Source of the DNA: Microgenomates group bacterium
GTDB taxonomy: Bacteria; Patescibacteriota; Microgenomatia; Daviesbacterales; UBA10151
Direction: 5' to 3'
Length of the DNA: 64,000 bases
NCBI GenBank assembly: GCA_041659805.1
Contig: JBAZXP010000001.1
Location: 448,589 to 512,588 of the forward strand
Made by a program: the position numbers and the translations under genes. Shown here piece by piece: positions 1-64,000 of this stretch (position 1 is its first letter; each line of letters starts with the position of its first letter). The notes below the pieces were generated by a model. That model did no database searches, was not told the origin of the DNA, and saw nothing but the letters and a program-made list of their open reading frames with translations.

Positions 1-185
1 ACCATGCATGTCAGGAAGCATGATATTCAAAAGAATCAAACTGAAAATATCCTCATTAAGTATTTTTAAGCCCGCAACAGCGCTTTTTGCATGTATGACT
101 GCAAATCCTATTTGTGTTAAAGCATCCTTGTATTTTTGAGCTATGGTGTCGTTATGTTCGATTATTAATATTTTCATAAAGAGAG

Positions 186-2678
186 CTATTCATATCGTAT
201 TCTTGTTTTCATTACCCGCTCGAAAAATTCTATTAGAATAATTGTAACGGAAGGGAAAATAACGGCAATTAATGTTTCTTTGCTGCTAAGTTGGGAAAAT
301 AAGAATAAATCCCTGAGTCCCGGAATATATAAAGTGGCCAGTAACATGGCAACAGTTCCTAAAGCAATAAGCTTGACTACCAAGGCTGAACTTATAATAC
401 TGGAGAATATATTTTTTGGTCCATTTATATTAATTAACATGACTCCGATGTTAGAAATTACTAAGCAAATAAATGTTAAGGTTCTGGCGACTGTTTCAGA
501 AAAGTTCATGTAAAGGGAAAAAATAATTACTGTAATACAGGCGAATAATACAATACCTCCCTGTGCAATGGAGTAAAGTAATGTTTTATTATCTAAAAAT
601 GGTAAAGTAATTTTACGGGGCGGTTTTAGCATACTCTCTTTGTCTGCTACTGTTGTCTCAAATGCAATAGAAGAGGACGGATCGATAAATAGTTCCAAAA
701 AGACAATATGCAAAGGGAAAAGAATTAAGGGAAAATGGAAAAGAGGGGGGATGAGTGATATTCCGGCAATTGGGACATGGATTGCAAGCGTATACGTAAT
801 TGCTCTTTTAACATTGGTGTAAATTCTTCGTCCCAAGGCGACAGCCTCAACTAAAGATGAGAAATCTCCATTTAAAAGAATCAATGAAGCAGATTCTTTG
901 GCAACGTCGGTACTTCTGGTGCCTAAGGCTATTCCGATATGCGCAGATTTTAGGGCAGGAGCATCATTAACGCCATCACCTGTCATTGCTACAATTTCAC
1001 CGTTTGCCTTCAGTGCATTGACTATTCGGAGTTTTTCTTCAGGGATAATTCTGGCAAAAATTGTGATTGTTGATACAGCTTCTTGTAACTGTTTATCTGA
1101 CATTTTAGCAATTTCCTGGCCTGTGATAACTTTTTCAAAATTTTTAAGTCCGATTTCTGCAGCTACATGTTTTGCAGTTTCCGGATAATCACCTGTAACC
1201 ATCATGACTTTGACTCCTGCCTTGTAACATACTTGTAAGGCTTGAGAAACGGATGGACGAACAGGATCAATAAAACCGATTAATCCTAAAAATTTATAGT
1301 TTATTTCATCTTGAATTTTTGGTAAGTCTTTTGTTTTTACATATCCTTCTGCAACAGCGATGACCTTCAATCCGGTAATTGCCATTTGGGAAACCTGAAA
1401 TAAGACATCCCTTTCTTTTTCCGGATTAAGTTTGCAAAGTTTGATAATTGTTTCAGGGGCGCCTTTTGCAGCGATAGTATAAGTTTTTGAGTTCTTTATC
1501 TGCCATATATTGGTGATAGACATCGTATTTTTAGAAAATGGGTATTCTTTAACTAATTCTTTATTTTCAGGAATTTCCAGTTTTTGAATTTTTGCCTTAT
1601 CGAAAATAGCTATTTCAACTGGATCAAAGGTATGTGTGCGTGATGCTAAAATAGCGTATTTAATGAGTTCTTCGTCAGTTACATTGTCTTCGCTAAGGAG
1701 ATTGCGGATGGATAATTTATTGAAAGTAACAGTGCCTGTTTTATCAACACAAAGAATAGTAGTTGCGCCTAATGTTTCAATAGCGGGGAAATCTTTGGTC
1801 AGCACTCCTTTTCTGGAAATCCGCCATGCACCAAGTGCTAAAAAAACAGTCATTATGACTGCAAATTCTTCTGGAATAATAGCTAAACTTAGTGTTACGC
1901 CGGCAAGTAGTCCTTCCATCCAGTCATTCCGCACCAGCCCATAAATAAGTACCACAATAAGACAAAGAAACCCACCAAAAAGTGCTAATTTAACAATAAA
2001 TCTACCTGTTTCTTCCTGTAGCCGTGATTTTCCTCTATCTATTTGTTGCAGAGCTTTTCCTATTTTTCCGATTTCAGTATTACTACCTGTGAGTAATACT
2101 TCTGCGTAACAATGTCCTGTGGTGATTATTGTTCCGCTAAAAAGGAAAGAAAGACTGGCTCCACCAGGTCTTGTAATAGGTGTAGTTTTATTCCACACAG
2201 ATTTGGAAACAGCGAGTGATTCACCTGTTAAAACAGATTCATCTACAGTTAAATTATTTTCTTCTAATATTGCGCAATCTGCTGGAATCCGTTCACCTTC
2301 CGATAAAATCAAAATATCCCCAGGAACCAATTCCCGTGAGGGAATAGTTTTCGGTATTCCTTCACGGATTATTTTAGCCATTGGTTCTGACAATTCTTTT
2401 AAAGCTGCCAAAGCTTTTTCTGTTTTTCTATTTTGGAAAAAAGAAATTCCGATAATAATAGCGATACTTCCTGCAAGCGCAAAAGCTTCTTTTGTCCCCC
2501 CGATCGTAAAATAGATTGCCACAGAAAGAATTAATAACAAAAACATAGGTTCTTTTAAAGTTAAAAGAAGTGCATAGAGAAATCCTTTTTGTTTGTCTTG
2601 AGGAAGTGCATTTAATCCATTCAGGTTTAATCTTTTTTTGGCTTCGGCTTCTGATAAACCAATAAACTTTTCACTCAT
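186..2678 (-). CDS. P-type cation-transporting ATPase (Ca2+/Mg2+ type, P2-like)
   Basis: 830 aa with a phosphorylation motif CVDKTGTVT and a hinge motif MTGDGVNDAPALK. There are about 10 predicted TM helices and the N/P/A domain order of P-type ATPases. Confidence 0.9.
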   Translation of the reverse strand: MSEKFIGLSEAEAKKRLNLNGLNALPQDKQKGFLYALLLTLKEPMFLLLILSVAIYFTIGGTKEAFALAGSIAIIIGISFFQNRKTEKALAALKELSEPMAKIIREGIPKTIPSRELVPGDILILSEGERIPADCAILEENNLTVDESVLTGESLAVSKSVWNKTTPITRPGGASLSFLFSGTIITTGHCYAEVLLTGSNTEIGKIGKALQQIDRGKSRLQEETGRFIVKLALFGGFLCLIVVLIYGLVRNDWMEGLLAGVTLSLAIIPEEFAVIMTVFLALGAWRISRKGVLTKDFPAIETLGATTILCVDKTGTVTFNKLSIRNLLSEDNVTDEELIKYAILASRTHTFDPVEIAIFDKAKIQKLEIPENKELVKEYPFSKNTMSITNIWQIKNSKTYTIAAKGAPETIIKLCKLNPEKERDVLFQVSQMAITGLKVIAVAEGYVKTKDLPKIQDEINYKFLGLIGFIDPVRPSVSQALQVCYKAGVKVMMVTGDYPETAKHVAAEIGLKNFEKVITGQEIAKMSDKQLQEAVSTITIFARIIPEEKLRIVNALKANGEIVAMTGDGVNDAPALKSAHIGIALGTRSTDVAKESASLILLNGDFSSLVEAVALGRRIYTNVKRAITYTLAIHVPIAGISLIPPLFHFPLILFPLHIVFLELFIDPSSSIAFETTVADKESMLKPPRKITLPFLDNKTLLYSIAQGGIVLFACITVIIFSLYMNFSETVARTLTFICLVISNIGVMLININGPKNIFSSIISSALVVKLIALGTVAMLLATLYIPGLRDLFLFSQLSSKETLIAVIFPSVTIILIEFFERVMKTRIRYE

Positions 2679-2731
2679 ATTATTAGTGTATCATGGCTGA
2701 ATTAAGATGGGGTAAATAGTTAGAGAGTTAG

Positions 2732-2805
2732 TAGCGCGTAGGGGATTTGAACCCCTGATTGCTGGAATGAGAATCCAGAGTCCTGGACCACTAGACGAAC
2801 GCGCC
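2732..2805 (-). tRNA. tRNA-Glu (anticodon CUC)
   Basis: The reverse complement GGCGCGTTCGTCTAGTGGTCCAGGACTCTGGATTCTCATTCCAGCAATCAGGGGTTCAAATCCCCTACGCGCTA folds as a cloverleaf. It has a 7-bp acceptor stem (G1-U72 wobble), a CTGGA/TCCAG anticodon stem with loop TTCTCAT (anticodon CTC), and a TΨC arm GGGGTTCAAATCCCC. CCA is not encoded. Confidence 0.75.
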
Positions 2806-2984
2806 ATGCGTATAAATTACGTTCATCTGCGAGAGCTAAAGCTCTCTAATGACGAACGCGCCATGTAATTTAGAACAAGTGAATTTTATCAAAAAAAGCA
2901 TATTAATGCCATGGTCTTATCTTAATTTCATGTCTTGCAAAAATTATTTAGATGGTCTAAAATTTACCGAATCTAATCCTTTTT

Positions 2985-3473
2985 ATGGCCAAACTAGATA
3001 GGTCAGCTAAGATATCTAAAAAAGTTTACTTAACACCACAAGGTCTTCAAGACGCGAAAAACGAGTTGGACTATTTAATAACTGACAAAAGAGTTCAGGT
3101 TGCAGAAAGAATTCAAAGGGCAAGGGATTTTGGTGATGTATCAGAAAATTCAGAATATGATTCAGCTTTAGAAGAACAAACTTTGGTTGAAAATAGGATT
3201 GCTTATTTGGAGGATGCAATCGGTAATGCACAACTAATAGAGCATGTTTTAACAAATGATACAGTGGTAATCGGATCAGTTGTTAAAGTAAACATGGATG
3301 GAACGGTTGATGAATATACAATAGTTGGAAAAGTGGAAGCAAACCCTTCTAAGAAAAAAATATCTAATGAATCTCCGGTGGGATCAGCCCTTTTGGGTGC
3401 AAGAATTGGGGAAGAAGTGATGATCTCTACACCAGGTTCAAGCTTCAAAGCCAAGGTTTTACAAATTAAATAG
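2985..3473 (+). CDS. greA: Transcription elongation factor GreA
   Basis: 162 aa with an N-terminal coiled-coil and a C-terminal FKBP-like domain. The acidic tip RDFGDVSENSEYD is typical of GreA/GreB; the start codon is not certain. Confidence 0.85.
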   Translation: MAKLDRSAKISKKVYLTPQGLQDAKNELDYLITDKRVQVAERIQRARDFGDVSENSEYDSALEEQTLVENRIAYLEDAIGNAQLIEHVLTNDTVVIGSVVKVNMDGTVDEYTIVGKVEANPSKKKISNESPVGSALLGARIGEEVMISTPGSSFKAKVLQIK

Positions 3474-3509
3474 CTTTAAAATCCCCTTTGCTTCAGTTAT
3501 ACTTGTTTC

Positions 3510-4985
3510 ATGGCTGTTGATCAATTAAAAAAAGAACGTTTAAAGAAACTCGCTAATATTCAAAAACTGGGAATTAATCCATATCCTGCAAAAACTAACC
3601 GTAAACAGACCTTGGAAGAGGCTAAAAAGATGCTGGGGAAAAAAGTTGCTGTTGTCGGAAGGATTAGATCGTTTCGTCCTCATGGAAAAATTACCTTTGC
3701 TGATATAGAAGATGCATCAGGCAAAATGCAGATATTTTTTTCACAAAATGATACCCCGGGTGAAAAATATGATTTTTTAGTTAATTTAGATCTTGGTGAT
3801 TTTATACAAGTAGAGGGAGAAGTTTTTAAAACACAAGCAGGTGAGGTTACAGTTAAAGCCAGCTCATACCAGTTGCTTACTAAATCTTTGCTACCGCTAC
3901 CTTCATCTTGGTATGGATTGAAAGATGTGGAGGAAAGATATCGCAAAAGATATTTGGACCTGTTAATGAATCCTGAAGTTAGACAGGTTGCAGAGAAGAG
4001 ATCGCAGATAATTTATGCAATTAGAAAGTTTTTAACAGAAGAGAAGGGTTATTTTGAAGTTGAAGATCCTGTTTTGCAGCCTTTATATGGAGGAACCAGG
4101 GCAAGACCATTTAAAACACATCACAATACATTGGATGCAGATTTATTTCTTAGAATTTCTAATGAGCTATATTTAAAAAGATTAATTGTAGGGGGGTTTG
4201 AAAAAGTATTTGAAATGGGGCATACATTTCGTAATGAAGGGATGGATAGAAATCATAATCCGGAATTTACTATGCTTGAGACAATGGAGGCGTATGCAGA
4301 TTATAAGGATAATATGAATTTAATCGAAGAAATGTTTGAATATGTTGCAAAAAGAGTGTTTGGCAGAACTAAACTGGATTATATGGGGCAAACTTTAGAA
4401 TTTAAAAGACCATGGGCTAGGATAAAGCTTGAAGATTTATTCAAACAGCACACAGGTGTTTCTATGAAGGAAATTGATTCTTTAGAAAAAGCAACTGCTC
4501 TGGCAGAAAAACTTGGAGTTAAAATTCAGGATTATATGACTGATGGGGAAATTTTGCTTGAAATTTTTGAAAAAAAATGTACAGACCAATTAATTCAACC
4601 GACATTTATTTATGATTATCCTGCAGATTTTTATCCTTTGGCAAAAAGATGCGAAGATGATCCTAAATTTGTTGAAAGCTTTGACATCTATGTTTCAGGT
4701 ATGGAAATGGGGACAAACTATTCAGAACAAAATGATCCTCAGGCTTTAAGAGAAGCATGGATGGCGGAAAAAGAAAAAGCCCAAAAAGGGAATGATGAAG
4801 CTCAAAAAATGGATGATGATTTTTTAGAAGCCTTAGAATATGGAATGCCTCCAACATCAGGAATTGGACCTGGTATAGATAGATGGATAATGGTTATGAC
4901 AGGATCACCAAGCATCTCTGATGTGATATTATTCCCAACCATGAAGCCAGAAGGGGAGCAAAAAAAGAAAAGCAAGAAAAAATGA
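3510..4985 (+). CDS. lysS: Lysyl-tRNA synthetase (class II)
   Basis: 491 aa with an N-terminal OB anticodon-binding domain. It carries class II motifs FRNEGMDRNHNPEFTMLE and GIGPGIDRWIMV, and a C-terminal K-rich tail. Confidence 0.95.
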   Translation: MAVDQLKKERLKKLANIQKLGINPYPAKTNRKQTLEEAKKMLGKKVAVVGRIRSFRPHGKITFADIEDASGKMQIFFSQNDTPGEKYDFLVNLDLGDFIQVEGEVFKTQAGEVTVKASSYQLLTKSLLPLPSSWYGLKDVEERYRKRYLDLLMNPEVRQVAEKRSQIIYAIRKFLTEEKGYFEVEDPVLQPLYGGTRARPFKTHHNTLDADLFLRISNELYLKRLIVGGFEKVFEMGHTFRNEGMDRNHNPEFTMLETMEAYADYKDNMNLIEEMFEYVAKRVFGRTKLDYMGQTLEFKRPWARIKLEDLFKQHTGVSMKEIDSLEKATALAEKLGVKIQDYMTDGEILLEIFEKKCTDQLIQPTFIYDYPADFYPLAKRCEDDPKFVESFDIYVSGMEMGTNYSEQNDPQALREAWMAEKEKAQKGNDEAQKMDDDFLEALEYGMPPTSGIGPGIDRWIMVMTGSPSISDVILFPTMKPEGEQKKKSKKK

Positions 4986-5548
4986 TTAACAGAGAAGAAG
5001 CTTTAAAGATTTTGGAAGAAAAAGTCCAAAATCAAAACATAATAAAACACATGTTGGCAACAGAAGCCATGATGAAAGCTTTGGCAAAAAAGTTTGAGCC
5101 AGAAAAGATCGAGGAATGGGGTTTGTCTGGTCTTTTGCATGACGGAGATTATTCTGAAAGCGTGCCTTTGGAAAAACAAGGGATTCAAATCAGCGAATGG
5201 GTAGAGGAGAAAGGATATGACGTTCCTGAGGCAGTTAAACATGCTATGGCTGCACACAATATGGAAAACACAGGAGTTAAGCCTGAATCAAAAATGGACT
5301 GGGCGCTTTTTTGTGGAGATTCGTTAACTGGTTTGATTGTAGCATCAGCCTTGGTGTTGCCAGATAAGAAATTGGCAGGTGTTACTTCAGAGACGGTTTT
5401 AAAAAGATTCAAAGAACCAAAATTTGCTGCTGGCACCAGAAGAGAAGGAATAAAGATGTGTGAGGAACACTTAGGGATTTCCTTGGAAGAATTTGTTAAA
5501 ATAACCCTGGAAGCCATGCAGGAAGTGCATGAAGAAATAGGACTTTAA
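4982..5548 (+). CDS. HD-domain phosphohydrolase (HDIG-like)
   Basis: 188 aa with an H...HD metal-binding signature (LLHDGDY, later HAMAAHN). Its ATGA start overlaps the lysS stop, suggesting translational coupling. Confidence 0.5.
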   Translation: MINREEALKILEEKVQNQNIIKHMLATEAMMKALAKKFEPEKIEEWGLSGLLHDGDYSESVPLEKQGIQISEWVEEKGYDVPEAVKHAMAAHNMENTGVKPESKMDWALFCGDSLTGLIVASALVLPDKKLAGVTSETVLKRFKEPKFAAGTRREGIKMCEEHLGISLEEFVKITLEAMQEVHEEIGL

Positions 5549-5549
5549 A

Positions 5550-6788
5550 ATGTTAGATATAAATTTTATTAGAGAGAATACCGAAGAGACTAAAAAAGGC
5601 GTAAAGGATAAAGGCTACGATGTTAGTATTGTGGAAAAAGTTTTAGATTTAGATAAAACCAGAAGAGAATTAATTCAAAAAGTTGATACTTTAAGAGCTG
5701 AAGGAAATAAAGCAGCTGATGAAAGAAATTCTGAAAAAGGCAAACAGGTAAAAGTTGAGTTGCAAAAAATAGAACCGGTTTTGGAAAAAATAAAGACAGA
5801 ATTTGAGACTGCTTTAATGCAAATTCCTAATTTACCGGGTGAGGATTCTCCTGTTGGTAAAGATGAATCAGAAAATAAAGTTTTAAGAAAAGTGGGGGAG
5901 ATAAAAAAGCTTGATTTTGAAGCACTTGATCATTTTGCTTTGGGACAAAATTTAGGAATTATAGATTTTGAAAGTGGCTCAAAAGTAACTGGTTCTCAAT
6001 TTTATTATTTATTAAATGAAGGGGCTTTACTTGAAATTGCATTAATTCAATATGCTATGAATCTCCTGTCAAAAGAAGGTTTTATTCCTGTGATCACCCC
6101 TGATTTAGCAAAATCAAGATTCTATTTAGGAACAGGGTATGCTCCAAAAGGAAACGAAGCTCAAACTTATACCATTGATGATGAAGATTTAGGATTAATC
6201 GCAACAGCAGAGGTAACTTTGGCCGGAAAACATGCAGATGAAATTTTTCAAGAAAATGAATTACCGGTAAAATACATCGGATATTCACATTGTTTTAGAA
6301 AGGAAGCAGGGGCATATGGTAAATATTCAAAAGGATTGTATCGAGTGCATCAATTTACCAAAGCGGAAATGTTCATTTACTGTTTACCTGAAGAATCTAA
6401 TAAAATGCATGAATATTTATTATCATTGGAAGAAAAAATTTATCAGGATCTTGGAATTCCCTATCAGGTTTTGGAAATGTGTACCGGTGACCTTGGAGCA
6501 ATGGCAGCCAGAAAATTTGATATCGAAGCCTGGATGCCAGGTAGAAATGAATACGGAGAAGTAACGTCAACATCTAACTGTACTGATTATCAGGCCAGAA
6601 ATTTAAATATTAAAGTGAAAGGCAAAGATAAAACAGAATATATACATATGTTAAATGGGACAGCTATCGCTACATCCAGAGCAATAATTGCAATTTTAGA
6701 AAACTTTCAACAAGAAGATGGGTCAGTTAAAATTCCTGAAGTCTTACAAAAATATACTGGCTTTACAGAAATTTTTCCCAAGAAATAA
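5550..6788 (+). CDS. serS: Seryl-tRNA synthetase
   Basis: 412 aa with an N-terminal long coiled-coil arm. The class II core carries GYSHCFRKEAGAYGKYSKGLYRVHQF and TAIATSRAIIAILE. Confidence 0.95.
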   Translation: MLDINFIRENTEETKKGVKDKGYDVSIVEKVLDLDKTRRELIQKVDTLRAEGNKAADERNSEKGKQVKVELQKIEPVLEKIKTEFETALMQIPNLPGEDSPVGKDESENKVLRKVGEIKKLDFEALDHFALGQNLGIIDFESGSKVTGSQFYYLLNEGALLEIALIQYAMNLLSKEGFIPVITPDLAKSRFYLGTGYAPKGNEAQTYTIDDEDLGLIATAEVTLAGKHADEIFQENELPVKYIGYSHCFRKEAGAYGKYSKGLYRVHQFTKAEMFIYCLPEESNKMHEYLLSLEEKIYQDLGIPYQVLEMCTGDLGAMAARKFDIEAWMPGRNEYGEVTSTSNCTDYQARNLNIKVKGKDKTEYIHMLNGTAIATSRAIIAILENFQQEDGSVKIPEVLQKYTGFTEIFPKK

Positions 6789-6802
6789 TTTTTTTCCAAA
6801 AA

Positions 6803-6838
6803 ATACACCCCTGTTTTAAAGAGGTGTATCTTTTCTTC
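6803..6838. terminator. Bidirectional rho-independent terminator hairpin
   Basis: ATACACCCCT-gttttaa-AGAGGTGTAT forms a 9/10-bp stem. It is flanked by T-runs on both strands and lies between convergent serS and the small acidic ORF. Confidence 0.55.
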
Positions 6839-6852
6839 AAACAAACCTAAAC

Positions 6853-7044
6853 TTAAGCAGCTGGTTGATCTGTAGGGGTTTCTGTAGCAGCTGGTGCTTC
6901 TTCTCCTCCCATTACAGGTGCATCTGCTGATGTTGCTGGTTCTTCTGTTGAAGTAGTAATTGGTGCATCTTCCATAGAAGGTGCAACTGGTTGTTGAACA
7001 TCTCCTGTTGTAGGAGGTGTTGCTGTATCATCTTGTGGTGGCAT
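6853..7044 (-). CDS. Small acidic Pro/Thr/Ala-rich protein (disordered), hypothetical
   Basis: A 63-aa low-complexity ORF. A strong Shine-Dalgarno AAGGAGGTGAGAAT sits immediately upstream of its ATG (reverse complement of 7045..7061). It is co-directional with ugd. Confidence 0.5.
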   Translation of the reverse strand: MPPQDDTATPPTTGDVQQPVAPSMEDAPITTSTEEPATSADAPVMGGEEAPAATETPTDQPAA

Positions 7045-7109
7045 ATTCTCACCTCCTTTTCTATTGTCTTATTGTCTCTAAGATCAGAAATTAAATCAAT
7101 AGCCTTGTT

Positions 7110-8399
7110 TTAGGCCCTACCAATTCCATGATAAATGAATCCCAGTTCTTTAACTTCCAAAGGATCATAGATATTTCGTCCATCAAAAATTATTGCTTGT
7201 TTCATAAGTTTCTTTACTTCTACTAAATCTAATTCTCTGAATTCATTCCATTCTGTGATGAGTAGGAATGCAGAAGCATCTTCAACTGCTTTGTAAGGAC
7301 TTTCTTCATATTGGATTTTATCTCCATATATTTTTCTGACATTTTCCATTGCTTCTGGATCATAAACTTTAATTATAGCTCCGTTTTTCAGTAACATTTC
7401 AATTATTTTAACTGAAGGTGCTTCTCTGATATCGTCAGTATTGGCCTTGAAGGCAAGCCCCAATACTGCGATCGTTTTATCTTTCAAATCGCCTAATTCC
7501 GATTCGACCTTATTAAAAAATTTTTTCGGTTGATCGTTATTTATTTCTTCCACTGCTTTTAATAACTTAAAATCAATATCATATTTTTCGGCGATTTTTA
7601 TAAAAGCGGAGATGTCTTTGGGGAAACATGATCCGCCATATCCAACTCCTGGGTAAAGAAATGCGCGCCCTAATCTTTTATCAAGACCGACTCCTTTTAA
7701 GACCATTTCTACGTCAGCTCCCGTGCTTTCACATAAATTTGCAATTGCATTGGCAAAAGAAATTTTTGTAGCGAGTAAACTATTGGCAGCATATTTAGTC
7801 ATCTGAGCAGATGTTAAATCACAAATAATTCTTTGACCATTAAAATTTTCATATAATTTTAATAATATATCGGCAGCTTTTCTAGAATTAGTGCCAATGA
7901 CTATTCTATCCGGTGTTTTTGTATCCTCTACTGCGGAGCCTTCTCTTAAAAATTCAGGGCAGGAGGCGAATTCAAACTCTGCACTACTATTTTTCTTTAT
8001 TAAGGTTTCCAGTTCTTTTTCAACTCCGATCGGAACAGTACTTTTAATAGCAATTAGTGTGTAATCCTTTAAATGTTTTGCAACACTCTCTGAAGCATCA
8101 TAAAGATAAGTGAGATTTGGTTCGCCGTTTTCTTTGGGCGGGGTACCGACACAAACAAATACAACTTTTGAATTGGGCACTGATTCTTCATATGAGGTTG
8201 TAAAAAACAATCTTCCTTGACTTAAATTTTTCTTAACAAGTTCCTGTAACCCCGGCTCAAAAAAAGGTATCTCTCCCTGGATTAATTTTTCTATTTTAGA
8301 TTCATCTATGTCAACACAATAAACTTTATGGCCCAGGTCTGCAAAAACAGTGCCTGTGACTAAACCAACGTAACCCGTGCCGATAACTGAGATATTCAT
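7110..8399 (-). CDS. ugd: UDP-glucose 6-dehydrogenase / nucleotide-sugar dehydrogenase
   Basis: 429 aa with an N-terminal Rossmann motif VIGTGYVGLVTG. The catalytic-Cys motif GGSCFPKD and the family's C-terminal UDP-binding domain are present. Confidence 0.85.
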   Translation of the reverse strand: MNISVIGTGYVGLVTGTVFADLGHKVYCVDIDESKIEKLIQGEIPFFEPGLQELVKKNLSQGRLFFTTSYEESVPNSKVVFVCVGTPPKENGEPNLTYLYDASESVAKHLKDYTLIAIKSTVPIGVEKELETLIKKNSSAEFEFASCPEFLREGSAVEDTKTPDRIVIGTNSRKAADILLKLYENFNGQRIICDLTSAQMTKYAANSLLATKISFANAIANLCESTGADVEMVLKGVGLDKRLGRAFLYPGVGYGGSCFPKDISAFIKIAEKYDIDFKLLKAVEEINNDQPKKFFNKVESELGDLKDKTIAVLGLAFKANTDDIREAPSVKIIEMLLKNGAIIKVYDPEAMENVRKIYGDKIQYEESPYKAVEDASAFLLITEWNEFRELDLVEVKKLMKQAIIFDGRNIYDPLEVKELGFIYHGIGRA

Positions 8400-8470
8400 A
8401 ATCTAATGAATCATATTGTAAGAATTGAGGTCTTGTCAACCTTAAACTATCTGTCTATTATATTTGGTAC

Positions 8471-9493
8471 ATGACAAGTAAAAAGATTTTAGTTACAGGG
8501 GCTGGAGGATACATAGGATCTGTTACGACAGATTTACTTTTAGAACAAGGATATAAAGTTGTAGCACTTGATAATTTTTCCAGAGGTTATAAATCTCCCT
8601 TAGAATATCTTCAAAATAAATACGGTCATGATAAAATTAGTTTTTATGAAAAAGATTTAGTTCAGGATGACTTAGATGATTTATTTAAAAAAGAAGAGAT
8701 TGAGGTAATTATGCATTTTGCAGCCTTATGTAATGTGGGTGAATCCTGGGAAAAACCTGAACTTTATTTTGGCAATAACGTTATCGGGTTACAAAGGCTA
8801 GCAGAAGTTGCGATAAAAGCAAAAGTTGATAAAATAATTTTTTCCTCTACCTGTGCTGTATATGGTGATGCAAAATATTTGCCGATTGATGAAAAACACC
8901 CGATTGCTGATCCCGCCAGTCCTTATGGAGCCACCAAAAAAATGTGTGAAGAAATTTTGAATTGGTATTCTAAGGCTAATCTTTTGAAGTATGTATTTCT
9001 AAGATATTTTAATGTTACAGGTGCCTCCAATGATCATATGCTGGGGGACTCAAAAAATCCTTCTTTTCACCTTGTTCAAAATGCAGTTAAAGGGGCATTG
9101 GGTTTAGAAAAATTTGAATTAAATTATACCCCAGTAAATACATCTGATGGTTCACCTATTCGTGACTATACAAATGTAGTAGATTTGGCAGACGCTCATA
9201 TAAAGGCGCTTGAATATATATTAAATGAAGAAAATAAAAGTGATGTATTTAATTTAGGAACCGGAAAAGGCGATTCTGTTTTAGAAATTGTTAAAATTGT
9301 GAAAGATAAAACCGGAGTAGATTTTGAGGTAAATATGTCGGAAAACAGGAGAAAAGGTGAGGCAGATAAGATGATTGCAGATATTAAGAAGGCAGAAAAA
9401 TTTTTGGGTTGGAAACCGACGCACACTTTGGAACAAAGTATTGATTCTCTGATTGCTTGGTATAAAGCAAATCCTCAGGGCTGGAAAGATTAA
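8471..9493 (+). CDS. NAD-dependent nucleotide-sugar 4-epimerase (GalE family; possibly UDP-glucuronate 4-epimerase)
   Basis: 340 aa with VTGAGGYIGS Rossmann and SPYGATK (YxxxK) catalytic motifs. It is divergent from ugd. Confidence 0.7.
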   Translation: MTSKKILVTGAGGYIGSVTTDLLLEQGYKVVALDNFSRGYKSPLEYLQNKYGHDKISFYEKDLVQDDLDDLFKKEEIEVIMHFAALCNVGESWEKPELYFGNNVIGLQRLAEVAIKAKVDKIIFSSTCAVYGDAKYLPIDEKHPIADPASPYGATKKMCEEILNWYSKANLLKYVFLRYFNVTGASNDHMLGDSKNPSFHLVQNAVKGALGLEKFELNYTPVNTSDGSPIRDYTNVVDLADAHIKALEYILNEENKSDVFNLGTGKGDSVLEIVKIVKDKTGVDFEVNMSENRRKGEADKMIADIKKAEKFLGWKPTHTLEQSIDSLIAWYKANPQGWKD

Positions 9494-10950
9494 TTATAAA
9501 AGCCCATTAGAGGGTCGAGTTGACTAGTTGGATCATTACAAACTTTTTTATCAGTGAATTCTTTTATGATCGGCTCTATCACTCCGATTTTTCCGAAAAT
9601 AGGATTAGATTCTTTGGGAGAATAACTCCAGGGGAGCACAATACTATAAACAGGTGCACCTCTTCCTGATTTAATTAGTTGGTAATTTTTCCACCAAAAC
9701 AGATATCTAAAACCTCCATCATTGCCGGGGTCAACAATGAAATTAAGTTGAATGCAGGGGAAATTTTTGGATTTTGCGTCCGAAACTATAAAATCAACCA
9801 CTTGTTTTTTCTCTGCCAGAGCCTCTCTAGGAAAAGGTAGATTTATAAAACTAATTAAATTAAAAATAAAATAACTGAGAATTAATAATTCCGCAATTTT
9901 TATCCTATGAAATTTTTGCCTGATAAAATCTAACAAAAGAGATATGCAGAGAATCGGTATAATAATAAAACTTGCAAAGTAATATTCACTGATTCCCCTT
10001 TTTGAAATTTCCTGACTGACGATTATACTTATAAACCAGAGAAAAATGAGTGTTAGCTGAGGACTGCTTAAAACTTTTTTAAATTTCAAAAATATTAATC
10101 CGGCTATGAGGAGTGGGTAGATCAATGAAGGTTGTAGGGGCCAGGGGGTGACTAGGGACCTTGTCATCATGACTGAAGAAGCATCAATAATTTTCATAAA
10201 TCTGTTTAGTCCTTCTGCTTCTGCTACAGATTTTCCGAAAGATGCAAAAATAGATAATGTTTGTGAAAAATTATGTTTTATTTCAAACGCAAAAAAGGGT
10301 ATTAATAAAGTTACTGCAAGCACAATAGGAAAAATGAAAGACGTTAATCTTGGACGTTTTTTTGTAAATACTAAAGCGATTGGAACAAGTCCTAGTAGAG
10401 GTAAAAGGGCTATATGAATATGCCAGATTAATCCTGTAAGTACCCCCAAAATCCAAAATTTTTTATACTCCCCTCTTTGAATACAAAATATAATATAAAG
10501 AAACCAAACAGACCAGATAGGTACAAACATTGTCGGGACTATCCAGCGGTCGAAAAGTGCAATATTTAATGAAACACTATAAATAAAACTTCCGATAAGT
10601 CCGGTAGTTTTATTGAAAATTTTTGAGAATACATAATAGACACTGAGTATTGTAAGGATTCCGTTAATTGCTGAAAGACCAATTGCTCCGGCAGGATCCA
10701 TATCGAATAATGCAAAAAAGGGAATCAAAATATAATAAAATAAAGGACCGATAAAAACTCCCGGAATACTGGTGACCTGGCCGATTAGCCTGAAATGATG
10801 ATCAATGAGTATGTCTTTTACAATCCATGAATAAAGATCCTCATCATGTGCATATGGAGAAAAATGTTCTAATTGATAGAGTCTAAAGAAAAGTCCTGTA
10901 ATTATAATGATTGCTAAGTAAAAATACGGAGACGCAAGAATTCTTTTCAT
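9490..10950 (-). CDS. Polytopic membrane protein, GT-C-like glycosyltransferase (family B, DxD...GPLFYY)
   Basis: 486 aa with more than 10 TM helices. The first extracytoplasmic loop reads HDEDLYSWIVKDIL...LIGQVTSIPGVFIGPLFYY. It is a paralog of 14195..15718. Confidence 0.5.
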   Translation of the reverse strand: MKRILASPYFYLAIIIITGLFFRLYQLEHFSPYAHDEDLYSWIVKDILIDHHFRLIGQVTSIPGVFIGPLFYYILIPFFALFDMDPAGAIGLSAINGILTILSVYYVFSKIFNKTTGLIGSFIYSVSLNIALFDRWIVPTMFVPIWSVWFLYIIFCIQRGEYKKFWILGVLTGLIWHIHIALLPLLGLVPIALVFTKKRPRLTSFIFPIVLAVTLLIPFFAFEIKHNFSQTLSIFASFGKSVAEAEGLNRFMKIIDASSVMMTRSLVTPWPLQPSLIYPLLIAGLIFLKFKKVLSSPQLTLIFLWFISIIVSQEISKRGISEYYFASFIIIPILCISLLLDFIRQKFHRIKIAELLILSYFIFNLISFINLPFPREALAEKKQVVDFIVSDAKSKNFPCIQLNFIVDPGNDGGFRYLFWWKNYQLIKSGRGAPVYSIVLPWSYSPKESNPIFGKIGVIEPIIKEFTDKKVCNDPTSQLDPLMGFYN

Positions 10951-12680
10951 ATCTTTGTCAGTATAGCTTACAAAAACGCATTAAAAAACTATCATTTTTA
11001 AGTCAATTAAAATATGATAATAGGGTGAAATTTGTTATATTTTCTATATTATTTTTAATTGGTCTTCAATTTTTCCTTATTCAACCTTTTTTTCATTCAG
11101 GTTTTTTCCCTACTCATGATGATATTCAGATAATCAGAATTTTTGAATATTTTCAATCGTTAAAATTCGGGGCTATTCCTCCGCGGTGGTCCAGTGGTTT
11201 GCTTTTTGGTTACGGTTATCCCCTGTTTGTTTTTTATAGTCCGCTCGTTTATTTTTTAGGGTCAATGTTTATTTTTTTAGGTTTTAATTTTTTACTTGCT
11301 ACAAAAATAGTTTTTATTCTTTGTTTTTTTGTCGGTGTTATCGGAGTATTTTTTGTTGTTAGGTTTTTCGTGGGGCCTGTACCTGCTTTAATTTCTTCAA
11401 TAATCTATTCTTTTATTCCTTATAGGGCTGTTGACGTATATGTTAGAGGAGATTTGGCAGAATTTTTTGCCTATTCATTTTTCCCTTGGGTATTACTCAT
11501 AAAAATAAAATTATTAACAAATCCTAAACAAAAACTTTTAGTGCCCTTGCTTGGAATATTTTTAGGTTTACTTATTATATCTCATAATATTTCTGTTTTT
11601 ATTTATGCAATTTTTCTTATTGCATGTGATGGTTTTTATATTTTGAATACTGAAAAAAAGATTAGACGGTTGTTAATTACAAATCTTTTTGTCAGTACGA
11701 TTTTAGGAATATTAATATCCTGTTTTTATTGGTTGCCGTTAATTTTCGAATCCCGTTTTGTACAACTCGATAAGGTTATTGCAGATCCGTATAATCAATA
11801 TTTCCTTACTTTAAATCAAATATGGGACTCACCTTGGGGATACGGAGGATTTTTACAACAAAATCCGATGTCTTTGCAATTGGGTAAGGTGATTATAATA
11901 ATTTCATTTTTAGCTTTCATTTTAAATATTTTTGTAAAAACCGCTTTTAGAAAAACCGTTCATTTTTTTAGTGCGGTATATATTGTTAGTACATTGCTTG
12001 AAACTAAAATAACTCAATTTTTTTGGGAAATCGTTACACCACTTCACTATCTGCAATTTCCCTGGAGACTGCATATTCTTAATACAATTTGTGGAATTAT
12101 TTTAATTGGATTCTTTGTTTTTTTCTTGCAACATTTAAAAATTTATCAAAGTAAAATCGGTAAGCTGGCATTTTTAGGAATAATGTTATTTATGATAGGG
12201 ATGTCAGTTAAAGAAAGTTATTCTTTTTTTAGCGCCAAATCCTTTACAGAAGCAAAACCGGCAGCAGCCACTACAACAGGGGAAGAATATTTACCTAAAT
12301 GGGTTAAACAATTACCGAATAATTATCCGGCTGATAAAGCAGAGTTCTTGAAAGGAAATGGCAAAATAGAAAATATTGAATGGGGATACTCCCAAAAAAG
12401 TATTACTGTTGTTTCTCAACAGGAAACCAAAATTCAAATTGCACATATTTATTATCCAGGATGGATTGCTTATATTAACAATAAAAAATCGGATATAAGC
12501 TATGATAATAAATTTGGCCAGATGGAAATTAATGTACCAAAAGGAACTAATAATATTGTTTTTAAATTCGAAAGAACTTGGTGGAGGTGGCTTGCGGATA
12601 TTGTATCTGTAATAGGACTTCTTACTGTGGTCTATTTAATTTATATTAACTATCGGAAAAAAGTAGAGTTAAGTAAATAA
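10911..12680 (+). CDS. YfhO-like polytopic membrane protein (GT-C-like); true start probably downstream (GTG near 11025)
   Basis: Conserved N-terminal loop HDDIQIIRIFE, mid-region YRAVDVYVRGDLAEF and QFPWRLH, and a C-terminal extracytoplasmic YYPGWIAYINN motif. It is paralogous to 46975, 48639 and 50299. The listed start is TTG and overlaps the divergent gene. Confidence 0.55.
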   Translation: MLSKNTETQEFFSYLCQYSLQKRIKKLSFLSQLKYDNRVKFVIFSILFLIGLQFFLIQPFFHSGFFPTHDDIQIIRIFEYFQSLKFGAIPPRWSSGLLFGYGYPLFVFYSPLVYFLGSMFIFLGFNFLLATKIVFILCFFVGVIGVFFVVRFFVGPVPALISSIIYSFIPYRAVDVYVRGDLAEFFAYSFFPWVLLIKIKLLTNPKQKLLVPLLGIFLGLLIISHNISVFIYAIFLIACDGFYILNTEKKIRRLLITNLFVSTILGILISCFYWLPLIFESRFVQLDKVIADPYNQYFLTLNQIWDSPWGYGGFLQQNPMSLQLGKVIIIISFLAFILNIFVKTAFRKTVHFFSAVYIVSTLLETKITQFFWEIVTPLHYLQFPWRLHILNTICGIILIGFFVFFLQHLKIYQSKIGKLAFLGIMLFMIGMSVKESYSFFSAKSFTEAKPAAATTTGEEYLPKWVKQLPNNYPADKAEFLKGNGKIENIEWGYSQKSITVVSQQETKIQIAHIYYPGWIAYINNKKSDISYDNKFGQMEINVPKGTNNIVFKFERTWWRWLADIVSVIGLLTVVYLIYINYRKKVELSK

Positions 12681-14194
12681 GGGTTTGCAGGAATTTTAAT
12701 TTCCTCATCTGTTAACCGGTATTTTTGAATATCTATAACATCAATTGTTTTTATTGATTCAGGTTCTTTATTGATTTTTATATGAGTGACTTTCCAGCCA
12801 TTGCTATCTGTATTAAACAAACCTGAATTTACATCAACAAAAACTAGAAAGGTTAGTCTTTGTTTAGTAAAAGGATAGGCTGTAACATGTCTGTATTCTC
12901 TTTGAACAAATGATAAGGCATACCATTGGTTATAAACCCAAAGATAAGGAGTATATATGTAGTAACCAAAATCCTGATCTGCTTCTTTATAAACAGATTC
13001 CGCGACATATTTATTAAAAGCCCAACTGTTTACGCTCCGTTTTGTAACATCTAAATTAAAATTTTTGATATAACCAGCAGCAATAAAATAATTCCAAGCT
13101 AACAACAAAACAAAGATTAAGAAAAATATTTTTTTAGGAAGATAATTATAAAAAGCTGTATATAAAATTATAATGACTGGTAGAAACGGCCAGTAATATG
13201 TAGTCCAGGAAATGTTAAAAAGTAAAAACATTGCCCAGAAACCAAAGTAAAAATATAAAAATAATAAATATATTTTTTTGAGATTACCCTTAACTACTTT
13301 AAAGGTTAGCAAAACAAATAATAGGAAAGTAACACAGGAAAGCAATCTGCTGTCTTGGGTGAATGCAAAAAAGGTATCTGTTGTAAGGGAAAAAATCTTT
13401 TCATATAAAAACAGCGAAAAATTTGTAGTTACTTTTGGATGTTGGGAGGTAATAAAAGTTATTACAGATTTTGTTTGTAAGAATTCATGTTTTAGTTCAA
13501 AGATTATGTAGGTGGATAGCGGAATAGGAATTATCGGGAGAATGAGTAAATGTTTTAGGAGTTTTTTTGAGAAAAGAAAATATATTAGAAATAAGGTAGT
13601 CATAATTAAAACCGGAATTCCAAAGGCCATTTGAAATTGAATTATGCAACCGAGAATAAGAATCGAAATTAATAGATGCAAAGCTTTTTTGGTTTCGAGG
13701 TATTTTATAAAAAAATAAAAAAATACCGGTGATAAGACGACTGCACCATAAGGGTTATAAAATTGTTTTAAGCCGATTGTCGGGTTAATGATTGAGTTGG
13801 CAGAGTAAAGAAGTGTTGCCAGAAGTGCGATGGTTGAATTGAATAATTTTTTGGTAACAAACCAAAAAATGAGTAATGTGATAATTGATAAACCCCACCA
13901 AAACCAGCCCATTAAAACAGGATCTCCCTGGGTTATAAAAAATGCGGGTAGATTAATATAGTACCAAAGCGGGCCATGGAAGAGCCCGCCCACAATACCG
14001 GAATGAGGGCCGATTAAAGTCAGTTTTCCGGTATCAATAATTTCTTTTAAAACAAGAAAATCTCTGGCAATATCTACGTCATAATGAATGTCACCGTTGA
14101 TCAACCACCATGTGCTTAAAAATACATTTATTACAATGAGAGTAATTACAAAGGCTTCCCATCTTTTTAATTTTCGGATCATTATTTTAGTCAT
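12650..14194 (-). CDS. Polytopic membrane protein, GT-C-like (family C, D..RD...LIGP...GPLWYY)
   Basis: 514 aa and multi-TM. The N-terminal loop reads DVDIARDFLVLKEIIDTGKLTLIGPHSGIVGGLFHGPLWYY. It is a paralog of 40316 and 41824. Confidence 0.5.
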   Translation of the reverse strand: MTKIMIRKLKRWEAFVITLIVINVFLSTWWLINGDIHYDVDIARDFLVLKEIIDTGKLTLIGPHSGIVGGLFHGPLWYYINLPAFFITQGDPVLMGWFWWGLSIITLLIFWFVTKKLFNSTIALLATLLYSANSIINPTIGLKQFYNPYGAVVLSPVFFYFFIKYLETKKALHLLISILILGCIIQFQMAFGIPVLIMTTLFLIYFLFSKKLLKHLLILPIIPIPLSTYIIFELKHEFLQTKSVITFITSQHPKVTTNFSLFLYEKIFSLTTDTFFAFTQDSRLLSCVTFLLFVLLTFKVVKGNLKKIYLLFLYFYFGFWAMFLLFNISWTTYYWPFLPVIIILYTAFYNYLPKKIFFLIFVLLLAWNYFIAAGYIKNFNLDVTKRSVNSWAFNKYVAESVYKEADQDFGYYIYTPYLWVYNQWYALSFVQREYRHVTAYPFTKQRLTFLVFVDVNSGLFNTDSNGWKVTHIKINKEPESIKTIDVIDIQKYRLTDEEIKIPANPYLLNSTFFR

Positions 14195-15718
14195 TTAATT
14201 ATTGAATCCCCAAAGTTGTAATAGTTGTCGGTCAGGTTCTGAGCAAATTTTTGAATCAACCTTTTTTATAGTCGGTAGTATTACTCCGATGTCACCGAAT
14301 CTTACATTAACTTCATTCCCTGAAATAGTCCAGGGGTTTACTATACTGTAAACAGGTATGTCGGCAGAGGCCTTGATGACATTTAATTTATAATACCAAA
14401 ATAAATAGCGGAAACCACTGACTACATTTTCCTTCGGTTCGATATGATTAATTCCGACACAAGGGTAACTGTTTTTTACATAATCATCCCTGATATATTC
14501 AATTGATTTTACTTTAGATGAAAATCCACTAAATCCTTCGGGTTTATTAAAAATCCATATTAAGACTGAAGCTGCATAAATAAATAACAGAATGGTAATT
14601 AGAGGAAATTTTTTTAAAAAGTTATTTAAGTGGTTTAGGAATAATGATAGTATTAAAAATAATATTATTAGAAGGTTGTTGAAATAATATTCTGAAACCG
14701 CCTTTTTAGAAATTAGCTGAGCAAGAAATACTGTAAGGTACCAAAAAAATAATATTAATAATTGTTTAGTAGTTAGAATCCCCTTTTTCCCTAAATAGAT
14801 AGCGATGGAGAGAAGTGTAAATGCTAATAAGGTAACAAATGACAGACTGAATCCTGAAACTTCTCCACCAAAAGTAAGTATGGCGATAAAAGATTTTGTG
14901 CTGGAATCAAAAACTTTGATAACACGATTTATTCCTGTATAACTATCTGCGTTTGTTTGCATTGAGGCAAACAAACTTCTGGTTTGCAAAAATTCATGTT
15001 TTATTTCAAAGATAAAAAAGGGACTAACTAGCACGATTAATATTATTGAAGAAATTAGAAGTGTTTTTAAATTAATTTGATCCTTAATATTTTTTTTCTC
15101 TGATAAGAAAAAAGCAATCGGTAATAAAATAAGTAGCGGAAGTAGGGCGATATGAATATGCCAAATTAGACCTATTAACACGCTTAAAGGAATTAGAATT
15201 TTATAATTTCCTTTCAGAACAGAAAAAAGAACATATAAAAACCAAACAGACCACAAAACTGTCGGTTGAGTTGGCACAACCCAGCGGTCTAAAAATACTG
15301 CGCCAGGGGAAGCTGCATATATGAAAGCCCCGATGAGTCCTGTGTTTTTATTGAAGAATTCTTTGAAGATCCAATAAATGCTGATTATAGTGAACAATCC
15401 CAAAACAGTAGTTACTGCAGCTCCGCTTAAAGGATGCATATTAAAGATACCGAAACTGATTGCAGTCAGGTAATAAAAAAGCGGGCCTATAAACAGACCT
15501 AATATGCTTGTTTCCTGACCGATTAAACGTAGATGATGATCTACAATTATATTTTTTGCTATCCAGGCAGAAAGATCCTGATCATGACCAAAGGAATAAA
15601 AGATTTCTAATTTAAATGTTCTTAAAAAGAGGCCTAAAAGTAAAATTAATAAAAGAATTATAAAAGTATTATGTTTTTTGAAAAAATGATTCATCCTTAA
15701 CTTAGTCCTTTCTTTCAA
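14195..15718 (-). CDS. Polytopic membrane protein, GT-C-like (family B)
   Basis: 507 aa, multi-TM and about 45% identical to 9490..10950 by eye. It shares HDQDLSAWIAKNII...LIGQETSILGLFIGPLFYY and a conserved C-terminal GFRYLFW...PVYSIV block. Confidence 0.5.
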   Translation of the reverse strand: MKERTKLRMNHFFKKHNTFIILLLILLLGLFLRTFKLEIFYSFGHDQDLSAWIAKNIIVDHHLRLIGQETSILGLFIGPLFYYLTAISFGIFNMHPLSGAAVTTVLGLFTIISIYWIFKEFFNKNTGLIGAFIYAASPGAVFLDRWVVPTQPTVLWSVWFLYVLFSVLKGNYKILIPLSVLIGLIWHIHIALLPLLILLPIAFFLSEKKNIKDQINLKTLLISSIILIVLVSPFFIFEIKHEFLQTRSLFASMQTNADSYTGINRVIKVFDSSTKSFIAILTFGGEVSGFSLSFVTLLAFTLLSIAIYLGKKGILTTKQLLILFFWYLTVFLAQLISKKAVSEYYFNNLLIILFLILSLFLNHLNNFLKKFPLITILLFIYAASVLIWIFNKPEGFSGFSSKVKSIEYIRDDYVKNSYPCVGINHIEPKENVVSGFRYLFWYYKLNVIKASADIPVYSIVNPWTISGNEVNVRFGDIGVILPTIKKVDSKICSEPDRQLLQLWGFNN

Positions 15719-15731
15719 GTATACTCATAGC

Positions 15732-18068
15732 ATGCGCCCAAAGGAAGTCATTATAGTGCTCTTTTTCTTTATATTTATTACCTTAGCTTTTTTTTATCAA
15801 ATTTTCTTAGGATTAATTCCTTTACCTACAGACTTGATTGTTGGAGTGTATCACCCCTGGATTAATTATCAATGGGGTTACAACACACTGGTTCCTATTC
15901 ACAACTCTTTGCTTTCAGATGCCGTCTCAATAATTTATCCTTTGAAAGTAGCTGCTGTTGATATGCTCAAAAGAGGAGAGCTTCCCCTTTGGAATCCGTA
16001 CATGCTTGGTGGGTATCCTTTATATGCCAGCACAATATTAGGTTTGATTTTCCCGACAATGATTTTTTATTTATTTTTTTCAGCACCTGTTGCCTGGACT
16101 TTACAGATGATGTTTCAACCTCTTTTAGCCTCATTTTTTATGTATCTTTTATTAAGACATCTAAATTTGAATAAACTGGCCAGTGTTTTTGGCGGTATTG
16201 CTTATGGTTTCGGAGGATTTCTGACTATTTGGATGCAGTGGAATACTCAGCCTTCAACGGCTCTTTTTTTACCGATACTAATTTTGCTGGAAGATAAATA
16301 TTTAATTTCAAAACAGCTTAAGTGGGGAGTTTTATTTAGTATTTTTATAGCTTTGCAAATAACAGCCGGCTATTTACCTATTATTCAATTTACCTTTATT
16401 GGATTGGGGATTTGGTTTTTATTTAGATCTAATAGTTTTATATCTGATTTAAAAATTTCCTTTTTTGTTATTTTGGGGATACTTTTGAGTGCAATATATT
16501 TATTGCCGGTTTTAGAACTTCTTCAACTCTCACAAAGAAAGATAGAAACTTTGGGTGCATTCGACTCACCTTTTATTTATTCTGAAAATTTAATTGCACT
16601 TATTGCGCCTGATTTTTTTGGCAATACCGCTACCAGAAATTTTTGGGGGAGGGGAGAGTATTTAGATTCTACTATATATACAGGTGTAGTGACTTTAATA
16701 TTTTCAATCTTTGGTTTAAAGAATTTTTTTAATAAATCTGCTGTCAGATTTGCAGCTTGTCTTTTTATTGTTGCAATTATTTTAGCTGTCCCTAATCCTT
16801 TTAGTGAATTTTTATATAAATTAGGTATTTGGGGAGGCTCTTCTTTGAGTTTAAACAGAATAATTTTTTTGATAAATTTTTCTCTGGCAATTTTAGGAGC
16901 ATATGGTTTATCTACATTTAGTATTAGTAATTTTAAATTAAGTATTAAACCTGGTGTTTGGGTTTTATCAGCAATTTTTGGGCTTGTTGCAGGATTATTT
17001 ATCAGCAGGTGGTTGTTGATAAATTATTTTGTTACCGCTGAAACAGAGAAATGGCTATCTTATATAAGTATTAGTTTAAGGAATTTAATTCTTCCCGCTC
17101 TAATTATTTTAGTTGTAATTATATTAATTTTATTAATAAAGAAGTTTGTTATTTTAAAGCCTTATGCAGAAATCGGTTTTATTTTGATTTTAATTTTTGA
17201 ATTATTCCGTTTCGGTTTGAAATTTAATACATTTTCAAAGATTGATTATCTTTATCCTAAAACTCCTGTTTCTAATTTTTTAGAAAAATATCCTAATGAC
17301 AGAATATTGGCTGAAAAAGATATCTTCCCTGCCAATATGTGGGTTCCTTATAAACTTTCCTCTATCTCAGGTTATGACGGAATATATCCTTTAAATATTG
17401 CCCAACTTATTGCTTCTGCAAATTCTGATAAAGTTGATGTCCCACCTCAAACCAGATGGGGTTTGCTCACAAATTTTGATTCAAAAATAATGGATACCAC
17501 AAATACCCGTTTTCTGGTTACTGTTAAAAGAGACAAGCAAGTTGATAGTCAGTTTATAAAATCAAAGTATAAACAGGTTTTTTCTGACAAGGGGATAGTG
17601 GTATTGGAAAATACTCAAAGTTTACCGAGAGCATATTTAACAAAACATGTTGTTAAATCATCAGATAAAGATACTCTTAAATTAATGTTAGATAAAAGTT
17701 TCCCTACACAGGATATTTCTTTGTCTGATTTTGAATGGAATAATCTTTCAGAAGAGGTTTTGGATCAAAAATTAACTTATAAATCTATAACTAACTCACA
17801 TGTACAAATAAAAAGCGCTACTAATATTGATGCTTATCTAGTAGTGCTTGATTCTTTTTATCCAGGATGGAAAGCTTTGATTGACGGAGAAGAAACACAA
17901 ATTCATAGAACCAATTATAATTTCAGAGGAATTTTACTGCCAAAAGGTGCGCATACTGTTGATTTTATTTATGTTCCAAAATCGCTAGAATATGGAGCAA
18001 TCATCAGCGGCTTTTCTTTATTAGTAATTACTATTTTATTAGTAGTACCTAAAATTAAAAGGAATTAG
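15732..18068 (+). CDS. YfhO-family membrane protein (GT-C-like glycosyltransferase)
   Basis: 778 aa and multi-TM. The C-terminal extracytoplasmic segment YPGWKALIDGEETQIHRTNYNFRGILLPKGAHTVDFIYVP matches the YfhO C-terminal signature. Confidence 0.6.
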   Translation: MRPKEVIIVLFFFIFITLAFFYQIFLGLIPLPTDLIVGVYHPWINYQWGYNTLVPIHNSLLSDAVSIIYPLKVAAVDMLKRGELPLWNPYMLGGYPLYASTILGLIFPTMIFYLFFSAPVAWTLQMMFQPLLASFFMYLLLRHLNLNKLASVFGGIAYGFGGFLTIWMQWNTQPSTALFLPILILLEDKYLISKQLKWGVLFSIFIALQITAGYLPIIQFTFIGLGIWFLFRSNSFISDLKISFFVILGILLSAIYLLPVLELLQLSQRKIETLGAFDSPFIYSENLIALIAPDFFGNTATRNFWGRGEYLDSTIYTGVVTLIFSIFGLKNFFNKSAVRFAACLFIVAIILAVPNPFSEFLYKLGIWGGSSLSLNRIIFLINFSLAILGAYGLSTFSISNFKLSIKPGVWVLSAIFGLVAGLFISRWLLINYFVTAETEKWLSYISISLRNLILPALIILVVIILILLIKKFVILKPYAEIGFILILIFELFRFGLKFNTFSKIDYLYPKTPVSNFLEKYPNDRILAEKDIFPANMWVPYKLSSISGYDGIYPLNIAQLIASANSDKVDVPPQTRWGLLTNFDSKIMDTTNTRFLVTVKRDKQVDSQFIKSKYKQVFSDKGIVVLENTQSLPRAYLTKHVVKSSDKDTLKLMLDKSFPTQDISLSDFEWNNLSEEVLDQKLTYKSITNSHVQIKSATNIDAYLVVLDSFYPGWKALIDGEETQIHRTNYNFRGILLPKGAHTVDFIYVPKSLEYGAIISGFSLLVITILLVVPKIKRN

Positions 18069-20794
18069 TTAGGAAAATGACACTTTTTGTACTTTTTGCC
18101 ACTTCCACAATGACATGGATCATTTCTGCCTACTTTATGACGAGAGACTTGCTGCCCATCAGATCCTAAAGTTTGTTCAGAAACAATTTGGCCACCGCGT
18201 TCTATGGTAACCTTTGTTTCCCCACCTTCTGTTTCCAAAATCTCAGAGATTGGCTCTCCTTTTTTAACTTCTTTCTCTTCTTTTTCTTCTGTTTCAACAC
18301 CAATTTCTATTTCGGGATGTCTTTCTGTAACCTGAATTTGTGAAGGAGGTTCATTGCCCTGTACTGCAATTTTGTAGATCCTATGAACTATTTCATAATC
18401 AATATTTTTCATCATTTTTTCAAACAAATCAAAACCTTCTTTTTTATATTCAATCAAAGGATCGCGTTGCGCATAACCGCGTAATCCTATACCGGCTCTT
18501 AAATCATCCATTGTGTCTAAATGTTCTACCCAAAGGGTATCTATAGTATTTAAATAAACAAAAGTTTCCATTTGTCTAGTTGTTTCATATCCTGTTTGTT
18601 TTTCCTTTTCTTCATACAAATCACGGGCAAGTTTTGTTAAAAGAGCAGTGATATCTTCCACGGAATTAATTGAGGAGATTTGATTTTCCAGCGCTTTTTG
18701 AGAATTAGGATCAAAATTAATAATAGAAGAGTATTCTTCAACAATTTTTTTAGTGTCCAGCCCCTCGACTGTATTAATAGTAATAATATCTGAGACTGCC
18801 TGATCGATTTTTGATAAAAGATCAATTTTTAATTCATTACTGGCGTCACCTTTTAAATTAGCAGATGCTTCTAAAACTTTTTTCCTGACACCGTAAACGA
18901 TTTGGCGTTGTTGGTTCATGACATCATCGTATTCAACAGTGGTTTTCCTGATATCAAAATTATGTCCTTCAACTTTTTTCTGGGCTGATTCTATGGCTTT
19001 GGAAACCATGGCGTTTTCAATCGGCATATCTTCTGCCATTTTCAGAAAATCCATTACTTTGGAAACCTGTTCTCCGCCGAAAATCCTCATTAAATCATCT
19101 TCGAGTGACACATAAAAACGGGAAGCCCCCGGATCACCCTGACGCCCGGCTCTTCCCCTCAACTGATTATCAATCCGTCTTGATTCATGCCTTTCAGTTC
19201 CTATAACCATAAGTCCACCAGCTTTATTCGCATTAGCATCCAATTGAATATCAACACCTCTTCCTGCCATATTGGTAGCAACTGTCACTGCTCCTTTTTG
19301 TCCGGCTTTGGCGATAATTTCTGCTTCTTTTTCGTGATTTTTGGCGTTAAGTAAAGCATGTGAGATTCCTTTACGCTTTAAAAGTTCTGATAAAAATTCA
19401 TTTTTCTCAATGGAAGTTGTACCGATCAAAACAGGTTGACCAGATTTGTGTAGCTCTTCGACCTGGTTGGCAACAGCTGTATATTTGGCTGTGACTGTTT
19501 TATAAATAAAATCAGCTTCATCTTTTCTAACCAAAGGATTATTGGTAGGAATTACTACCACATCGAGTTTATAAATTTTATGGAATTCTTCTGCTTCTGT
19601 TTCTGCAGTTCCTGTCATACCGGCTAATTTTTCATACATCCTAAAATAATTTTGGAAAGAGATGGTGGCCATGGTTTGGGATTCCTGTTGAATTGTTACA
19701 TTTTCTTTGGCTTCAATTGCCTGATGTAATCCTTCTGAATATCTTCTGCCCGGCATCAGCCTTCCGGTAAATTCATCAACAATAATTACCTCGTCATTTT
19801 TAACGACATAATCACGGTCTTTTTGAAATAAGGCTCTCGCTTTTAAAGCTTCTTCGACATGATGCAGGGTAGAGAAGTCTTTTTCATATAAATTTTCAAC
19901 TCCCAGCATTTTTTCAATTTTTATTACACCATGATCAGTCAAGTTGGCAGTTTTTTGTTTTTCATCAATAATGTAATCTGTTTCAGCAGATAATTTATCG
20001 ATTATCTTGGCAAATTCATAATATTTTTTGGTTGGTTCTTGTGCAGGTCTTGAAATAATAAGAGGAGTTCTGGCTTCATCAATTAGAATAGAATCAACCT
20101 CATCAACCACAGCAAAGTAGTGACCTCTTTGCACCTGATCATTTAGAGAAAAAACCATATTATCCCGGAGATAATCGAATCCGAATTCATTATTGGTTCC
20201 ATAGGTGATATCAGCGGCATAAGCTTCTTTGCGTGTTATGGTGCGGAGATGCTTTAATCTCGGATCAGTGTGGTCTTGGTTAATGTACTTTTTATCAAAA
20301 ATAAAAGCTTGCTCGTGAATAATAACTGCAACGCTTGCTCCAAGTGTTGAGAAAACCGGTCCCATCCAGCCGCAGTCTCTTTGAGAAAGATAATCATTGA
20401 CTGTAACCAAATGGACTCCTTTTCCGGCTAAGGAGTTTAAGAATAGTGCAGGCACAGCAGATAAAGTTTTTCCTTCTCCTGTTTTTTGTTCTGCAATTTT
20501 TCCTTCATGTAAAGCGATTGCGGCAATCAGCTGCACATCAAAAAGTCTCATTTTTAAGGTTCTGAAACCGGCTTCTCTTACGGCTGCATAGACGTCTGGA
20601 AGCATTTCATGTAATTTTTCAGGAGACGGATTCTTTTGATAGATTTTTTTGAATTCTTCTGATTTTTGAGCAAGTTGTTTATCAGTTAATTTTTTGTATT
20701 TTTTTTCAAGTTGATTGATTGAATCAACTATTTTTTCATACCTCGATATTTCTTTTTGGTTAGAGTCTAAAAACTTTCCTAAAAAATTCAACAT
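18065..20794 (-). CDS. secA: Preprotein translocase ATPase SecA
   Basis: 909 aa with DEAD-like motor motifs and preprotein cross-linking and helical scaffold domains. The C-terminal zinc finger [13 protein letters not shown] is present. Confidence 0.95.
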
Positions 20795-20897
20795 AGGTTG
20801 TATTAACTTGGTTATTATAAGGAAAACAGGCTAAAATATCTATAGACTTGACTTTAAGTGTGGGTTTTTCTACACTAAGATAAGTTAAAAACTGCCC

Positions 20898-21770
20898 ATG
20901 GACCAAGGAAATACTGACCCAAATAATCCAGCTCCGACATTTCCACAACAACCTGTTGTTGGTGGGGAAACAGCTGCGCCTGTAGCTCCTGCTGAAACAC
21001 CAACTCCTCCTGTAGACCAATTTATGGCTGCTCCTGCAGCACCTACACCAGCAGATACTTCTGCTGCAGCTCCTGTGGCAGATGCTCCTGCAAATCCTTG
21101 GGGGGCTCCAACAACACCTACTGCTGAAGCTCCAGTTCCTGCTCCGACGGATGCAACACCACCTCAACCAAGTGTGTTCGGAGGGAGTGCTTCTGCCCTG
21201 GAAGCTGCTCCTGCTGCAGTTCCTGATCCTGCTCAACCAACAGCTTTTAATCCTTTTGCAACTCCTACAGCAGAAGCTGCTCCTGCTTCAACAACTACCG
21301 GCACTGAGGCTGTTCCGACAGACTTAAGCAGCTTGGCAGGTAATTCATCTGAAGCTACTAATTACGTCCCCCCAGCAGAAGCTCCTGTACCCACAGCTCA
21401 ACCTGAATCTTTGGTAACATCAGCACCCGCAGCAGGTGAAGCGTCTCAAGCAGTTACATCAACCGGTGGGGGTGGTTTCCCAAAGATTATATACATAATT
21501 GGTGGAGTAGTATTATTGGTTGTAATTGCAGCATCCGCATATTTTATCTTTGGAGTAGGTAAACCTACTGAGACTTCAACAACAACTTCAGTTCCTGCGA
21601 CTCAAGAACCGGCAACGGCTCCTGCTACTTTTATTCCTCCTCCTGCATCATCACCGTCGTCTGCTTTGCCGGGAAGTACTTCAACTAGTGCTGCAACTCC
21701 AGCAACTGGAGGGTCAGCCTATGATTTATTAAAACAAAGACAATCTGCAACAGGATCAGCTAATCCATAA
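20898..21770 (+). CDS. Pro/Ala/Thr-rich low-complexity protein with one TM helix
   Basis: 290 aa. It has an N-terminal disordered PAT-rich region, a hydrophobic helix IIYIIGGVVLLVVIAASAYFIF, and a C-terminal T/S/P-rich tail. Confidence 0.5.
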   Translation: MDQGNTDPNNPAPTFPQQPVVGGETAAPVAPAETPTPPVDQFMAAPAAPTPADTSAAAPVADAPANPWGAPTTPTAEAPVPAPTDATPPQPSVFGGSASALEAAPAAVPDPAQPTAFNPFATPTAEAAPASTTTGTEAVPTDLSSLAGNSSEATNYVPPAEAPVPTAQPESLVTSAPAAGEASQAVTSTGGGGFPKIIYIIGGVVLLVVIAASAYFIFGVGKPTETSTTTSVPATQEPATAPATFIPPPASSPSSALPGSTSTSAATPATGGSAYDLLKQRQSATGSANP

Positions 21771-22227
21771 GAGTAATTTGACGTGAATCTTCTGTAAGGT
21801 ATTCCAACTCTATTTTTATAATTTTATTTTTAGGTAAATTAGTTATTTTATCTGCCCATTCAATGAGAAAAATATTCTTAGGATTTACAAAAAGATCTGT
21901 TAGTCCTAGGTTATTGATTTGTTGCATGCCTTCCAACCTATAAAGATCAAGGTGATATAGTCTGGCATCAACCTTGTTGGGTATAACGTATTCTCTCATT
22001 AAAACAAAAGTAGGGGAGAGGATTTTAGATTTTATCCCTAAGGCTTTAGCAAAACCTTGGACAAAAGTTGTTTTTCCTGCACCCAAGGGGCCAGTTAAGG
22101 TAATAATTGCGCCATTTTGAAATTTTTGGGCCAAATCTGAGGCTAATTTTTGTGTACTTTCGGCTGAATTTGTAATATATTTTTTCATCTTAAGATTATA
22201 TCCCTTTAAATTTGCCTTTGGCAACAA
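21760..22227 (-). CDS. tsaE: tRNA t6A37 biosynthesis ATPase TsaE (YjeE)
   Basis: 155 aa with a P-loop LTGPLGAGKTTF, and with SPTFVLMREY and HLDLYRL blocks typical of TsaE. Confidence 0.8.
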   Translation of the reverse strand: MLPKANLKGYNLKMKKYITNSAESTQKLASDLAQKFQNGAIITLTGPLGAGKTTFVQGFAKALGIKSKILSPTFVLMREYVIPNKVDARLYHLDLYRLEGMQQINNLGLTDLFVNPKNIFLIEWADKITNLPKNKIIKIELEYLTEDSRQITLMD

Positions 22228-23017
22228 AAGTAAAAACTAAAACCCCTGAAAGAATTAAAATAACCCCTCCTGCAATAAAGATTAAATTCATAAAAGAAAA
22301 TCCGTTTTCTTCCGGTTTTGTGGGTGACGGCGTGGGGCTGGCAGAGGAGGTGGACGAGCCTAAAATAGATGATGGCAAAATTAGATTTGTACCTGACGGA
22401 GACGCTGCATTTTGGGGAGTAGATTTAGTTGGAGTAGAAGTTGGTTTTTTAGTAGGTGTTGAAGTTTTAGTAGGCGTTGGGGTTTTTGTGGGCGTTGGTG
22501 TGGAAGTTGGGGTTTGAGTAGGGGTTGGCGTTTGTGTAGGAGTTGGAGTTTCTGTGGGGGTGGGGGAGGGAACTATGGTTGAAGAATTATTAGAGGATCC
22601 TTTTGAAGGTGAAGAGAAAATAACCCATTCCCCTCCCCCATCAGTTTTACGCCCGGCGGACTGTCCGGAATTTGGCGCAGAAATATCTTTGGAATCTCCG
22701 TAAATAATTTGATCAATTATTTCTCCGGTAGCAGTTGCAACTAATTTAATTGTATCCCCGCCGTTATTCAGTCTATTCGACCAATCAATGGTGCAAAAAT
22801 TTCCACTACAAGTTGCAGTAGATAAGAGTTTAGGATTAGTTCCAAGTGCATCAACTAATTGATAAAGTGAAGTATCAACACTGTCAAAATAAATTTCTAC
22901 CCAATCAGGGTCTCCCATCGAATAAAATTCATTTATTTTAATAGTGCCCGCAAAAACTGGTGAGAAAATAAAAAGAAAACAGAAGATGGATAAAAAAGTT
23001 ACAATAAACTTCTTCAC
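22196..23017 (-). CDS. Secreted/anchored protein with a lamin-tail-like (LTD) domain and a Pro/Thr linker
   Basis: 273 aa with a signal peptide. An LTD-like block IKINEF....DWVEIYF is followed by a (PTxT)n linker of about 45 aa and a C-terminal TM anchor. Confidence 0.55.
   Translation of the reverse strand: MKKFIVTFLSIFCFLFIFSPVFAGTIKINEFYSMGDPDWVEIYFDSVDTSLYQLVDALGTNPKLLSTATCSGNFCTIDWSNRLNNGGDTIKLVATATGEIIDQIIYGDSKDISAPNSGQSAGRKTDGGGEWVIFSSPSKGSSNNSSTIVPSPTPTETPTPTQTPTPTQTPTSTPTPTKTPTPTKTSTPTKKPTSTPTKSTPQNAASPSGTNLILPSSILGSSTSSASPTPSPTKPEENGFSFMNLIFIAGGVILILSGVLVFTFVAKGKFKGI
22430..22565. repeat. Imperfect tandem repeat encoding the Pro/Thr linker
   Basis: The gttgg(a/g)gt(a/t)g / gtagg(c/t)gttg-type units iterate about 8 times, giving PTPTQTPTPT... 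in the minus-strand gene. Confidence 0.6.
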
Positions 23018-23040
23018 TTACTTTATAGTAGCACAGAGGT

Positions 23041-24255
23041 TTAAAGTATGTGCCAGTAGAGAGTGACTATGCCATTTTGGTGATCAATAATTAGGCCTTT
23101 TCCTGTAGGGCTTCCTCCTGACATCATGTCTGGTGAGCAGGTTGCCTTCATAAAACAATCACAAGTGGCGGATGTTCTATAAGCAATGCCATTGTCTGCA
23201 GCATAAATAGGTCTTCCGAAAAATATTCCGTCTTTGGGTACAATGTCTAAGCCCCAATGGTCTGAATGATAACCTAAAACCTCATAAGTATCGCCATACT
23301 CAGTAGTTATAGTTGTTTCAGCAGGGAAGCCCTGGAGTGGTGGACTGAGTTTTCCGCTGTCCAGATATTTATGCGGATTAACTCTGGTTCCGATAATTCT
23401 TCCTCCCTCTACCTTGGCATTTTCAAATACTTCAAAGTGTAAATGTGGACCTGTTGAACAACCGGTGCTTCCCATTGAGGCGACTAGCTGACCCTTGGTG
23501 ACAGGTCCGACAGTTGGCCCAACATTGGAAATGGCCTGGGCAATAGAATCCTGTTCTGCTTTAAGTTGAACAAGTAAACTTTGGTACACTTTTTCATTGT
23601 TTTTGGTTATTGTAAGCAACTGGCTTTTGGCTTTTTCCTGTTCGTCTAATTGATTTTGATAATTGATCAGGTCTTTTTTTAATTTTTCTGCCTGCTGTTG
23701 ACGTGACTCCTTATCAACTTTTTGGTCATTGTAGGTGGCTTTTGTTGCCTGGAGTTGATATAAAACTTTTTTATCATTGGCCTGGGCAACGGATATATAT
23801 TTTGTCCTGTTAAAAAAATCAGCAAAACCATTGGATGAAAAGAAAAAATCAAAGGCGGAACGACTTCCTTGTTTATAAGTCTGAACAATTCTATTAAGTA
23901 GAACCTGGCTAATAGAATTAAGAGATGAGGAAAGATTAGTAATTCTTATTGATAAGTCACTAATCTCTTTTTCCAGTTTGGCAATTTGGGTGTTTGTTTC
24001 ATCAATTTTTAACTGAGTGAATTTAGTTTTTGAATCAATAAAATTAAGCTGAGACTGCAGAGTTTTATCTTTTTGTTGCTCTTCATTTAAAAGTGCCTGA
24101 CACTGAGCAGTTAAATCAGAAATACAATTATATTTTTTGGTTAAATCTGAATCTGTACACGTAGAGCTGTCATCGCAATTTTGTGCCAAAACAATATTGG
24201 GAGTTAGAAATATAAAGAAGAGGATAAAAATAAAAAAAGTGCGGCAAATCTTCAT
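23041..24255 (-). CDS. Coiled-coil + M23 metallopeptidase (EnvC-like murein hydrolase activator/endopeptidase)
   Basis: 404 aa with a signal peptide and a long coiled-coil. The C-terminal M23 block GSTGCSTGPHLHFEV is present. It lies directly downstream of ftsEX. Confidence 0.8.
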   Translation of the reverse strand: MKICRTFFIFILFFIFLTPNIVLAQNCDDSSTCTDSDLTKKYNCISDLTAQCQALLNEEQQKDKTLQSQLNFIDSKTKFTQLKIDETNTQIAKLEKEISDLSIRITNLSSSLNSISQVLLNRIVQTYKQGSRSAFDFFFSSNGFADFFNRTKYISVAQANDKKVLYQLQATKATYNDQKVDKESRQQQAEKLKKDLINYQNQLDEQEKAKSQLLTITKNNEKVYQSLLVQLKAEQDSIAQAISNVGPTVGPVTKGQLVASMGSTGCSTGPHLHFEVFENAKVEGGRIIGTRVNPHKYLDSGKLSPPLQGFPAETTITTEYGDTYEVLGYHSDHWGLDIVPKDGIFFGRPIYAADNGIAYRTSATCDCFMKATCSPDMMSGGSPTGKGLIIDHQNGIVTLYWHIL

Positions 24256-24277
24256 AAATTTTTAAAACTCGCTACTG

Positions 24278-25504
24278 TTAAAAATTTACCTTATCTATCT
24301 CTGAAATACTATTGAGTGAATATTGGTCTGTAAAATTGATGTTGTGACCGTTGGGTGTGAATGGATCGTTCATTTTATAGTTACCGTTTGATCCGCTAAT
24401 AATAACCATAAAATGAGCAGGTCCTCTGCCTATACCGACAATAACCGGTCGGCCTGCAGAAAGCTCACTATCCAACTCTCCCCTGATTCTTTCTGACGTT
24501 GTCCCGTCAGCAACGATGACTTTATTTAAATAAGCAGGGAAGTATGAAGCAAAATTATTAGGATTAGAATTAATTGTTGTGGGCGTCACCCCTCTGTGGC
24601 CGTAGTGGGTGTAGATCATGGCCATGGATGTTACCAGACAACCGTCGCTTGCGAGTGTATATGATGTTCCATTGAGCGGTAGACCGCCCCATTTTGTATC
24701 CCGTTGATTATAATAACATCCCTTCCACCCGTCATCACAAACTGTCTGATTACTTAAGGGTGTTGCACCTCCTAAAGAAGCAGTAAAGCTGGAAAAAGCT
24801 GCGAGTTGTTCCTGTGCATGGGACAATAATCTTTGGTAAGTTACTTCGTCATTTTGAGTATCTTTTAGGAGTTTATCTTTTGCTTTTTTCTGATCTACCA
24901 GTTGGATCTGATAAGCGTTTAAATCTTTTTTTAATTTTTCTTGTTGTGCTTGTCTTGTTTTTTTGTCTACTTTCTGATCATTGTATGTTGTTTTTGTGGC
25001 CTGCAGTTGGTACAAAACTTTTTTATCATTGGCCTGGGCCACGGATATATATTTAACCTTTCCGATTAAATCAGAGAAACCATGAGAAGAAAAGAACAGA
25101 TCAATTGCAGAATAATTGCCGTATTTATATGTTTCAACGATCCGGTTTAAAAGCACCTGGCTTAGATCATCAACAGTGGCAGATAAACGTACAATTCTGG
25201 TATCTAAATCAACAATTTCATGATCTAATTTTGCAATCTGATTTTCAGCTTCTGCAATTTTTAATTCTGTAACTTTTGCCTGTGTATCAATAAAGTTGAG
25301 CTGTGACTTTAAAGTTTTTTCCTGTCCCTGGGCATCTCTTAATTGTTTTTGATATTTTGCAATTAAATCATTTAAACAGACTGATTTTTTATCATCAGGA
25401 ACATTATTACAGTTATCTTCTTCTGCAAAAACAGGTTGGGTAAGAAAAACAGAGGTTGTTAAAAGAAGTGTTAAAAACATGAGAAAAATTGCTGCTTTTT
25501 TCAT
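24278..25504 (-). CDS. Coiled-coil + papain-like (C39-like/CHAP-like) cysteine peptidase; PcsB-like
   Basis: 408 aa. Its coiled-coil N-terminus is near-identical in places to 23041..24255. The C-terminal domain has Cys in DGCLVTSMAMIYTHYG and His in GPAHFMVI. Confidence 0.6.
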   Translation of the reverse strand: MKKAAIFLMFLTLLLTTSVFLTQPVFAEEDNCNNVPDDKKSVCLNDLIAKYQKQLRDAQGQEKTLKSQLNFIDTQAKVTELKIAEAENQIAKLDHEIVDLDTRIVRLSATVDDLSQVLLNRIVETYKYGNYSAIDLFFSSHGFSDLIGKVKYISVAQANDKKVLYQLQATKTTYNDQKVDKKTRQAQQEKLKKDLNAYQIQLVDQKKAKDKLLKDTQNDEVTYQRLLSHAQEQLAAFSSFTASLGGATPLSNQTVCDDGWKGCYYNQRDTKWGGLPLNGTSYTLASDGCLVTSMAMIYTHYGHRGVTPTTINSNPNNFASYFPAYLNKVIVADGTTSERIRGELDSELSAGRPVIVGIGRGPAHFMVIISGSNGNYKMNDPFTPNGHNINFTDQYSLNSISEIDKVNF

Positions 25505-25510
25505 CTAAAT

Positions 25511-26386
25511 TTAGATATGTAAATAACGGCGGACAGCAATGAATGAGCCGATTGCTCCGACAAGTGCTGCGACCAGAAGGTTTGACAATAAAAATAGCAG
25601 CATAACAATTATCGGAATAGGGAATATCACTGCAGCAACTTCTCCTAAATTGTTTAAAAGTAGCGGCTCAAAATACCACAGAATCGCAAAACTGGTCAGC
25701 CATCCGAGGAACGCACCCATGGTGGCATAAAAAATACCTTCAAGCAAAAAAGGCAATCTGATAAACCAATTTGATGCTCCCAAAAGTTTCATAGTTTCTA
25801 TCTCATCTCTTTTTATCCTGATTTTAAATCCAATAATCATCACTGTAATTAAAATTGAGAATGAAATTAGAAATAACACGACAGCTCCACCTACTACTCT
25901 GATTAAACGGGTTGCAGAGCTTAAAGAAGCCACAACATCTTCCGGGAAAACCACCTCTTCCACCACAGGTTCTTTTTTAACAATGTCAGCAATTGGTTTT
26001 AAATCTTCCGGAGTGTATGTTGAAATCTCGAGGGACGCAGGAAGGATATTGGCTGTAACGAGTTCCAATAGCATTGGGTTGGCTTTATTGCGGTCACGGT
26101 AAATTTGCAAGGCGTCTTCTTTGGAAACATACTTAAATTTGGCAATTTTCCCTGTTTTTTCCAAAGCATTTTGTATTGCTTTAACGTCATTAATTGTGGT
26201 TCCGTCTTTGAAAAAAGCTATAGCCTGAGGTTTACTTTCGTAATAATTTAAGATTTGCTGGGAACCTGTGGCAAGCAGTAAAAAGCTGGAAAGAACCAAA
26301 AAGGTTAAAAACATTACCATTAAAGCAGCTAATGCCTGATATGGAGTTCTTCTGATGTTTCTTCTTGTGAGTGTAAAAAAGTTCAT
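25511..26386 (-). CDS. ftsX: Cell-division ABC transporter permease FtsX
   Basis: 291 aa with an N-terminal TM, a large extracytoplasmic loop, and three C-terminal TMs forming the FtsX fold. Confidence 0.85.
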   Translation of the reverse strand: MNFFTLTRRNIRRTPYQALAALMVMFLTFLVLSSFLLLATGSQQILNYYESKPQAIAFFKDGTTINDVKAIQNALEKTGKIAKFKYVSKEDALQIYRDRNKANPMLLELVTANILPASLEISTYTPEDLKPIADIVKKEPVVEEVVFPEDVVASLSSATRLIRVVGGAVVLFLISFSILITVMIIGFKIRIKRDEIETMKLLGASNWFIRLPFLLEGIFYATMGAFLGWLTSFAILWYFEPLLLNNLGEVAAVIFPIPIIVMLLFLLSNLLVAALVGAIGSFIAVRRYLHI

Positions 26387-26389
26387 AGA

Positions 26390-27070
26390 TTAATGAGAAT
26401 AACCTCCTCCTTTGATATCTTTTATAATTTTACCGCCTTTTAAAGATACCACCCTTCTTTTTTGAGTATCAACAATTTCTTTGTTGTGGGTGGCCATAAG
26501 TACTGTAGTTCCCCAGGAATTAATTTCAATCAGAAGCTGTAAAACTGACCAGGCAGTTTCAGGATCCAAATCTCCTGTCGGCTCATCTGCCAGTAAAATT
26601 TCCGGTTTGCCGATAATCGCCCGGGCAATAGCTGTGCGTTGAGCCTCTCCTCCGGAAAGTTGTCTGGGAAAAAGATTCCGTCTGCCCCAGATATCAAAAA
26701 GCTTTAAGGTTCTTTCTACTTCTTTAGCAATTTCTACGTCACTTACTCCTCTAACATGTAGAGGAAGGGCAACATTTTCTAAAACAGTTCTATCATCCAG
26801 TAACTTAAAATCCTGGAATACAAAACCGACCTTTCGTCGGTAAAAGGGGACTTCACCGGATTTGAGTTTGGAAATATCCTGATTATCAACTAAAATTTTG
26901 CCTGTGGTGGGTAAATATTCACGGGCAAGAAGTCTTAGCAATGTGGATTTACCGGCGCCGGATGGCCCTACAAGGAAAACAAATTCACCGTTTTCTATAT
27001 TAAGATTAATATCTTCCAGGGCTGTGATATTTGTCGTAAATTTTTTTGTGACATTTTGAAATGAAACCAT
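26390..27070 (-). CDS. ftsE: Cell-division ABC transporter ATP-binding protein FtsE
   Basis: 226 aa with Walker A GPSGAGKST, signature LSGGEAQRTAIARA and Walker B ILLADEPT. Confidence 0.9.
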   Translation of the reverse strand: MVSFQNVTKKFTTNITALEDINLNIENGEFVFLVGPSGAGKSTLLRLLAREYLPTTGKILVDNQDISKLKSGEVPFYRRKVGFVFQDFKLLDDRTVLENVALPLHVRGVSDVEIAKEVERTLKLFDIWGRRNLFPRQLSGGEAQRTAIARAIIGKPEILLADEPTGDLDPETAWSVLQLLIEINSWGTTVLMATHNKEIVDTQKRRVVSLKGGKIIKDIKGGGYSH

Positions 27071-27085
27071 ATTATTAGGGGCGAG

Positions 27086-27520
27086 TTATTGTAACTCTAC
27101 TTTACCTACATCCATTAACCAACCTTCTTTCATAGCTTTTTGTGTTTCCCCAAAAACTTTAACCTTTTTGCCTTCGTATTGGCTGAGGTCAACAACTGAT
27201 GAAGTTAAGGCAACAGGGGTTGCTCCGATTCTGATAAGTAGATGTGTGCCTTCTACATAATCATTAGGCTTTTTGGGTGCCACCTGTTTTTGAATGGTTC
27301 CTTCTGCAAAATCGCGGAATGTTTTGGAATCCTGGCTGGCTACTTTGGCTTGGATGGTTGAGCCTTGCGTGGCAGCTTGCTGGCTGGTTTTACCTGAGTT
27401 TGATATTAAATAACCTGCAACTATTCCGAGTACAACAGAAGCTATTAATACACCCAAAAATATTTTGTTGATATTGTCTACTTTCAGATATTTTAAAGGA
27501 GTATTGGCAGTCAGTTCCAT
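27086..27520 (-). CDS. Hypothetical membrane-anchored protein
   Basis: 144 aa with one N-terminal TM helix. It sits between prfB and ftsE. Confidence 0.4.
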   Translation of the reverse strand: MELTANTPLKYLKVDNINKIFLGVLIASVVLGIVAGYLISNSGKTSQQAATQGSTIQAKVASQDSKTFRDFAEGTIQKQVAPKKPNDYVEGTHLLIRIGATPVALTSSVVDLSQYEGKKVKVFGETQKAMKEGWLMDVGKVELQ

Positions 27521-27536
27521 TAATCTATTCTACAAG

Positions 27537-28628
27537 TTAGCAGTTGCTTTTGTCCAGTGTCCTTATTTCAGCCTCAATAAAATCCTGTAAATCACCATCT
27601 AAAACAGCATCTGTATTGGAAGTTTCCACATCAGTGCGCAAGTCTTTGACCATATGATATGGATGCAGAACATAAGATCTGATTTGGGTGCCCCAGGAAG
27701 CCTGCCTATTTTCTCCTTTTAAATCTTCTGTTGTTTGTTTTTCCTGAGATTGCTGCAGAGCCCAAAGTTTTGCTTTCAGTAAAGCCATGGCATTTTCCCT
27801 GTTTTGCAGCTGAGACCTTTCTGTTTGGGCTGTTACCACAATCCCAGATGGTAAATGTTTCACCCGAACAGCTGTATTAACTTTATTAACATTTTGTCCT
27901 CCTGCCCCTCCTGATCTGAAAGCTTCAAATTCAACATCTGCAGGATTTATTTCTATTTCTGCGTCTCCTTCTATAACAGGCAAAACCTCAACCAGACAAA
28001 AAGAAGTCTGCCTTAGCTTATCAGCGTTAAAAGGGGATTGTCTGACCAGTCTGTGGGTGCCTGCTTCACCTTTTAAATACCCATAAGCAAAAGGTGTGTG
28101 AACTATCATAGAAATGGATTTAATACCCGCTTCTTCACCCATATCTTCGTTGGTAATTTCAAATTCCCAGCCTACACGATCAAAAAACCTTTGGTACATG
28201 CGTGAAACCATGCCTGCCCAATCCATAGCCTCCACTCCTCCTGCACCTGAATGAACAGATAAAATTGCCTCAGAGGCGTCCCGCGGACCTGATAAAAATA
28301 GCTGCATTTCCAGTGCGTCTAAAGTTTTGGTTAAATCCCGGGATTCTTTGGATAAATCTTCTTTCATTGATTCCTCGTCGCTCATTTCCAGTGCATCTTC
28401 AATTCTTTGTTCTAAACCTTCCAGGGTATTAAGCAGTTTTTGTTTTTGGGACAGCGCCTGGGAAACTTTTTTTGCTGTCTGGGAATCATTCCAAAAACCG
28501 GGTTTGTTCATTTCTACTTCCAGTTCCCTGATCTCACCCTGAATTTTATCTCTGTCAAATTGGGCAGAAATTTTTCCAAATCTGTCTTTTAAATTTTTTA
28601 AACTATCTTTAATTTCTTCCATGGGCAA
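27537..28628 (-). CDS. prfB: Peptide chain release factor 2
   Basis: 363 aa with the SPF tripeptide (VRQSPFNA) and the GGQ motif (SGGAGGQNVNK). The ORF is uninterrupted, with no +1 frameshift site. Confidence 0.9.
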   Translation of the reverse strand: MPMEEIKDSLKNLKDRFGKISAQFDRDKIQGEIRELEVEMNKPGFWNDSQTAKKVSQALSQKQKLLNTLEGLEQRIEDALEMSDEESMKEDLSKESRDLTKTLDALEMQLFLSGPRDASEAILSVHSGAGGVEAMDWAGMVSRMYQRFFDRVGWEFEITNEDMGEEAGIKSISMIVHTPFAYGYLKGEAGTHRLVRQSPFNADKLRQTSFCLVEVLPVIEGDAEIEINPADVEFEAFRSGGAGGQNVNKVNTAVRVKHLPSGIVVTAQTERSQLQNRENAMALLKAKLWALQQSQEKQTTEDLKGENRQASWGTQIRSYVLHPYHMVKDLRTDVETSNTDAVLDGDLQDFIEAEIRTLDKSNC

Positions 28629-28700
28629 ATTATACCAGCATAGCTCTTTCTAGTCATTGTGAGGAACCTTAGTTTTGCTTAGTACTGTGGTAATTTTTTA

Positions 28701-29234
28701 TCAAAATTTAGGATAAAATTCTAAGGATTTTCGCCATTTTTGATCTATTTCTTGTGGATATAAAACTTTTCTTTCTGCATCATTAGTAATAGAGTTTCTT
28801 CGGGTTTCTATAACAAATTCATCCCAACTTATTGGTACATATCCTGATTTTTTCATTTCCTCAATTAACCAATCTGCTTGATCTGGGGTAGCTCCATTAA
28901 ATCTGATTTTTCTCCAGAAATTAATACTTCCGTGATATAAGTAATGCGGTATGACTATTCCAGTAGATAAAGGGAGATTATTTTGTGCAAACTCAATAAG
29001 CTTTTTAGCTTCTTCTTCTGTAGAGGCTAAGTTCCCGTTTTTAGCATCACCATAGTGTAACCCCCATTGATAATTAGGCGATAAGTATTTTTCAATTCTT
29101 TCTATTGCCACGTTGCAAGCTTTGATAGCCCCAAGATCAGTAGGGGAGGGATCAAAATATCCTTCTGGGCGGAGACCATCTGAAGGGCAATATGCATAAT
29201 ATAATTTTAAGTCAGCATATCTTTCTGTAAGCAT
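28701..29234 (-). CDS. Hypothetical protein (unknown fold)
   Basis: 177 aa and soluble, with no family recognised by eye. Conserved-looking blocks are CPSDGLRPEGYFDPSPTD and PHYLYHGSINFW. Confidence 0.35.
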   Translation of the reverse strand: MLTERYADLKLYYAYCPSDGLRPEGYFDPSPTDLGAIKACNVAIERIEKYLSPNYQWGLHYGDAKNGNLASTEEEAKKLIEFAQNNLPLSTGIVIPHYLYHGSINFWRKIRFNGATPDQADWLIEEMKKSGYVPISWDEFVIETRRNSITNDAERKVLYPQEIDQKWRKSLEFYPKF

Positions 29235-29290
29235 TGTTTGAGATATTATAAGATAATAATCTAAAATACAAGGAGAATATGTGCTAAAAT

Positions 29291-29605
29291 TTGAGCATGA
29301 TACTTCATATAAATACTAAAGATTCTAAGTTAATAACCGTTGCTTTGAAGGATAAAAATAAAGTGGTGGGTGAAATGTCTGAGGAAAATGAATACGGCTC
29401 ACAGGTTTTACTTCCTTTAATTACTAAATTACTTAAAAAAGAGGATTTGGAATTTAAGGATTTAACAGAGGTGGAAGTTGAAGAAGGACCAGGTTCTTTT
29501 ACAGGACTAAGGGTTGGTGCTACTGTTGCTCAGGCTTTGGGATTTGCTTTAAATATTCCTGTTAACGGTAAACTTAATAGTCCTGTAAAATTAAAATATA
29601 CCTAA
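29291..29605 (+). CDS. tsaB: TsaB (YeaZ)-like N-terminal domain, short form
   Basis: 104 aa with the ASKHA N-lobe and the GPGSFTGLRVG motif. It lacks the C-terminal half found in canonical TsaB of about 230 aa. Confidence 0.6.
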   Translation: MSMILHINTKDSKLITVALKDKNKVVGEMSEENEYGSQVLLPLITKLLKKEDLEFKDLTEVEVEEGPGSFTGLRVGATVAQALGFALNIPVNGKLNSPVKLKYT

Positions 29606-29639
29606 GGTACAATTGGTGGTAATATATTGATAGGTTTTT

Positions 29640-30563
29640 ATGAAGATTTTACATTATTTTCTGCCACATCCTGAAACCCATAAAAAAGCAAAACTTTTAT
29701 CCTGGCATTTTTTATTAATTTATATCTTAATTTTTATCCTGATTAGGGTTGGAATAGATATTGTTTCTGTTTATAAACCGGGAGTCTTAGGAATTAGTGC
29801 AGAGTTAAGTGTGGATAAAATAATTTCTGACACCAACATTGAACGGCAAAAAGCGGGACTGCAGCCTGTAACTTATAATGCTGCCTTGTCTGAGGCAGCC
29901 AGAGCAAAAGCTCAAAACATGTTTGCAGAAAATTATTGGGCTCATTTTGCTCCCTCAGGTAAAGACCCTTGGGGTTTTATGAAAGCTGCAGGTTATAAAT
30001 TTTCTTATGCAGGCGAAAACTTAGCCAGAAATTTTACCAACTCAGATGATGTGGTGGCTGCCTGGATGGCTTCTCCGACTCACCGCGAGAATTTGTTAAG
30101 CCCCAGATATCAGGATATTGGGATAGCAATTGAAGAAGGGGTGCTGCAGGGGCAAACCACAACCTTGGTAGTACAAATGTTCGGTCATCCTTATGGGGTA
30201 GTGGCAGCTGAGCCTCAACAAAACGTTGTACAAAATAAACCTGTGACTGAGACCCCGAAAACAGTTCAGGTAACACCTGCTCCGGAAGTAAATATACCGC
30301 AGCCGCAAGTACCTAGTGCCAAAGAAGTTTTGCCTGCAACTCAAAATGCACCAGTTGCAAACTTCTTAATTGATCCTTCAATAATTATAAAAGCTGCAGG
30401 TATGAGTTTTTTTGTTCTGATTTCAGCTTTACTTTTGCTTGATTTTATAGTCTTAAAAAGAAGAGGGGTATTTAGGATATCTTCTGCTCATGTGGCTCAC
30501 TTAAGCTTTTTAGCGCTGGCTGGAGCATCAACATTACTTTCTAAGGTAGGAGAAATACTATGA
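29640..30563 (+). CDS. CAP/SCP (PR-1-like) domain membrane protein
   Basis: 307 aa. An N-terminal TM is followed by a CAP domain (NAALSEAARAKAQNM...HFAPSG...YAGENLARNF...AWMASPTHRENLL...YQDIGIA). A Pro/Val/Gln-rich linker and C-terminal TM helices follow. Confidence 0.7.
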   Translation: MKILHYFLPHPETHKKAKLLSWHFLLIYILIFILIRVGIDIVSVYKPGVLGISAELSVDKIISDTNIERQKAGLQPVTYNAALSEAARAKAQNMFAENYWAHFAPSGKDPWGFMKAAGYKFSYAGENLARNFTNSDDVVAAWMASPTHRENLLSPRYQDIGIAIEEGVLQGQTTTLVVQMFGHPYGVVAAEPQQNVVQNKPVTETPKTVQVTPAPEVNIPQPQVPSAKEVLPATQNAPVANFLIDPSIIIKAAGMSFFVLISALLLLDFIVLKRRGVFRISSAHVAHLSFLALAGASTLLSKVGEIL

Positions 30564-30835
30564 CAAAAATTAAGTCTTTATTTAAAAAAGCATTCAGTAA
30601 AGCAGATCTGATTTGGACGTTTGTGGGCTCTGTCCCATTATTTATCATTGCTTTATTTTTATTCAGGTTTGCCCCGAATATACAATTTATAATCTTTTTT
30701 GTTGCCACAGTTTTTTATCTTCTTGTGGCACTAACTCATCATTTTAGGCACAAAACTTTGATTTTGGAGATTGTGATAGAATACATTTTAATTGCAGCTT
30801 TGGCACTTATTATTGTGCAAAGTTTGATTCTTTAA
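30560..30835 (+). CDS. Small membrane protein, hypothetical
   Basis: 91 aa with three predicted TM helices. Its start overlaps the upstream stop (ATGA). Confidence 0.4.
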   Translation: MTKIKSLFKKAFSKADLIWTFVGSVPLFIIALFLFRFAPNIQFIIFFVATVFYLLVALTHHFRHKTLILEIVIEYILIAALALIIVQSLIL

Positions 30836-30838
30836 ATA

Positions 30839-31375
30839 ATGGATGACGTATTTATAAAAACAGATATAGAGGGAGTTTTTTTAGTTAACCGCCCTGTTTT
30901 TGCAGATGACAGAGGATTTTTCCATGAAACTTTCAGAATGAATGAGTTGGAAGAAAAACTCGGGAAACCTTTTAATATTGTTCAACAAAATCATTCCAGG
31001 TCAGTTAAAAATACATTAAGAGGCATACATGTTGCCCCTTGGTCAAAATTAATTTATGTTCCCCGCGGAAAAGTCCAACAAGTGGTGGTTGATTTAAGAC
31101 AGACTTCAGAAACATTCGGTAAATGGATTACAGTAGAGTTAGGAGAAGAAAATAAACAAGCCTTATTTATTCCGCCACAATGCGGCAATGCCTTTTTGGT
31201 TTTAAGTGAAGAGTGTGATTATACCTATCTGGTGACGGATTATTGGGCACCGGGGAAAGAAAAAAATGTTGTCTGGAATGACACTGATCTGAATATTGAC
31301 TGGCAGGTTAAAGAACCAGTACTCTCAGAAAAAGACCAAAATAATCCAACCTTTGAAGAGTATAAAAATTCATGA
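30839..31375 (+). CDS. NDP-4-keto-6-deoxyhexose 3,5-epimerase (RmlC family, cupin)
   Basis: 178 aa with FIKTDIEGVFLV..FADDRGFFHETF and the RmlC-like His/Lys/Tyr positions conserved. Confidence 0.8.
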   Translation: MDDVFIKTDIEGVFLVNRPVFADDRGFFHETFRMNELEEKLGKPFNIVQQNHSRSVKNTLRGIHVAPWSKLIYVPRGKVQQVVVDLRQTSETFGKWITVELGEENKQALFIPPQCGNAFLVLSEECDYTYLVTDYWAPGKEKNVVWNDTDLNIDWQVKEPVLSEKDQNNPTFEEYKNS

Positions 31376-32250
31376 AACAAAAACTTCTTATTTTCGGTGG
31401 AGCAGGACTAGTTGGCTCAAAATTTATTGAAATGTTCGGCGATCATTTTGAAATTGACGATCCCACCATTGATGAACTGGATATTTTAAACAAGGAAGTA
31501 GTTACAGATTATATAAAGAAATCTGGCGCAGAGTTTTTGATTAATTATGCAGCTTTCACTGATGTGGATAAGGCAGAAGCAGAAAAAGGTAACAAAGAGG
31601 GAATTGTTTATAAATTAAATGCAGGAATTGTCAAAGATCTTTGTGAAATTTGTACATCTTTAAATATGCATTATATTCATTTTTCAACAGACTATGTTTT
31701 TGATGGTAAAAAGGAAAGTCCTTATACAGAAGATGATAAACAAAATCCTTTAAGTTGGTATGGTCAGACAAAATATGAAGCAGAAAAATTTATTTTAGAA
31801 AGTAAGGCCCAAAGCACAATTATCAGACTCTCAATGCCTTTTTCCAGCTATTATGATTTGAAACAGGATATTGTCAGATTTTTTCTAAAACAGTTACAGG
31901 ATAATCAGGAAATCACTGCCATTAAAGATCAAATGGTGACACCTGTATTTGTAGATGATTTAGCAAATGCCTTAAAAGTTTTGATAGAACAAAAAGAAAC
32001 AGGAATTTATCATGCTGTGTGTACAAACTCCACTACCCCCTTTGATCTGGCAAAAATAATTGCCAAAGAATTTGGATTGGATGAAAACTTAGTTAAACCC
32101 ACAACAATTGAGGAATATAACCAAACAAGAACTGCCAAGAGATCTAAATATGGATGGTTGAGTGTTGAAAAATTTGAAAGTAAATTTGGAAAAGGTATCT
32201 TGCACAGTGTTGAAGAAAGTATTAATCTTTTTAAGAAACAAGTAGTATGA
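31372..32250 (+). CDS. NDP-4-keto-6-deoxyhexose reductase (RmlD family)
   Basis: 292 aa with a Rossmann motif IFGGAGLVGS and the catalytic YGQTKYEAEK (YxxxK). Its start overlaps the upstream gene. Confidence 0.75.
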   Translation: MKQKLLIFGGAGLVGSKFIEMFGDHFEIDDPTIDELDILNKEVVTDYIKKSGAEFLINYAAFTDVDKAEAEKGNKEGIVYKLNAGIVKDLCEICTSLNMHYIHFSTDYVFDGKKESPYTEDDKQNPLSWYGQTKYEAEKFILESKAQSTIIRLSMPFSSYYDLKQDIVRFFLKQLQDNQEITAIKDQMVTPVFVDDLANALKVLIEQKETGIYHAVCTNSTTPFDLAKIIAKEFGLDENLVKPTTIEEYNQTRTAKRSKYGWLSVEKFESKFGKGILHSVEESINLFKKQVV

Positions 32251-33281
32251 GCAACACAAATTCCAAGAAAAAAGCATTAATTACAGGTATTACGGGGCAA
32301 GACGGTTCTTTTTTAACTGAACTTTTACTTAAAAAGGGATATGAAGTAGCGGGATTTATCAGGTCAAATAGTACAGGAAGTCTTGGTAATGTAACCCACC
32401 TGCGTGATGAACTTCAATTTTATAGAGGCTCACTTGATGATGAAAGATCAATAGAAGAAGCTTTGTCTGATTTTCAGCCTGATGAAATTTATAATTTAGG
32501 GGCAGAAGCAGCTCCTTTTGATTCATTCCGTAGACCTGTTTATACATCTGATATAAATGCCTTGGGTCCATTAAGGGTTTTTGAAGCAGCTAATAGATTA
32601 CAAAGATCCTCAGGTAAAAGAATAAAAATTTATCAGGCCTCAACGTCTGAGATGTTTGGTGCTCCTCCGGAAATTCCCCAAAGCGAAACAACACCATTCA
32701 GGCCAAATAATCCCTATGGCGTGGCAAAATTATTTGCTCATTATAACGCCAGAATTTTAAGAGAGGGTACAAATAATATGTTTATTTGTTGTGGAATTTT
32801 ATTTAATCATGAAAGCCCAAGAAGGGGAATGCAATATGTAACCCGCAAAGTCACTGTGGCTGTTGCCTGTATTGCCAATAAGGTAAAAGATCCGCCATTA
32901 AATGAATTGGGACAGCCAATTATTACCAAGGACTGGAAAATTCAAATGGGGAATTTGGATGCTCAAAGGGATTGGGGATATGCCAAAGAATATGTGGAAG
33001 CAATGCATACTATGATGCAGCAAGAAAAAGCTGATGATTTTGTGATAGCAACAGGCGAAGTACATACCATAAAAGATTTACTGGAAGCAGCATTTTCTCA
33101 TGTTGGGTTAAACTGGAAAGATCATGTGGTAGTAAATCCTGATTTTGTTAGACCCCTAGAAACAGGTCCTCTTTGTGGAAATGCTGCAAAAGCTAAAAAG
33201 ATATTAAAGTGGGAACCAAAAACTACATTTAAAGAGTTGGTTGGGTTAATGGTAGACTCAGACCTCGCCAAATTCTCCTGA
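32247..33281 (+). CDS. gmd: GDP-mannose 4,6-dehydratase
   Basis: 344 aa with LITGITGQDGSFLTELLL (the Gmd signature) and the SDR catalytic triad region. It overlaps the upstream stop. Confidence 0.85.
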   Translation: MSNTNSKKKALITGITGQDGSFLTELLLKKGYEVAGFIRSNSTGSLGNVTHLRDELQFYRGSLDDERSIEEALSDFQPDEIYNLGAEAAPFDSFRRPVYTSDINALGPLRVFEAANRLQRSSGKRIKIYQASTSEMFGAPPEIPQSETTPFRPNNPYGVAKLFAHYNARILREGTNNMFICCGILFNHESPRRGMQYVTRKVTVAVACIANKVKDPPLNELGQPIITKDWKIQMGNLDAQRDWGYAKEYVEAMHTMMQQEKADDFVIATGEVHTIKDLLEAAFSHVGLNWKDHVVVNPDFVRPLETGPLCGNAAKAKKILKWEPKTTFKELVGLMVDSDLAKFS

Positions 33282-33288
33282 CCACAGA

Positions 33289-33873
33289 CTACCAACCCTC
33301 GTCTGATCGACGTTTGGATAAAGTTTTTTTGGGATGATGAGAAGGAGTCTTTTTAAGTAAAAAATAAAAAATTCTACTTATTCCTTGTTCTTTGATAAAC
33401 CAAATAAATAAAAACCAGAAGAATATGGTTAAATAATAAAAACCATATAATCCTCTATCACTGCAAGTTGCTTTCATAAAAGGGAAGCCGGTGCCACTAC
33501 AACTACCAGGGAATAGCTCTACTATGTGATTTTTAAAAACAAAAAAATCTATTAACACCCAGATATAAGTACCCGCAATCCATAGAATAGGGCTTAGTAT
33601 AAGAAAAATAATAGTTTTTATTATTTTTAATTTCTTAAATATATAATAATTTAAAGCAAGAAAGGGAATCCAAATTATTGTATCAGTAATAATATTTACT
33701 GCCAATGCTCCTTGCTCACCTATCGTATTTGCTATACCTAGCTCTAATGGTAAATTTTCTTCCGAAATGAATATATTAAGCAAGGCATAGGAAATAGAAG
33801 CTTTCAAGGAAATTAAGAATGCTAAACAAATTAGTACTAGATAGATGGTAATCTTTTTTCTCTTTAAGTGCAT
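33289..33873 (-). CDS. Hypothetical membrane protein (SGxGFPF motif)
   Basis: 194 aa and multi-TM. It contains GSCSGTGFPFMKA. Confidence 0.35.
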   Translation of the reverse strand: MHLKRKKITIYLVLICLAFLISLKASISYALLNIFISEENLPLELGIANTIGEQGALAVNIITDTIIWIPFLALNYYIFKKLKIIKTIIFLILSPILWIAGTYIWVLIDFFVFKNHIVELFPGSCSGTGFPFMKATCSDRGLYGFYYLTIFFWFLFIWFIKEQGISRIFYFLLKKTPSHHPKKTLSKRRSDEGW

Positions 33874-33946
33874 AATACTATCTTAACAAAAAAATTAAAA
33901 AAAAGTTGCTGATTAAGACCCCTAATTTTCTAGAACCATTTCTTAA

Positions 33947-34240
33947 TTGCTGACTTACAGAAGTTGTGATATTGTTAAATTAATGAGTAAAAAGAATATA
34001 TTCGTTGTAATAGGATTCTTGATATTAGGCTTAATTAGTACCTATATTGCTACTCTAATTGAAATTTTAATGAGCAGTAAAGTACTATCAGGAGCATCAG
34101 GTTTTCCGTTTAAGTATGGATATTCTTCTTTTTTTGGTGGTTCGACTATCAATCAATCAATGTTCATTGTTGATGTTATATTTTGGGCTGTTGTTTTATT
34201 TGGAATTTGGAAGTTATTTTTAAAACTTTCAAGAAGATAA
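33947..34240 (+). CDS. Hypothetical small membrane protein (SGxGFPF motif)
   Basis: 97 aa with two TM helices. It contains SGASGFPFKYG, resembling the divergent neighbour. Confidence 0.35.
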   Translation: MLTYRSCDIVKLMSKKNIFVVIGFLILGLISTYIATLIEILMSSKVLSGASGFPFKYGYSSFFGGSTINQSMFIVDVIFWAVVLFGIWKLFLKLSRR

Positions 34241-37117
34241 TTAATATTTCACTTCTATGATTCCTTGATTAGTTAATAGTTCCAAGAATATAATTCCTTC
34301 TTTTTCTAATTTTTGTTCTTTAGAACCTTTTTGCTTAGTTTGAAGTTTTGTTATATTTTTTCTAGGATTAAAATCAGTGTTTATTTCTATCTGATTTTTA
34401 ATTTCAATTTTCTGTTCAAATTTCTTAATATTATCACTTCTTTTGTCGTTTTCCATGTCAACTGCAAACTCATTTTTGGGTAATTGTATAGGTGAGTTTG
34501 CATTATATGAAATATTTATAATTCTTAGTTTATTTTCTTCTTCATCCTTTTCATCTTCTTTTTCATCTTTATCTTCATCATGATTTTGTTCAGAATCTTG
34601 TGATTTTAGTTGTAGTTTTGTAGTATTACCAGCCTCGTCAGCTATGTTAATTTCAGAAGAACTCTGATTAACTTGTGTTGGGGTTAAATTATCTAACCCG
34701 ATAGTCTTAAATTGACTGGTTTGAAGATCAAAACTAATATTTACTTCTGGAGAAGTTTTATCAATTTTTATTTCTATTTCTTGAGGATTCTCCTCATTTC
34801 CGGCATTATCAGTGCTTTTTACCTTTAATTTGTTAATTCCTTCCTGCGAAATAGTAAAGGGTTCAGTATAGGTCTGTATAGTTTGTCCATTATCCAAAGA
34901 ATATTCTGTTTTTAATATTCCAGAACCATTTGTTTCATCAGTAGCGTTTAATTCAACTATCACATCACTTTTATACCAACTGTTGTTTCCTGTGGTTCCT
35001 GTGAGTTTTATAATTGTTGTGGGTGCAGTTTGATCATAACTTGCGTCTCCAGTTAAAATACTAGTGTCATTTACTTGAAAATCAGTAATTCCATTTCCAT
35101 CTGCGTCAATTTGTAAGATTGGTGGAGTAGTTGCAGCGGTATCGAAAGTGGTTTCTGCTTCAGTATCCTTTGTTAAAGGAACATCTTTGTATAAAATAGT
35201 TTTGTCATTCACATCATCTTTATAATTTCTGATTTTAAAATCAAAACTTCCCTGATCAGTTGCTTCAAATTTAACGATATAGGTTCCACCATCAGGTAGC
35301 CATATAAATTTTGCATCCCCTAAAACTTCATAAGAAGAACCGGGAATATTTGTTTCATAATCTCCGTTTGGTAAAGGACCTGTGTGGTTATTATTTTGAT
35401 CATATGCATGAATTAGAACAGGAGAATGAGAAGATAGGCCAGTGCCCTGGAAGCGATATGCAGTGGTGGATACTTCAGAAGGTAAAGAACTATCACCAGA
35501 TAGAATATTTTTAACTAAATTCATAGCAGGTCCATCGAAAACTAAATCACTGTGACGTTGATTCGTATAGTATATTATTGCTGTTCCTGCGATAGTTTTT
35601 ACTCCGTCTGTTAAAGAAGCGCTAAATAAAGGAACTGTGTCATCTCCATTAATTTTTCTTATATCTGTTTTAGGAATTTTTATACCTGCAAAATTTAGAT
35701 GATAGTCTTCTATAATTTGCCCGGTAGTTGCTTGCCCTGAGCCTGTAATAATAGAAGCATCAACTCCATTTAGATTGTTAAGATTATTGTCTAGATTATG
35801 AAAAGTTTCAGCTGGATTAAATAATGCGGTATTGTAACTCAGATTCGTAAGAGTAGTTTTAAGTTGTTGATAAGATAGAAAGCCAATTACTCCGTTATTA
35901 TCAACATCACGATTATCAACAAAAGGTATGGGGTGATTATTATCAGATCCATTATAAAAATTATAATATTTTTGAGAAGGAGCTAGCTCATATCCGCTAA
36001 TCATATTTCGAAGAATATCTTTGATTTCTGAATCCGGAATACCTAAGCAAAACGGTAAATTTAAAGAATCTAGCCAAGGTTTTGATAAGCAGCCTCCATA
36101 TATGAGATTTTTTAAGAAAAATGTTGTTCCTAGGTAAGGTGCGCCTAATGTAACTAATTTTCTGACATCTTGGGCTTTTACTGGATCATTAATATAATTT
36201 CTGGCAACTAGACCTCCCATGGAATGGCTTACTATATCTACTTTTTGGCTGCCTGTTAGATTTTTAATATTTGTTATTTTTTGATCTAGTAGAGGAAAAG
36301 TTTTTGCAATATCTTTTCTCCAATCATACGGAAAAACAAACAGGTCTTGGTTTAGTTTATATCCGTTATCTGTAAAGAATTTAATAGTATCTCCATATGC
36401 CCCTGAATAAATATTGTCCTCTATCAAAGTTAAATCTACTGGGCTTGTTATTCCATCAGGGTTTAATCCTAAAATATCAAAATAATCATCATTTCCCAGT
36501 GCCCTTCCTTCATCCTCATTTACCCAAACTTTTTCATCTGCAGGGTAAGTATGGTTATAAGTTCCTCCACGACTATCAGGCATAGACCAAAGGATTGTAT
36601 CTTTTGTTTTAAACTCTGATCCCCCTATTCCTGGAATAAAAATTACTGGTGTTTTGGGTGGGGTTGGGTCAGGAGCATTGGTGTTAACCAGATAAAGGGA
36701 TGAGCTGGCATAATATGCTCCACAAATATCCATAAGTTTAACCTGGACTTTATTCAGACCGGGTTTAAAAAGAGAGGTGAAATTTAGCGGAGGATTAAGA
36801 TGAATATAGGTGCAGTTACCGTCATACCTGGTAGTGCTTGATTCAGTGGTGCCATCGGGTCTTGTAACTGAAATAGAAATTGCATCATCAACTCTGGTAA
36901 CTCCTGTCCCGTCAGCGAATTCACCTAAAATAATTTGTCCACCTTGGTAATTCACATCAAAATCTGTAGTTAAAAAAGTTTCACCTGTTGGGGTCCATGT
37001 TTCATAGATACCTGTAGTAATGCTGTAAGGAATTGTTGCCGCACTAACTAAATTTGGAAAAAAGAGAAAAAGTAAAATTGCTGAAAACAAAATTTTGGTG
37101 ATCTTTATCACTAACAC
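34241..37117 (-). CDS. Large secreted alpha/beta-hydrolase (lipase/esterase-like, GHSMGG) with beta-rich repeat domains and an acidic KDE tract
   Basis: 958 aa with a signal peptide. The nucleophile elbow VDIVSHSMGGLVARNY (GxSxG) follows IFIPGIGGSEF. The C-terminal region has Ig-like repeats and DEDKDEKEDEKDEEEN. Confidence 0.55.
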   Translation of the reverse strand: MLVIKITKILFSAILLFLFFPNLVSAATIPYSITTGIYETWTPTGETFLTTDFDVNYQGGQIILGEFADGTGVTRVDDAISISVTRPDGTTESSTTRYDGNCTYIHLNPPLNFTSLFKPGLNKVQVKLMDICGAYYASSSLYLVNTNAPDPTPPKTPVIFIPGIGGSEFKTKDTILWSMPDSRGGTYNHTYPADEKVWVNEDEGRALGNDDYFDILGLNPDGITSPVDLTLIEDNIYSGAYGDTIKFFTDNGYKLNQDLFVFPYDWRKDIAKTFPLLDQKITNIKNLTGSQKVDIVSHSMGGLVARNYINDPVKAQDVRKLVTLGAPYLGTTFFLKNLIYGGCLSKPWLDSLNLPFCLGIPDSEIKDILRNMISGYELAPSQKYYNFYNGSDNNHPIPFVDNRDVDNNGVIGFLSYQQLKTTLTNLSYNTALFNPAETFHNLDNNLNNLNGVDASIITGSGQATTGQIIEDYHLNFAGIKIPKTDIRKINGDDTVPLFSASLTDGVKTIAGTAIIYYTNQRHSDLVFDGPAMNLVKNILSGDSSLPSEVSTTAYRFQGTGLSSHSPVLIHAYDQNNNHTGPLPNGDYETNIPGSSYEVLGDAKFIWLPDGGTYIVKFEATDQGSFDFKIRNYKDDVNDKTILYKDVPLTKDTEAETTFDTAATTPPILQIDADGNGITDFQVNDTSILTGDASYDQTAPTTIIKLTGTTGNNSWYKSDVIVELNATDETNGSGILKTEYSLDNGQTIQTYTEPFTISQEGINKLKVKSTDNAGNEENPQEIEIKIDKTSPEVNISFDLQTSQFKTIGLDNLTPTQVNQSSSEINIADEAGNTTKLQLKSQDSEQNHDEDKDEKEDEKDEEENKLRIINISYNANSPIQLPKNEFAVDMENDKRSDNIKKFEQKIEIKNQIEINTDFNPRKNITKLQTKQKGSKEQKLEKEGIIFLELLTNQGIIEVKY

Positions 37118-37201
37118 AGTATCAATAATTATTTAACTTTAGTCAATTATTAAGATTCCATTATTGTCAAAAGATATTCCTTCAATTACAATCGATCAAG
37201 T

Positions 37202-38386
37202 ATGAAAAAAGCTAGCATTCTACTTTATACTTATAATGAAAAAGAAAATCTGGAAAAATTTGTGGGGGAAGTTTTAAAGCAGGAAAGTGCTTCTGCTGGC
37301 TGGAAATTTGAAATACTGATTGCAGATAGTTCTTCCCCAGATGGAACTTTTGAAATTGCTAAAAGGCTGGCAAAAAATAATCCTAAAATTCATGCAATTA
37401 TTGTAGGAAAAGGCTTGGGGGTGGCTGTAATTGAGGGTCATCAGTATGCAGTGAAACACTTAAAGCCGGACGCCTTGGTACAACTTGACGCAGACGGACA
37501 AGCCAGAGCAGATGTTATTCCAAGACTTCTTAAAGCGATTGGTGAAGGATATACTTTGGCAATTGGTTCAAGGTTTGTTAAGGGTGGTAAAAACGATTTA
37601 ACATTACTCCGAAGAATTTTTACCTGGGGATCTTGTACTTTATCCAGAATTGTAATGGGGCCTTTGGATATCCAGGAATTTACCAATTCTGCCAGAGCTT
37701 TTACTCCTGAACTCTTTAGCAAAATTAATTTAAAAAGACTCCCTTGGAGGGAACAATCTTATATTATCCAGCCTGCTTTTTTAAATGAAGCAGTTTTGGC
37801 CGGGGCAAAATATAAAGAGGTGCCTTTATATTTTAAAAATAGGGAAGAGGGTTATTCCAAAAATAAAGTTTTTAACTATACCTATGATGTGGTGACTTAT
37901 GCAATTGATGCCAGGTTACACAAATGGGGTTTTAATATTCCCTTTTTTAAGATGTCCAGAAGAGGAAAAACTTTTATTAAATTTGGGATTGTCGGTGTAA
38001 CAGGTACCATAGTTGATTTTGCTTTTTATAAACTTTTTATTAATGTTTTTGGGATAACTCCTGCAACAGCCAAGGGTTTTTCAGCAGAAATTGCAGTAAT
38101 AAATAATTTTACTTGGAATAATTTTTGGACTTTTAAATACAGAAAAACGAACACCAATCTTTGGCAAAAATTCTTTATTTTTAATTTGGTTAGTGTGGGA
38201 GGAATTTTAATTGGGGTGGGGATTGTTAAATGGTTGGATACTGTTTTTGGGGCAGGATATGTGTATGTAATGGGCAGACATGTGGCTTACAACAATTTCT
38301 ACTTTTTTGCCACTATTCCTCCTGTAATGATTTGGAACTTTGTAATTAATCACTTTGTTACCTGGAGAAGACAAAAAGAAGACTAA
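37202..38386 (+). CDS. GT2 polyprenol-phosphate glycosyltransferase (Dpm1/ArnC-like) fused to a C-terminal GtrA-like domain
   Basis: 394 aa. The N-terminal GT-A domain has ILLYTYNEKENL...LIADSSSPDGT...QLDADGQ. The C-terminal four-TM GtrA block is FIKFGIVGVTGTIVDFAFYKLF...NNFTWNNFWTFK. Confidence 0.75.
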   Translation: MKKASILLYTYNEKENLEKFVGEVLKQESASAGWKFEILIADSSSPDGTFEIAKRLAKNNPKIHAIIVGKGLGVAVIEGHQYAVKHLKPDALVQLDADGQARADVIPRLLKAIGEGYTLAIGSRFVKGGKNDLTLLRRIFTWGSCTLSRIVMGPLDIQEFTNSARAFTPELFSKINLKRLPWREQSYIIQPAFLNEAVLAGAKYKEVPLYFKNREEGYSKNKVFNYTYDVVTYAIDARLHKWGFNIPFFKMSRRGKTFIKFGIVGVTGTIVDFAFYKLFINVFGITPATAKGFSAEIAVINNFTWNNFWTFKYRKTNTNLWQKFFIFNLVSVGGILIGVGIVKWLDTVFGAGYVYVMGRHVAYNNFYFFATIPPVMIWNFVINHFVTWRRQKED

Positions 38387-39549
38387 TTATATACCTGTAA
38401 ATTAGGGATTGGGGCCATATTACTGATCAGAAAATTTTGAGCATACAGATAAATCCCCAAAGAAATTATCAGCAAGACAATTTTAAATTCCTTTGAGGTC
38501 AATACTTTTTCATATGCAATTAATACAAAAGGAAAAACAGGTAAAACATATCTGCTGATATCCCGGTGGGCAACAAAAATACTTGCTGTAAGATATGTAA
38601 GGACAAAAAAAGCCAAAGGATAAAGTTTTTGTTTTATTAAAAGCAGCCCACCCAAAAATCCTAGTAGAAAAGTATAAACAATATCTTCCAGCCAGATATC
38701 TCCTACCCAAAATTGATTTTTATTAAAGACCTGAAAAGGCGGGAAGATCAGATGAATATTATCTCCTGAATGAAAGTAAGCAAAAAAATCCTGGTAGGCA
38801 ATTGAATACCAATAAAAAACTCCCAAAAGGGTTAAGGGTATAAGCAGCAGGGGATAGTAATTGAACATTTGTTTAACAGATTTTGAAAAAGATTCTCTAT
38901 TTTTTATAAAAAGGTTCCATAAAACAAATAGTCCAATTGCAATAAAAATTAAAATTCCCGGTGGTCTGGTAAATTGGGCTAACATTCCTGCTAGAGCTGA
39001 AGCCCAAATATATCTTTGTTGTTTTAAGGCTTCAAACTTTAAAAAACAATGGAACGCGGCAATGGTAAAGAAGATGAAGATTGGTTCTGCAGAACCAACA
39101 CTATGAACAATTAACCATCTGGCAGGCAGTATTAAAAAAACTGATGATAAAAATAAAGGATGGTTACTTAATTTAAAATCTTTTATTAAATAGTAGAAAG
39201 CAAAAACAGATAACAGGGTAAAAGCAATCGAAATTGCCAGCATGGATTTTAAAAAGCCAAAAAGTGGAGCTAGAAATAAAATTAACACAGCAAAACCCGG
39301 GAAATGGGCTGCATAATAGTTTGGCGAAAGAGTATTCGGTATTTGGGTAATAATTTGTGGTTGATAAAGGGATTTTGCGATAACAATATATTCTAACCCG
39401 TCAAAATTCCTGTAGATTGAGCCGATGCCTTCGGAAAAGTTAAGGCCAAAAAAGTTATCCAGCTTCAAATAAAAAGGGAGCCAGATTAAAAGTATCAGAA
39501 AAAAGGTAAAACCGGTTAAAACAAGTAAATCTTTAATAGAACTCTTCAT
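38383..39549 (-). CDS. Polytopic membrane protein, possible GT-C-like mannosyltransferase
   Basis: 388 aa with about 10 TM helices and no soluble domains. Its position among glycosylation genes suggests a role there. Confidence 0.35.
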   Translation of the reverse strand: MKSSIKDLLVLTGFTFFLILLIWLPFYLKLDNFFGLNFSEGIGSIYRNFDGLEYIVIAKSLYQPQIITQIPNTLSPNYYAAHFPGFAVLILFLAPLFGFLKSMLAISIAFTLLSVFAFYYLIKDFKLSNHPLFLSSVFLILPARWLIVHSVGSAEPIFIFFTIAAFHCFLKFEALKQQRYIWASALAGMLAQFTRPPGILIFIAIGLFVLWNLFIKNRESFSKSVKQMFNYYPLLLIPLTLLGVFYWYSIAYQDFFAYFHSGDNIHLIFPPFQVFNKNQFWVGDIWLEDIVYTFLLGFLGGLLLIKQKLYPLAFFVLTYLTASIFVAHRDISRYVLPVFPFVLIAYEKVLTSKEFKIVLLIISLGIYLYAQNFLISNMAPIPNLQVYN

Positions 39550-39613
39550 AAATTTATGTTAGCATAACCATATATTCTTGTGCTACACTGGCTAAGATTG
39601 TACCAACTTTTTT

Positions 39614-40312
39614 ATGAAAATTGATGCTTTATCTGTCTTTTTTCCGGCTTTTAATGAAGAGGAAAACATAACTTCTACAATTACAAAAGCAAATGATGTT
39701 TTAGCCTCACTTTCCTTAAAAGATTACGAAATAATTGTGGTGGATGATGGTTCAAAGGATAAAACAGTAGAAACTGTTAATAACCTAATAAAAACAAATA
39801 AACATATACGTCTTGTGAGTCATGAGGTTAATAAAGGATATGGTGAAGCATTAAAAACTGGGTTTAGAGAGGCAAAATTTCCTTGGGTAGCTTTTGCTGA
39901 TGCAGATGGTCAGTTTGATTTTGCAGAAATTACTAAACTGATGGATGAAACAGATAAGGCTGATTTTATTTTAGGGTATCGCTTGAGAAGAGCAGATCCT
40001 TTTGTCAGGATTTTTTTCAATGTTGTTTGGATAATCGGTGCCAGAATTTTATTTGATTTTCCATCTCGGGATTATTCCTGTGGTTTCAAGTTGATTAAAA
40101 AATCTGCTTTTGATGCCACACTCCCCTTGCAGGCAGGAGAAAAAGTAACTCAAATAGAAATGTTGGTAAAAGCTAAAAGGCTTGGTTTTAAATTTGCAGA
40201 AGTCGGAGTTCATCACTACCCAAGAATGTTTGGCAAATCCACTGGTGGGAATTTATTGGTGGTATTTAAAAGCTATCTTGATCTGATTAAATTGTGGTGG
40301 AAATTACATTAG
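39614..40312 (+). CDS. GT2 polyprenol-phosphate glycosyltransferase (Dpm1/ArnC-like)
   Basis: 232 aa with LSVFFPAFNEEENI...IIVVDDGSKDKT...FADADGQ (DxD). Confidence 0.75.
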   Translation: MKIDALSVFFPAFNEEENITSTITKANDVLASLSLKDYEIIVVDDGSKDKTVETVNNLIKTNKHIRLVSHEVNKGYGEALKTGFREAKFPWVAFADADGQFDFAEITKLMDETDKADFILGYRLRRADPFVRIFFNVVWIIGARILFDFPSRDYSCGFKLIKKSAFDATLPLQAGEKVTQIEMLVKAKRLGFKFAEVGVHHYPRMFGKSTGGNLLVVFKSYLDLIKLWWKLH

Positions 40313-40315
40313 TTT

Positions 40316-41827
40316 ATGAAGTCTTCAATTCAATGGATTAAACGAAATCGGTTTGAAGCAATTATTATTATTTTGATAATAGTGGTGGCCTCTTTTCTCA
40401 GATTTTATAAGCTTTCTGATTACATGACTTTTTTAGGTGATGAGGGCAGGGATGCTTTAATAGTTAAAGATATCTTAGTTGAGCATATTATCCCCTCAAT
40501 TGGTCCCCCATCATCTGTGGGGAATGTGTATTTAGGTCCTTTGTATTACTATATGATGGCGACTTCTATGGCAATTTTTTGGCTTAACCCCGTGGCTGCT
40601 GCAGGAATGGTGGCTTTGATCGGAGTGATGGCTGTTGCTCTGATTTATTATTTAGCCCGGGTTTGGTTTGGAATGTATTCTGCAATTTTATCAGCCTCAC
40701 TTTATGCCCTATCTTTTGTGGTTACTTTTTACTCCAGATCTTCCTGGAATCCTAACCCTGCCCCTTTTTTTACACTTCTGGCTGTTTTGGGGTTTTATAA
40801 AGCCAGACAAACCAAGAATTTTTTGTGGCTTATTTTAACCGGATTGAGTACTGCAGCAGCTGTGCAGATGCATTATCTGGCTTTGATTTTAATCCCGGTT
40901 TTCGGTATTTTATATATTTTTGAGCTCTTTCAGCAAAAAAAATTACAGGAATACAATTATTTTATATCAGGTGCATTTTTGGGGGTGGTGTCATTTATTC
41001 TGGTAATGTTACCGCTTATATTATTTGATTTCCGTCATGATTTTTTAAACTATCGTGGGGTTGTTGCCCTATTTACTAAAAGCGGCAGTAGCGTGAGTTT
41101 TAATCTTTTTGACAGTCTGGCAAAAATTTCACCAATTTTCGATCAAAAATTGGTTGGAAGATACTTGGGCGCAGAAAATCCGTTAATTATTTTTCTGGTT
41201 TCTATTTTTATTATTACTCCGATAATGATTGCTCTGTATAAAGTTGTTTACAAAAAAGAAGCAATGAGCTGGTCAATAAAAGCTCTTAGTGTTTGGCTGG
41301 CGGTAGGTCTTTTTGGGGTCTCCTTATTCAGACTGGAAGTATATGATCATTATCTGGGTTTTTTGAGCCCTGTGCCATTTTTACTTTTAGGTGCTTTTAT
41401 TTTTGAATTGCCTGATAAATGGAAAAAAATTGCAGCAGCGCTAATTATTATTATATTGGGATTTTTGAATTTGCAGCAAAACGTATTGTTTAAGCCTGCA
41501 GGTAATCAATTTACCCGTACTCGGGAAATTGCACAATTTGTGCTTAATGAAGCCGGAAATAAACCTTTTAATTTTGCTTTGATTTCAAAAAATAATTATG
41601 ATTCAGCGTATCAATTTTATTTCTATATTTACGGGCATGAACCCAAAGTAGTGCCAATTGATGTGACTGACCAATTGTTGGTTGTTTGTGAGGATCCTAT
41701 ATGTAAACCTGTCGGTAATGCCAAGTATGAAATTGCAGGATTCGGCTGGACTTTAATGGATAAAGAAACTTATTTTGACGGAGTCAGAATTTATAGACTT
41801 ATACATAATTCGGCTCAGCCCAAATGA
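40316..41827 (+). CDS. Polytopic membrane protein, GT-C-like (family C)
   Basis: 503 aa with FLGDEGRDALIVKDIL...GPLYYY. It is a paralog of 12650 and 41824 and sits 4 nt after the upstream stop. Confidence 0.5.
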   Translation: MKSSIQWIKRNRFEAIIIILIIVVASFLRFYKLSDYMTFLGDEGRDALIVKDILVEHIIPSIGPPSSVGNVYLGPLYYYMMATSMAIFWLNPVAAAGMVALIGVMAVALIYYLARVWFGMYSAILSASLYALSFVVTFYSRSSWNPNPAPFFTLLAVLGFYKARQTKNFLWLILTGLSTAAAVQMHYLALILIPVFGILYIFELFQQKKLQEYNYFISGAFLGVVSFILVMLPLILFDFRHDFLNYRGVVALFTKSGSSVSFNLFDSLAKISPIFDQKLVGRYLGAENPLIIFLVSIFIITPIMIALYKVVYKKEAMSWSIKALSVWLAVGLFGVSLFRLEVYDHYLGFLSPVPFLLLGAFIFELPDKWKKIAAALIIIILGFLNLQQNVLFKPAGNQFTRTREIAQFVLNEAGNKPFNFALISKNNYDSAYQFYFYIYGHEPKVVPIDVTDQLLVVCEDPICKPVGNAKYEIAGFGWTLMDKETYFDGVRIYRLIHNSAQPK

Positions 41828-43323
41828 AAAGAATAAAGAAAGAAATTCAATCTCATAAAATATATTATTTTTTAGTTTTCGTCATCTTACTTTGTGCTTT
41901 TGTTTTAAGGGTGTGGAGAATAGATCAGCTATTGGGTTTTTATTTTGATCAGGGCAGGGACGCCTTAATAGTGGACCAGATACTTCATGGAAAATTGACG
42001 CTTATCGGTCCAACAACTGGGATTGAAGGAATTTTTTTAGGACCGTTTTATTATTATTTTTTAAGCATTGGATATCTACTGGGACAGGGAAACCCCGCTG
42101 TTGCCTCAATTTTTCAAACCTTTTTTGTAATTGTCGGACTACTAATTACATTTTTAATAGGCAGAATATTTTTTTCATTCAGGGTTGGTCTGATTGCCAT
42201 GTTTTTAATGACTTTTTCATTTTCTCAAATAAAATTAGACCGCTGGTTATCAAACCCAACGCCGGCTATTTTATTTGGTCCCCTGACCATATTTTTTCTT
42301 TTATTAAGTTTTAATAATCCAAATATATTTTTGCCCCTTTCGGCTTTTTCTGTGGGTTTATTAATGCAACTTGAAGCCTCCAGCAGTTTTATTTTAATGA
42401 TTTTAACATTCTTGTTTATTATTATTTTCAGAAAAAAATTCACCCCAAAATCAATTATGTTTGCGTGTCTAGCTTTTTCTGCTACATTACTACCACAAAT
42501 TATTTTTGAATTAAAACATGATTTTTTGATCACAAAATTATTACTCAGTTTTCTTGGCGGTAATGTTCAGACAACAGGGGTATCAACTTTCCAATTTCCA
42601 ACAACCTTAACTTTTCAAAACAGACTTGATCTTTATGCTGTAACTTTTTTGGGTGAATTGAAACTGGATTTTGATAAAAGTTTTAGTTTTCTATTTATTA
42701 TTTTCTTAATTGCCAGCTTTCTATATATAACAAAAAACTGGTCTAAAATGGCAATTAAATTAATGGTAATTTGGTTTTATGGTTCACTGATTTTTTTCCT
42801 ATTTTATAGCGGAAACTATGGCTCTATAAACAGCTATTATTTTATTCCGGTACTACCGATATTTTTTATATTTATTGCCTTGCTTTTAGAATGGGGTTTT
42901 AAATTCAAAATATCTATTCCAATTGTGGCTTTGTTATTGGCACTATTTCTATATGATCAGCTGCCGATGTCACTCAGCTATCTTTCCAGTGGAGTAGAAG
43001 GGGATACCACAATTGCTTTGGGTAGCCAGGTAAATGCTGTGAAATATGTACTTAATAATGCAAGCGATAAAGAATATAACTGGGACGCTTATGTACCCCC
43101 TGTAATACCTTATACTTATACATATTTATTTAAGTATTACGGAAATAAATACCAACGTATGCCGACAGATGCTCAGGTAAGTACTCTTTATACTATTCAT
43201 GAAGTGGACATATCACATCCTGACAGAGAAACTGCATGGTTAAAAAGACAAGCCGGAATTGGTAAAATAATAGATACACAAAGATTTGGTGGTGTAACTG
43301 TAGAGAGACGAGAAAGAATATGA
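41824..43323 (+). CDS. Polytopic membrane protein, GT-C-like (family C)
   Basis: 499 aa with FDQGRDALIVDQILHGKLTLIGP...GPFYYY. An ATGA overlap with the upstream gene indicates coupling. Confidence 0.5.
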   Translation: MKRIKKEIQSHKIYYFLVFVILLCAFVLRVWRIDQLLGFYFDQGRDALIVDQILHGKLTLIGPTTGIEGIFLGPFYYYFLSIGYLLGQGNPAVASIFQTFFVIVGLLITFLIGRIFFSFRVGLIAMFLMTFSFSQIKLDRWLSNPTPAILFGPLTIFFLLLSFNNPNIFLPLSAFSVGLLMQLEASSSFILMILTFLFIIIFRKKFTPKSIMFACLAFSATLLPQIIFELKHDFLITKLLLSFLGGNVQTTGVSTFQFPTTLTFQNRLDLYAVTFLGELKLDFDKSFSFLFIIFLIASFLYITKNWSKMAIKLMVIWFYGSLIFFLFYSGNYGSINSYYFIPVLPIFFIFIALLLEWGFKFKISIPIVALLLALFLYDQLPMSLSYLSSGVEGDTTIALGSQVNAVKYVLNNASDKEYNWDAYVPPVIPYTYTYLFKYYGNKYQRMPTDAQVSTLYTIHEVDISHPDRETAWLKRQAGIGKIIDTQRFGGVTVERRERI

Positions 43324-44063
43324 AAAATATCAAATTGACTGTTGTTATTCCTGCTTTTAATGAAGCAGACAATCTTAAAAAAGGCGCTCTGGAGTCCGTT
43401 TACCAGTATCTTAAAAATCAAAAATATAGTTATGAGGTTTTGATTGTTGATGACGGTTCGTTAGACGCAACAGTGACACTTGTTGAAAGTGTTATTAAAA
43501 ATATGCCCGGTTTTAGAATTGTAAAAAACTCTCACGGCGGTAAGGCGATTACAGTCATGAGCGGTTTGCTTATGAGCAATGGGGAGATCGCCCTTTTTAC
43601 AGATATGGATCAGGCTACCCCTATTGATCAAATAGAAAAGCTTTTACCAAAATTTGAAGAAGGATTTGATATTGTGATTGGTTCAAGACATGGTAGGGAA
43701 GGCGCACCGGCCATCCGCAAATTAATGGGTTGGGGGTTTTCTGTTTTACGAAAACTAATATTGGGTCTGCCTTTTGCTGATACGCAATGCGGATTTAAAG
43801 CATTTAATAAAAAATCCATTCAGCTGATATTTCCGGAACTTTTGGAAAGGTGGAAAAAGACCGGGACAAGCGGGGCTGCAGTAAATGCAGGTTTTGATGT
43901 CGAGACGCTTTTTATTGCCAGAAAAAAAGGATTAAAAATTGCTGAAGTTCCTGTTGACTGGAGACATGTCGGAACAGAACGGGTACAGGCAGTCAGGGAC
44001 TCTTTGGAGGCGTTAAAAGACATGGCACGTATTAAAATTAATGATATACAAGGGAAGTATTAA
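43320..44063 (+). CDS. GT2 polyprenol-phosphate glycosyltransferase (Dpm1/ArnC-like)
   Basis: 247 aa with LTVVIPAFNEADNL...VLIVDDGSLDAT...FTDMDQA. It overlaps the upstream stop. Confidence 0.75.
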   Translation: MKNIKLTVVIPAFNEADNLKKGALESVYQYLKNQKYSYEVLIVDDGSLDATVTLVESVIKNMPGFRIVKNSHGGKAITVMSGLLMSNGEIALFTDMDQATPIDQIEKLLPKFEEGFDIVIGSRHGREGAPAIRKLMGWGFSVLRKLILGLPFADTQCGFKAFNKKSIQLIFPELLERWKKTGTSGAAVNAGFDVETLFIARKKGLKIAEVPVDWRHVGTERVQAVRDSLEALKDMARIKINDIQGKY

Positions 44064-45435
44064 ACGCTTTTTTCAAAGTAAAATTGATTCCGTAATTGTT
44101 GCACTGCTTGCTTTATCGCTGCCCCTTTTTTTCTACAAACTCGGTCAGTCATCGCTGGAGAATTGGGATGAGGCCTGGTATGGAGAGATTGCTAAAAACA
44201 TATTTCATTCAGGTGATTTTCTCAATTTAACTTTTAACGGTAGTCCATATTTTGATCATCCGCCGTTTGTTTTTTGGTTGATGTCACTTACATATAAAAT
44301 TTTTGGTGTATCTGAGTTTTGGACTAGATTTGCCAGTGCCGGGGCCGGTTTTCTTTGTATTGTGATTTTATATTTTTTAGGGAAAGAGTTATTTAACCGC
44401 ACAGTTGGATTTGCCTCAGCCGTAGCTTTGTCTTCTGCAATCTGGTTTGTGTACCGCGCCCGTTCAGGCAATCTGGATGTTATTTTAACAACTCTTTTTG
44501 TACTTACATTTTATCTGGCGTTTAAGGCAGTAAAAAATAAAAAATTCTTAATCCCCTTTTCAGTCAGTTTATCTTGTTTATTTCTAACCAAATCTATGGT
44601 TCCTTTTACGATTATCCTGTCGCTGTTGTTAATTTTTTGGGGGAATAAAAATTATAAAATTAAAGAATATGTAATACCCCTTTTGATATTTATTTTATCT
44701 ACAGGTGTTTGGTTTATCGATCAACTAATTAATCAGCCGAATTTTACCGGGAGATATTTAAGCATCGGTTTGCCCGGTTTAACAACGGAAACTTCTTATT
44801 TAAACAATTTTAATCTTGCAAAAGGGTATTTACATAGCGGTATTGGGAAATGGTTTTGGCCGGGGGTGTTTTCTATGTTTTTGGGATTGTTTCTTTTTCA
44901 AAAAAGATTTTTTGTTTTCTCTCTTTTTTTCCTGGTGTTTTTTATACCTTTAATATTTTCCACAAAAGGACAAATTTGGCATTTAATACCATTGCATCCG
45001 TTTCTTATTCTGATGTTTTTCGGTGCAAGTTCGTTTTTACTAGAAAAAATAATTAAAAACAGAATCTTAGTAACTATTTTGCTAATCGGGATATCCTTTT
45101 ACTTTTCGTTTATGCAAATTAGGCAAATATGGTTTCAATTTATCGATATTCCGGCCTTTATTTCTGATGAGGCAATTCTTTCAAAAGAAGCAGGATTATA
45201 TAGTGATAAATTTTATATTGATGGTGATTTTGTTCCGGTGGCTGTTTTTTATTCCGGCAGGGAGGTGGAAATAATTAGGTATAATGGTTTGAAAACAATA
45301 TTCAGTTACAACCAGCCATTTTTGCTCATTACTGTAAAATGGAGGCTGGATGAAGCTAACATTCCAGAGAGTAGATACCGTATAATAAAAACAGATCGTG
45401 ATAAAATTTTGATTCAGGGAAACATTAATGAATAA
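44041..45435 (+). CDS. ArnT/PMT-like GT-C glycosyltransferase (GT39/GT83-like)
   Basis: 464 aa. The first-loop motif ENWDEAWYGEIAKNI...FDHPPFVFWLMS is the PMT_2/ArnT signature, and about 11 TM helices are predicted. Confidence 0.6.
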   Translation: MIYKGSIKRFFQSKIDSVIVALLALSLPLFFYKLGQSSLENWDEAWYGEIAKNIFHSGDFLNLTFNGSPYFDHPPFVFWLMSLTYKIFGVSEFWTRFASAGAGFLCIVILYFLGKELFNRTVGFASAVALSSAIWFVYRARSGNLDVILTTLFVLTFYLAFKAVKNKKFLIPFSVSLSCLFLTKSMVPFTIILSLLLIFWGNKNYKIKEYVIPLLIFILSTGVWFIDQLINQPNFTGRYLSIGLPGLTTETSYLNNFNLAKGYLHSGIGKWFWPGVFSMFLGLFLFQKRFFVFSLFFLVFFIPLIFSTKGQIWHLIPLHPFLILMFFGASSFLLEKIIKNRILVTILLIGISFYFSFMQIRQIWFQFIDIPAFISDEAILSKEAGLYSDKFYIDGDFVPVAVFYSGREVEIIRYNGLKTIFSYNQPFLLITVKWRLDEANIPESRYRIIKTDRDKILIQGNINE

Positions 45436-46978
45436 AGGATTAAAGATTATTTTATATAATATTTTGCAACATAAATGGGAATCTTTGGCCTTTGTTTTGA
45501 TTATCATTTTATATTTTGGATTAAGGTTGCCTAACTTAACCCTACAGCCCATTTTTGCAGATGAAGCGATTTATATAAGATGGGCTCAGATCATGAAGGC
45601 AGAACCAACCCTGCGTTTTATTTCTCTTACTGACGGAAAGACACCTTTGTTTATGTGGGTAATGACTCCTTTTTTCAAGATGTTTAATGATCCTTTGTTT
45701 GCAGGTAGAGTTATATCTGTTTTATCAGGTTTTATGACTATGCTTGGAGGAATGTTTTTAGGTTGGAGATTTTTTGACAGGAAAGTTGCCCTTTGGTCGG
45801 GTTTGCTGATTGCTGTCACCCCATTTGTTTTATTTTTTGACAGGATGGCTTTGGTTGATTCTATGTTGGCAGCGTTTTCTATTTGGTCTTTAATTTTTGC
45901 ATTAATTTTGGTTAAAAGCCCCCGTTTTGATTTAAGTATGATATTGGGTTACATACTAGGCGGGGGACTCTTAACAAAGACTCCAGGTTTGTTTAATGTT
46001 TTAATGCTTCCTGCTGCATTTTTTGCATTTAACTGGTCTTTTGATAATAGGCAAAAGAATTTTATTAAAACTGCCGGATTTTTTGTAATTGCAGCAGCAA
46101 TTGCTATGGGAATATATAATTTGCTCCGTTTAGGCCCGGGCTTTGAGAGCCTTTCTTCCCGAAATCAGGATTATATTTTCCCTTTCACAAGAATATTTAC
46201 CAATCCTCTGGACCCTTTAGTCCCTCATTTAAAGGATTTAGCTGATTGGTTTTTCAAGTTGATTACTTTGCCAATATTGTTATTTACAATACTGGGAATA
46301 ATTTTGACATTAGTCAAAAGGAATAAAGTTGCTTTGGTAATTTTGCTTTGGTTGCTTGGTCCATTAACAGCTGAGTTATTTTTACTGCAAACATTTACTG
46401 CCAGATATATTTTATCAGCAATTGCTCCGTTATTATGTTTGTCAGGTTTAGCAATAAGCTTTGTTGTAGAAAAAAGCCGGTTCAAAAAAGAGGTTACCTA
46501 TCTTGCTATTCTGGTGTTTATTTTACCGATGGCTTTGATGTTTAACTTTACCCTATTAACCGATCCGGCAAAAGCGGATTTACCCCGCGAAGAAAGAATC
46601 GGTTATTTTGAAGATTGGACAGCAGGTTATGGTTTTCCGCAAATCGCAGATTTTCTTATTCAACAAGCACAAAACGGGCTGGTAGTTGTCGGGACGGAAG
46701 GTAATTTTGGGACACTTCCTGATGGTTTGACAATTTATTTAGATAAATATTTCCATACTCAGGGGGTAAATAAAATAGTAGTTTTGGGTGGAAAAGGAAC
46801 CATTACTGATGTATTGCGCGATAGTGCAAAAAGAGGACCTACATATTTTATTGCCAATAGGTCTAGGGTGACTCAAAATCCGCCGAATACAGAATTGATT
46901 AAGGAATATCCAAAGGCTAATTTCCCCGGAGCTTTTAAGGATTCTATTTTGGTCTTTAAGGTAAGTCCTGTTAAATGA
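45428..46978 (+). CDS. ArnT/PMT-like GT-C glycosyltransferase
   Basis: 516 aa with FADEAIYIRWAQIM in the loop after TM1 and a multi-TM body. A C-terminal soluble domain follows. Confidence 0.55.
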   Translation: MNKGLKIILYNILQHKWESLAFVLIIILYFGLRLPNLTLQPIFADEAIYIRWAQIMKAEPTLRFISLTDGKTPLFMWVMTPFFKMFNDPLFAGRVISVLSGFMTMLGGMFLGWRFFDRKVALWSGLLIAVTPFVLFFDRMALVDSMLAAFSIWSLIFALILVKSPRFDLSMILGYILGGGLLTKTPGLFNVLMLPAAFFAFNWSFDNRQKNFIKTAGFFVIAAAIAMGIYNLLRLGPGFESLSSRNQDYIFPFTRIFTNPLDPLVPHLKDLADWFFKLITLPILLFTILGIILTLVKRNKVALVILLWLLGPLTAELFLLQTFTARYILSAIAPLLCLSGLAISFVVEKSRFKKEVTYLAILVFILPMALMFNFTLLTDPAKADLPREERIGYFEDWTAGYGFPQIADFLIQQAQNGLVVVGTEGNFGTLPDGLTIYLDKYFHTQGVNKIVVLGGKGTITDVLRDSAKRGPTYFIANRSRVTQNPPNTELIKEYPKANFPGAFKDSILVFKVSPVK

Positions 46979-48657
46979 TGAAAAAAGTAGTGCATTTGTT
47001 TAAAAACCCTTTTGTTCTGCTTTTAATTTTTATCATCCCAAGTTTTGTCTATTTAGTACGTCCGGGATTTTTCCCGATGCAGGATGATTTGCAGGCGTTT
47101 AGAATCCAGCAAATGGATAAATGTTTTTCAGATTTTCAATTTCCCTGCCGTTGGGTACCGGATGCTGGGTATCAATATGGATATCCTCAATTTATTTACT
47201 ATCCGCCCAGTGTTTATTATTTAGGAGAACTTTTTCATTTAGCAGGTTTTCAAATTATAGATTCCGTCAAGATTTTATTTATTTTAGGATTTATTTTAGC
47301 TGCAGTTACAATGTTTATTTTGCTTAAAGAAATATTCGGAGTTTTTCCTGCATTTGTGGGTAGTATTTTATATACTTATGCGCCATATCGCGCTGTTGAT
47401 GTTTATGTCAGAGGAGCAATGAGCGAATTTTGGTCTTTTGTTTTTTTCCCTCTAATTTTTTGGTCTATCTATAAATTGATTAAATCGAAAAATGATAAAT
47501 ATATTATATGGTGTGCGATTTCTGTAGGATTATTACTTCTTACCCATAATTTGATGTCTTTGATCTTTATCCCTATTGCAGCGGTTTGGGGGATTTTTTG
47601 GATCATAGCAGAAAAGAATTGGAAAATATTTCCCAAAGTTATTTTTGCAGGACTTTTGGGACTTGGTCTGGCCGCATTTTTTACTTTTCCGGTAATTTTG
47701 GAAAAACAATATGCACATACAGAATCAATGTTGGGCGGATATTTTGATTACAGACAACATTTTGTTGATATAAATCAATTGTTTATTTCTAATCACTGGG
47801 GTTATGGTTCTTCATGGCTCGGGCCAAATGACGATTTAAATCTTTCAACAGGCAGTGTGCAGGTGTTGGCCTCACTTTTAGCTTTACTCCTGGCAATTTT
47901 TTATTACAAAAAAAATAAAAAGATTGCCTTACTGACAATTGTTTTATTTATTGCTGACCTGTTTGTTTTATTTATGACCCATCAAAAATCCAGTCCGGTT
48001 TGGGATTTATTGTCACCTTTGTGGTTTTTGCAATTTCCCTGGAGATTTTTAGCTGATAGCATTTTTATATTATCTCTACTGTCTTGTATCGCAATATTTT
48101 TCCTGAACGGTAAAACATTGCAAAAAATAGTCAGTATTTTTTTAATAGCATTGGTTTTATGCTTAAATTTTAGTTTTTTCCAACCATCAAGATGGTTTGA
48201 GATGACAGATGCTCAAAAGTTTTCAGGTAAAAGCTGGGAAAAACAATTAACAGTCAGTATTTTTGATTATTTGCCGATTTATGCCAAACTTCCGCCTATT
48301 CAAAAAGCCCCGGATTATCCGGAAGTGATGGACGGGAAAGCCACGTTTGTAGGCTATAAAAAGGGGAGTGATTTTCAGGTTGGGAAAGTGGCTGCAGAGT
48401 CACCCGCAAATTTAAGGCTGCCTTTGTTTGATTTCCCGGGGATGGAAGTGAAAGTTGACGGAAAAGTTGTTCCTCACTGGCATGATGATTGCAGAAATCA
48501 GGAATTCTGTTTGGGGTTAATTAGTTTTGATATTTACCCCGGTGAGCATACAATAGAAGCAAGACTGAAGAATACTTTGATCAGAGGATTGGGGAACGGA
48601 ATAACAGTCAGCAGTTTATTAGTTTTGGGTTATTTGATTTGGAAAAACCGCAGATGA
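46975..48657 (+). CDS. YfhO-like GT-C membrane protein (paralog 1 of 3 in tandem)
   Basis: 560 aa with QDDLQAFRI, YRAVDVYVRGAMSEFWSF, QFPWRFL, and C-terminal GMEVKVDGK...YPGEHTIE. Confidence 0.55.
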   Translation: MMKKVVHLFKNPFVLLLIFIIPSFVYLVRPGFFPMQDDLQAFRIQQMDKCFSDFQFPCRWVPDAGYQYGYPQFIYYPPSVYYLGELFHLAGFQIIDSVKILFILGFILAAVTMFILLKEIFGVFPAFVGSILYTYAPYRAVDVYVRGAMSEFWSFVFFPLIFWSIYKLIKSKNDKYIIWCAISVGLLLLTHNLMSLIFIPIAAVWGIFWIIAEKNWKIFPKVIFAGLLGLGLAAFFTFPVILEKQYAHTESMLGGYFDYRQHFVDINQLFISNHWGYGSSWLGPNDDLNLSTGSVQVLASLLALLLAIFYYKKNKKIALLTIVLFIADLFVLFMTHQKSSPVWDLLSPLWFLQFPWRFLADSIFILSLLSCIAIFFLNGKTLQKIVSIFLIALVLCLNFSFFQPSRWFEMTDAQKFSGKSWEKQLTVSIFDYLPIYAKLPPIQKAPDYPEVMDGKATFVGYKKGSDFQVGKVAAESPANLRLPLFDFPGMEVKVDGKVVPHWHDDCRNQEFCLGLISFDIYPGEHTIEARLKNTLIRGLGNGITVSSLLVLGYLIWKNRR

Positions 48658-50327
48658 TAAAAAATTTAACAAAATATTGGGCAGTTTGGGTATTAGTAAT
48701 TTTTATTGCCAGTGTTTCATGGCCGCTTTCTTTGCCCGGTTATTTTTCCCATCATGATGATTTACAGATTATGCGCATTTTTGAAATGAGGCGTTGTTTA
48801 ATTGATGCCCAAATCCCCTGCCGTTGGGTTCCTGATATGGGGTATGGAAACGGTTTCCCTCTTTTTAATTATTACAGCGCCCTACCTTATTATATAGGTG
48901 CGGTACTGAGTTTTTTGCTGGGCTATATTTGGTCGGCAAAGGTTTTATTTTTTATCCCTTTAATTTTAGGAGGTTTTTCTATGTATCTTTTAGGCAAAGA
49001 ATTATTTGGCAAAATTGCCGGAATAGTTTCTGCTGTTTTATATTTGTTTGCTCCTTATTTAGCACTGGATCTATACGTCAGAGGTGCTGTGGCTGAAAGT
49101 TTTGCATTATCAATTGTGCCTTTGGTTTTTTATTTTATTTTAAGATTGATTAAGCAGTCATCTTTTAAAAACTTTGCAGGATTGTCTGTTTCTTTTGCAG
49201 CTTTTTTAATCAGTCACAATATTATGACATTATTTTTTGCACCCATTATCTTTCTTTGGACTTTATGTTTTTCATATTCCGAAAAATTAAAAAGAATATG
49301 GCTGGTTTTTATAGGTTTAATATTAGGATTCGGAATGGCTGCATTTTTTATTCTTCCTGCATTTTTTGAAAAGTCCCTCGTTCAGTCAGATTCTTTGATA
49401 CAAATGGATTTGAATTTCAGGGCAAATTTTGTGGCAATTAATCAACTCTTCCTGGAACGTTTTTGGGGTTACGGAGCTTCAACTTTTGGCTCGAATGATA
49501 CTATATCTTTTCAGATAGGTTGGCCGCATTGGTGGCTTATGGCTCTATCAATTCCGTTTTTGATTATCGGTATTTTTACCCGAAAATTAAAATTAAATCA
49601 AATTTTGTTACCAGTTTTTCTGATAGTTATTTTTTGCTTTTCAGTCTTTATGACTCATAATCAATCTGCGTTTATTTGGGAAAAAATTGATGTTTTAAAA
49701 TATGCTCAATTTCCATGGAGATTTTTATCCTTGGCTGTTTTTACATCCAGTTTAATCGGTGGTTTTTTTGTTTTTGTTCTAAGGAACAAAGGACAACAGG
49801 TCATTCTGGCATCAGTAATTATTTTTATAACAGTATTTTTAAACTGGAGTTATTTCAAACCTGATAAATTTTATTTGAGTATGACAGATCAGGAAAAACT
49901 TACAGGTTCTTTGTGGGAAGATCAACAAAAAGCAGCAATTACAGATTATTTGCCCAAGACAGCATTAGAACCGAGGGAAAAAGCTCCGAATAGTCCGCTT
50001 TTAGTTTCAGGTAAGGCAGAAATCAGTTCATTTGCAAACTATTCAAATAAGTGGTTTTTTAAAACGAATGTTATAGAAACTTCTAAAATAGATATTCCTG
50101 TTTTTGATTTTCCGAATTGGCAAGTTTCTGTAAATGGCTCTGATTATCCTCATAATCATCAAAATTTAATCGGGAGGATAAATATCGATCTTCCGCCCGG
50201 ATCATATGAGGTAAGCGGTAATTTTAAAAATACTCAATTACGGACATTTGCAGATACCTTATCCTTAATATCTTTGGGATTATTAATCTTATTTTCTTAT
50301 GGAAAGTTTAAAAAAATATTTATCTGA
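48639..50327 (+). CDS. YfhO-like GT-C membrane protein (paralog 2 of 3)
   Basis: 562 aa with HDDLQIMRIFE, YLALDLYVRGAVAESF and QFPWRFL. It overlaps the upstream gene by 19 nt. Confidence 0.55.
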   Translation: MEKPQMIKNLTKYWAVWVLVIFIASVSWPLSLPGYFSHHDDLQIMRIFEMRRCLIDAQIPCRWVPDMGYGNGFPLFNYYSALPYYIGAVLSFLLGYIWSAKVLFFIPLILGGFSMYLLGKELFGKIAGIVSAVLYLFAPYLALDLYVRGAVAESFALSIVPLVFYFILRLIKQSSFKNFAGLSVSFAAFLISHNIMTLFFAPIIFLWTLCFSYSEKLKRIWLVFIGLILGFGMAAFFILPAFFEKSLVQSDSLIQMDLNFRANFVAINQLFLERFWGYGASTFGSNDTISFQIGWPHWWLMALSIPFLIIGIFTRKLKLNQILLPVFLIVIFCFSVFMTHNQSAFIWEKIDVLKYAQFPWRFLSLAVFTSSLIGGFFVFVLRNKGQQVILASVIIFITVFLNWSYFKPDKFYLSMTDQEKLTGSLWEDQQKAAITDYLPKTALEPREKAPNSPLLVSGKAEISSFANYSNKWFFKTNVIETSKIDIPVFDFPNWQVSVNGSDYPHNHQNLIGRINIDLPPGSYEVSGNFKNTQLRTFADTLSLISLGLLILFSYGKFKKIFI

Positions 50328-51987
50328 ACATTTTTGGATTTTGATTTTACCTTTAAGCTACTTTAGTGTGAAGGCTCTTTTTGTACCCGGTTTTTATGGT
50401 GCTTCAGATGACTTACATATTGCTTGGTTATTTGAACTTGACCACTTAATTAAATTAGGTCAATTTCCACCACGTTTTGTGCCGGATTTAAGTTTCGGAT
50501 TCGGTTATCCGTTATTTAATTTTGTTTTTCCGCTGCCTTTTTATATAGGAGAAATATTTCATCTATTTGGTCTGAATTTTGTAGATAGTATCAAGACTGC
50601 TTTTTTATTAAGTGTGCCTTTATCGGGGATTTTTATGTATCAGTTTCTAAAAAGTTTTACTTCTAAACTTTTAAGTTTGGCGGGAGCTGTTATATATATG
50701 TATACCCCATACAGATCAACGGATATTTATATCAGAGGAGCAATTGGTGAGATAATTGCTTTTGTTTTTTTACCTCTGATTGCATTATCTGTAGTAAATC
50801 TTTCAGCAGAAAATAGCAGTTCTAAGCTGTCATTAAATTTCAGATGGATTGGAATCGGTGCGCTGTCACTTGCTGCCTTAATACTTACTCATAATATAAC
50901 CGCATATATGTTTCTTCCTTTTATTTTTATTTTAGCAATAGTCAGGTTAATCGTTTTCAAAAGAATCTTAAACAATTTACTAAATTTGTTTGTTTCTTTT
51001 TTGCTTGGGTTATTAATCAGCCTTTATTTTTGGTTTCCGGCAATATTGGATAGTAGTTTAATGAAATATGACACTGTTTTTAATTTTGTTGATCATTTTC
51101 CGACACTGCAACAATTAATTATTCCCTACTGGGGGTATGGTGCTTCTGTACCGGGACCAAATGACGGAATGTCATTTTATATCGGTTCAGTCAGTTTAAT
51201 GATTCTGATTGTTGGTTTATTGCTGATTATTTTGATGTGGAAGAAATTTTCAAATAATCAGAAAATAATTACTTGTTGGGCTGGTACCTCTTTTTTGATT
51301 GCTTTTTTGATGATGAATTTCAGATCAATTTTTATTTGGCAGAATGTGCCGTTAATTCCTTATTTCCAATTCCCGTGGAGATTTTTAATTATCACTACTT
51401 TTATGGTTCCGGTTTTTGTAATTGTTTTCGATAAAATAAAATATAAGGGATTTATAGCCTTAGTAATTATATTTTTATCACTCGTTACAAACTTTAATGA
51501 TTTTCACCCGCATGATAATTTAGGAAGAACTGATAATTATTATTTAAATAACTATATTCCTTTGCCTACTGCAAGCAAGGATTATTCTTTGTTACATGAG
51601 GAATATTTAAGATTACCAGTAGGTACAATTAGCCGTCCTGATAAAAATTACCCGCGCGTTTTTCCTCAGACTGATCAGGTAAAGGAAGTAATTGAGGTAG
51701 ATAGTTTAACGACTTTAATTAAAACCCAATCAAATGAAAAATTTACAATAAATTATAATAAGTATTATTTCCCAGGTTGGTATGCAAAAATCGATAATCA
51801 GGAAACTGAAATTTCTGCGGGTGATCCCTTTGGTCAGATTCAGTTGAATATTCCTTCGGGGCAGCATGAAGTTAAAATTGGATTTAGAGAGACACCTTTT
51901 AAATTATTCGCTGATATTGTCTCGTTGTCTGCTTTTATTGTTACAATGTATTTAATATTCGGATTAAAGGAATTTAAAAAAATATGA
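50299..51987 (+). CDS. YfhO-like GT-C membrane protein (paralog 3 of 3)
   Basis: 562 aa with SDDLHIAWLFE, YRSTDIYIRGAIGEII, QFPWRFL, and C-terminal YFPGWYAKIDNQETEI. Confidence 0.55.
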   Translation: MESLKKYLSEHFWILILPLSYFSVKALFVPGFYGASDDLHIAWLFELDHLIKLGQFPPRFVPDLSFGFGYPLFNFVFPLPFYIGEIFHLFGLNFVDSIKTAFLLSVPLSGIFMYQFLKSFTSKLLSLAGAVIYMYTPYRSTDIYIRGAIGEIIAFVFLPLIALSVVNLSAENSSSKLSLNFRWIGIGALSLAALILTHNITAYMFLPFIFILAIVRLIVFKRILNNLLNLFVSFLLGLLISLYFWFPAILDSSLMKYDTVFNFVDHFPTLQQLIIPYWGYGASVPGPNDGMSFYIGSVSLMILIVGLLLIILMWKKFSNNQKIITCWAGTSFLIAFLMMNFRSIFIWQNVPLIPYFQFPWRFLIITTFMVPVFVIVFDKIKYKGFIALVIIFLSLVTNFNDFHPHDNLGRTDNYYLNNYIPLPTASKDYSLLHEEYLRLPVGTISRPDKNYPRVFPQTDQVKEVIEVDSLTTLIKTQSNEKFTINYNKYYFPGWYAKIDNQETEISAGDPFGQIQLNIPSGQHEVKIGFRETPFKLFADIVSLSAFIVTMYLIFGLKEFKKI

Positions 51988-53477
51988 ACGATGATATTGA
52001 ATCAGGTGAACACCTGGATGCTACCTCTGAGATAACGCTGGATTTGGTAAAAAAGCGCGCTGTTCGTGGGGTTGCAACATTAACCGGAAGAACAATATTT
52101 ACTCAAGTTGTAGGGCTTGTGGCAACTTTCTTATTAACTATTTTTTTAACTCCGAATCAATTTGGAATTTATTTTATAGTCAGTGCTGCAGTTAATTTTT
52201 TTACATATTTTTCTGATATAGGACTCGGAGCAGCGATTATTCAGAAAAAAGAACGTTTAACTAGAAAAGACCTGGAAACAACTTTTACTATTCAAAATGC
52301 ATTGGTTCTAACATTGGTAGTGATTATTTTTTTAATTACGCCTCTTCTTAAAAGTTGGCAACATTTGGATACTGAATCAGTATATTTATTGTGGGCACTG
52401 GCATTCGGACTTTTATTGTCTTCTTTAAAAAGTGTACCGTCGTTACTTCTAGAAAGAGAATTGGATTTTAATAAATTAGTTATTCCGCAAATGTTTGAGT
52501 TCTTACTATTTCAGGTTATTGCAGTGTTCTTAGCATGGAGAGGGTTCGGGATCACGAGCTATACAATTGCAGTTATTGTAAGCCGTATCGCAGGGCTCGC
52601 GGCGATTTTTATCGTTCGTCCTTGGAGGCCCGGCTTTGCTTTTGATATTGAATCTCTGAAAGGTTTGCTTCGTTTTGGTTTGCCTTATCAGATTAATACT
52701 TTTTTGGCATCTATTAAGGATGACGGTATGACAGTATTTTTGGGAGGAATTTTAGGACCGGCAAATATTGGGTTATTGGGTTGGGCGCAAAAATGGGGAA
52801 ATGCACCTCTGCGTTTTTTTATGGATCAGGTGATTAAGGTTACTTTTCCGGCTTATGCACGTATGCAGGATCATAGAGAAGAGCTATCAAAAGCGGTTTC
52901 AAAATCTATTTTCTTTATCAGTGTATTAGTTTTTCCGACGGTTGCTTTATTAGTATTTCTTTCACCTATATTAGTTAGCATTATTCCGAAGTATGGAAAA
53001 TGGCAACCAGCTATTTTAGCCCTCGGTTTAATTTCTATTAATACTCTTTTGGCTTCAGTAAATACACCTTTAGTTAATGCGCTGAATGCGATTGGAAAAA
53101 TCAAAATAACTTTTCGCCTAATGATTATGTGGACGGTACTGACATGGGTATTAGTACCAACATTGGCGTACTTTTACGGTCTTAATGGTGCAGCTTTAGG
53201 ATATGCACTGGTTGGCACAAGTGCAGTAATCGCAATTTATATTGTAATGAAATATATTCCGATTAATTTATGGAAGAGTATAGGATCGCCCACTATTGCC
53301 GTAATTTTGATGGGCATTGTTTTAGCTGTCGGACGAATATATTTACCCTGGTCATGGATGTCAGTAATTATTTTAGGTATTTCGTCTCTGTTTGTTTATG
53401 CACTTTTACTTTTTATTTTAGTGGGGCCATCAATATGGCTGGATGTAAAAAAAATAGTTCTGAATGTTAAAGATTAA
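51984..53477 (+). CDS. MOP-superfamily polysaccharide/oligosaccharide flippase (Wzx-like)
   Basis: 497 aa with about 14 TM helices. It has the charged N-terminal cap, short loops and overall architecture of Wzx/MurJ family flippases. An ATGA overlap links it to the upstream gene. Confidence 0.55.
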   Translation: MNDDIESGEHLDATSEITLDLVKKRAVRGVATLTGRTIFTQVVGLVATFLLTIFLTPNQFGIYFIVSAAVNFFTYFSDIGLGAAIIQKKERLTRKDLETTFTIQNALVLTLVVIIFLITPLLKSWQHLDTESVYLLWALAFGLLLSSLKSVPSLLLERELDFNKLVIPQMFEFLLFQVIAVFLAWRGFGITSYTIAVIVSRIAGLAAIFIVRPWRPGFAFDIESLKGLLRFGLPYQINTFLASIKDDGMTVFLGGILGPANIGLLGWAQKWGNAPLRFFMDQVIKVTFPAYARMQDHREELSKAVSKSIFFISVLVFPTVALLVFLSPILVSIIPKYGKWQPAILALGLISINTLLASVNTPLVNALNAIGKIKITFRLMIMWTVLTWVLVPTLAYFYGLNGAALGYALVGTSAVIAIYIVMKYIPINLWKSIGSPTIAVILMGIVLAVGRIYLPWSWMSVIILGISSLFVYALLLFILVGPSIWLDVKKIVLNVKD

Positions 53478-53490
53478 TCATTAGTAAATT

Positions 53491-56400
53491 ATGGTATTTT
53501 TTAAAAAACTTTTTTTCAGTTTAATTATTTTTTTATGTTTAAGTTTAGTTTCATCTGTTTACGCGGTTGATAACTCTTTTGTGACGGTAGTGAACCCTAT
53601 TAGAGGAAATGATTTTTGGGATCAACCAAGTCAGAAAATAGAAACAGCTGTTTTGGGTCAAATTCAAATTTTAAATGAGTTTAGGCTTCCTGCTACATTT
53701 TTAATCCGTTTTGATGCATTTTCATCTGATAAAACAATCAATGTATTAAAAAATTCAGGTTATGAAAAAGGATTATTTTTGGAAGTAACTCCTTCCTGGA
53801 CTAAAGCCGCGGGAGTGAGTTACAGGCAATCTGCTGTCTGGCATTTGGCAGGAAGTGTTTTTTTAAGCGGTTATGAGACGCAGGAAAGAAATAAATTAAT
53901 TGATACAGCATTCGAAGAGTTTAAAAAAACATTCGGTTTTTATCCGAAATCTGTGGGAGCTTGGTGGATTGATAGTTACTCGCTTGAGTACATGCAGACA
54001 AAATACAATATTGATGCAGCATTGATTGTGGCAGACCAATATTCAACAGATAACTATCAAATCTGGGGACAATATTTCGCAACCCCATATTATCCTGCCA
54101 AGAAAAATGCCTTAATGCCCGCACAGGATGTTAAAAATAAAATTTCGGTCGTCATGATGCAGTGGGCAACCAGAGACCCTATAAATGGCTATGGGGAAGG
54201 GGTGAATGAAACAACTTACAGCGTGCAGGCAAATGATTATATTGATTATCATAAATTAAATTCAGATTACTTCGGGAAGTTAATTGATTTGTATACAACA
54301 CAGCAATTTAACCAATTTAATCAGCTTGTTGTAGGTTTGGAAAATTCCTATTCCTGGCAAAAATATGAATCTGAATACCGTAAACAGATTGAAATATTAA
54401 GTAACAGGCAGCAAAAAGGACAATTATCAATCTTAACAATGGCAGATTTTGCTAAATGGTATGAACGCACATTCCCTGATTTATCCCCTGCACAAATAAT
54501 TGTGGCAAATGACCCGTTGGGTTCTTCTAAAAAAGTTGTATGGTACATGAATCCTTATTACCGCGCTGGTTGGTTTTACAATCAAAACGGGAGTGCCTTC
54601 CGTGATATCAGACAATATGTCGAAGGGGAGACAGAACCCTGCTACCTTTCAGCATGTCAGCAAATAAACTTTGCTACTTTTTCAACAAGAGTGCTTGATG
54701 ATGTGACTTACGGACAAAAATTAGTTTTGGATAAAGGTAAGATTAATGATTTTAATGTTAAAAAAGGTACGGGATTTATTTTAAACTATACTAATGAAGC
54801 CGAAAGAAAAAGACAAATTAGTTTTTTGCCAAGAGATATTTCAATTGATGACAAAATCAGCTCGATTGATAATTTAATCTTGCAGACCAAGAATACTCAA
54901 ACTGATAGTTCTAAAATAAAAGTTGAATTTACGCCGGGTACTACTAAGTATTTTCAAGAGTCATCCGGCACTTTGATTATTAATATTCTAAAATTTCTTT
55001 TATTTGTTATTTTAGGCTTATTTATTCCGGGGTTTTTGATTGTTAAATTTTTAAAACAAGAATCAGTATTTCTAAATATATTTTTATCCATATGCAGTGG
55101 TTTTGTTATGTTAGTTTTGATGTCTTTTGCTGTAGGTTATTTAAAAATGTTTTGGCTGACATATATTTATGTAGCACTTTCTTTTTTAATTTTTATTTTT
55201 GGAAAATTCTACAAGGAGATATCTTTTAGAGAAATAAATTTACCTAAAATCAAAAATTTATTACCAGTCATAATAATTATATTCTTTGGGACTATCTTTC
55301 AATCATTAATAATGATCCGTTCAGGTTGGGTTTATGATTTTGGAATCGGTTTTTGGGGTCCTACAGGTCATGATATGGTTTGGCACCAGGCATTGGTTAA
55401 TCAATTAATTAACAATGTTCCTCCTCAAAATCCAATTTTAGCCGGAGAATCATTGCAGGGATACCACTATTTTTATGATTTATTAGTCGCAGATACATTT
55501 CGGTTAACCCAAATTTCTATTTTGGATTTACTCTATAGATTTTATCCTGTAATGTTTTCTATATTTTTAGGAATCGGGACTGTTTGTTTGCTTAACAGAA
55601 TTACCAAAAATAAAATTATTGTTTTAATTTCTTTATATTTTGTTTATTTTGCAGGTAGCTTTGGTTGGATTGTTACATATCTCCGAGATAAGATTTTTAG
55701 CGGGGAATCAGTCTTTTGGGTCAATCAACCTGTTTCGATGAATCTTAACCCGCCCTTTGCGATTTCTTTAATTCTAATGATTGCGATTATTTTATTAGTG
55801 ATCGTTTTTAGACTGAGAAAAAGTGTTTGGTGTTCTGCCTTGCTGGTTTTGCTTATTGGGACTTTGGTTGAATTTAAGGTTTATGCAGGGGTGGTGGTAC
55901 TGGGTGGTATGTCTGTAATGGTTTTGACAGAAATTCTTTTCAGGAGAAACTTTGAATACTTAAAGATTTTTTCTGTGGCGGCAATTGTTTCAATAGTATT
56001 GTTTATATCTCAAAATAAAGGCGCAATCGGATTATTGGTTTGGTCTCCGTTTTGGTTTATTGACTCGATGATTGATTCTCCGGATAGGGTAGGGTGGGCT
56101 AAATTATCTTCTGCAAGGCTTGCCTATTTTGAAAGGGGAGAGTGGTTAAAATATGTAGCTATCGAAGTTTTATCCTTGAGTATATTTATTTTGGGTAATT
56201 TGGGACTTAGAATAATATCTTTTTCCAGGATAAATCTCTTATTTAAAAAAGACTTTTGGCAAACAACAGAATATCCTTTTATGCTTTTTATGGGGTTTGC
56301 ATCTCTAATAATTCCGATATTTTTGATTCAAAAAGGTAACCCCTGGAATACGATTCAATTTTTGTACTATTTAATTTACTTAATTGCTCTTTCTGCAGGT

Positions 56401-56928
56401 TTCGGACTATATGCTTTATATAGAAAATTACCAAAAATTATCGGACTAGTATTTTTAGGGATTGTTCTGTTATTGGCGCCTGTTAATGCAGTAGTGTCTT
56501 TTACGGATACTTTGGGTCAAATACCGCCTGCTTCACTTAGCCAAAATGAGTTGGAAGCATTAAATTTTCTTGCCAAACAGCCGGATGGGGTCGTTTTGAC
56601 TTACCCCTATAACGATTCATTGAACAGTAAATTTTTAACCCCAATTCCTCTTTTTGCTTATACAACCTCAGCTTATGTTTCTGCTTTTTCCGGGAAGCAA
56701 ACATATATTGAAGACACTATGCAAAATGAAATTTTACAGACAGATTACAATCCGAGACTCGTTGCAGCAGAAGATTTTTTTAGTAGCGGCATAATGCCAC
56801 CAAGTTTGGAAGGGAAAATAAGATATGTTTATCTGCCTAAGTTTTTTGAAATTAATGTAGATACAAGTAAACAATGGAAAAAGATTTTTGAAAATAAGGA
56901 AGTATTAATCTATGAGATTAGTAGTTAA
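53491..56928 (+). CDS. Giant polytopic membrane protein: N-terminal extracytoplasmic domain (about 480 aa) plus a GT-C-like multi-TM module plus a C-terminal extracytoplasmic domain
   Basis: 1145 aa with a signal/TM segment followed by a soluble domain of unknown fold. About 14 TM helices carry WHQALVNQLINNVPPQNPILAGESLQGYHYFYD. The tail resembles the protein at 60488..62443. Confidence 0.45.
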   Translation: MVFFKKLFFSLIIFLCLSLVSSVYAVDNSFVTVVNPIRGNDFWDQPSQKIETAVLGQIQILNEFRLPATFLIRFDAFSSDKTINVLKNSGYEKGLFLEVTPSWTKAAGVSYRQSAVWHLAGSVFLSGYETQERNKLIDTAFEEFKKTFGFYPKSVGAWWIDSYSLEYMQTKYNIDAALIVADQYSTDNYQIWGQYFATPYYPAKKNALMPAQDVKNKISVVMMQWATRDPINGYGEGVNETTYSVQANDYIDYHKLNSDYFGKLIDLYTTQQFNQFNQLVVGLENSYSWQKYESEYRKQIEILSNRQQKGQLSILTMADFAKWYERTFPDLSPAQIIVANDPLGSSKKVVWYMNPYYRAGWFYNQNGSAFRDIRQYVEGETEPCYLSACQQINFATFSTRVLDDVTYGQKLVLDKGKINDFNVKKGTGFILNYTNEAERKRQISFLPRDISIDDKISSIDNLILQTKNTQTDSSKIKVEFTPGTTKYFQESSGTLIINILKFLLFVILGLFIPGFLIVKFLKQESVFLNIFLSICSGFVMLVLMSFAVGYLKMFWLTYIYVALSFLIFIFGKFYKEISFREINLPKIKNLLPVIIIIFFGTIFQSLIMIRSGWVYDFGIGFWGPTGHDMVWHQALVNQLINNVPPQNPILAGESLQGYHYFYDLLVADTFRLTQISILDLLYRFYPVMFSIFLGIGTVCLLNRITKNKIIVLISLYFVYFAGSFGWIVTYLRDKIFSGESVFWVNQPVSMNLNPPFAISLILMIAIILLVIVFRLRKSVWCSALLVLLIGTLVEFKVYAGVVVLGGMSVMVLTEILFRRNFEYLKIFSVAAIVSIVLFISQNKGAIGLLVWSPFWFIDSMIDSPDRVGWAKLSSARLAYFERGEWLKYVAIEVLSLSIFILGNLGLRIISFSRINLLFKKDFWQTTEYPFMLFMGFASLIIPIFLIQKGNPWNTIQFLYYLIYLIALSAGFGLYALYRKLPKIIGLVFLGIVLLLAPVNAVVSFTDTLGQIPPASLSQNELEALNFLAKQPDGVVLTYPYNDSLNSKFLTPIPLFAYTTSAYVSAFSGKQTYIEDTMQNEILQTDYNPRLVAAEDFFSSGIMPPSLEGKIRYVYLPKFFEINVDTSKQWKKIFENKEVLIYEISS

Positions 56929-56942
56929 AATAAAATAATAAA

Positions 56943-58595
56943 ATGTTTAGTTTACTTAAGAAAATATTATCAAACTATTTATTTTGGCTGACAGTTATTA
57001 TTGTTTTCGCATTTTTTATCAGGACTTTTGATTTAGCGAATAATCCCCCCGCAATGTATGGGGATGAGCTGACAATCGTTTATGATGCTTATTCAATTCT
57101 TAAAACCGGTCATGATCAGACAGGCCAATTTCTTCCTCTGACATTCAAGATGGGGGACGGAAGACCCCCCTTCTATGTATATGCAACTATCCCGTTTGTT
57201 GCTTTATTCGGCCCGACAGCTGTGGGTGTTAGGGCTTTGTCAATACTCTCAGGTTTAGGGATAATTTTAATTACCTTTTTCCTAACAGAAATTTTAATAA
57301 GTAAGCGGGCAGCCTTGTTTGCGTCTTTTTTGCTTGCAATTTCTCCCTGGGATATTGCGCTTAGCAGGGGAGGTTTTGAAACTCATCTTGCTTTATTTCT
57401 GATTCTCCTTGGGATATTTTCTTTTATTAAAGCAAGGGAAAAACCGTTTTGGTTGATTTTTTCAGCATTATCCTTAGGTCTTGCAATACATACTTATCAT
57501 TCATATAAAGTTCTGGTTCCGCTCGTAATAATATTGCTTCTATTCCTAATAGACATAAAAAGTTTTTTTGTAAAAAAATCCATTAAATTTTTAATTTCTT
57601 CAGTATTAATTTTCTTTATACTTTTTTCAGTATGGGTATTTTTAATTTTTAATGGATCTGAAGGAAGATTCAATAATACCAATGTTTTTTCTAATCCTGA
57701 TATTGCCCGCAGCGAAATCGATTCTACTGTTACTCAAAGAAATCAAAATAATCTTCCGTTTGGTTTAAATAATCTTTTTTATAATAAATATGTTTTTTAC
57801 GCAGGAGTTTTAGAACAAAATTATATTGATAATATTTCCCTAAGCTTTTTATTTAGCAGTGGCGATCGTAACCCACGTCATAACCCTTTCGCTATGGGTG
57901 AATTATATCTGGCCCAATTTTTTCTAATTCTTATTGCGTTGCTGACTAAGCTTAACCAGCATAAGAAACTAATGATTTTTCTGATCGGTTGTATTCTTAT
58001 TAGCCCTATTCCCACATCAGTGGTATCGAACGGGCATGCTTTGCGAAGCAGTTTTCTTTTGTTTCCGCTTACCATATTATCCACAATGGGCATGGAGACT
58101 GTAATTCAAAATTACCGGAGATTTTTAAAGATTAGAATATTTTTGGCATTTATAATTGCAATCTTTTTATTACAGTTTATATGGTTGATAGGAAATTTAT
58201 TTTATGTGTCAGGAGATAAGTATGCCAATTTTTGGTCTTTTTCTGCTAAAAAAGCGAGTACAGAGGCCTTAGAAAACAGGCAGAAATTTAATTACATTTT
58301 TCTGTCTACTCATATAGACAATATGGAGTTTGCATATCCAACATATGCAGCGATTGATCCGGAATTAGTAATTGCTGAAAACCGACAGCCAAAAATCATT
58401 GGAAAATATAGCTTCAAACAGTTTGAAAATATTTATCTAGGAGCTGTTCCTAATTCTGAAGTTAATGATTTTATTGCGGGTCTTTCCGGAAACGTACTCT
58501 ATATCGGTGAAGCAGACGCCTTAAAGGAAGTAAAAAATTATGATACGATTAATGGGTTAAATAATCAGCCGGCACTAATTAAGGTAGAAAAATAA
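56943..58595 (+). CDS. ArnT/PMT-like GT-C glycosyltransferase (PMT_2-like)
   Basis: 550 aa with MYGDELTIVYDAYSILKTGHDQTGQFLPL in the first loop. It is a paralog of the partial ORF at 63677. Confidence 0.6.
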   Translation: MFSLLKKILSNYLFWLTVIIVFAFFIRTFDLANNPPAMYGDELTIVYDAYSILKTGHDQTGQFLPLTFKMGDGRPPFYVYATIPFVALFGPTAVGVRALSILSGLGIILITFFLTEILISKRAALFASFLLAISPWDIALSRGGFETHLALFLILLGIFSFIKAREKPFWLIFSALSLGLAIHTYHSYKVLVPLVIILLLFLIDIKSFFVKKSIKFLISSVLIFFILFSVWVFLIFNGSEGRFNNTNVFSNPDIARSEIDSTVTQRNQNNLPFGLNNLFYNKYVFYAGVLEQNYIDNISLSFLFSSGDRNPRHNPFAMGELYLAQFFLILIALLTKLNQHKKLMIFLIGCILISPIPTSVVSNGHALRSSFLLFPLTILSTMGMETVIQNYRRFLKIRIFLAFIIAIFLLQFIWLIGNLFYVSGDKYANFWSFSAKKASTEALENRQKFNYIFLSTHIDNMEFAYPTYAAIDPELVIAENRQPKIIGKYSFKQFENIYLGAVPNSEVNDFIAGLSGNVLYIGEADALKEVKNYDTINGLNNQPALIKVEK

Positions 58596-58603
58596 AAGAT
58601 TAT

Positions 58604-59848
58604 ATGAATTTTTTGAAAGATAAATACATTGTTAAAATATTTGTATTAGCACTTTTAATTAGGTTGATCATAATGCCTTTTTATTTTCATCCTGATATCA
58701 AAACTTACAATTTTCAGTCATCTTTTCTAAAACAAGGTGTTGTTGATATTTACTCATACCTTATTACAAATAAAGAAAAGCTGCCTTTGAAAGATGAGTT
58801 TGTATATTTTCCGCTAACGTATTTTTCTTTGGGTGGATATCAGATAATAATGCAGCCATTTTTGGGTAATAATTTTCAGTTATGGTTAGGGGATGCTTCC
58901 CAGAATGCAATTGATCAGACAGGCGTTTTCCGATACTTATTTATTTTAAAACTGCCTTATCTGATTTTGGATTTTGCCACTGCAATTATTTTAATGAAAT
59001 TATTTGATGATAATAAAAAAAAGAGAGCTGTATTAACTTTATGGTTACTGAATCCTTTTTCATTGGCATTAATCTATATCTTTAGTAATATAGATATTTT
59101 TCCTGTTTTTTTAACTGTACTGAGCTTATATTTTTCCAAAATAAATAAAATAATGATTGCATCGCTTTTGATAGGTTTGGCAGCAGGATTTAAGGCATAC
59201 CCTATACTTTTTATTCCATTTTTATTCTTTTATGCTCAGGGCTTAAAGCAAAAAACATTAGTGGTTGTTCCGGGATTAATTGCATTTTTTGCAGTGATTG
59301 CTCCATTTTTAAAGTCCTCCGGCTTCCAACAGGCAACAATTGCTTCTGGGCTAACAACCAGAATTATCTCGCCCACTTTTGCCATTGGTTTTAGCGAAAG
59401 CCTAATCATTGCTATGATTTCTTTAGGAGCTCTTTTTTTCTATGCATTTAATCTTGAAAATTTTAAGTTTGAGCGGCTACCACAATTTTATTTAGCAGCC
59501 TTATTATTAATTTTTTCTTCAATTCATTTTCATATTCAATGGTTGTTGTGGATGATTCCGTTTATAATTATTATTGGAGCTATACATAAACGATTTCTCG
59601 CCTCGCTGTTTGTTCTTTTGACTACTGCAATATTTATCCCCTTATTATATCCGGACCATTTTATGGGTTTTTCCCTGATGGAGCCGATCAGCTCTTATTT
59701 CATTCCATTGCCCACATTATTTCAGATAACTCAGAGATTTTATGACCCTTACGCCATTCAAAGCATTTTACACAGTGTATTTTTGGGAGGATCGATTATA
59801 TTAATAGTTCAAATGTTTGGAGGAGAAAAAAATGAAACAATTGAATAA
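58604..59848 (+). CDS. Polytopic membrane protein, possible GT-C-like (DUF2029/GT87-like?)
   Basis: 414 aa with about 11 TM helices. Its conserved loop reads GFKAYPILFIPFLFFYAQG. Confidence 0.35.
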   Translation: MNFLKDKYIVKIFVLALLIRLIIMPFYFHPDIKTYNFQSSFLKQGVVDIYSYLITNKEKLPLKDEFVYFPLTYFSLGGYQIIMQPFLGNNFQLWLGDASQNAIDQTGVFRYLFILKLPYLILDFATAIILMKLFDDNKKKRAVLTLWLLNPFSLALIYIFSNIDIFPVFLTVLSLYFSKINKIMIASLLIGLAAGFKAYPILFIPFLFFYAQGLKQKTLVVVPGLIAFFAVIAPFLKSSGFQQATIASGLTTRIISPTFAIGFSESLIIAMISLGALFFYAFNLENFKFERLPQFYLAALLLIFSSIHFHIQWLLWMIPFIIIIGAIHKRFLASLFVLLTTAIFIPLLYPDHFMGFSLMEPISSYFIPLPTLFQITQRFYDPYAIQSILHSVFLGGSIILIVQMFGGEKNETIE

Positions 59849-60491
59849 TATTTTTTTAGTAGTTATTTCATTCATTATTCTAATGCCTGTGATTATTGGT
59901 TTGAATATCCGTTCGACTCAGGATCCTATACAGCCTTCATTCGCAGGAACCGAAAAAATTTTTCAATCCGTTTTAGTTTCACAAAAATTTCTTTCTAAAG
60001 AGAATGGCTTGTCTGGTATTGGTATCAGTATAAAAAACCCAAACTTAGCAAATAAAAATGAATTAACCCTTTCTCTTTATGAAGGAGAAAGGGCAATCCG
60101 GAGTTTATCAATTAATGGGGGAGCGATTGAGGACGGGAGCCTGTTAAGGTTTTTATTTCCTAAAATCCCGGATTCAAAAGGAAAAGTATATACTTTTGTT
60201 TTAAATTCTCCTGCGTCTGTAGAACCTGAGGCATTTGAGGCGTATCTTACTAACGAAAAATTTTCAGATGAAAGTTTGATAGTAAACAATAATGAAAGAC
60301 AAGATAATGTGTCTTTCATTAGAATATATAAATCCGGTAATCCAATTGCGGTTTTGGGAGAAATTTTTTCCGGTGTATTTGTTAAATTATTTAATGATTT
60401 AATTTTTTCTGTATTCTATATAACTTTAGTTCTCAGTTGTGTTGTTTATTTGATCTTGGATATATTTAAAAGTGACCGTAAGTCTTATTAA
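59817..60491 (+). CDS. Hypothetical bitopic protein with an extracytoplasmic domain
   Basis: 224 aa with N- and C-terminal TM helices flanking a soluble domain of about 150 aa. It is the last gene of the co-directional array, and its start may instead be Met6. Confidence 0.35.
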   Translation: MEEKKMKQLNNIFLVVISFIILMPVIIGLNIRSTQDPIQPSFAGTEKIFQSVLVSQKFLSKENGLSGIGISIKNPNLANKNELTLSLYEGERAIRSLSINGGAIEDGSLLRFLFPKIPDSKGKVYTFVLNSPASVEPEAFEAYLTNEKFSDESLIVNNNERQDNVSFIRIYKSGNPIAVLGEIFSGVFVKLFNDLIFSVFYITLVLSCVVYLILDIFKSDRKSY

Positions 60492-62443
60492 TTAACTTTC
60501 CATATTTGAATTTCGTCATTCTCAAATTCTTTTGTTAATTTAGTTTTTTGTAAGTCCGCAGCAGGAGGATTTAGTTTAGGAAAGTAGAGATAATTTATTT
60601 TGTTTTCAGCCAGTATTTTGCTGAATTCTAGGGGATCAGAAATTTTAAAAACTTCTTCCTGGACAACTTGTCTTTGCTTAAAATTATATCCCATGATGTC
60701 TATCTGCTCGTTATCGGAAAGAAAAGTATTTCTGTCTGACATTGCACTTATATAACTTGTATCTGACCAAACCCAAATAGGAGGTATGGAGAATTTTGAG
60801 ATAAAATATCTGTTATAAGGAGGTGCGATTATCGTGCTGTTTTTCTCAGAGTTTAATTTTAAATAATTTAAAGCTTGAATTTCGTTCGAGCTTATTTTAG
60901 CAAGTGGTGGCTTTGAATAAAAATCATATAATAAAGCAACTTGAGTCGGCACAGAAATAAATATTATGAAAAATGAAACTAAAAGGTACATAACTTTTGA
61001 GGAAAGCTTTTGCATTAAGGTTGAAACAGCAATTCCGGAAAGAATGGCAAATATCAATATTAAATATTGGAGAAATTGAGCAATGTTTCCGGCTACCCCT
61101 TTTTGTAAAAATATAAGTGGCAATATTAAGGATGAAAAAGAGATAAGTAATAATAATTGGCTGAAATAATTGAATTTAAGTTTATCAAAGAATGCAACGA
61201 TGCCGATAAATTTAGCACCAAGGTTTCCGAATATAAAAATTAGGAATGATGTTATCTCAATTTGGAATACCCGTTTCCAGTTATTCTCCGAAAAGTAAGT
61301 TTGCCTTTTAAGTTCAAGATCAAGCCAGTCTAAACGGCTGTTGGAAACAACCATTGTTCTGATAAGCCACCATGGTTCGTATATTAAGAAGGAGGCGGAT
61401 TGCGAGGTATTCGGAAAATATAAAACAGCGGAGAGTAAACTACTTAAAGATGCGACAGCTAAAATTGAAAATTGCTTTTCTCTTAATAGTTGCCAGAAAC
61501 CTATTATGACTAAACTTCCCAAAACAACCACACCTGCGTAAACTTTAAAGACAATAAGCGTGCCTGCAAGCATGCAACAAAGTAAATATAGAGACAAATT
61601 CTTTTTTGCCAAAAATTGGTAGAATAAATAGAGAAAAGTAATAAGGATAATGAAAGATGCGATTTGGGGAGGGTTGCCGGATGAGCTTTGAATTTGTGAG
61701 GCCCAAAAAATTGATTCTCCATCAATAGTCTTGTTTTTTATCCATGTGGCAATGTACCCAAAACTACCTGAAAAGTAGACAAAGAAAACAGACCATATTC
61801 CTGCGCTAAAATTGTCGCCAATTTTTTTTCCGATAAAAAAGGTCAATGCTCCTAAAAGAATAGAATAAAAAAGAGGGAAAAATTTGAAATAAAGATCGAA
61901 ACCGGAAATTCCTAAATATTTATAAAATACAGCAGGAGCTATATCAGAAAAGAAATGATAATTAATTAATCTTTCGCCGGCTAAAGATGGATTCATAAAA
62001 GGAGGACCTTTGGAAATTGATTCCATTAAGGCGATGTGCCAAGCACCATCGTGTCCGTTTGAGCTCCAAAAAACGATATCGCCGTTTATTGTAGTTCCGC
62101 TCGGGGCAATAACCGCCAATTGTCCGGCAATACCAAGAATAAAAATTAACAAAAGAGTTATTAAATGTTTTTTGTCCGGAATTTTATATTGCTTAAATGA
62201 TAAGTTGGTATTCTTTAAACAAAAAATATCAATAAATATAACAATTAATAAAATTAATAGTTCCAGTTTAACAAGTATTAATATATATGAAAGTAAAGTG
62301 AATGCGACAAATCCCAGTGAGGTTCCCAAAATCAATCTTTCCCAACTGGTAATGGTTATTGATGACTTTTTTAATAAAAAGAGCCCAGGAAGACAAAAAC
62401 AGAAAATTACTGCCAGTATGAAAATAATAAAGCCTAATATCAT
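60488..62443 (-). CDS. Polytopic membrane protein, GT-C-like (paralog of the TM/C-terminal module of 53491..56928)
   Basis: 651 aa with AWHIALMESISKGPPFMNPSLAGERLINYHFFSD and a C-terminal extracytoplasmic domain. Confidence 0.45.
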   Translation of the reverse strand: MILGFIIFILAVIFCFCLPGLFLLKKSSITITSWERLILGTSLGFVAFTLLSYILILVKLELLILLIVIFIDIFCLKNTNLSFKQYKIPDKKHLITLLLIFILGIAGQLAVIAPSGTTINGDIVFWSSNGHDGAWHIALMESISKGPPFMNPSLAGERLINYHFFSDIAPAVFYKYLGISGFDLYFKFFPLFYSILLGALTFFIGKKIGDNFSAGIWSVFFVYFSGSFGYIATWIKNKTIDGESIFWASQIQSSSGNPPQIASFIILITFLYLFYQFLAKKNLSLYLLCCMLAGTLIVFKVYAGVVVLGSLVIIGFWQLLREKQFSILAVASLSSLLSAVLYFPNTSQSASFLIYEPWWLIRTMVVSNSRLDWLDLELKRQTYFSENNWKRVFQIEITSFLIFIFGNLGAKFIGIVAFFDKLKFNYFSQLLLLISFSSLILPLIFLQKGVAGNIAQFLQYLILIFAILSGIAVSTLMQKLSSKVMYLLVSFFIIFISVPTQVALLYDFYSKPPLAKISSNEIQALNYLKLNSEKNSTIIAPPYNRYFISKFSIPPIWVWSDTSYISAMSDRNTFLSDNEQIDIMGYNFKQRQVVQEEVFKISDPLEFSKILAENKINYLYFPKLNPPAADLQKTKLTKEFENDEIQIWKVN

Positions 62444-62487
62444 GTTAAGTAAAATATAATTATCTTTTTCATTATGCTAATTTAGCT

Positions 62488-63672
62488 ATGTGGTATATTG
62501 ATAATATGAATTTGAAAATAAGCCCCCCTTTTTTTAAAAAAGTATTGATTCTTTTCGCAATTTTAAGTTTATTTGTTATATTGCGCGGGCACATTATTTA
62601 TTATCTATACTATTTTAACTTTAATCAAGAACCCCTTTTTTTCTCAGAATATTTTCCAAGACATGTTTTTTTGAGTTGGTTAGCTTTTGGATTAGGTTTT
62701 GTTAATATTTTTTTCCTATATAATATTGGTTTAAGAATATATAATTTTAAATTTGCAGTCTTTCTGGCTTTATTGTATGCAATTTCTCCCTGGTCAGCAT
62801 ATGTAGATATTTTAGGGAGTAGCAATGCTTATTTTTTAAGTTGGTCATTGGCTTTCATTTTATCGGTTATTTTATTTATACATAACCATAAAAATAGTAG
62901 TGTTTATCTGTTTTTTAGTGCAATCGGTTTACTGACTTCCTCTATTTTCGGTTTATTTGTATTTATTAGCCTTTTGATAAGTGTATACATTATTAAATAT
63001 GTGAATTATTCACAATTGATAACCGTTTGCAAAATAACATTATTCCCGGTTCTTGTAGTTTTGTATATGTTATTTTCAAATATAAATGTAACAAAAAATT
63101 TAATCATAGATAATACTATTTTTTTTCAGGATCCGGGAATATTAAATATTGTAAATCAACTTAGAGGAGAAACAGATTCTGCTAATTTTAGTAAATTAGG
63201 AAAAATTATTGAAAATAAATATCTCTATACTGGTGAAAAAATATTGTTAAATTTTTCTATGGATTTTTCCCCTTCTTTATTCTTTAGTTCTCAGTTTAAG
63301 CTATTTAATTTCTCTTTTAGCCCGCCCATTCTTTTGGGATTTATACTTCCCTTTGTTATTGGGATTTTTATGTTAAAGCGGCATATGAAATATTTAGTTG
63401 TATCTATTGGGTTGATCTTGGCATTATCACTGCCTTCTGTTTTGGACAGCAGATCACCGAATTTAGAAAAGTTAATTCTTGTTTCCCCTATCATTTATAT
63501 GTATATAGCACTAGGTTTAATAACGATCACAAAAAATATTAAGATTTTCAGACCTACTAGATTATTATTGATTGTTATCATTATGGTGAGTATCCAGGCT
63601 TTGTTTGTAATAGCAGACATTGATTTACGGGAAAAAGCACGGTTTGACACGATTTATGGTAAGTATCTTTAA
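62488..63672 (+). CDS. Polytopic membrane protein, hypothetical (possibly GT-C-like)
   Basis: 394 aa with about 11 TM helices. Confidence 0.35.
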   Translation: MWYIDNMNLKISPPFFKKVLILFAILSLFVILRGHIIYYLYYFNFNQEPLFFSEYFPRHVFLSWLAFGLGFVNIFFLYNIGLRIYNFKFAVFLALLYAISPWSAYVDILGSSNAYFLSWSLAFILSVILFIHNHKNSSVYLFFSAIGLLTSSIFGLFVFISLLISVYIIKYVNYSQLITVCKITLFPVLVVLYMLFSNINVTKNLIIDNTIFFQDPGILNIVNQLRGETDSANFSKLGKIIENKYLYTGEKILLNFSMDFSPSLFFSSQFKLFNFSFSPPILLGFILPFVIGIFMLKRHMKYLVVSIGLILALSLPSVLDSRSPNLEKLILVSPIIYMYIALGLITITKNIKIFRPTRLLLIVIIMVSIQALFVIADIDLREKARFDTIYGKYL

Positions 63673-63676
63673 AATT

Positions 63677-64000
63677 ATGAGAAAAAGTTTCATCATTTTA
63701 ATAATTATCACTTTACTTGGGGGTTATCTCCGTATTATTGATATAGGGAATATCCCTGCAGGCTTAAATGTTGATGAGGTAGCAATCGGTTATGATGCTT
63801 ATTCCATATTAAAAACAGGTAAAGATATGAGCGGATCATTTATGCCCATATCTTTTCAATCACTGGGGGATTATAAGGCTCCTTTATATACTTATTTAAC
63901 ATCAATTGTCGTTGCTGTATTTGGACTTAATGAGTTTAGCGTAAGGTTTATATCTGCATTTTTTGGGACATTGGCAATTCCGCTTATCTTTTTTTTGACA
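63677..64000 (+). CDS. ArnT/PMT-like GT-C glycosyltransferase, 5' partial (runs off the window)
   Basis: The N-terminus LNVDEVAIGYDAYSILKTGKDMSGSFMPISF aligns with the first loop of 56943..58595. Confidence 0.5.
   Translation, partial: MRKSFIILIIITLLGGYLRIIDIGNIPAGLNVDEVAIGYDAYSILKTGKDMSGSFMPISFQSLGDYKAPLYTYLTSIVVAVFGLNEFSVRFISAFFGTLAIPLIFFLT

Follow-up and report, generated by a model that had tools for sequence, protein, structure and literature searches.

An ArnT-like clade of GT-C proteins, probably extracytoplasmic glycosyltransferases, in a Microgenomates/Daviesbacteria genome

Five genes encoding polytopic membrane proteins were located in the window, the 64,000-nucleotide stretch of DNA analysed here, at the same coordinates as in a preliminary description of this DNA. 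They are listed with the signatures of their first extracytoplasmic loop (EL1).

9490..10950, minus strand: B-type GT-C glycosyltransferase, 486 aa; EL1 signature H35..Y73 at ~10732-10848; loop string HDEDLYSWIVKDILIDHHFRLIGQVTSIPGVFIGPLFYY
12650..14194, minus strand: 12650-type GT-C glycosyltransferase, 514 aa; EL1 signature D39..Y79 at ~13958-14080; loop string DVDIARDFLVLKEIIDTGKLTLIGPHSGIVGGLFHGPLWYY
14195..15718, minus strand: B-type GT-C glycosyltransferase, 507 aa, TTG start; EL1 signature H45..Y83 at ~15470-15586; loop string HDQDLSAWIAKNIIVDHHLRLIGQETSILGLFIGPLFYY
40316..41827, plus strand: 40316-type GT-C glycosyltransferase, 503 aa; EL1 signature D42..Y79 at ~40439-40552; loop string DEGRDALIVKDILVEHIIPSIGPPSSVGNVYLGPLYYY
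41824..43323, plus strand: 41824-type GT-C glycosyltransferase, 499 aa; EL1 signature D42..Y78 at ~41947-42057; loop string DQGRDALIVDQILHGKLTLIGPTTGIEGIFLGPFYYY

Protein 9490, a member of alignment A1, is 41% identical to 14195. The public counterpart of 14195 (P0001, 100% identical) is named 'glycosyltransferase family 39 protein'; that version has 499 aa and starts 8 codons later. The most divergent of the five, 12650, lies directly downstream of 14195 with zero gap, and 40316 and 41824 are the first and second transferases of a four-gene module. The span 9490-15718, under which the five were originally described, also holds an unrelated PTPS_related-type GT-C gene (10911-12680), and 40316 and 41824 fall outside it.

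The proteins had been regarded as unassigned. However, the Pfam PMT_2 gathering score (26.1 bits) is surpassed by 9490, 14195 and 40316 (34.2, 38.3 and 39.6 bits, respectively), 40316 also passes PMT (34.9 bits), and at NCBI/JGI these very proteins already carry the names 'glycosyltransferase family 39 protein' or 'Ara4N transferase-like'. The 41824 protein scores under the PMT_2 cutoff (21.9 bits), PF13231 is present in most of its homologues, and 12650 gave no match in Pfam and NCBIfam scans. The loop looked unassigned because the Pfam PMT_2 model begins at GP..YY, leaving the acidic half of the loop outside. The five proteins thus belong, as a diverged branch, to the known ArnT/PMT-type (GT-C) enzymes and are not unassigned families. 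The reported lack of characterised members is borne out, as no characterised or solved close relative was found; profile searches up to E 10 detected no solved structure by sequence.

AlphaFold2 models of 14195 (pLDDT 91.9, pTM 0.92) and 41824 (pLDDT 94.5, pTM 0.93) agree with the GT-C assignment proposed at the outset. Foldseek placed ArnT first for both (5F15 and 5EZM for 14195; E 5e-9 for 41824), the 5F15/5EZM matches of the two models having E values of 1e-6 and 5e-9 and TM scores of 0.54-0.59, followed by PglB, AglB, STT3, ALG12/9, Pmt4 and AftA/B; no transporter fold emerged from this comparison. The predicted architecture comprises a cytoplasmic, K/R-rich N-terminus (2-6 K/R residues, with no more than one acidic residue), ~11 transmembrane helices, an EL1 of two juxtamembrane helices and an extracytoplasmic C-terminal domain of roughly 100 residues, which in B carries an invariant Cys pair (C420/C492). 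The signature would correspond to EL1, with juxtamembrane helix 1 beginning at its acidic residues (HD[QE]D for B, D[EQ]GRD for C) and juxtamembrane helix 2 at GP[LF][FYW]YY. Alignment and secondary structure would place the Asp of the acidic stretch at the membrane interface, as the putative equivalent of ArnT D55 and Pmt1 D77 with a presumed catalytic role. In solved GT-C enzymes, the equivalent residue binds or activates the acceptor.

Families B and C had been described as two families, a division that the profile comparisons do not sustain. Alignment of B to C with hhalign gave a probability of 100 and an E value of 2e-42 over 440 columns, without gaps in the loop. For 40316, the match to B (E 4e-27 to profile A1) is almost as strong as that to the 41824 group (E 4e-33 to A2), and the match to the canonical profile A3 has an E value of 1e-6. 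The 12650 protein matches the C profile at E 4e-24, and 41824 and 14195 by BLASTP at 5e-21 and 3e-14, respectively. On sequence grounds, the five proteins are a single homologous clade with about four subfamilies. The clade numbers ~3,800 clusters at 50% identity and appears restricted to Microgenomates-group candidate-phyla bacteria, in agreement with the abundance in candidate-phyla genomes noted earlier.

The Family B pattern given previously fits the strings of 9490 and 14195 exactly. The Family C motif is also present, but its written form, D..(A/G)RD, carries one extra dot and should read D.(A/G)RD. When the first 150 residues of 34 extracted open reading frames of ~300 aa or longer were scanned, the GP..YY loop end occurred only in these five. 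Among 70 homologues of B, with identity down to 39%, D48, R64, G67, Q68, T70, F76, G78, P79, Y82 and Y83 are invariant, and at least 90% of the sequences retain each of H45, D46, W52, I53, K55, D56 and H62. In the 41824 type (72 homologues, identity down to 34%), D42, R45, D46, G62, P63, G69, G73 and P74 are invariant. DEGRD is found in 21/24 relatives of 40316 and GP.(Y/F)YY in 24/24, and the one orthologue of 12650 compared (45% identity, in L005) retains DVDVSRDF...GPLWFY. The EL1 Asp itself is conserved in 100% of C and in 94% of B, with Glu in a further 5%. The loop motif is thus kept in orthologues, across hundreds of homologues, and its conservation in distant ones indicates that the B/C motifs are not due to chance.

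A canonical paralogue in the same window served as a bridge between the B/C clade and solved ArnT.

44041..45435, plus strand: canonical ArnT-like PMT_2 paralogue, 464 aa; PMT_2 67.5 bits; family profile A3

Its loop (WDEAWYGEIAKNI...DHPPFVFW) aligns by phmmer with that of Cupriavidus metallidurans ArnT 5EZM (E 1.2e-14), DE falling over D55/E56 and DHPP over E84/K85/P86, residues whose roles are described elsewhere (PMC7801869). Both B (probability 97.4, E 1.3e-11) and C (probability 96.9, E 1.7e-10) match the 44041-family profile, and the first loop half aligns without gaps: HDQDL..WIaKDI lies over wDEAWYaeIArNI, and GPLFYY over HPPaGfW. The signature had been distinguished from the canonical ArnT/PMT DE..Y loop; it is better read as the same loop in diverged form, since 9490 reads D-E-D-L-Y and 40316 has DEGRD where Cupriavidus ArnT has DEGRY. 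As judged from these alignments, HDQD/DQGRD is the counterpart of ArnT 'DE' (D55/E56), and GP(L/F)xYY that of '(K/H)PPxxW'. In keeping with the earlier suggestion that the acidic loop start coincides with the GT-C catalytic site, its first acidic residue aligns to the catalytic Asp that ArnT-like enzymes have there. Direct hhalign comparison with the single E. coli ArnT sequence fell short of significance (E 0.3 and 0.085), and the connection to ArnT is made through the intermediate profile and the fold.

Besides EL1 of two juxtamembrane helices, ArnT (GT83; C. metallidurans 5EZM/5F15; E. coli b2257) shares with the clade the D at the loop start and the P at the loop end, aligned through the 44041-family profile, the D-[EQ]-G-R of its DEGRY, common to Family C, and an ArnC-like GT2 partner. 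The clade is, however, only 10-12% identical to ArnT, which a profile-to-sequence search does not detect. The E56 column holds Q in ~85-97% of B and 41824-type members, E84/K85 becomes [ILR]-G with an invariant Gly at K85 (a phosphate contact), and the D158/K203 pair is not conserved, the columns aligned with it being non-charged. These replacements mean that substrate binding must differ in detail. ArnT also has 13 transmembrane helices, against ~11 plus a small C-terminal domain, and there is no arn operon here; no lipid A is expected in the host candidate-phyla lineage. The canonical PMT_2 (COG1807-type) paralogues 44041, 45428 and 56943 share with the B/C clade the Pfam domain, the gene clusters and a loop that is homologous in each column. 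Their wDE..Y...(D/E)(H/K)PP..W has 31 residues between D and P, against 32-33 in the clade. The loop of the clade is Gly/Pro/Thr-rich in its middle part, which reads LIGQxTSIxG or LIGPTTGIEG, and GP.YYY forms its end. PMT (GT39; yeast Pmt1-Pmt2 6P25, Pmt4) resembles the clade in its GT-C fold, ~11 transmembrane helices and the NCBI name GT39, and its acidic pair D77/E78 at the start of loop 1 is essential (PMC7801869). Its fold match is weaker than that of ArnT (E 1e-2, TM 0.3-0.5) and, unlike PMT, the clade proteins showed no MIR domain in any Pfam scan.

The genes 40316 and 41824 are enclosed by two GT2 genes.

39614..40312, plus strand: soluble GT2, putative polyprenyl-phosphate sugar synthase, 232 aa; 3 nt upstream of 40316; Pfam Glycos_transf_2
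43320..44063, plus strand: second soluble GT2, 247 aa; overlaps the 41824 stop codon; Pfam Glycos_transf_2

Among solved structures, 39614 is closest to ArnC, GtrB and DPMS, and 43320 to GtrB, DPMS and ArnC; the best NCBIfam matches of the two are PgfS, ArnC and Dol-P-hexose transferase. Of 80 species-level loci, 70 have a GT2 gene immediately before two tandem C genes, 76 have one immediately after the C-gene run, and 69 have both. No GT2 is directly adjacent to the B genes in the window. GT2 and GT-C with a 40316-type loop are fused in four independent representative proteins; P0476 is collinear with 39614 and 40316, its residues 1-233 being 40% identical to full-length 39614 and 248-730 being 38% identical to full-length 40316. 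The fusions join the cytoplasmic GT2 domain directly to the N-terminus of TM1, and EL1 must therefore face outward. Operons built on the same logic, a cytoplasmic GT2 with an extracytoplasmic GT-C, are documented for CsbB/YfhO and for the YkcC/YkcB and YkoT/YkoS pairs (PMC5836110) as well as for GT136 systems (PMC11127046), and the logic is also seen in GtlA/GtlB, S. mutans PgfS/PgfM and GtrA/GtrB/GtrC-type systems; in such pairs the GT-C partner has essential acidic residues in its first outer loop (PMC5836110; PMC11127046). In contrast to those systems, the GT-C partners here are PMT_2-type and not YfhO/GtlB/GtrC-type, the GT2s are without C-terminal transmembrane helices, the GT2 / GT-C / GT-C / GT2 module is a doubled one, and in some genomes GT2 and GT-C form a single polypeptide.

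The public names (GT39, Ara4N-transferase-like), the PMT_2 and PMT Pfam matches and the best structural match to ArnT might suggest that the five are functional orthologues of ArnT (GT83, aminoarabinose to lipid A) or of bacterial PMT (GT39, Ser/Thr O-mannosylation of secreted proteins), and a protein acceptor would fit PgfS, of a protein-glycosylation system, as the top NCBIfam match of the GT2s. Such orthology is nevertheless unlikely. The ArnT equivalog model matches 0/5 (44041 matches it weakly), arnA/B/D genes are absent nearby, key ArnT residues (E56, K85, D158/K203) are replaced, and PF02366 (PMT) is passed only by 40316. Solved structures of ArnT, PMT and their relatives share 10-15% identity with the proteins at TM 0.3-0.6, and at least eight PMT_2/PMT-type paralogues lie together in the window, which cannot all share one orthologous function. 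Transporters or permeases sharing only hydrophobic composition with GT-C enzymes would also be polytopic, and MFS and ABC proteins do occur as the lowest-ranked Foldseek matches; those matches have a probability of 0.15 or less and TM ~0.1, while the top 25-36 are all GT-C enzymes or PIG-U at 0.93 or above. The transporter match for which the preliminary description had left room did not appear in family or fold searches, no transporter family being matched in Pfam or NCBIfam scans of the five; this reading is effectively refuted, its likelihood being negligible.

Inactive GT-C-fold proteins, whether scaffolds, factors that bind or flip lipid-linked sugars (a role proposed for Agl23) or PIG-U-like non-catalytic partners, would account for the missing ArnT phosphate-binding Lys and D158/K203 pair at the aligned columns, for PIG-U among the distant fold matches and for the sub-threshold match of 40316 to TIGR03663 'flippase activity-associated protein Agl23' (46 bits, the cutoff being 126); the tandem 40316/41824 could be one enzyme and one partner. 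Loss of activity is, however, very improbable given the near-universal EL1 Asp and the invariant polar residues in predicted outward loops, namely R64, Q68, T70, D144/R145/W146, H187/H189, E238/H241 and K338/Y345 in B and R45, D46, R140/W141 and Q182 in C, as this dense pattern is expected of an active site. Furthermore, each of the two C genes has its own flanking GT2 in 69/80 genomes.

The five are thus probably a lineage-specific clade of ArnT-like (PMT_2, GT-C) extracytoplasmic glycosyltransferases with a presumably lipid-linked donor. The GT2 linkage, the likeness of these GT2s to ArnC/GtrB/DPMS and the fusions together point to polyprenyl-phosphate sugars as the most likely donor. The neighbouring cytoplasmic GT2 would load a sugar on polyprenyl phosphate, and the lipid-linked sugar would then be flipped, candidate flippases in the window being the GtrA domain of 37202 and the Wzx-type 51984. 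The GT-C enzyme would pass the sugar to an acceptor on the external side of the membrane, candidate acceptors being a surface glycan, a teichoic-acid-like polymer and a protein. The dense array of ~15 GT-C paralogues suggests that a complex surface glycan is assembled or decorated step by step.

The five open reading frames, named here by their start coordinates, are all present where the preliminary description placed them.

B- and C-type ORFs of the window
9490-10950, (-), 486 aa, B type
12650-14194, (-), 514 aa, C type (12650 type)
14195-15718, (-), 507 aa, B type
40316-41827, (+), 503 aa, C type (40316 type)
41824-43323, (+), 499 aa, C type (41824 type)

When the N-terminal 150 residues of the 34 extracted ORFs (~300 aa or longer) were scanned, the loop end GP[LF][FYW]YY, at residues 69-79, was seen in these five only. 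The family B pattern proposed earlier agrees letter for letter with the ORF sequences; that of family C is correct overall and carries one dot too many, the true form being D.(A/G)RD. Among 70 homologues of B (at least 39% identity), D48, R64, G67, Q68, T70, F76, G78, P79, Y82 and Y83 are invariant, and H45, D46, W52, I53, K55, D56 and H62 are at least 90% conserved. The 41824 type displays invariant D42, R45, D46, G62, P63, G69, G73 and P74 in 72 homologues (at least 34% identity), while relatives of the 40316 type have DEGRD in 21/24 and the GP.(Y/F)YY ending in 24/24. No 12650-type orthologue occurs in the B or C homologue sets; the single orthologue found, which was checked separately and is 45% identical, keeps the motif. 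As judged from these alignments, conservation of the loop motif is well above chance. The acidic motif of the first extracytoplasmic loop (EL1), the carrier of the signature, is H-D-[QE]-D in B (D46 94%, D48 100%) and D-[QE]-G-R-D in C (D42 and D46 both 100%). Two TTG starts look too far upstream: that of 14195-15718 (window 15695-15718) lies 8 codons before the start of the public protein (499 aa), and that of 10911-12680 overlaps the start of the divergently transcribed 9490-10950 by 40 nt (window 10911-10950).

B and C had been described as two families, but they form a single clade. Every B member is linked to every C member by BLASTP (E 1e-8 to 1e-25), and the profile-profile comparison of B with C gives a probability of 100 and an E value of 2e-42 over 440 columns, with the loop free of gaps. 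The 12650 protein matches the C profile at E 4e-24, and 40316 matches the C and B profiles at E 4e-33 and 4e-27, respectively. By this linkage, family C breaks up into three subfamilies, which together with B make up a single clade, referred to as the GP.YYY clade.

Nor are the proteins unassigned, as was first stated: 9490, 14195 and 40316 score 34.2, 38.3 and 39.6 bits against Pfam PMT_2 (PF13231; gathering cutoff 26.1 bits). The 41824 protein falls slightly short of this cutoff with 21.9 bits, most of its homologues carry PF13231, and 12650 has no match. Identical public proteins, encoded on a 1.13-Mb contig of a Microgenomates-group MAG, are already named 'glycosyltransferase family 39 protein' by NCBI and '4-amino-4-deoxy-L-arabinose transferase-like glycosyltransferase' by JGI. 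The PMT_2 match starts at profile position 4, exactly on the GP..YY residues, and since the model begins there, the acidic half of the loop falls outside it; this is probably why the loop seemed unassigned. The data do not support assignment to ArnT proper (GT83) or to PMT proper (GT39). Pfam PMT (PF02366, cutoff 22.7 bits) is passed by 40316 alone (34.9 bits) and has no match in 9490, 12650, 14195 or 41824, and the ArnT equivalog PRK13279 (NCBIfam) matches none of the five. Even 44041, a canonical ArnT-like PMT_2 paralogue of the window, reaches only 51 bits against the PRK13279 cutoff of 567. YfhO (PF09586) has no match in any of the five and does match the neighbouring ORF 15732, while Agl23 (TIGR03663, cutoff 126.25 bits) gives 46.4 bits, below cutoff, for 40316 and no match for the other four. 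The genes neighbouring the five encode GT2s, other GT-Cs, GalE, UDP-glucose dehydrogenase and Wzx; ArnA, ArnB and ArnD, known from the arnBCADTEF-type context of E. coli, are not among them.

The relation of the loop to that of ArnT has been elucidated through 44041, an ordinary ArnT-like PMT_2 protein (67.5 bits) that matches Cupriavidus metallidurans ArnT (5EZM) at E 1.2e-14. In this alignment, NWDEAWYGEIAKNI...DHPPFVFW of 44041 lies over GPDEGRYAEISREM...EKPPFHMW of ArnT, that is, over D55/E56 and E84/K85/P86 (5EZM chain numbering carries an offset of +3). Aligned directly by hhalign with E. coli ArnT as a single sequence, the B and C profiles gave E values of 0.31 and 0.085, short of significance, though DE was still paired with DQ; a profile of the 44041 family (41 sequences) was used instead. 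Against it, the B profile gives a probability of 97.4 (E 1.3e-11) and the C profile 96.9 (E 1.7e-10). Both alignments pair the first D of the signature with the D of DE, the following Q/E with the E, and the GP of GP..YY with the PP of HPP..W. The loop starts with DEDLY, a literal DE..Y, in 9490, with HDQDLSAWIAKNI in 14195, WDEAWYGEIAKNI in 44041, DEGRD in 40316 and DEGRY in Cupriavidus ArnT. With the other PMT_2 paralogues of the window, 45428 (ADEAIY...GKTPLFMW) and 56943 (GDELT...GRPPFYVY), the loops form a continuum. The loop, described earlier as distinct from that of ArnT/PMT, is thus the same loop in diverged form, and the suggestion that its acidic residues occupy the GT-C catalytic position holds, the first D aligning with ArnT D55 via the 44041-family profile.

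PMC7801869 describes D55/E56 of ArnT and D77/E78 of Pmt1 as the conserved active-site pair, with the first Asp binding the acceptor, a metal ion or both. ArnT K85 is described there as touching the lipid-carrier phosphate, E84/K85 as holding a metal in the apo state, and D158 as paired with K203 close to the sugar. Of this set (D55/E56, E84/K85, D158-K203), only the D55 equivalent is conserved in the clade at the level of alignment; replacements were read from alignments rather than from model coordinates. At the E56 position, Q is found in 85% of B proteins and in 97% of the 41824 type, whereas the 40316 type still has E. The positions of E84/K85 are [I/L/R]-G in B and C, with the Gly invariant. 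The B/C loop is 1-2 residues longer than the canonical one, and its middle is rich in Gly, Pro and Thr (LIGQxTSIxGxF in B, LIGPTTGIEGIF in C). The canonical GNLD (D158) and LTK (K203) align by hhalign to uncharged columns, where B has DRWVVPTQP and WHIH, and C has RWLSNPxP and QLE. Other invariant residues are placed outside by DSSP and hydropathy, namely E238/H241/Q245 after TM7 and K338/E343/Y344/Y345 before TM10 among the polar residues of B, and Q225, F228 and the GNYG..YDYYF stretch in C.

The link to solved structures runs through this intermediate profile and the fold, because sequence searches of PDB chains, whether started from the B profile, the C profile, the merged profile or 40316 alone, returned nothing at E up to 10, a result in line with the lack of characterised members noted earlier. 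AlphaFold2 models of B (pLDDT 91.9, pTM 0.92) and C (pLDDT 94.5, pTM 0.93) were compared with the PDB by Foldseek. The best match of both is ArnT (5F15/5EZM), at E 1e-6 and TM 0.57-0.59 for B and E 5e-9 and TM 0.54-0.58 for C, followed by PglB, AglB and STT3 subunits and then by ALG12/ALG9, Pmt4 and AftA/AftB. The top 25-36 matches are all GT-C enzymes, and sequence identity of the models to any solved chain is 10-15%. A strong match to a transporter, named beforehand as evidence against the assignment, did not appear in Foldseek, where transporters occur only at probability up to 0.15 and TM ~0.1. ArnT as the top fold match, the acidic EL1 motif and the polytopic helices together bear out the proposed GT-C membership.

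DSSP of the models gives ~11-12 long hydrophobic helices along with juxtamembrane helices, and the hydropathy scan 7-10 strong TM segments. In B, TM1 (2-34) is followed by juxtamembrane helix 1 (45-58), which starts at HDQD, an extended stretch, juxtamembrane helix 2 (80-91), which starts from the L after GP, and TM2 from 96; the modelled layout of EL1 is ArnT-like. The N-termini contain 2-6 K/R against no more than one acidic residue, and in natural fusions a cytoplasmic GT2 domain is joined straight onto the N-terminus of TM1. From these positive-inside N-termini and N-terminal fusions we infer that TM1 would run from inside to outside, with EL1 facing outward. The C-terminal alpha/beta domain of B has an invariant Cys pair (C420/C492), which fits an extracytoplasmic location. 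Alignments and DSSP strings were the basis for assessing whether the acidic loop would lie at the membrane-periplasm interface, as D55/D158 do in ArnT.

In the window, 40316 and 41824 lie between the short GT2 genes 39614 and 43320 on one strand, with 3-nt gaps or small overlaps, and the order GT2 / GT-C / GT-C / GT2 is shared by a second Daviesbacteria genome and by one more distantly related. Among 80 loci from species-representative genomes (32-68% identity), 70/80 have a GT2 immediately upstream of two C-type genes in tandem, 76/80 have one immediately downstream of the C-gene run, and 69/80 have both. Many genomes have an extra tandem C-type copy inserted in this module (39614-44063 in the window; loci L007-L086). 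The closest solved relatives of the two GT2s are ArnC, GtrB (sll0501) and dolichol-phosphate-mannose synthase, and their best NCBIfam matches are PgfS, ArnC and Dol-P-hexose transferase, all under equivalog cutoffs; by sequence, the flanking GT2s look like polyprenyl-phosphate sugar synthases. The GT2s (39614-40312 and 43320-44063) have 232 and 247 aa as compared to 322-374 residues in solved relatives, and so apparently lack the C-terminal membrane region. Such TM-less GT2s may dock on the adjacent GT-C to reach polyprenyl phosphate.

The search of 1.84 billion representative proteins with the merged profile recovered 3,783 representatives at E 1e-30, 9,497 at 1e-10 and 34,077 at 1e-3. Four GT2+GT-C fusions occur among the best 150 matches, and all four have the 40316-type loop. 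P0476 corresponds to 39614 over residues 1-233 (40% identity, E 6e-53) and to 40316 over residues 248-730 (38% identity, E 7e-111). P0459, P0476 and P0481 are of ~730 aa, with an N-terminal GT2 and a 40316-type GT-C, whereas P0440 (1092 aa) has ~400 additional uncharacterised residues between the two.

The five proteins probably represent a Microgenomates-specific, ArnT-like GT-C clade that uses polyprenyl-phosphate sugars made by adjacent GT2s. A cytoplasmic GT2 would put the sugar on polyprenyl phosphate, the lipid-linked sugar would be flipped, with the GtrA domain of 37202 and the Wzx-type 51984 as candidate flippases, and the GT-C enzyme would pass the sugar on outside the membrane. This route follows the logic of ArnC/ArnT, GtrB/GtrC and CsbB/YfhO, in which a cytoplasmic GT2 is combined with an extracytoplasmic GT-C; such operon logic is known from PMC5836110 and PMC11127046. 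Indirect support for the putative polyprenyl-phosphate donor comes from the ArnC/GtrB/DPMS-like GT2s that flank the C pair (69/80 genomes) and from the occurrence of the fusions. It is improbable that the clade is a GT-C family with a mechanism of its own, which could be put forward as a new CAZy family once one of its members has been characterised. In this reading, the ArnT-type residues that bind phosphate and sugar (E56, K85, D158/K203) would have given way to another set, namely R45/D46, R140/W141 and Q182/E184 in C, and R64/Q68/T70, DRW and WHIH in B. The enzyme would form an obligate unit with a TM-less GT2, in some cases as one chain, and a unit of this kind, fused or paired, might make the lipid-linked sugar, move it across the membrane and transfer it with no need of a flippase. 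The literature search on candidate-phyla bacteria together with GT-C, GT39 or GT2-GT-C fusions found nothing, and glycosylation is not mentioned in the Patescibacteria review PMC11665869.

The B genes lie in a second cluster, which contains no GT2 and reads SecA / YfhO-type / B / 12650-type / PTPS_related-type / B / GalE / UDP-glucose dehydrogenase, an arrangement that recurs partly in Daviesbacteria and not in a more distant genome. GalE (322 bits, over the equivalog cutoff) and UDP-glucose 6-dehydrogenase adjoin a B gene at window 7110-9493 and also in Daviesbacteria locus L005 (9500-11883), an adjacency that is lost in the more distant L006. Their presence may point to a source of hexose or uronic acid for the B cluster. 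A role of B enzymes as uronic-acid transferases, considered from this adjacency, was dropped as the distant B member of L006 has a different neighbourhood.

Named homologues are found in Daviesbacteria, Woesebacteria, Amesbacteria, Shapirobacteria, Blackburnbacteria, Levybacteria and other Microgenomates/Patescibacteria bins, in agreement with the abundance in candidate phyla expected at the outset. Many operon-bearing GTDB-representative MAG records (L009-L017 and others, such as OZ246397.1 and CAYQZQ010000001.1) are titled 'uncultured Gammaproteobacteria bacterium' or 'Pseudomonadales'. Their contigs or 'chromosomes' measure 0.4-0.7 Mb and share the gene order, and the organism names on such records are probably wrong.

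The clade overturns nothing known on GT-C enzymes; the gain is the correct placement of five proteins in one ArnT-like clade that can be recognised by its EL1 signature. Such signatures can serve for a specific family model, now missing from Pfam and NCBIfam. The most useful by-products are the natural fusions and the conserved GT2 / GT-C / GT-C / GT2 module, a compact, clonable unit for learning which surface sugar these bacteria use.

Candidate-phyla bacteria of the Microgenomates group have genomes of ~1 Mb and are thought to live attached to a host. About 15-16 GT-C-type polytopic ORFs occur within 64 kb (window 9490-18068 and 38383-63672) of this ~1.13-Mb genome.

GT-C-type ORFs of the window
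9490, 12650, 14195, 40316, 41824: GP.YYY clade
44041, 45428, 56943: PMT_2
38383: PMT
10911, 46975, 48639, 50299: PTPS_related-type paralogues
15732: YfhO
58604: weak GT87
62488: BLAST-related to 56943

With ~15 GT-C enzymes in 64 kb of a small genome, these presumed host-attached bacteria clearly invest heavily in surface glycosylation. Two large paralogues within the glycosylation cluster, 53491-56928 ((+), 1145 aa) and 60488-62443 ((-), 651 aa), have no Pfam match and are 32% identical along 650 residues (E 5e-83). Adjoining the glycosylation genes, 34241-37117 (-) encodes a protein of 958 aa that carries an LCAT/PGAP1-like alpha/beta-hydrolase (lipase) domain.

Follow-up and report, generated by a model that had tools for sequence, protein, structure and literature searches.

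Two coiled-coil peptidases with unrelated catalytic heads encoded behind ftsEX in a Microgenomates bacterium

What would a single FtsEX complex do with two secreted coiled-coil proteins whose catalytic heads belong to unrelated classes? The question is raised by a stretch of 64,000 nucleotides (hereafter the window) from an uncultured Microgenomates (CPR/Patescibacteria, Daviesbacteria-like) bacterium. Its minus strand carries, in this order, prfB, a gene for a 144-aa protein, ftsE, ftsX, and the genes for a coiled-coil C39_2 cysteine peptidase and a coiled-coil M23 peptidase (Table 1). The gene order and all ORF coordinates of the original prediction were confirmed on the window sequence, and the architecture it proposed, FtsEX followed by two secreted coiled-coil proteins with different heads, is borne out by the Pfam domain assignments.

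The ftsEX locus and its neighbours

The genes of the locus are co-directional and tightly packed (gaps of 3–23 nt), with no excess of promoter- or terminator-like sites. FtsEX, a type VII ABC mechanotransmitter, is recognised by an ftsE gene (ABC ATPase) adjacent to an ftsX gene whose product has four transmembrane helices, the first two of which (TM1 and TM2) enclose a large extracellular domain. In the window, ABC_tran, FtsX_ECD and FtsX all exceed the Pfam cut-offs. The ftsX product scores 169 bits against NCBIfam FtsX_Gneg, under the equivalog cut-off of 255, and is thus a divergent member; its PDB sequence matches are FtsX only, the best being those of V. cholerae, E. coli, P. aeruginosa and M. 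tuberculosis.

The 144-aa protein matches no known family, with no hit in Pfam, NCBIfam or PHROGs. A homologue lies directly upstream of ftsE in 64 of the 70 related loci that hold ftsE, and likewise in L001–L005; the protein is thus a candidate for an accessory part of the FtsEX module. On the other side, LTD proteins are encoded downstream of the hydrolase gene in L001–L004, L006, L009, L026 and others as well, and are thus a conserved neighbour.

Table 1. Features of the locus, with positions in the window
Feature	Position	Strand	Remarks
LTD-like secreted protein	22196..23017	-	Pro/Thr-rich linker, C-terminal membrane anchor; weak Pfam LTD match
Coiled coil + circularly permuted M23 metallopeptidase, secreted, 404 aa	23041..24255	-	Pfam Peptidase_M23 + CC_PcsB
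M23 HxxxD...YWH half	23044..23340	-	residues 306-404; H333, D337, H402; N-terminal half in canonical M23
M23 HxH half	23356..23502	-	residues 252-300; H271, H273; C-terminal half in canonical M23
M23 protein coiled-coil module (presumed FtsX-docking)	23578..24123	-	residues about 45-226
41-nt block, copy 1 (M23 gene)	23762..23802	-	encodes KYISVAQANDKKV
Coiled coil + C39_2 cysteine peptidase, 408 aa	24278..25504	-	signal peptide, helical hairpin, papain-like head
C39_2 catalytic cassette	24278..24829	-	residues 226-408, last cassette-specific helix included
C39 protein coiled-coil module (presumed FtsX-docking)	24830..25375	-	residues about 44-225
41-nt block, copy 2 (C39 gene)	25014..25054	-	
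ftsX, permease-like with extracellular domain	25511..26386	-	Pfam FtsX_ECD E 8e-16, FtsX E 2e-13
ftsE, ABC ATPase	26390..27070	-	Pfam ABC_tran, E 9e-37; ends 3 nt before ftsX
144-aa protein	27086..27520	-	one N-terminal transmembrane helix + extracytoplasmic domain

Anatomy of the two enzymes

Proteins of the EnvC/PcsB/CwlO/RipC class are secreted and combine an N-terminal antiparallel coiled coil with a C-terminal domain of the peptidoglycan-hydrolase type. Both window proteins have this build: signal-peptide-like N-termini are followed, in the AF2 models, by long helical hairpins and then by globular heads. The C39 protein (pLDDT 87.5) shows helices at 36–58, 64–127, 142–215 and 219–242, then an alpha/beta domain; the M23 protein (pLDDT 81.9) shows helices at 37–129 and 142–242, then a beta domain at 244–403. 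In full-length Foldseek searches the best matches of both models are EnvC in the FtsEX–EnvC complex (8tzl_E), EnvC alone (6tpi, chain A) and PcsB (4cgk). Both models match the N-terminal domain of RipA (6ewy) as well, and the C39_2 model alone matches the RipC chain of the FtsEX/RipC complex (8idc_E).

A C39_2 head was assigned on a profile score above the gathering threshold, together with catalytic Cys and His residues ordered as in papain and a Gln upstream of them. In the product of 24278–25504, which also matches CC_PcsB, Pfam places Peptidase_C39_2 (PF13529, clan CA) at residues 264–381 with 29.8–32.5 bits against a cut-off of 24, and Gln267, Cys289, His364 and Asp380 are invariant in homologue sets of 73 and 37. 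The papain-like Cys/His domain expected at the outset is therefore real. Its type, left between C39_2, CHAP and NlpC/P60, is resolved by Pfam: Peptidase_C39_2 matches in 37/37 aligned homologues (best E 5e-10) and Peptidase_C39 in 17 of them as well, while neither CHAP nor NlpC/P60 matches in any of the 37. Foldseek matches include the C39 domain of ComA (3k8u) and a C39-like protein of B. anthracis (3erv). The label of a PcsB-type peptidase has consequently to be dropped, since the head is C39_2 instead of the CHAP domain of PcsB and the protein reaches 18 bits against NCBIfam PcsB, whose cut-off is 450; CwlO and RipC are excluded by the absence of NlpC/P60. Our literature search returned no characterised C39_2 peptidoglycan hydrolase. 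The only lead there for a muralytic C39 was the predicted C39-like cysteine-protease domain of mycobacteriophage endolysins.

The M23 head has all the motifs of its family (Peptidase_M23, PF01551; HWGLD at 333–337, HLH at 271–273; 45.7 bits against a cut-off of 28.7), in an unusual order. In canonical M23 topology HxxxD comes first, then Y-x-H, then HxH. LytM, lysostaphin, Csd3 and ShyA share these motifs and clear sequence homology with the window protein, but its two halves stand in reversed order, so that Pfam sees just 30 residues of the native protein (profile positions 62–91 of 96, at residues 251–280). The HxxxD...YWH half alone matches profile positions 3–52. When the halves are swapped artificially, positions 3–91 are matched in one stretch with 58 bits, and the reordered sequence aligns unbroken over the artificial junction to solved M23 peptidases, e.g., 4rny (Csd3; E 1e-9). 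The domain chain starts with the segment that normally comes after 'YaHL', and the protein ends in LYWHIL. Judged from these alignments, the domain is circularly permuted, with the HxH half before the HxxxD...YWH half. No description of a permuted M23/LytM domain was found in the literature searched.

Across 72 homologues H271, H273, H333 and D337 do not vary, and conservation of H402 is 90 % or higher; divergent members have these residues too. By analogy with LytM, we take these five to be the zinc/catalytic residues; with all of them kept, the domain appears catalytically complete. This sets it apart from EnvC, whose LytM domain is described as catalytically dead and as an activator of amidases (PMC7668044, PMC11627006). 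The M23 protein had been called EnvC-type, a description that its retained catalytic residues, its permuted domain and its NCBIfam EnvC score of 35 bits against 270 do not allow.

A shared coiled coil and exchangeable heads

The two hydrolases align over residues 29–266 at 54 % identity (E 2e-71), their coiled coils being 54–59 % identical and both matched by Pfam CC_PcsB just under threshold. Identity between the paralogues peaks (62 % and 97 %) on the two helices that flank the hairpin tip, and residues 152–180 (KYISVAQANDKKVLYQLQATK.TYNDQKV) agree at 28 of 29 positions. The tip itself (residues 129–151; low pLDDT) is only 48 % identical.

Part of this likeness extends to the DNA. The near-identical stretch that had been reported exists as a 41-nt block, although its copies differ at one base and lie 4–6 nt from where they had been placed; 100 shuffles of the window gave no match. 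A run of that length with at most one mismatch arises in 0.3 % of 2000 permutations in which codons were exchanged solely between positions where both proteins have the same residue, amino acid by amino acid, and local synonymous identity thus exceeds what the conserved peptide alone predicts (P about 0.003). Could gene conversion between the tandem genes, recent or still under way, have left the block, or is it an artefact of assembly? The local clustering of synonymous identity, with P about 0.003 here and 0.001 in L063, speaks for conversion, as does one codon that is ATA in both window paralogues and ATT in both paralogues of L087. However, the block encodes the most conserved peptide of the family, in common AT-rich codons, and is 79–95 % identical across the six paralogous and orthologous genes of three species (the window, L087 and L088). 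The remaining coiled coil is about 64 % identical at the DNA level between paralogues in all three, below the 0.72–0.89 of orthologues among them, which implies that the paralogues have not been homogenised since these species split. Only 55–57 % of the identical residues use the same codon in both paralogues, and runs of 16–41 nt occur in five other dual loci, non-significant in four. Recent or ongoing conversion, or an artefact, as the source of the block is thus very improbable, and an assembly artefact in particular is ruled out by the tandem pair in two independent assemblies of relatives (L087, L088) and by an ENA contig of 837 kb (P0121) with a copy of the C39_2 product that is 100 % identical across 98 % of the protein.

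Coiled-coil trees group the proteins by genome lineage and not by catalytic domain. Bootstrap support is 100 % for the clade of Daviesbacteria-type coiled coils, in which both kinds of enzyme are represented, and 0 % for monophyly of the M23-protein coiled coils. The L063 pair are sisters (98.5 %), and the paralogues of L019, L020 and L052 form one clade (81 %); sisterhood of the window's own two coiled coils is weak (28.5 %). The coiled coil of the window C39 protein has a median identity of 58 % to those of M23-family proteins and of 36 % to those of other C39 proteins, and HMM typing agrees with the tree (M-type 285, C-type 190). By these sequence measures its lineage type is the one that M23 proteins otherwise have. 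Reciprocal mosaicism is seen in the proteins, with a single crossover at residues about 211–225, near the motif NDE..YQxLL. Since synonymous sites look close to saturated, the pattern indicates an ancient exchange of cassettes or concerted evolution, and not ongoing conversion. Of the two processes originally proposed, domain swap or ongoing conversion, module exchange or concerted evolution is upheld by the lineage-wise trees and ongoing conversion is contradicted by the paralogue identity. For the cassette, an NJ tree of the C39 domain sets the window protein apart from L004 and L007, despite a diagnostic deletion common to all three.

The tandem pair is rare. Most relatives carry a single enzyme after ftsX: M23 in L001–L003 and in 43/43 assessable metagenome loci, C39 in 69 of 78 assessable species loci, and both enzymes are present in 0/43 assessable M23 loci and 5/69 assessable C39 loci. 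Where an enzyme stands alone, its position therefore marks it as the partner of FtsX in that lineage. Where both occur (the window, L087, L088, L004, L007, L019, L020, L052 and L063), the order is always C39, then M23.

Proposed roles at the septum

We consider it most likely, and probable overall, that the locus encodes a cell-division peptidoglycan-hydrolase module in which both enzymes are FtsEX-gated hydrolases competing for one FtsX dimer. In known systems the coiled-coil tip docks between the two extracellular domains of the FtsX dimer, with 2:1 FtsX:hydrolase stoichiometry (PMC9897464, PMC11627006). For the window proteins, synteny and the lineage-matched coiled coils point to presumed binding of the tip to FtsX and FtsE-dependent activation. 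Anatomy, conservation, permutation, synteny and mosaic phylogeny are established by the analysis, and we infer FtsX binding by both, a peptidoglycan substrate and competition.

CPR bacteria lack an outer membrane, as do the hosts of FtsEX–PcsB (Streptococcus pneumoniae), FtsEX–CwlO (Bacillus subtilis) and FtsEX–RipC (Mycobacterium tuberculosis). The C39_2 model resembles PcsB (4cgk) and RipC in its complex (8idc_E), but the head is C39_2 where those three have CHAP or NlpC/P60, the AF2 models show the coiled coil as a plain hairpin of two helices, the window proteins score 16–18 bits against NCBIfam PcsB, and the adjacent gene encodes a further partner, whose head is a metallopeptidase. With FtsEX–EnvC (E. 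coli, Vibrio cholerae) the locus shares a coiled-coil hairpin joined to an M23/LytM-family domain, in a protein encoded with FtsEX or acting with it. Paralogous coiled-coil hydrolases of the FtsEX type are already known from Corynebacteriales, where RipC and RipC' (cg2401/cg2402, DIP1621/DIP1622) are tandem, syntenic members of the clade regulated by FtsEX; their coiled-coil tip is conserved, and 2:1 binding of the FtsX dimer is predicted for it (PMC9897464). Those two have one type of head, NlpC/P60, whereas the window heads belong to unrelated catalytic classes and it is the coiled coil, not the head, that follows the genome lineage.

It is unlikely, if conceivable, that only one of the two proteins is coupled to FtsEX and the other answers, through the same kind of coiled coil, to a different regulator, or that the coiled coils heterodimerise into one complex with both heads. 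RipA and RipC of Corynebacteriales offer a precedent, RipA working with SteA/SteB and RipC with FtsEX. Both have N-terminal coiled coils, and FtsX regulates RipC only (PMC9897464). The divergent tip loop and the genomes in which the C39 gene lies apart from ftsEX (L008, L034, L045, L078, L084, L086) fit this reading. Against it, either enzyme type follows ftsX directly and alone in dozens of lineages, the coiled coils of both paralogues track genome lineage, as one would predict for two proteins that have to fit one FtsX, and no steA/steB-like genes are seen at the locus. Nor is the C39_2 head easily turned into a protein-processing protease that matures a protein destined for secretion or the cell surface, for instance the downstream LTD protein, a reading we regard as quite unlikely. 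Classical C39 domains cleave leader peptides, and the Peptidase_C39 matches in 17 of 37 members, the likeness to the leader-peptidase domain of ComA and the want of an experimentally proven muralytic C39_2 enzyme in our literature search all lean that way; but scaffold and position are those of CHAP, NlpC/P60 and M23 in PcsB, CwlO, RipC and EnvC, the head swaps with an M23 peptidase at the locus, and the endolysin domains mentioned above are predicted catalytic modules. Least probable is an EnvC-like role for the M23 protein as a non-catalytic activator of a different hydrolase, which might be the C39 enzyme next to it or an amidase. EnvC is its best Foldseek match and, far below threshold, the best NCBIfam match of its coiled coil, yet the family as a whole conserves the five residues missing from EnvC, and M23 is the sole enzyme after ftsX in most genomes, without a C39 partner to activate.

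In the preferred reading, with two FtsEX-gated hydrolases, FtsE and FtsX form the usual ABC-type mechanotransmitter and the two proteins encoded directly downstream would be its secreted partners, each a helical-hairpin coiled coil of a lineage-specific type common to both, joined to a catalytic cassette. The coiled coil stays with its genome, presumably with its FtsX, and cassettes are exchangeable at a fixed junction just past NDE..YQxLL. Such a pair may descend from an ancestral C39–M23 pair whose coiled coils were homogenised by old gene conversion and of which one partner was lost in most lineages, or else a local coiled coil may have been duplicated and have taken up a cassette on repeated occasions. 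Like PcsB, CwlO and RipC, and unlike the activator EnvC, both partners would themselves be hydrolases, and they would be rivals for a single FtsX dimer that accepts one hairpin. ATP turnover by FtsE would thereby activate, at the septum, two enzymes that attack peptide bonds by different chemistries.

Gene order and distribution of the two enzymes

In the window, an FtsEX transporter locus continues into two hydrolase genes, each coding for a coiled coil (CC) joined to a catalytic head, a C39_2 cysteine peptidase in the first (the C39 protein) and an M23 peptidase in the second (the M23 protein). The open reading frames (ORFs) listed in the original prediction were recovered exactly, all on the minus strand. 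Since the intergenic gaps across the cluster measure 3-23 nt and a scan for promoter- or terminator-like sites in it gave nothing above chance level, the genes look like a single operon. The nearest named homologues belong to Microgenomates, Candidatus Daviesbacteria among them. An 837-kb ENA contig encodes a protein (P0121) with 100% identity to the C39_2 product over 98% of its length, and among solved proteins a PDB sequence search with FtsX returned FtsX only. Current database labels read 'peptidoglycan DD-metalloendopeptidase family protein', 'C39 family peptidase', 'CwlO-like' or hypothetical.

Features of the ftsEX-hydrolase cluster and its surroundings in the window
Feature	Position	Strand	Annotation
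prfB	27537-28628	minus	RF2
144-aa ORF	27086-27520	minus	one N-terminal transmembrane helix
ftsE	26390-27070	minus	Pfam ABC_tran
ftsX	25511-26386	minus	Pfam FtsX_ECD + FtsX
408-aa hydrolase ORF (C39 protein)	24278-25504	minus	Pfam Peptidase_C39_2 + CC_PcsB
404-aa hydrolase ORF (M23 protein)	23041-24255	minus	Pfam Peptidase_M23 + CC_PcsB
LTD-like secreted protein gene	22196-23017	minus	3' of the 404-aa ORF
tsaE, then secA		minus	3' of the LTD-like gene
290-aa ORF	20898-21770	plus	between tsaE and secA

The neighbouring genes have features of their own. prfB apparently starts at a TTG and stays in one frame; nothing points to the programmed +1 frameshift site that it usually has. The 144-aa protein finds no match in Pfam, NCBIfam or PHROGs. 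Of 70 related loci, 64 carry a homologue directly 5' of ftsE, and the protein is possibly an unrecognised third component of the Microgenomates FtsEX module. In the secreted LTD protein a lamin-tail-like domain is accompanied by a linker rich in Pro and Thr and by a membrane anchor at the C-terminus; the position of its gene 3' of the hydrolase gene(s) is conserved synteny in many related loci (e.g., L009:7203-8441, L026:7301-8590). The 290-aa ORF, to which a local rise in G+C to 0.41 is due, is of low complexity, rich in Pro, Ala and Thr, and ends in a hydrophobic segment; three Daviesbacteria-like loci (L001-L003) have a gene of about 300 aa without Pfam match in its place.

These three loci and a JGI contig share the order prfB, small gene, ftsE, ftsX, CC-M23, LTD and tsaE, without a C39 gene. 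Likewise, wherever metagenome M23 loci include sufficient upstream DNA (43 of 43), ftsX lies directly 5' of the M23 gene and the C39 gene is absent. The C39 enzyme is encoded in 347 species-level genomes; out of the search that gave them 80 loci were kept, 78 of which could be assessed, and 69 of these have ftsX directly 5' of the C39 gene. By position, each enzyme is thus the FtsX partner of most lineages. The presence of both, as in the window, is uncommon: a permuted M23 gene (see below) directly follows the C39 gene in only five of 69 assessable loci (L007, L019, L020, L052 and L063), further dual loci being L004, L087 and L088, and the order is always C39, then M23. Six genomes (L008, L034, L045, L078, L084, L086) carry a C39 gene with no ftsEX inside 6 kb, so that an unlinked C39 copy may exist in some genomes with only M23 next to ftsEX. 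In L008 and L045 the unlinked protein has a Daviesbacteria-type CC, one of the two lineage types described below.

In L009 and L026 ftsX and the C39 gene are separated by additional genes, which were considered as a third type of cassette and rejected, as they are not CC hydrolases. These foreign genes encode a 513-aa PMT-like membrane glycosyltransferase (L009:4329-5870) and a PIN-domain toxin (L026:5570-5947). Many loci of the C39 genome set (e.g., L007, L010, L015) are titled 'uncultured Gammaproteobacteria bacterium' though their content matches Microgenomates, probably a default or mistaken label of the source record.

Catalytic heads

The M23 protein in its native form covers only positions 62-91 of the 96 in the Pfam profile (residues 251-280), because the order of the two domain halves is reversed. 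"VTKGQLVASMGSTGCSTGPHLHFEV", normally the end of an M23 domain, comes directly after the CC, the HxxxD motif (HWGLD, 333-337) lies downstream of the HxH part, and the protein terminates in "LYWHIL", normally found mid-domain. The C-terminal piece by itself matches profile positions 3-52, and placing residues 306-404 artificially before 241-300 yields one continuous match (positions 3-91, 58 bits) as well as an unbroken alignment over the artificial junction to solved M23 peptidases, e.g., Csd3 (4rny, E 1e-9). The same half order is found in every FtsX-linked M23 protein of the clade, very divergent members included. The 'duplicated hybrid motif' fold, to which M23 is assigned, makes a swap of the halves structurally plausible.

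The catalytic set of LytM (H210, D214, H260, H291 and H293) would by analogy correspond to H333, D337, H402, H271 and H273. Among 72 homologues H333, D337, H271 and H273 never vary, and conservation of H402 is at least 90%; all five are also kept in L004, L007, L019, L020, L052 and L063. The counterpart of LytM His260 is His402 (YWH), kept everywhere, and not His392 (DHQNG), which is lost in L004 and L007. Judged from its sequence, the head is a circularly permuted and catalytically complete M23 domain.

When this head alone was searched against 1.84 billion cluster representatives, 2940 matches were obtained at E <=0.001 and only 36 at <=1e-10. About 45 of the best 150 align in a single stretch, end to end, at the C-terminus of proteins of ~380-420 aa, and the permuted form therefore constitutes a modest but coherent family. 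The permuted query also aligns over the domain junction of proteins with two canonical M23 domains in tandem (P0257, P0263, P0274), the kind of intermediate that can give a circular permutation once both ends are lost. The literature searched contained no account of a permuted M23/LytM domain. Standard profiles see only 30 residues of it, which makes mis-annotation, or confusion with degenerate LytM factors, easy.

Two cysteines of the M23 protein are invariant, C266 inside STGCSTGPHLH and C365 in an insertion of the HxxxD half, and a disulfide between them could staple the two permuted halves. Four further cysteines occur at its N-terminus and two at that of the C39 paralogue. The M23 paralogues of L004 (8285-9526) and L007 (7149-8414) form a long branch with an insertion of ~20 aa after HxH; having lost the 'DHQNG' His and kept the five catalytic residues, their function may have become relaxed or have shifted in this lineage, which possesses both enzymes.

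For the other head, a papain-like fold of the C39_2, CHAP or NlpC/P60 type had been envisaged. C39_2 is the assignment that stood: each of the 37 homologues in the alignment has a Peptidase_C39_2 match (best E 5e-10), 17 also have one to Peptidase_C39, and none has one to CHAP or NlpC/P60. The Cys/His dyad expected of such a fold is present and invariant (Cys289 in SDGCLVTSMAM, His364 in HF), as are Gln267 (GCYYNQRD) and Asp380 (NDP). The AF2 model is confident (pLDDT 87.5), and Foldseek places it with the C39 domain of ComA (3k8u) and a C39-like protein of B. anthracis (3erv). In the PDB, a phmmer search with the head gave no match and a profile search only marginal C39-like ones (E 0.01-0.07). 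A C39-like cysteine-protease module has been predicted in mycobacteriophage endolysins (PMC3314691); the literature searched contained no experimentally characterised C39_2 muralytic enzyme.

Lineage and age of the shared coiled coil

Both AF2 models consist of a signal peptide, a hairpin of two long helices with a low-confidence tip at ~129-141, and the head. With either model Foldseek retrieves EnvC, at the top from the V. cholerae FtsEX-EnvC complex (8tzl_E) and again as 6tpi, together with PcsB (4cgk) and the RipA N-terminal domain; RipC in complex with FtsEX (8idc_E) is retrieved by the C39_2 model only. E-values are weak because the CC dominates the comparison.

Between the two hydrolases of the window, residues 29-266 align with 54% identity (E 2e-71), and the CC of the C39 protein has a median identity of 58% to the CCs of M23 proteins versus 36% to those of other C39 proteins. 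Such an 'M-type' CC occurs in 13 of 73 C39 proteins, with a bimodal distribution. In HMM typing the window, L004 and L007 have the Daviesbacteria type on both of their paralogues, and L019, L020, L052 and L063 have the Levybacteria type on both of theirs. In a neighbour-joining (NJ) tree of the CCs (200 bootstraps) the Daviesbacteria-type clade, with both kinds of enzyme inside, has 100% support, while the M23-protein CCs are monophyletic in 0%; the two CCs of L063 are sisters (98.5%), the six CCs of L019, L020 and L052 form one clade (81%), and the window pair are sisters at only 28.5%. Resolved by position, the similarity of the window C39 protein is to Daviesbacteria M23 proteins as far as about residue 210 and to Levybacteria C39 proteins from 226 onwards; the M23 protein of L019 is the opposite mosaic, and both cross over at the conserved "NDE..YQxLL". 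At the level of sequence, the CC follows the genome and not the enzyme. The NJ tree of the C39 heads, in which the position of the window protein is unstable, was left out of the choice between an ancestral pair and capture of a cassette.

The original prediction had invoked duplication with domain swap or ongoing gene conversion. In its general form, a domain swap or gene conversion, the idea is supported by the mirror-image mosaics and the lineage-wise grouping of the CCs. The near-identical DNA on which it drew is also real, a 41-nt block with one mismatch (23762-23802 and 25014-25054, a few bases away from where it had been placed), and 28 of the 29 residues at 152-180 are identical between the paralogues. 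An assembly artefact is ruled out, as the tandem pair is present in L087 and L088. However, ongoing conversion is ruled out as well, and recent conversion does not hold as the main reading: identical CC residues use the same codon in only 55-57% of cases, nucleotide identity between the paralogous CCs is 0.61-0.64, and synonymous sites look close to saturated. Moreover, the paralogous CCs are equally divergent in the window and in two relatives, L087 (91% protein identity) and L088 (76%), and orthologues are closer (0.72-0.89), so the paralogues have not been homogenised after these species separated. In L019, L020 and L052, too, the M23-linked and the C39-linked CCs each cluster by orthologue. 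The comparisons thus place the exchange events after the split between Daviesbacteria and Levybacteria and before the splits among close relatives.

The 41-nt block itself encodes the most conserved (consensus) peptide of the whole family and shows 79-95% DNA identity when the six genes from the window, L087 and L088 are compared. A codon-class permutation of the identical run gives P ~0.003 for the window and 0.001 for L063, the other five pairs being not significant at 0.05 (L019 is borderline, P = 0.069), and one codon of the block co-varies by genome (ATA/ATA in the window versus ATT/ATT in L087). These two observations leave room for a short, old conversion tract or for constraint at the nucleotide level.

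A possible two-part model for FtsEX partners

In characterised systems the extracellular domains of FtsX clamp the tip of the partner CC with 2:1 stoichiometry, and the FtsX interface is the conserved part of that CC (PMC9897464; PMC11627006; PMC7668044). The window paralogues are most alike on the helices flanking the tip, with 62% identity at 105-128 and 97% at 152-180, and identity is 0% beyond residue 231; the 152-180 motif has a lineage-specific version common to both paralogues inside each lineage. The two proteins would dock, in a mutually exclusive manner, on the same FtsX dimer, and the FtsE ATPase cycle would release or position either head. Since both heads retain full catalytic sets, each would probably act on peptidoglycan peptides as a direct hydrolase, the two differing in the bonds they cut.

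Taken together, FtsEX partners in Microgenomates might be a two-part kit, in which a CC locked to the FtsX of the lineage carries a freely exchangeable cassette, C39_2 or circularly permuted M23, that was repeatedly swapped or homogenised at one fixed junction. In a few lineages, that of the window among them, a single FtsEX would then direct two bond-cleaving chemistries to the septum through competing partners. We put this joint reading forward tentatively, giving it rather less than an even chance; if true, neither a circularly permuted M23 peptidase nor an FtsEX effector of the C39_2 type would have been described before.

The system would work like FtsEX-PcsB, FtsEX-CwlO and FtsEX-RipC. 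It belongs to none of the EnvC, PcsB, CwlO and RipC families, whose defining head domains were looked for and are absent. The feature itself was real and correctly spotted; its interpretation was partly right, the labels EnvC-type and PcsB-type having to be given up for an M23 head with an intact catalytic set and a Cys head of the C39_2 type. Tandem paralogous FtsEX-type hydrolases, RipC and RipC', are described for Corynebacteriales (PMC9897464), but both carry an NlpC/P60 head, whereas the window pair has two unrelated ones. What is new is the combination of two unrelated heads on one CC, the C39_2 head, the permuted but intact M23 head, and the lineage-locked CC with exchangeable cassettes. 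No paper on FtsEX partners in CPR bacteria was found in the literature searched.

Wall cleavage under FtsEX control is central to bacterial division and has been studied intensively. On the questions of how one FtsX recognises its partner and how partners evolve, the locus and its relatives amount to a natural swap experiment: one genome joins the same CC to two unrelated enzymes, and another lineage carries the same enzymes on a different CC, so that docking specificity is directly testable by exchanging CCs between lineages. The FtsEX repertoire gains two catalytic modules, C39_2 and a permuted but intact M23, and CPR bacteria gain one of few concrete leads on how they split their cell wall. 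The main value of the locus lies in this natural module-swap system for FtsX-partner specificity, together with the permuted M23 domain.

Follow-up and report, generated by a model that had tools for sequence, protein, structure and literature searches.

What does a bacterium with a genome of about 1 Mb make with ten GT-C membrane glycosyltransferases encoded in a single run of genes? The run lies in a window of 64,000 nucleotides (the whole stretch of DNA analysed here), taken from a ~1.13-Mb contig of a Microgenomates (Daviesbacteria-related) MAG; the host is an uncultivated, tiny-genome CPR bacterium. The original prediction described positions 39614-60491 as a translationally coupled array of three GT2 synthases, about ten GT-C enzymes and a Wzx flippase. 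Our analysis points to a conserved operon for an undescribed surface sugar coat made outside the cell membrane.

Fourteen consecutive ORFs, all on the + strand, were recovered between 39614 and 60491 at exactly the predicted coordinates, save for two starts: that of the ninth gene moves from TTG 48639 to ATG 48654 and that of the last from TTG 59817 to ATG 59832. With these corrections, the starts of all genes coincide with independent NCBI and JGI calls (exact-sequence look-ups), so the overlaps are not an artefact of ORF calling. Spacing at the 13 junctions ranges from -29 to +14 nt (NCBI starts). Nine are overlaps, in line with the claim that most junctions overlap: five are exact 4-nt ATGA overlaps (at 41824, 43320, 46975, 48654 and 51984), four measure 8, 17, 23 and 29 nt, and the last four junctions are gaps of 3, 8, 13 and 14 nt. 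Apart from these genes, the array contains just two ORFs of 100 aa or more, both short and antisense (42225-42533 and 45196-45552); they are nested in larger genes and most likely spurious. Consensus scans revealed no enrichment of promoter-like sites (72 vs 83 expected) or terminator-like sites (14 vs 14.2 expected) within the array. Because tight 4-nt overlaps are also frequent elsewhere in the window (4982, 30560, 31372, 32247), coupling is a genome-wide style and no special property of the array. The proposed boundaries were too narrow, as two genes precede 39614 (37202-38386 and 38383-39549) and two follow 60491 (60488-62443 and 62488-63672); the locus extends over ~37202-63672 as a mostly co-directional cluster.

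The predicted gene order is borne out by Pfam HMM, BLASTP, profile-profile and fold tests, and all family calls stand up to HMM, profile-profile or fold testing, with identities that can be refined. The GT-C enzymes number exactly ten (40316, 41824, 44041, 45428, 46975, 48654, 50299, 53491, 56943 and 58604) and fall into four sequence families: ArnT-like PMT_2, PF10131, GT87/PIG-M-like and one represented by a giant protein. The refined array thus comprises two GT2 enzymes without TM helices, five ArnT-like PMT_2 enzymes, three PF10131 enzymes, Wzx, the giant, the GT87/PIG-M-like GT-C and a CBM-like protein. Across 37202-63672, each GT-C candidate has 9-13 hydrophobic segments in a crude Kyte-Doolittle scan (the giant has 15). 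Mapping of acidic residues in the first outside loop, as had been proposed, placed a DE, DD, DxD or HPD motif after TM1 in 14 of 16 candidates.

Two of the three predicted GT2 synthases lie inside the array, and the third, at 37202, lies outside it. The first (39614..40312, +; 232 aa; Pfam GT2 100.5 bits) has ArnC (2e-14), GtrB (1.5e-11) and DPMS (1.7e-10) as its nearest PDB relatives; it lacks a C-terminal TM segment of the kind found in ArnC and GtrB, and its one hydrophobic stretch (129-147, crude scan) falls within the catalytic domain. The second (43320..44063, +; 247 aa; 89.6 bits) has no TM helix and is nearest to GtrB (4.9e-15), DPMS (8e-13) and ArnC (1.8e-12). Judged by sequence, the GT2 enzymes are closest to the polyprenyl-phosphate glycosyltransferases ArnC, GtrB and DPMS. 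The third (37202..38386, +) is a DPMS-type polyprenyl-phosphate sugar synthase that joins a GT2 catalytic domain (Glycos_transf_2, 70 bits) to a GtrA-like 4-TM domain (GtrA_DPMS_TM, 72.9 bits), and is named 'GtrA family protein' by NCBI and 'dolichol-phosphate mannosyltransferase' by JGI. Its full-length alignment (residues 3-355, E 2e-36) to the archaeal-type DPMS of Pyrococcus furiosus (5mlz) confirms the predicted fusion but does not imply a flippase role, since the GtrA-like domain belongs to the synthase in P. furiosus DPMS. The three-component logic of GT2 synthase, flippase and GT-C transferase is still the best available reading; what does not stand is its one-to-one iteration, as classical GT2-then-GT-C pairs number just two (39614 with 40316, and 43320 with 44041/45428), beyond which lie eight further GT-Cs and one Wzx.

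Among the PMT_2 enzymes, the gene at 40316..41827 (+; PMT_2 39.6, PMT 34.9 bits) encodes a D-E motif directly after TM1, and the divergent member at 41824..43323 (+) encodes FDQGRD after TM1. The latter scores 21.9 bits against PMT_2, below the 26.1 cut-off, and is related by BLASTP to 40316 (1e-19) and 14195 (3e-25); NCBI names both 'GT39'. The remaining three carry WDE (44041..45435, +; PMT_2 67.5 bits), ADE (45428..46978, +; PMT_2 49.1 bits) and GDE (56943..58595, +; PMT_2 45, PMT 36.9 bits) after TM1. The second of these, P4, is a core member, and its PMT_2-like family profile matches ArnT (5ezm) at 3.4e-19; this lipid-A-modifying enzyme, not a PMT, is the sole solved sequence relative of the profile. 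Two flanking genes are also related. A PMT-like GT-C (38383..39549, -; PMT 23.9 bits, cut-off 22.7) with ~10 hydrophobic segments, a 'phospholipid carrier-dependent glycosyltransferase' according to NCBI, is divergent from the array and keeps this position in relatives. A divergent PMT_2-like membrane protein (62488..63672, +) has 11 hydrophobic segments and 26% identity to 56943 (BLASTP, 9e-6), with neither a Pfam match nor an acidic motif after TM1. Its orthologs sit among the copies of 56943 in relatives; of all the candidates, it has the least secure claim to be a GT-C.

The trio predicted as YfhO-like does consist of three related GT-Cs, but they belong to the PF10131 'PTPS_related' family; their YfhO scores fall below the cut-off and they are only loosely YfhO-like. 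The first (46975..48657, +; PTPS_related 26.0 bits, cut-off 26.4; YfhO 22.9 bits) is 37% identical to the second (48654..50327, +; 43.9 bits, above the cut-off), whose ATG start at 48654 is that of NCBI protein MFA5932949. The third (50299..51987, +) has an SDD motif after TM1 and no direct Pfam match, and is related by BLASTP to the second (9e-65) and the first (8e-57). An hhalign comparison using alignment A3, of which this protein is the first sequence, links the PF10131 and PMT_2 families (probability 98.6%, E 1e-15) and places the DD of the former on the DE of the latter.

The Wzx call is secure: the protein encoded at 51984..53477 (+) belongs to the MOP superfamily (Polysacc_synt_3 176.4 bits) and has 12 hydrophobic segments. 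The 1145-aa giant downstream, predicted to be GT-C-like, contains a GT-C module and also a DUF3863-like barrel, and is thus a two-domain enzyme. Its N-terminal part (53491..54957, +) has a signal peptide, a beta-rich subdomain and a secreted (beta/alpha)7 barrel of DUF3863 type ('glycoside hydrolase/deacetylase'); in its C-terminal part (54958..56928, +) the GT-C core is accompanied by three extra TM helices and, at the C-terminus, by a small domain that lies outside. Judged by its predicted fold, the GT-C module is an unmodelled GT-C family: its TM domain is best matched by STT3B, ALG12 and AglB, and no sequence link to other GT-Cs was detected (probability 7%). The usual DxD/DE motif is absent, and an invariant HD occupies the first large outside loop and is kept in its paralogue. 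In the N-terminal domain, remnants of CE4-like motifs are conserved (F-D75, R228-D-P, D249-x-x-D252-Y-H); a clear CE4 His-His metal site is absent, so the domain may serve for binding and not for catalysis. Its identity to DUF3863 (PDB 3lm3, BDI_3119), of the CE4/GH57/ArnD (beta/alpha)7-barrel superfamily, is only 17%, and only 2 of 42 giant-family members match the DUF3863 Pfam model. Unlike 3lm3, the barrel is fused to a GT-C module, a combination for which we found no published description.

The "two more membrane proteins" that had been placed last are of different kinds. One is a small GT87/PIG-M-like GT-C, M87 (58604..59848, +), with GT87 (21.8 bits) and PIG-M (19.5 bits) scores below cut-off; 17 of 22 members of its family match GT87 (best E 2.6e-7), and D31, in an H-P-D motif after TM1, is invariant. 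The other, its partner, is a membrane-anchored CBM-like beta-jelly-roll (beta-sandwich) protein of 219 aa (59832..60491, +). On the opposite strand follows big2 (60488..62443, -), a stand-alone paralogue of the giant's GT-C module, whose whole length aligns with residues 495-1144 of the giant (BLASTP, 32% identity, 6e-89) and which conserves a GHDxxWH motif. Relatives keep these three genes as a module, with big2 reversed.

The giant is encoded by 475 species-level genomes, and the gene order (PMT_2, PF10131 copies, Wzx, giant) is kept across 44 independent related loci. In 43 of the 44, Wzx is the gene immediately before the giant; 42 have a P4 ortholog and 43 have one or more PF10131 copies; upstream genes are co-directional in 272 of 286 cases. 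Related loci contain a median of 10 GT-C-like ORFs, covering 74% of ~23 kb. The array is therefore a lineage trait, not peculiar to the source genome. It is commonplace in relatives, being kept throughout Daviesbacteria and still discernible in Collier-, Woese- and Shapirobacteria, but not identical in all: PF10131 copies range from 0 to 4, and copy numbers of PMT_2 enzymes, including those related to 56943 and 62488, of M87 and of big2 also vary. We found no published description of the array.

A second cluster of five GT-C-like genes (9490..18068; 9490 (-), 10911 (+), 12650 (-), 14195 (-) and 15732 (+)) has PMT_2, PTPS_related and YfhO matches and is paralogous to array genes; 15732 belongs to the YfhO family ('YfhO family protein' at NCBI). 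Together, locus and second cluster hold 18 GT-C-like genes, or 47% of the window's bases. Sugar supply is represented by rmlC/D/B, UDP-glucose dehydrogenase and an NAD-dependent epimerase/decarboxylase. The 64-kb window contains no detectable initiating phosphoglycosyltransferase (WecA/WbaP type), cytoplasmic GT-B/GT4 enzyme, LCP ligase or recognisable Wzy or WaaL, which leaves primer, acceptor and final attachment step unaccounted for.

Taken on sequence evidence, the locus probably serves to assemble or decorate an envelope glycan at the outside of the cytoplasmic membrane, with polyprenyl-phosphate sugars as donors. The family assignments come from the searches above; the chemistry and every functional step we infer from homology. 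Firstly, 37202, 39614 and 43320 would load monosaccharides from nucleotide sugars onto polyprenyl phosphate at the cytoplasmic face, the latter two as TM-less enzymes like human DPM1 or GacI and the first with its own TM domain. Wzx would then flip lipid-linked sugars and/or a lipid-linked oligosaccharide primer, perhaps helped by the GtrA-like domain of 37202. Outside the membrane, at least ten GT-Cs of four families would each add a specific residue or linkage; with three synthases for these, many transferases must share donors. The giant is probably the central transferase, polymerase or ligase for what has been flipped, and its fused barrel probably processes the same glycan. Finally, the CBM-like partner of M87 would hold the acceptor; GT-C enzymes that carry CBMs are known (PMC11127046).

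A rather unlikely alternative is that the GT-Cs are a variable toolkit of alternative side-chain adders, each modifying a pre-made polymer or lipid independently and kept for surface diversification (e.g., against phages or in host recognition), much as in serotype-converting Gtr clusters or with the three Lactococcus Csd pairs. The variable copy numbers fit such decoration as well, the two classical GT2-then-GT-C pairs are consistent with it, and organisms with several independent pairs are listed in a review (PMC8035078). However, the core (P4, at least one PF10131 copy, Wzx and giant) is near-invariant at 42-44 of 44 loci, with orthologs ~50% identical. Paralogues are 22-41% identical to one another, and recent duplicates are absent from the window (closest pair 41%); they are old, each with its own orthologs in other species, which speaks against recent redundancy and in favour of distinct steps, sequential or parallel. 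The tight co-directional layout also differs from scattered, often phage-borne serotype-converting cassettes, and the GC content is uniform with the flanks, so signs of a horizontal cassette are absent.

General protein O-glycosylation, in which ArnT/PMT-like enzymes would modify secreted, S-layer or pilus proteins from polyprenyl-phosphate sugars and other GT-Cs extend the protein-linked glycan, as in the actinobacterial Pmt and streptococcal Pgf machineries, seems quite improbable. It would accord with the PMT and PMT_2 matches, with the GT39 label that NCBI gives five of the genes, with a weak match of 15732 to the PgfM2 model (7e-9, far below its cut-off), with the polysaccharide primer, polymerase and ligase genes not found in the window, and with the oligosaccharyltransferases STT3, AglB and PglB among the giant's best folds. 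Against this, no protein of the locus has a MIR or PMT_4TMC domain (Pfam), the giant lacks WWDYG, DxD and any STT3 Pfam match, the only solved relative of the PMT_2-like profile is ArnT, and known bacterial protein O-mannosylation takes one GT-C, not ten. The reading of the membrane ORFs as transporters or other non-glycosyltransferases, with miscalled starts, is effectively refuted: 50299, 53491 and 59832 have no direct Pfam match and several PMT_2, GT87 and YfhO scores fall below curated cut-offs, but matches to GT-C families reach or approach the cut-offs for seven array proteins, the paralogy of 50299 to a protein above cut-off is unambiguous, profile-profile, PDB profile and fold searches all point to GT-C, the acidic motif is placed as in GT-C enzymes, and the starts are those of NCBI and JGI. 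The exception among the membrane ORFs is the Wzx, which had been called correctly.

An outer-face envelope glycan invites comparison with the transmembrane glycosylation systems GtrABC, ArnC-ArnE/F-ArnT, CsbB-GtcA-YfhO, GacI/J-GacK-GacL and Lactococcus CsdAB/CD/EF. Among the components of such systems are TM-less GT-A enzymes that have a partner and a flippase of Wzx type, GacK; transfer in them is extracytoplasmic (PMC8035078), as proposed for the array. Like them, the array twice has a GT2 synthase immediately upstream of a PMT_2-type GT-C; it shares a Wzx-type flippase with the GacK system, TM-less GT2 enzymes with the GacI/GacJ variant and, through its profile match, ArnT with the Arn system. 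Whereas the tabulated systems have one GT-C each and ~three per organism (PMC8035078), the array has ten of four families in one operon, and the window 18 in 64 kb. The array also differs in having only three synthases at the locus and no GacJ-like small partner or acceptor polymer pathway that could be found. One of its GT-Cs carries a hydrolase/deacetylase-like barrel in the same chain, and another has a separate CBM-like protein as its partner.

Mycobacterial arabinogalactan/LAM assembly has a GT87 (PimE-like) member in common with the array. That pathway comprises AftA-EmbC-EmbA-EmbB, AftB/C/D, PimE and other GT-C mannosyltransferases. It likewise uses many GT-Cs in sequence outside the membrane, with polyprenyl-phosphate-sugar donors, to make a wall polysaccharide; some of these GT-Cs are clustered in tandem, the largest known run being about four, and some have extra carbohydrate-binding domains. 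Unlike in mycobacteria, DprE/UbiA-type arabinose donor genes are absent from the window, no sequence-level relationship to the Emb/Aft families is present, and the host is a ~1-Mb CPR bacterium rather than an actinobacterium.

A last comparison is with the eukaryotic/archaeal lumenal pathway (DPMS, ALG3/9/12/6/8/10, STT3/AglB). Although the giant has no STT3 or ALG Pfam match, WWDYG or DxD, and a protein acceptor would be hypothetical, the locus resembles this pathway in its archaeal-type DPMS at 37202, in the STT3B, ALG12 and AglB folds that best match the giant's TM domain, and in a probable order of events in which a flippase is followed by serial GT-C additions from polyprenyl-phosphate sugars.

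The array of 14 plus-strand genes at 39614-60491 probably belongs to a lineage-conserved cluster that builds or elaborates an envelope glycan on the outer face of the cytoplasmic membrane. An ORF listing recovered the consecutive same-strand genes of the original prediction, and the only further ORFs of at least 100 aa within the array are two short antisense ones nested inside larger genes. The tight junctions that had been described are also present, as all 13 are tight, comprising five exact ATGA overlaps, four overlaps of 8-29 nt and four gaps of 3-14 nt. In an exact-sequence look-up, NCBI and JGI call the same array proteins and starts with two exceptions: the ninth gene begins at ATG 48654, corrected from a TTG, and overlaps the preceding gene by 4 nt, while the last begins at ATG 59832, likewise corrected from a TTG, with a 17-nt overlap and a product of 219 aa. 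The overlaps are therefore real as annotated, and miscalled starts are ruled out as their source, because the starts equal the NCBI and JGI protein starts and both corrected ATGs still overlap. Comparable overlaps also occur often in other parts of the window and thus point to genome compactness as much as to a special operon. Scans for promoter and terminator consensus sequences were uninformative in this AT-rich DNA. NCBI names half of the genes as GT2, GT39, flippase or PTPS-related and the remainder as hypothetical. Two NCBI series carry the same proteins, MFA59329xx (WC826_ tags) and MFA64534xx (WCV81_ tags), in each case on a contig of 1,130,263 bp; an ENA contig of 837,137 bp carries them too, and one population genome has apparently been submitted repeatedly.

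Ten membrane enzymes of the array belong, by profile and fold comparison, to the GT-C superfamily. By Kyte-Doolittle hydropathy, a crude measure compared with purpose-built topology prediction, each array GT-C has 9-13 hydrophobic segments and the 1145-aa giant protein at 53491-56928 has 15. Pfam scores exceed the cut-off for 40316, 44041, 45428, 48654 and 56943 and fall slightly below it for 41824, 46975 and 58604, and 50299 is assigned by paralogy. The ArnT-like members are 40316, 44041, 45428 and 56943, all above the PMT_2 cut-off, and 41824, which lies under it yet is a clear paralogue; the PMT_2-like family profile matches ArnT (5ezm) at 3.4e-19 across 363 positions. The three genes originally called YfhO-like (46975, 48654 and 50299) are paralogues of one another (27-37% identity, BLASTP E 1e-57 to 1e-113), and that name is only approximate because the YfhO scores are sub-threshold: 46975 reaches 22.9 bits against a cut-off of 28.5, and 48654 and 50299 have no YfhO match. 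Their best family is PF10131 (PTPS_related), whose cut-off is exceeded by 48654. Profile-profile comparison by hhalign links the PF10131 family to the PMT_2-like family with 98.6% probability (E 1e-15) and aligns the DD motif of the former with the DE motif of the latter. A DE, DD, DxD or HPD motif lies immediately behind the first transmembrane (TM) segment of nearly every GT-C candidate: DE in 40316, 44041, 45428 and 56943, DD in the three PF10131 genes, D-Q-G-R-D in 41824 and H-P-D in 58604. The predicted membrane sidedness would place this acidic motif in the first extracytoplasmic loop. The GT-C call thus stands against the alternative that these ORFs are transporters or other non-glycosyltransferases, which is ruled out by Pfam, the PF10131-PMT_2 hhalign result, the ArnT profile match and fold searches. 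They are not true GT39 protein O-mannosyltransferases (PMTs): only the N-terminal PMT/PMT_2 regions match in Pfam, no protein matches a MIR or PMT_4TMC domain, and 'GT39' in the NCBI naming denotes no more than the family level.

The giant has no Pfam or NCBIfam match, and a 42-sequence profile built on it matches no PDB sequence. Its closest named relatives are from Candidatus Daviesbacteria, and an identical MAG protein is WCV81_01650. The AF2 model displays a helical bundle, and this membrane part scores similarly against GT-C enzymes of many families (STT3B 18.3, ALG12 17.9, AglB 17.1, ArnT 16.7, AftA 16.2, PglB 15.3 and Pmt2 15.2), with which Foldseek concurs. Three TM helices precede the canonical GT-C core, consistent with the many stand-alone relatives that start at giant residue ~590. 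Its DUF3863-like barrel is predicted to be extracytoplasmic because the N-terminus resembles a cleavable signal peptide. Conserved acidic positions of the giant include D75, D229, D249 and E284. In the first large outside loop, after the fourth helix, lies an invariant G-H627-D628-x-x-W-H motif, which is retained in the stand-alone paralogue at 60488-62443 (32% identity, 6e-89). WW, WWD, DxD, DE and DD motifs are all missing from residues 481-1145, and neither the giant nor its 42 relatives have an STT3 Pfam match. An oligosaccharyltransferase of the STT3/PglB/AglB kind is therefore excluded by sequence criteria (no STT3 signature, WWDYG, DxD or DE), the general GT-C fold being all that the two have in common. 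In a set of 1.84 billion representatives, the family of this GT-C module makes up 1,312 clusters (50% identity), and relatives of residues 490-1145 fall into at least four length classes (~1130-1166, ~1010-1090, ~640-680 and ~550-600 aa), which suggests that the barrel and the three extra N-terminal helices have been repeatedly gained or lost.

Predicted synthases and a flippase accompany these transferases. The proteins encoded at 39614 (232 aa) and 43320 (247 aa) score strongly against GT2 in Pfam and, together with the predicted synthase at 37202, have ArnC, GtrB and the DPMS of P. furiosus as their best solved relatives. The two array proteins have no TM/interface region and lack the C-terminal TM anchor of ArnC, GtrB and DPMS, resembling TM-less GT2 variants that work with a separate membrane partner (PMC8035078). 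In a search for a small GacJ-like partner, the multi-TM ORFs at 30560-30835 (91 aa), 33289-33873 (194 aa) and 33947-34240 (97 aa), near the rml genes and the DPMS, gave no meaningful Pfam match (E up to 5) and count as candidate small flippase or synthase partners (GacJ/ArnE-like). The 37202 protein aligns over its full length with P. furiosus DPMS (5mlz, 2e-36), so its 'GtrA' part is the synthase's own TM domain. Besides this GtrA-like domain, the flippase component is the Wzx/MOP-superfamily protein at 51984, named 'oligosaccharide flippase family protein' by NCBI, which has 12 hydrophobic segments and scores of 176.4 bits for Polysacc_synt_3 and 102.9 bits for Polysacc_synt. The GT-C clusters are flanked by genes for nucleotide-sugar metabolism: rmlC, rmlD and rmlB of the dTDP-rhamnose pathway lie at 30839-33281, and a minus-strand UDP-glucose dehydrogenase (7110) and an NAD-dependent epimerase/decarboxylase (8471) lie at 7110-9493, beside a second GT-C cluster. 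In the related locus L011, the rml genes, DPMS and giant are directly adjacent. No rhamnosyltransferase was found in the window, although rmlBCD are nearby.

Two genes at the end of the array form a pair. The family of the GT87-like enzyme at 58604 matches GT87 in 17 of 22 members, some matching PIG-M or PIG-U, and the Asp of its H-P-D motif behind TM1 is invariant. Its neighbour, the 219-aa protein at 59832, is modelled as a CBM-like beta-jelly-roll rather than an alpha-helical PCP, which rules out the Wzz/CpsC-type chain-length regulator that a TM-loop-TM topology might indicate.

The original bounds of 39614-60491 proved too narrow, as the cluster reaches further on both sides. The upstream extension comprises the DPMS (37202) and, on the minus strand, a divergent PMT-like GT-C (38383-39549); the downstream one comprises the giant's paralogue, also on the minus strand, and a weak PMT_2-like protein (62488-63672). 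The second cluster (9490-18068, mixed strands) holds five GT-C-like membrane genes: two PMT_2, one PF10131, an unassigned paralogue and the true YfhO-family protein (15732-18068, 778 aa). Every one of these genes has a paralogue in the main array, and the closest paralogue pair of the window (9490 and 14195, 41% identical) lies within the second cluster. In total, the window contains 18 GT-C-like ORFs covering 30.3 kb, or 47% of its bases; some 30 kb of GT-C genes amounts to roughly 2.7% of the 1.13-Mb contig. A minus-strand gene adjoining the array (34241-37117), which has this position in loci L019 and L039 as well, encodes a protein of 958 aa that begins with a signal anchor and includes an alpha/beta-hydrolase domain resembling LCAT/PGAP1. 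Its product might act as a secreted lipase or acyltransferase, which would be a noteworthy activity in an organism presumed to scavenge lipids. Two minus-strand PcsB-like coiled-coil hydrolase paralogues (23041-27070, 54% identical), one with an M23 and one with a C39-like domain, directly adjoin FtsX and FtsE and form a duplicated cell-separation module.

A relative of the giant is encoded at 475 loci in a scan of one genome per species; the best 79 are mostly from Daviesbacteria, with some from Collier-, Woese- and Shapirobacteria. The ORFs of these loci were assigned to the proteins of the window by BLASTP, and the following counts refer to 44 independent loci of ~23.4 kb each. Wzx is immediately upstream of the giant in 43 of these, 42 have an ortholog of the ArnT-like 45428, and 43 have at least one PF10131 gene. 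GT-C-like ORFs number 4-12 per locus (median 10) and cover 74% of the DNA, and 272 of 286 upstream genes share the giant's direction. The left side (the reversed 38383-39549 gene, 39614, 40316, 43320 and 45428) is recognisable wherever the flank extends so far, including in Collierbacteria, where the giant is only 30% identical. Variable features are the number of PF10131 copies (0-4) and the presence of 56943 and 62488, the GT87-like enzyme and the giant's paralogue; the GT87-like enzyme, the 219-aa protein and the reversed paralogue recur together as a module. Given this conservation across 44 loci, the array is an old trait of the lineage, constant in its core and changeable at its periphery. 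The original prediction had allowed that the array might be commonplace and identical in all relatives; it does recur across the lineage, but its periphery differs between loci. A horizontal island is ruled out, as GC is uniform over the whole window, no GC or skew discontinuity is present and the cluster is syntenic across the lineage, and so is recent tandem duplication, the paralogues being 22-41% identical against ~50% for orthologs in other species. In locus L064 (Daviesbacteria GW2011_GWA2_42_7, 4009-9169), frameshifts, due to either misassembly or pseudogenisation, split the giant into three ORFs and the downstream paralogue into two. What resembles a 1.7-kb insertion in this giant is no insertion but its own frameshifted pieces and, after them, the paralogue. 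Among the public MAG records with this cluster, dozens are titled 'uncultured Gammaproteobacteria bacterium' (binchicken/SRP co-assemblies; loci L007-L082) and one 'Clostridia bacterium', titles that look like submission-level taxonomy errors, the cluster being unmistakably Microgenomates.

Below, we outline how such a cluster may operate. The GT2 enzymes would load polyprenyl phosphate, and Wzx, possibly with the DPMS TM domain, would expose lipid-linked sugars or a lipid-linked primer. The GT-Cs, putative users of polyprenyl-phosphate-linked donors given the co-encoded GT2 synthases, would then add residues outside the membrane. The giant, invariably beside Wzx, may act as the central enzyme of the pathway (transferase, polymerase or ligase), its fused barrel processing or binding glycan, and the neighbouring CBM-like protein in the membrane may hold the acceptor of the GT87-like enzyme. 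A division of labour in which a GT-C leaves acceptor binding to another protein has only been speculated on (PMC8035078), and this pair might offer a natural example. Weak points of the mechanism are that three synthases must serve at least ten transferases and that the window contains no initiating phosphoglycosyltransferase, cytoplasmic GT-B enzyme, LCP ligase or recognisable Wzy/WaaL. No separate acceptor pathway (LPS, teichoic acid, rhamnan or protein) is identifiable in the window.

A more far-reaching reading, put forward tentatively, is that the main surface glycopolymer of Microgenomates is built almost wholly outside the membrane on an ancient line of at least ten GT-Cs, with the giant, always coupled to Wzx, as a bifunctional polymerase/ligase. 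Just as tentatively, its centrepiece would be a secreted DUF3863-type hydrolase/deacetylase barrel joined to a previously unrecognised GT-C family with an H-D catalytic-loop motif. If true, Microgenomates would have a bacterial equivalent of arabinan synthesis in mycobacteria or of glycan assembly in the ER lumen, taking up ~2.7% of a 1.1-Mb genome. Two live alternatives concern the acceptor and the logic of the system. Independent variable decoration, in place of a single assembly line, is rather doubtful, and protein glycosylation is unlikelier still. Both overlap with envelope-glycan assembly or elaboration and are not mutually exclusive with it.

Minimal genomes and a presumed host-attached lifestyle make the scarcely described surface chemistry of CPR bacteria (Patescibacteria) central to their biology. 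A gene order kept even where the key enzyme is 30% identical implies a strongly selected envelope structure, which would be the product of an unusual, mostly extracytoplasmic route. The locus provides a defined gene set to seek in glycomics, cryo-ET and metatranscriptomics of Microgenomates, and the new GT-C family with its fused putative processing domain is a target for structural and enzymatic study. No published account of the array, the giant's architecture or a GT-C expansion in CPR was found in the full-text literature, drawn mostly from outside subscription journals, so this is not proof of novelty.

The individual parts are of known kinds, and the advance is the system rather than a new principle. 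Its proteins are members of the GT-C superfamily, the GT2 family and the Wzx flippases, and not true PMT/GT39 enzymes, oligosaccharyltransferases or, within the array, YfhO-family proteins. Three systems are its closest functional analogues. Mycobacterial arabinogalactan and LAM assembly employs many serial GT-Cs, a few of them in tandem, and a second analogue is the DPMS, ALG and STT3 pathway of the ER and archaea. The third, multi-component transmembrane glycosylation in Gram-positive and Gram-negative bacteria, has the roles of synthase, flippase and transferase in common with the array but uses one GT-C per system, whereas the array has ten (PMC8035078, PMC11127046).
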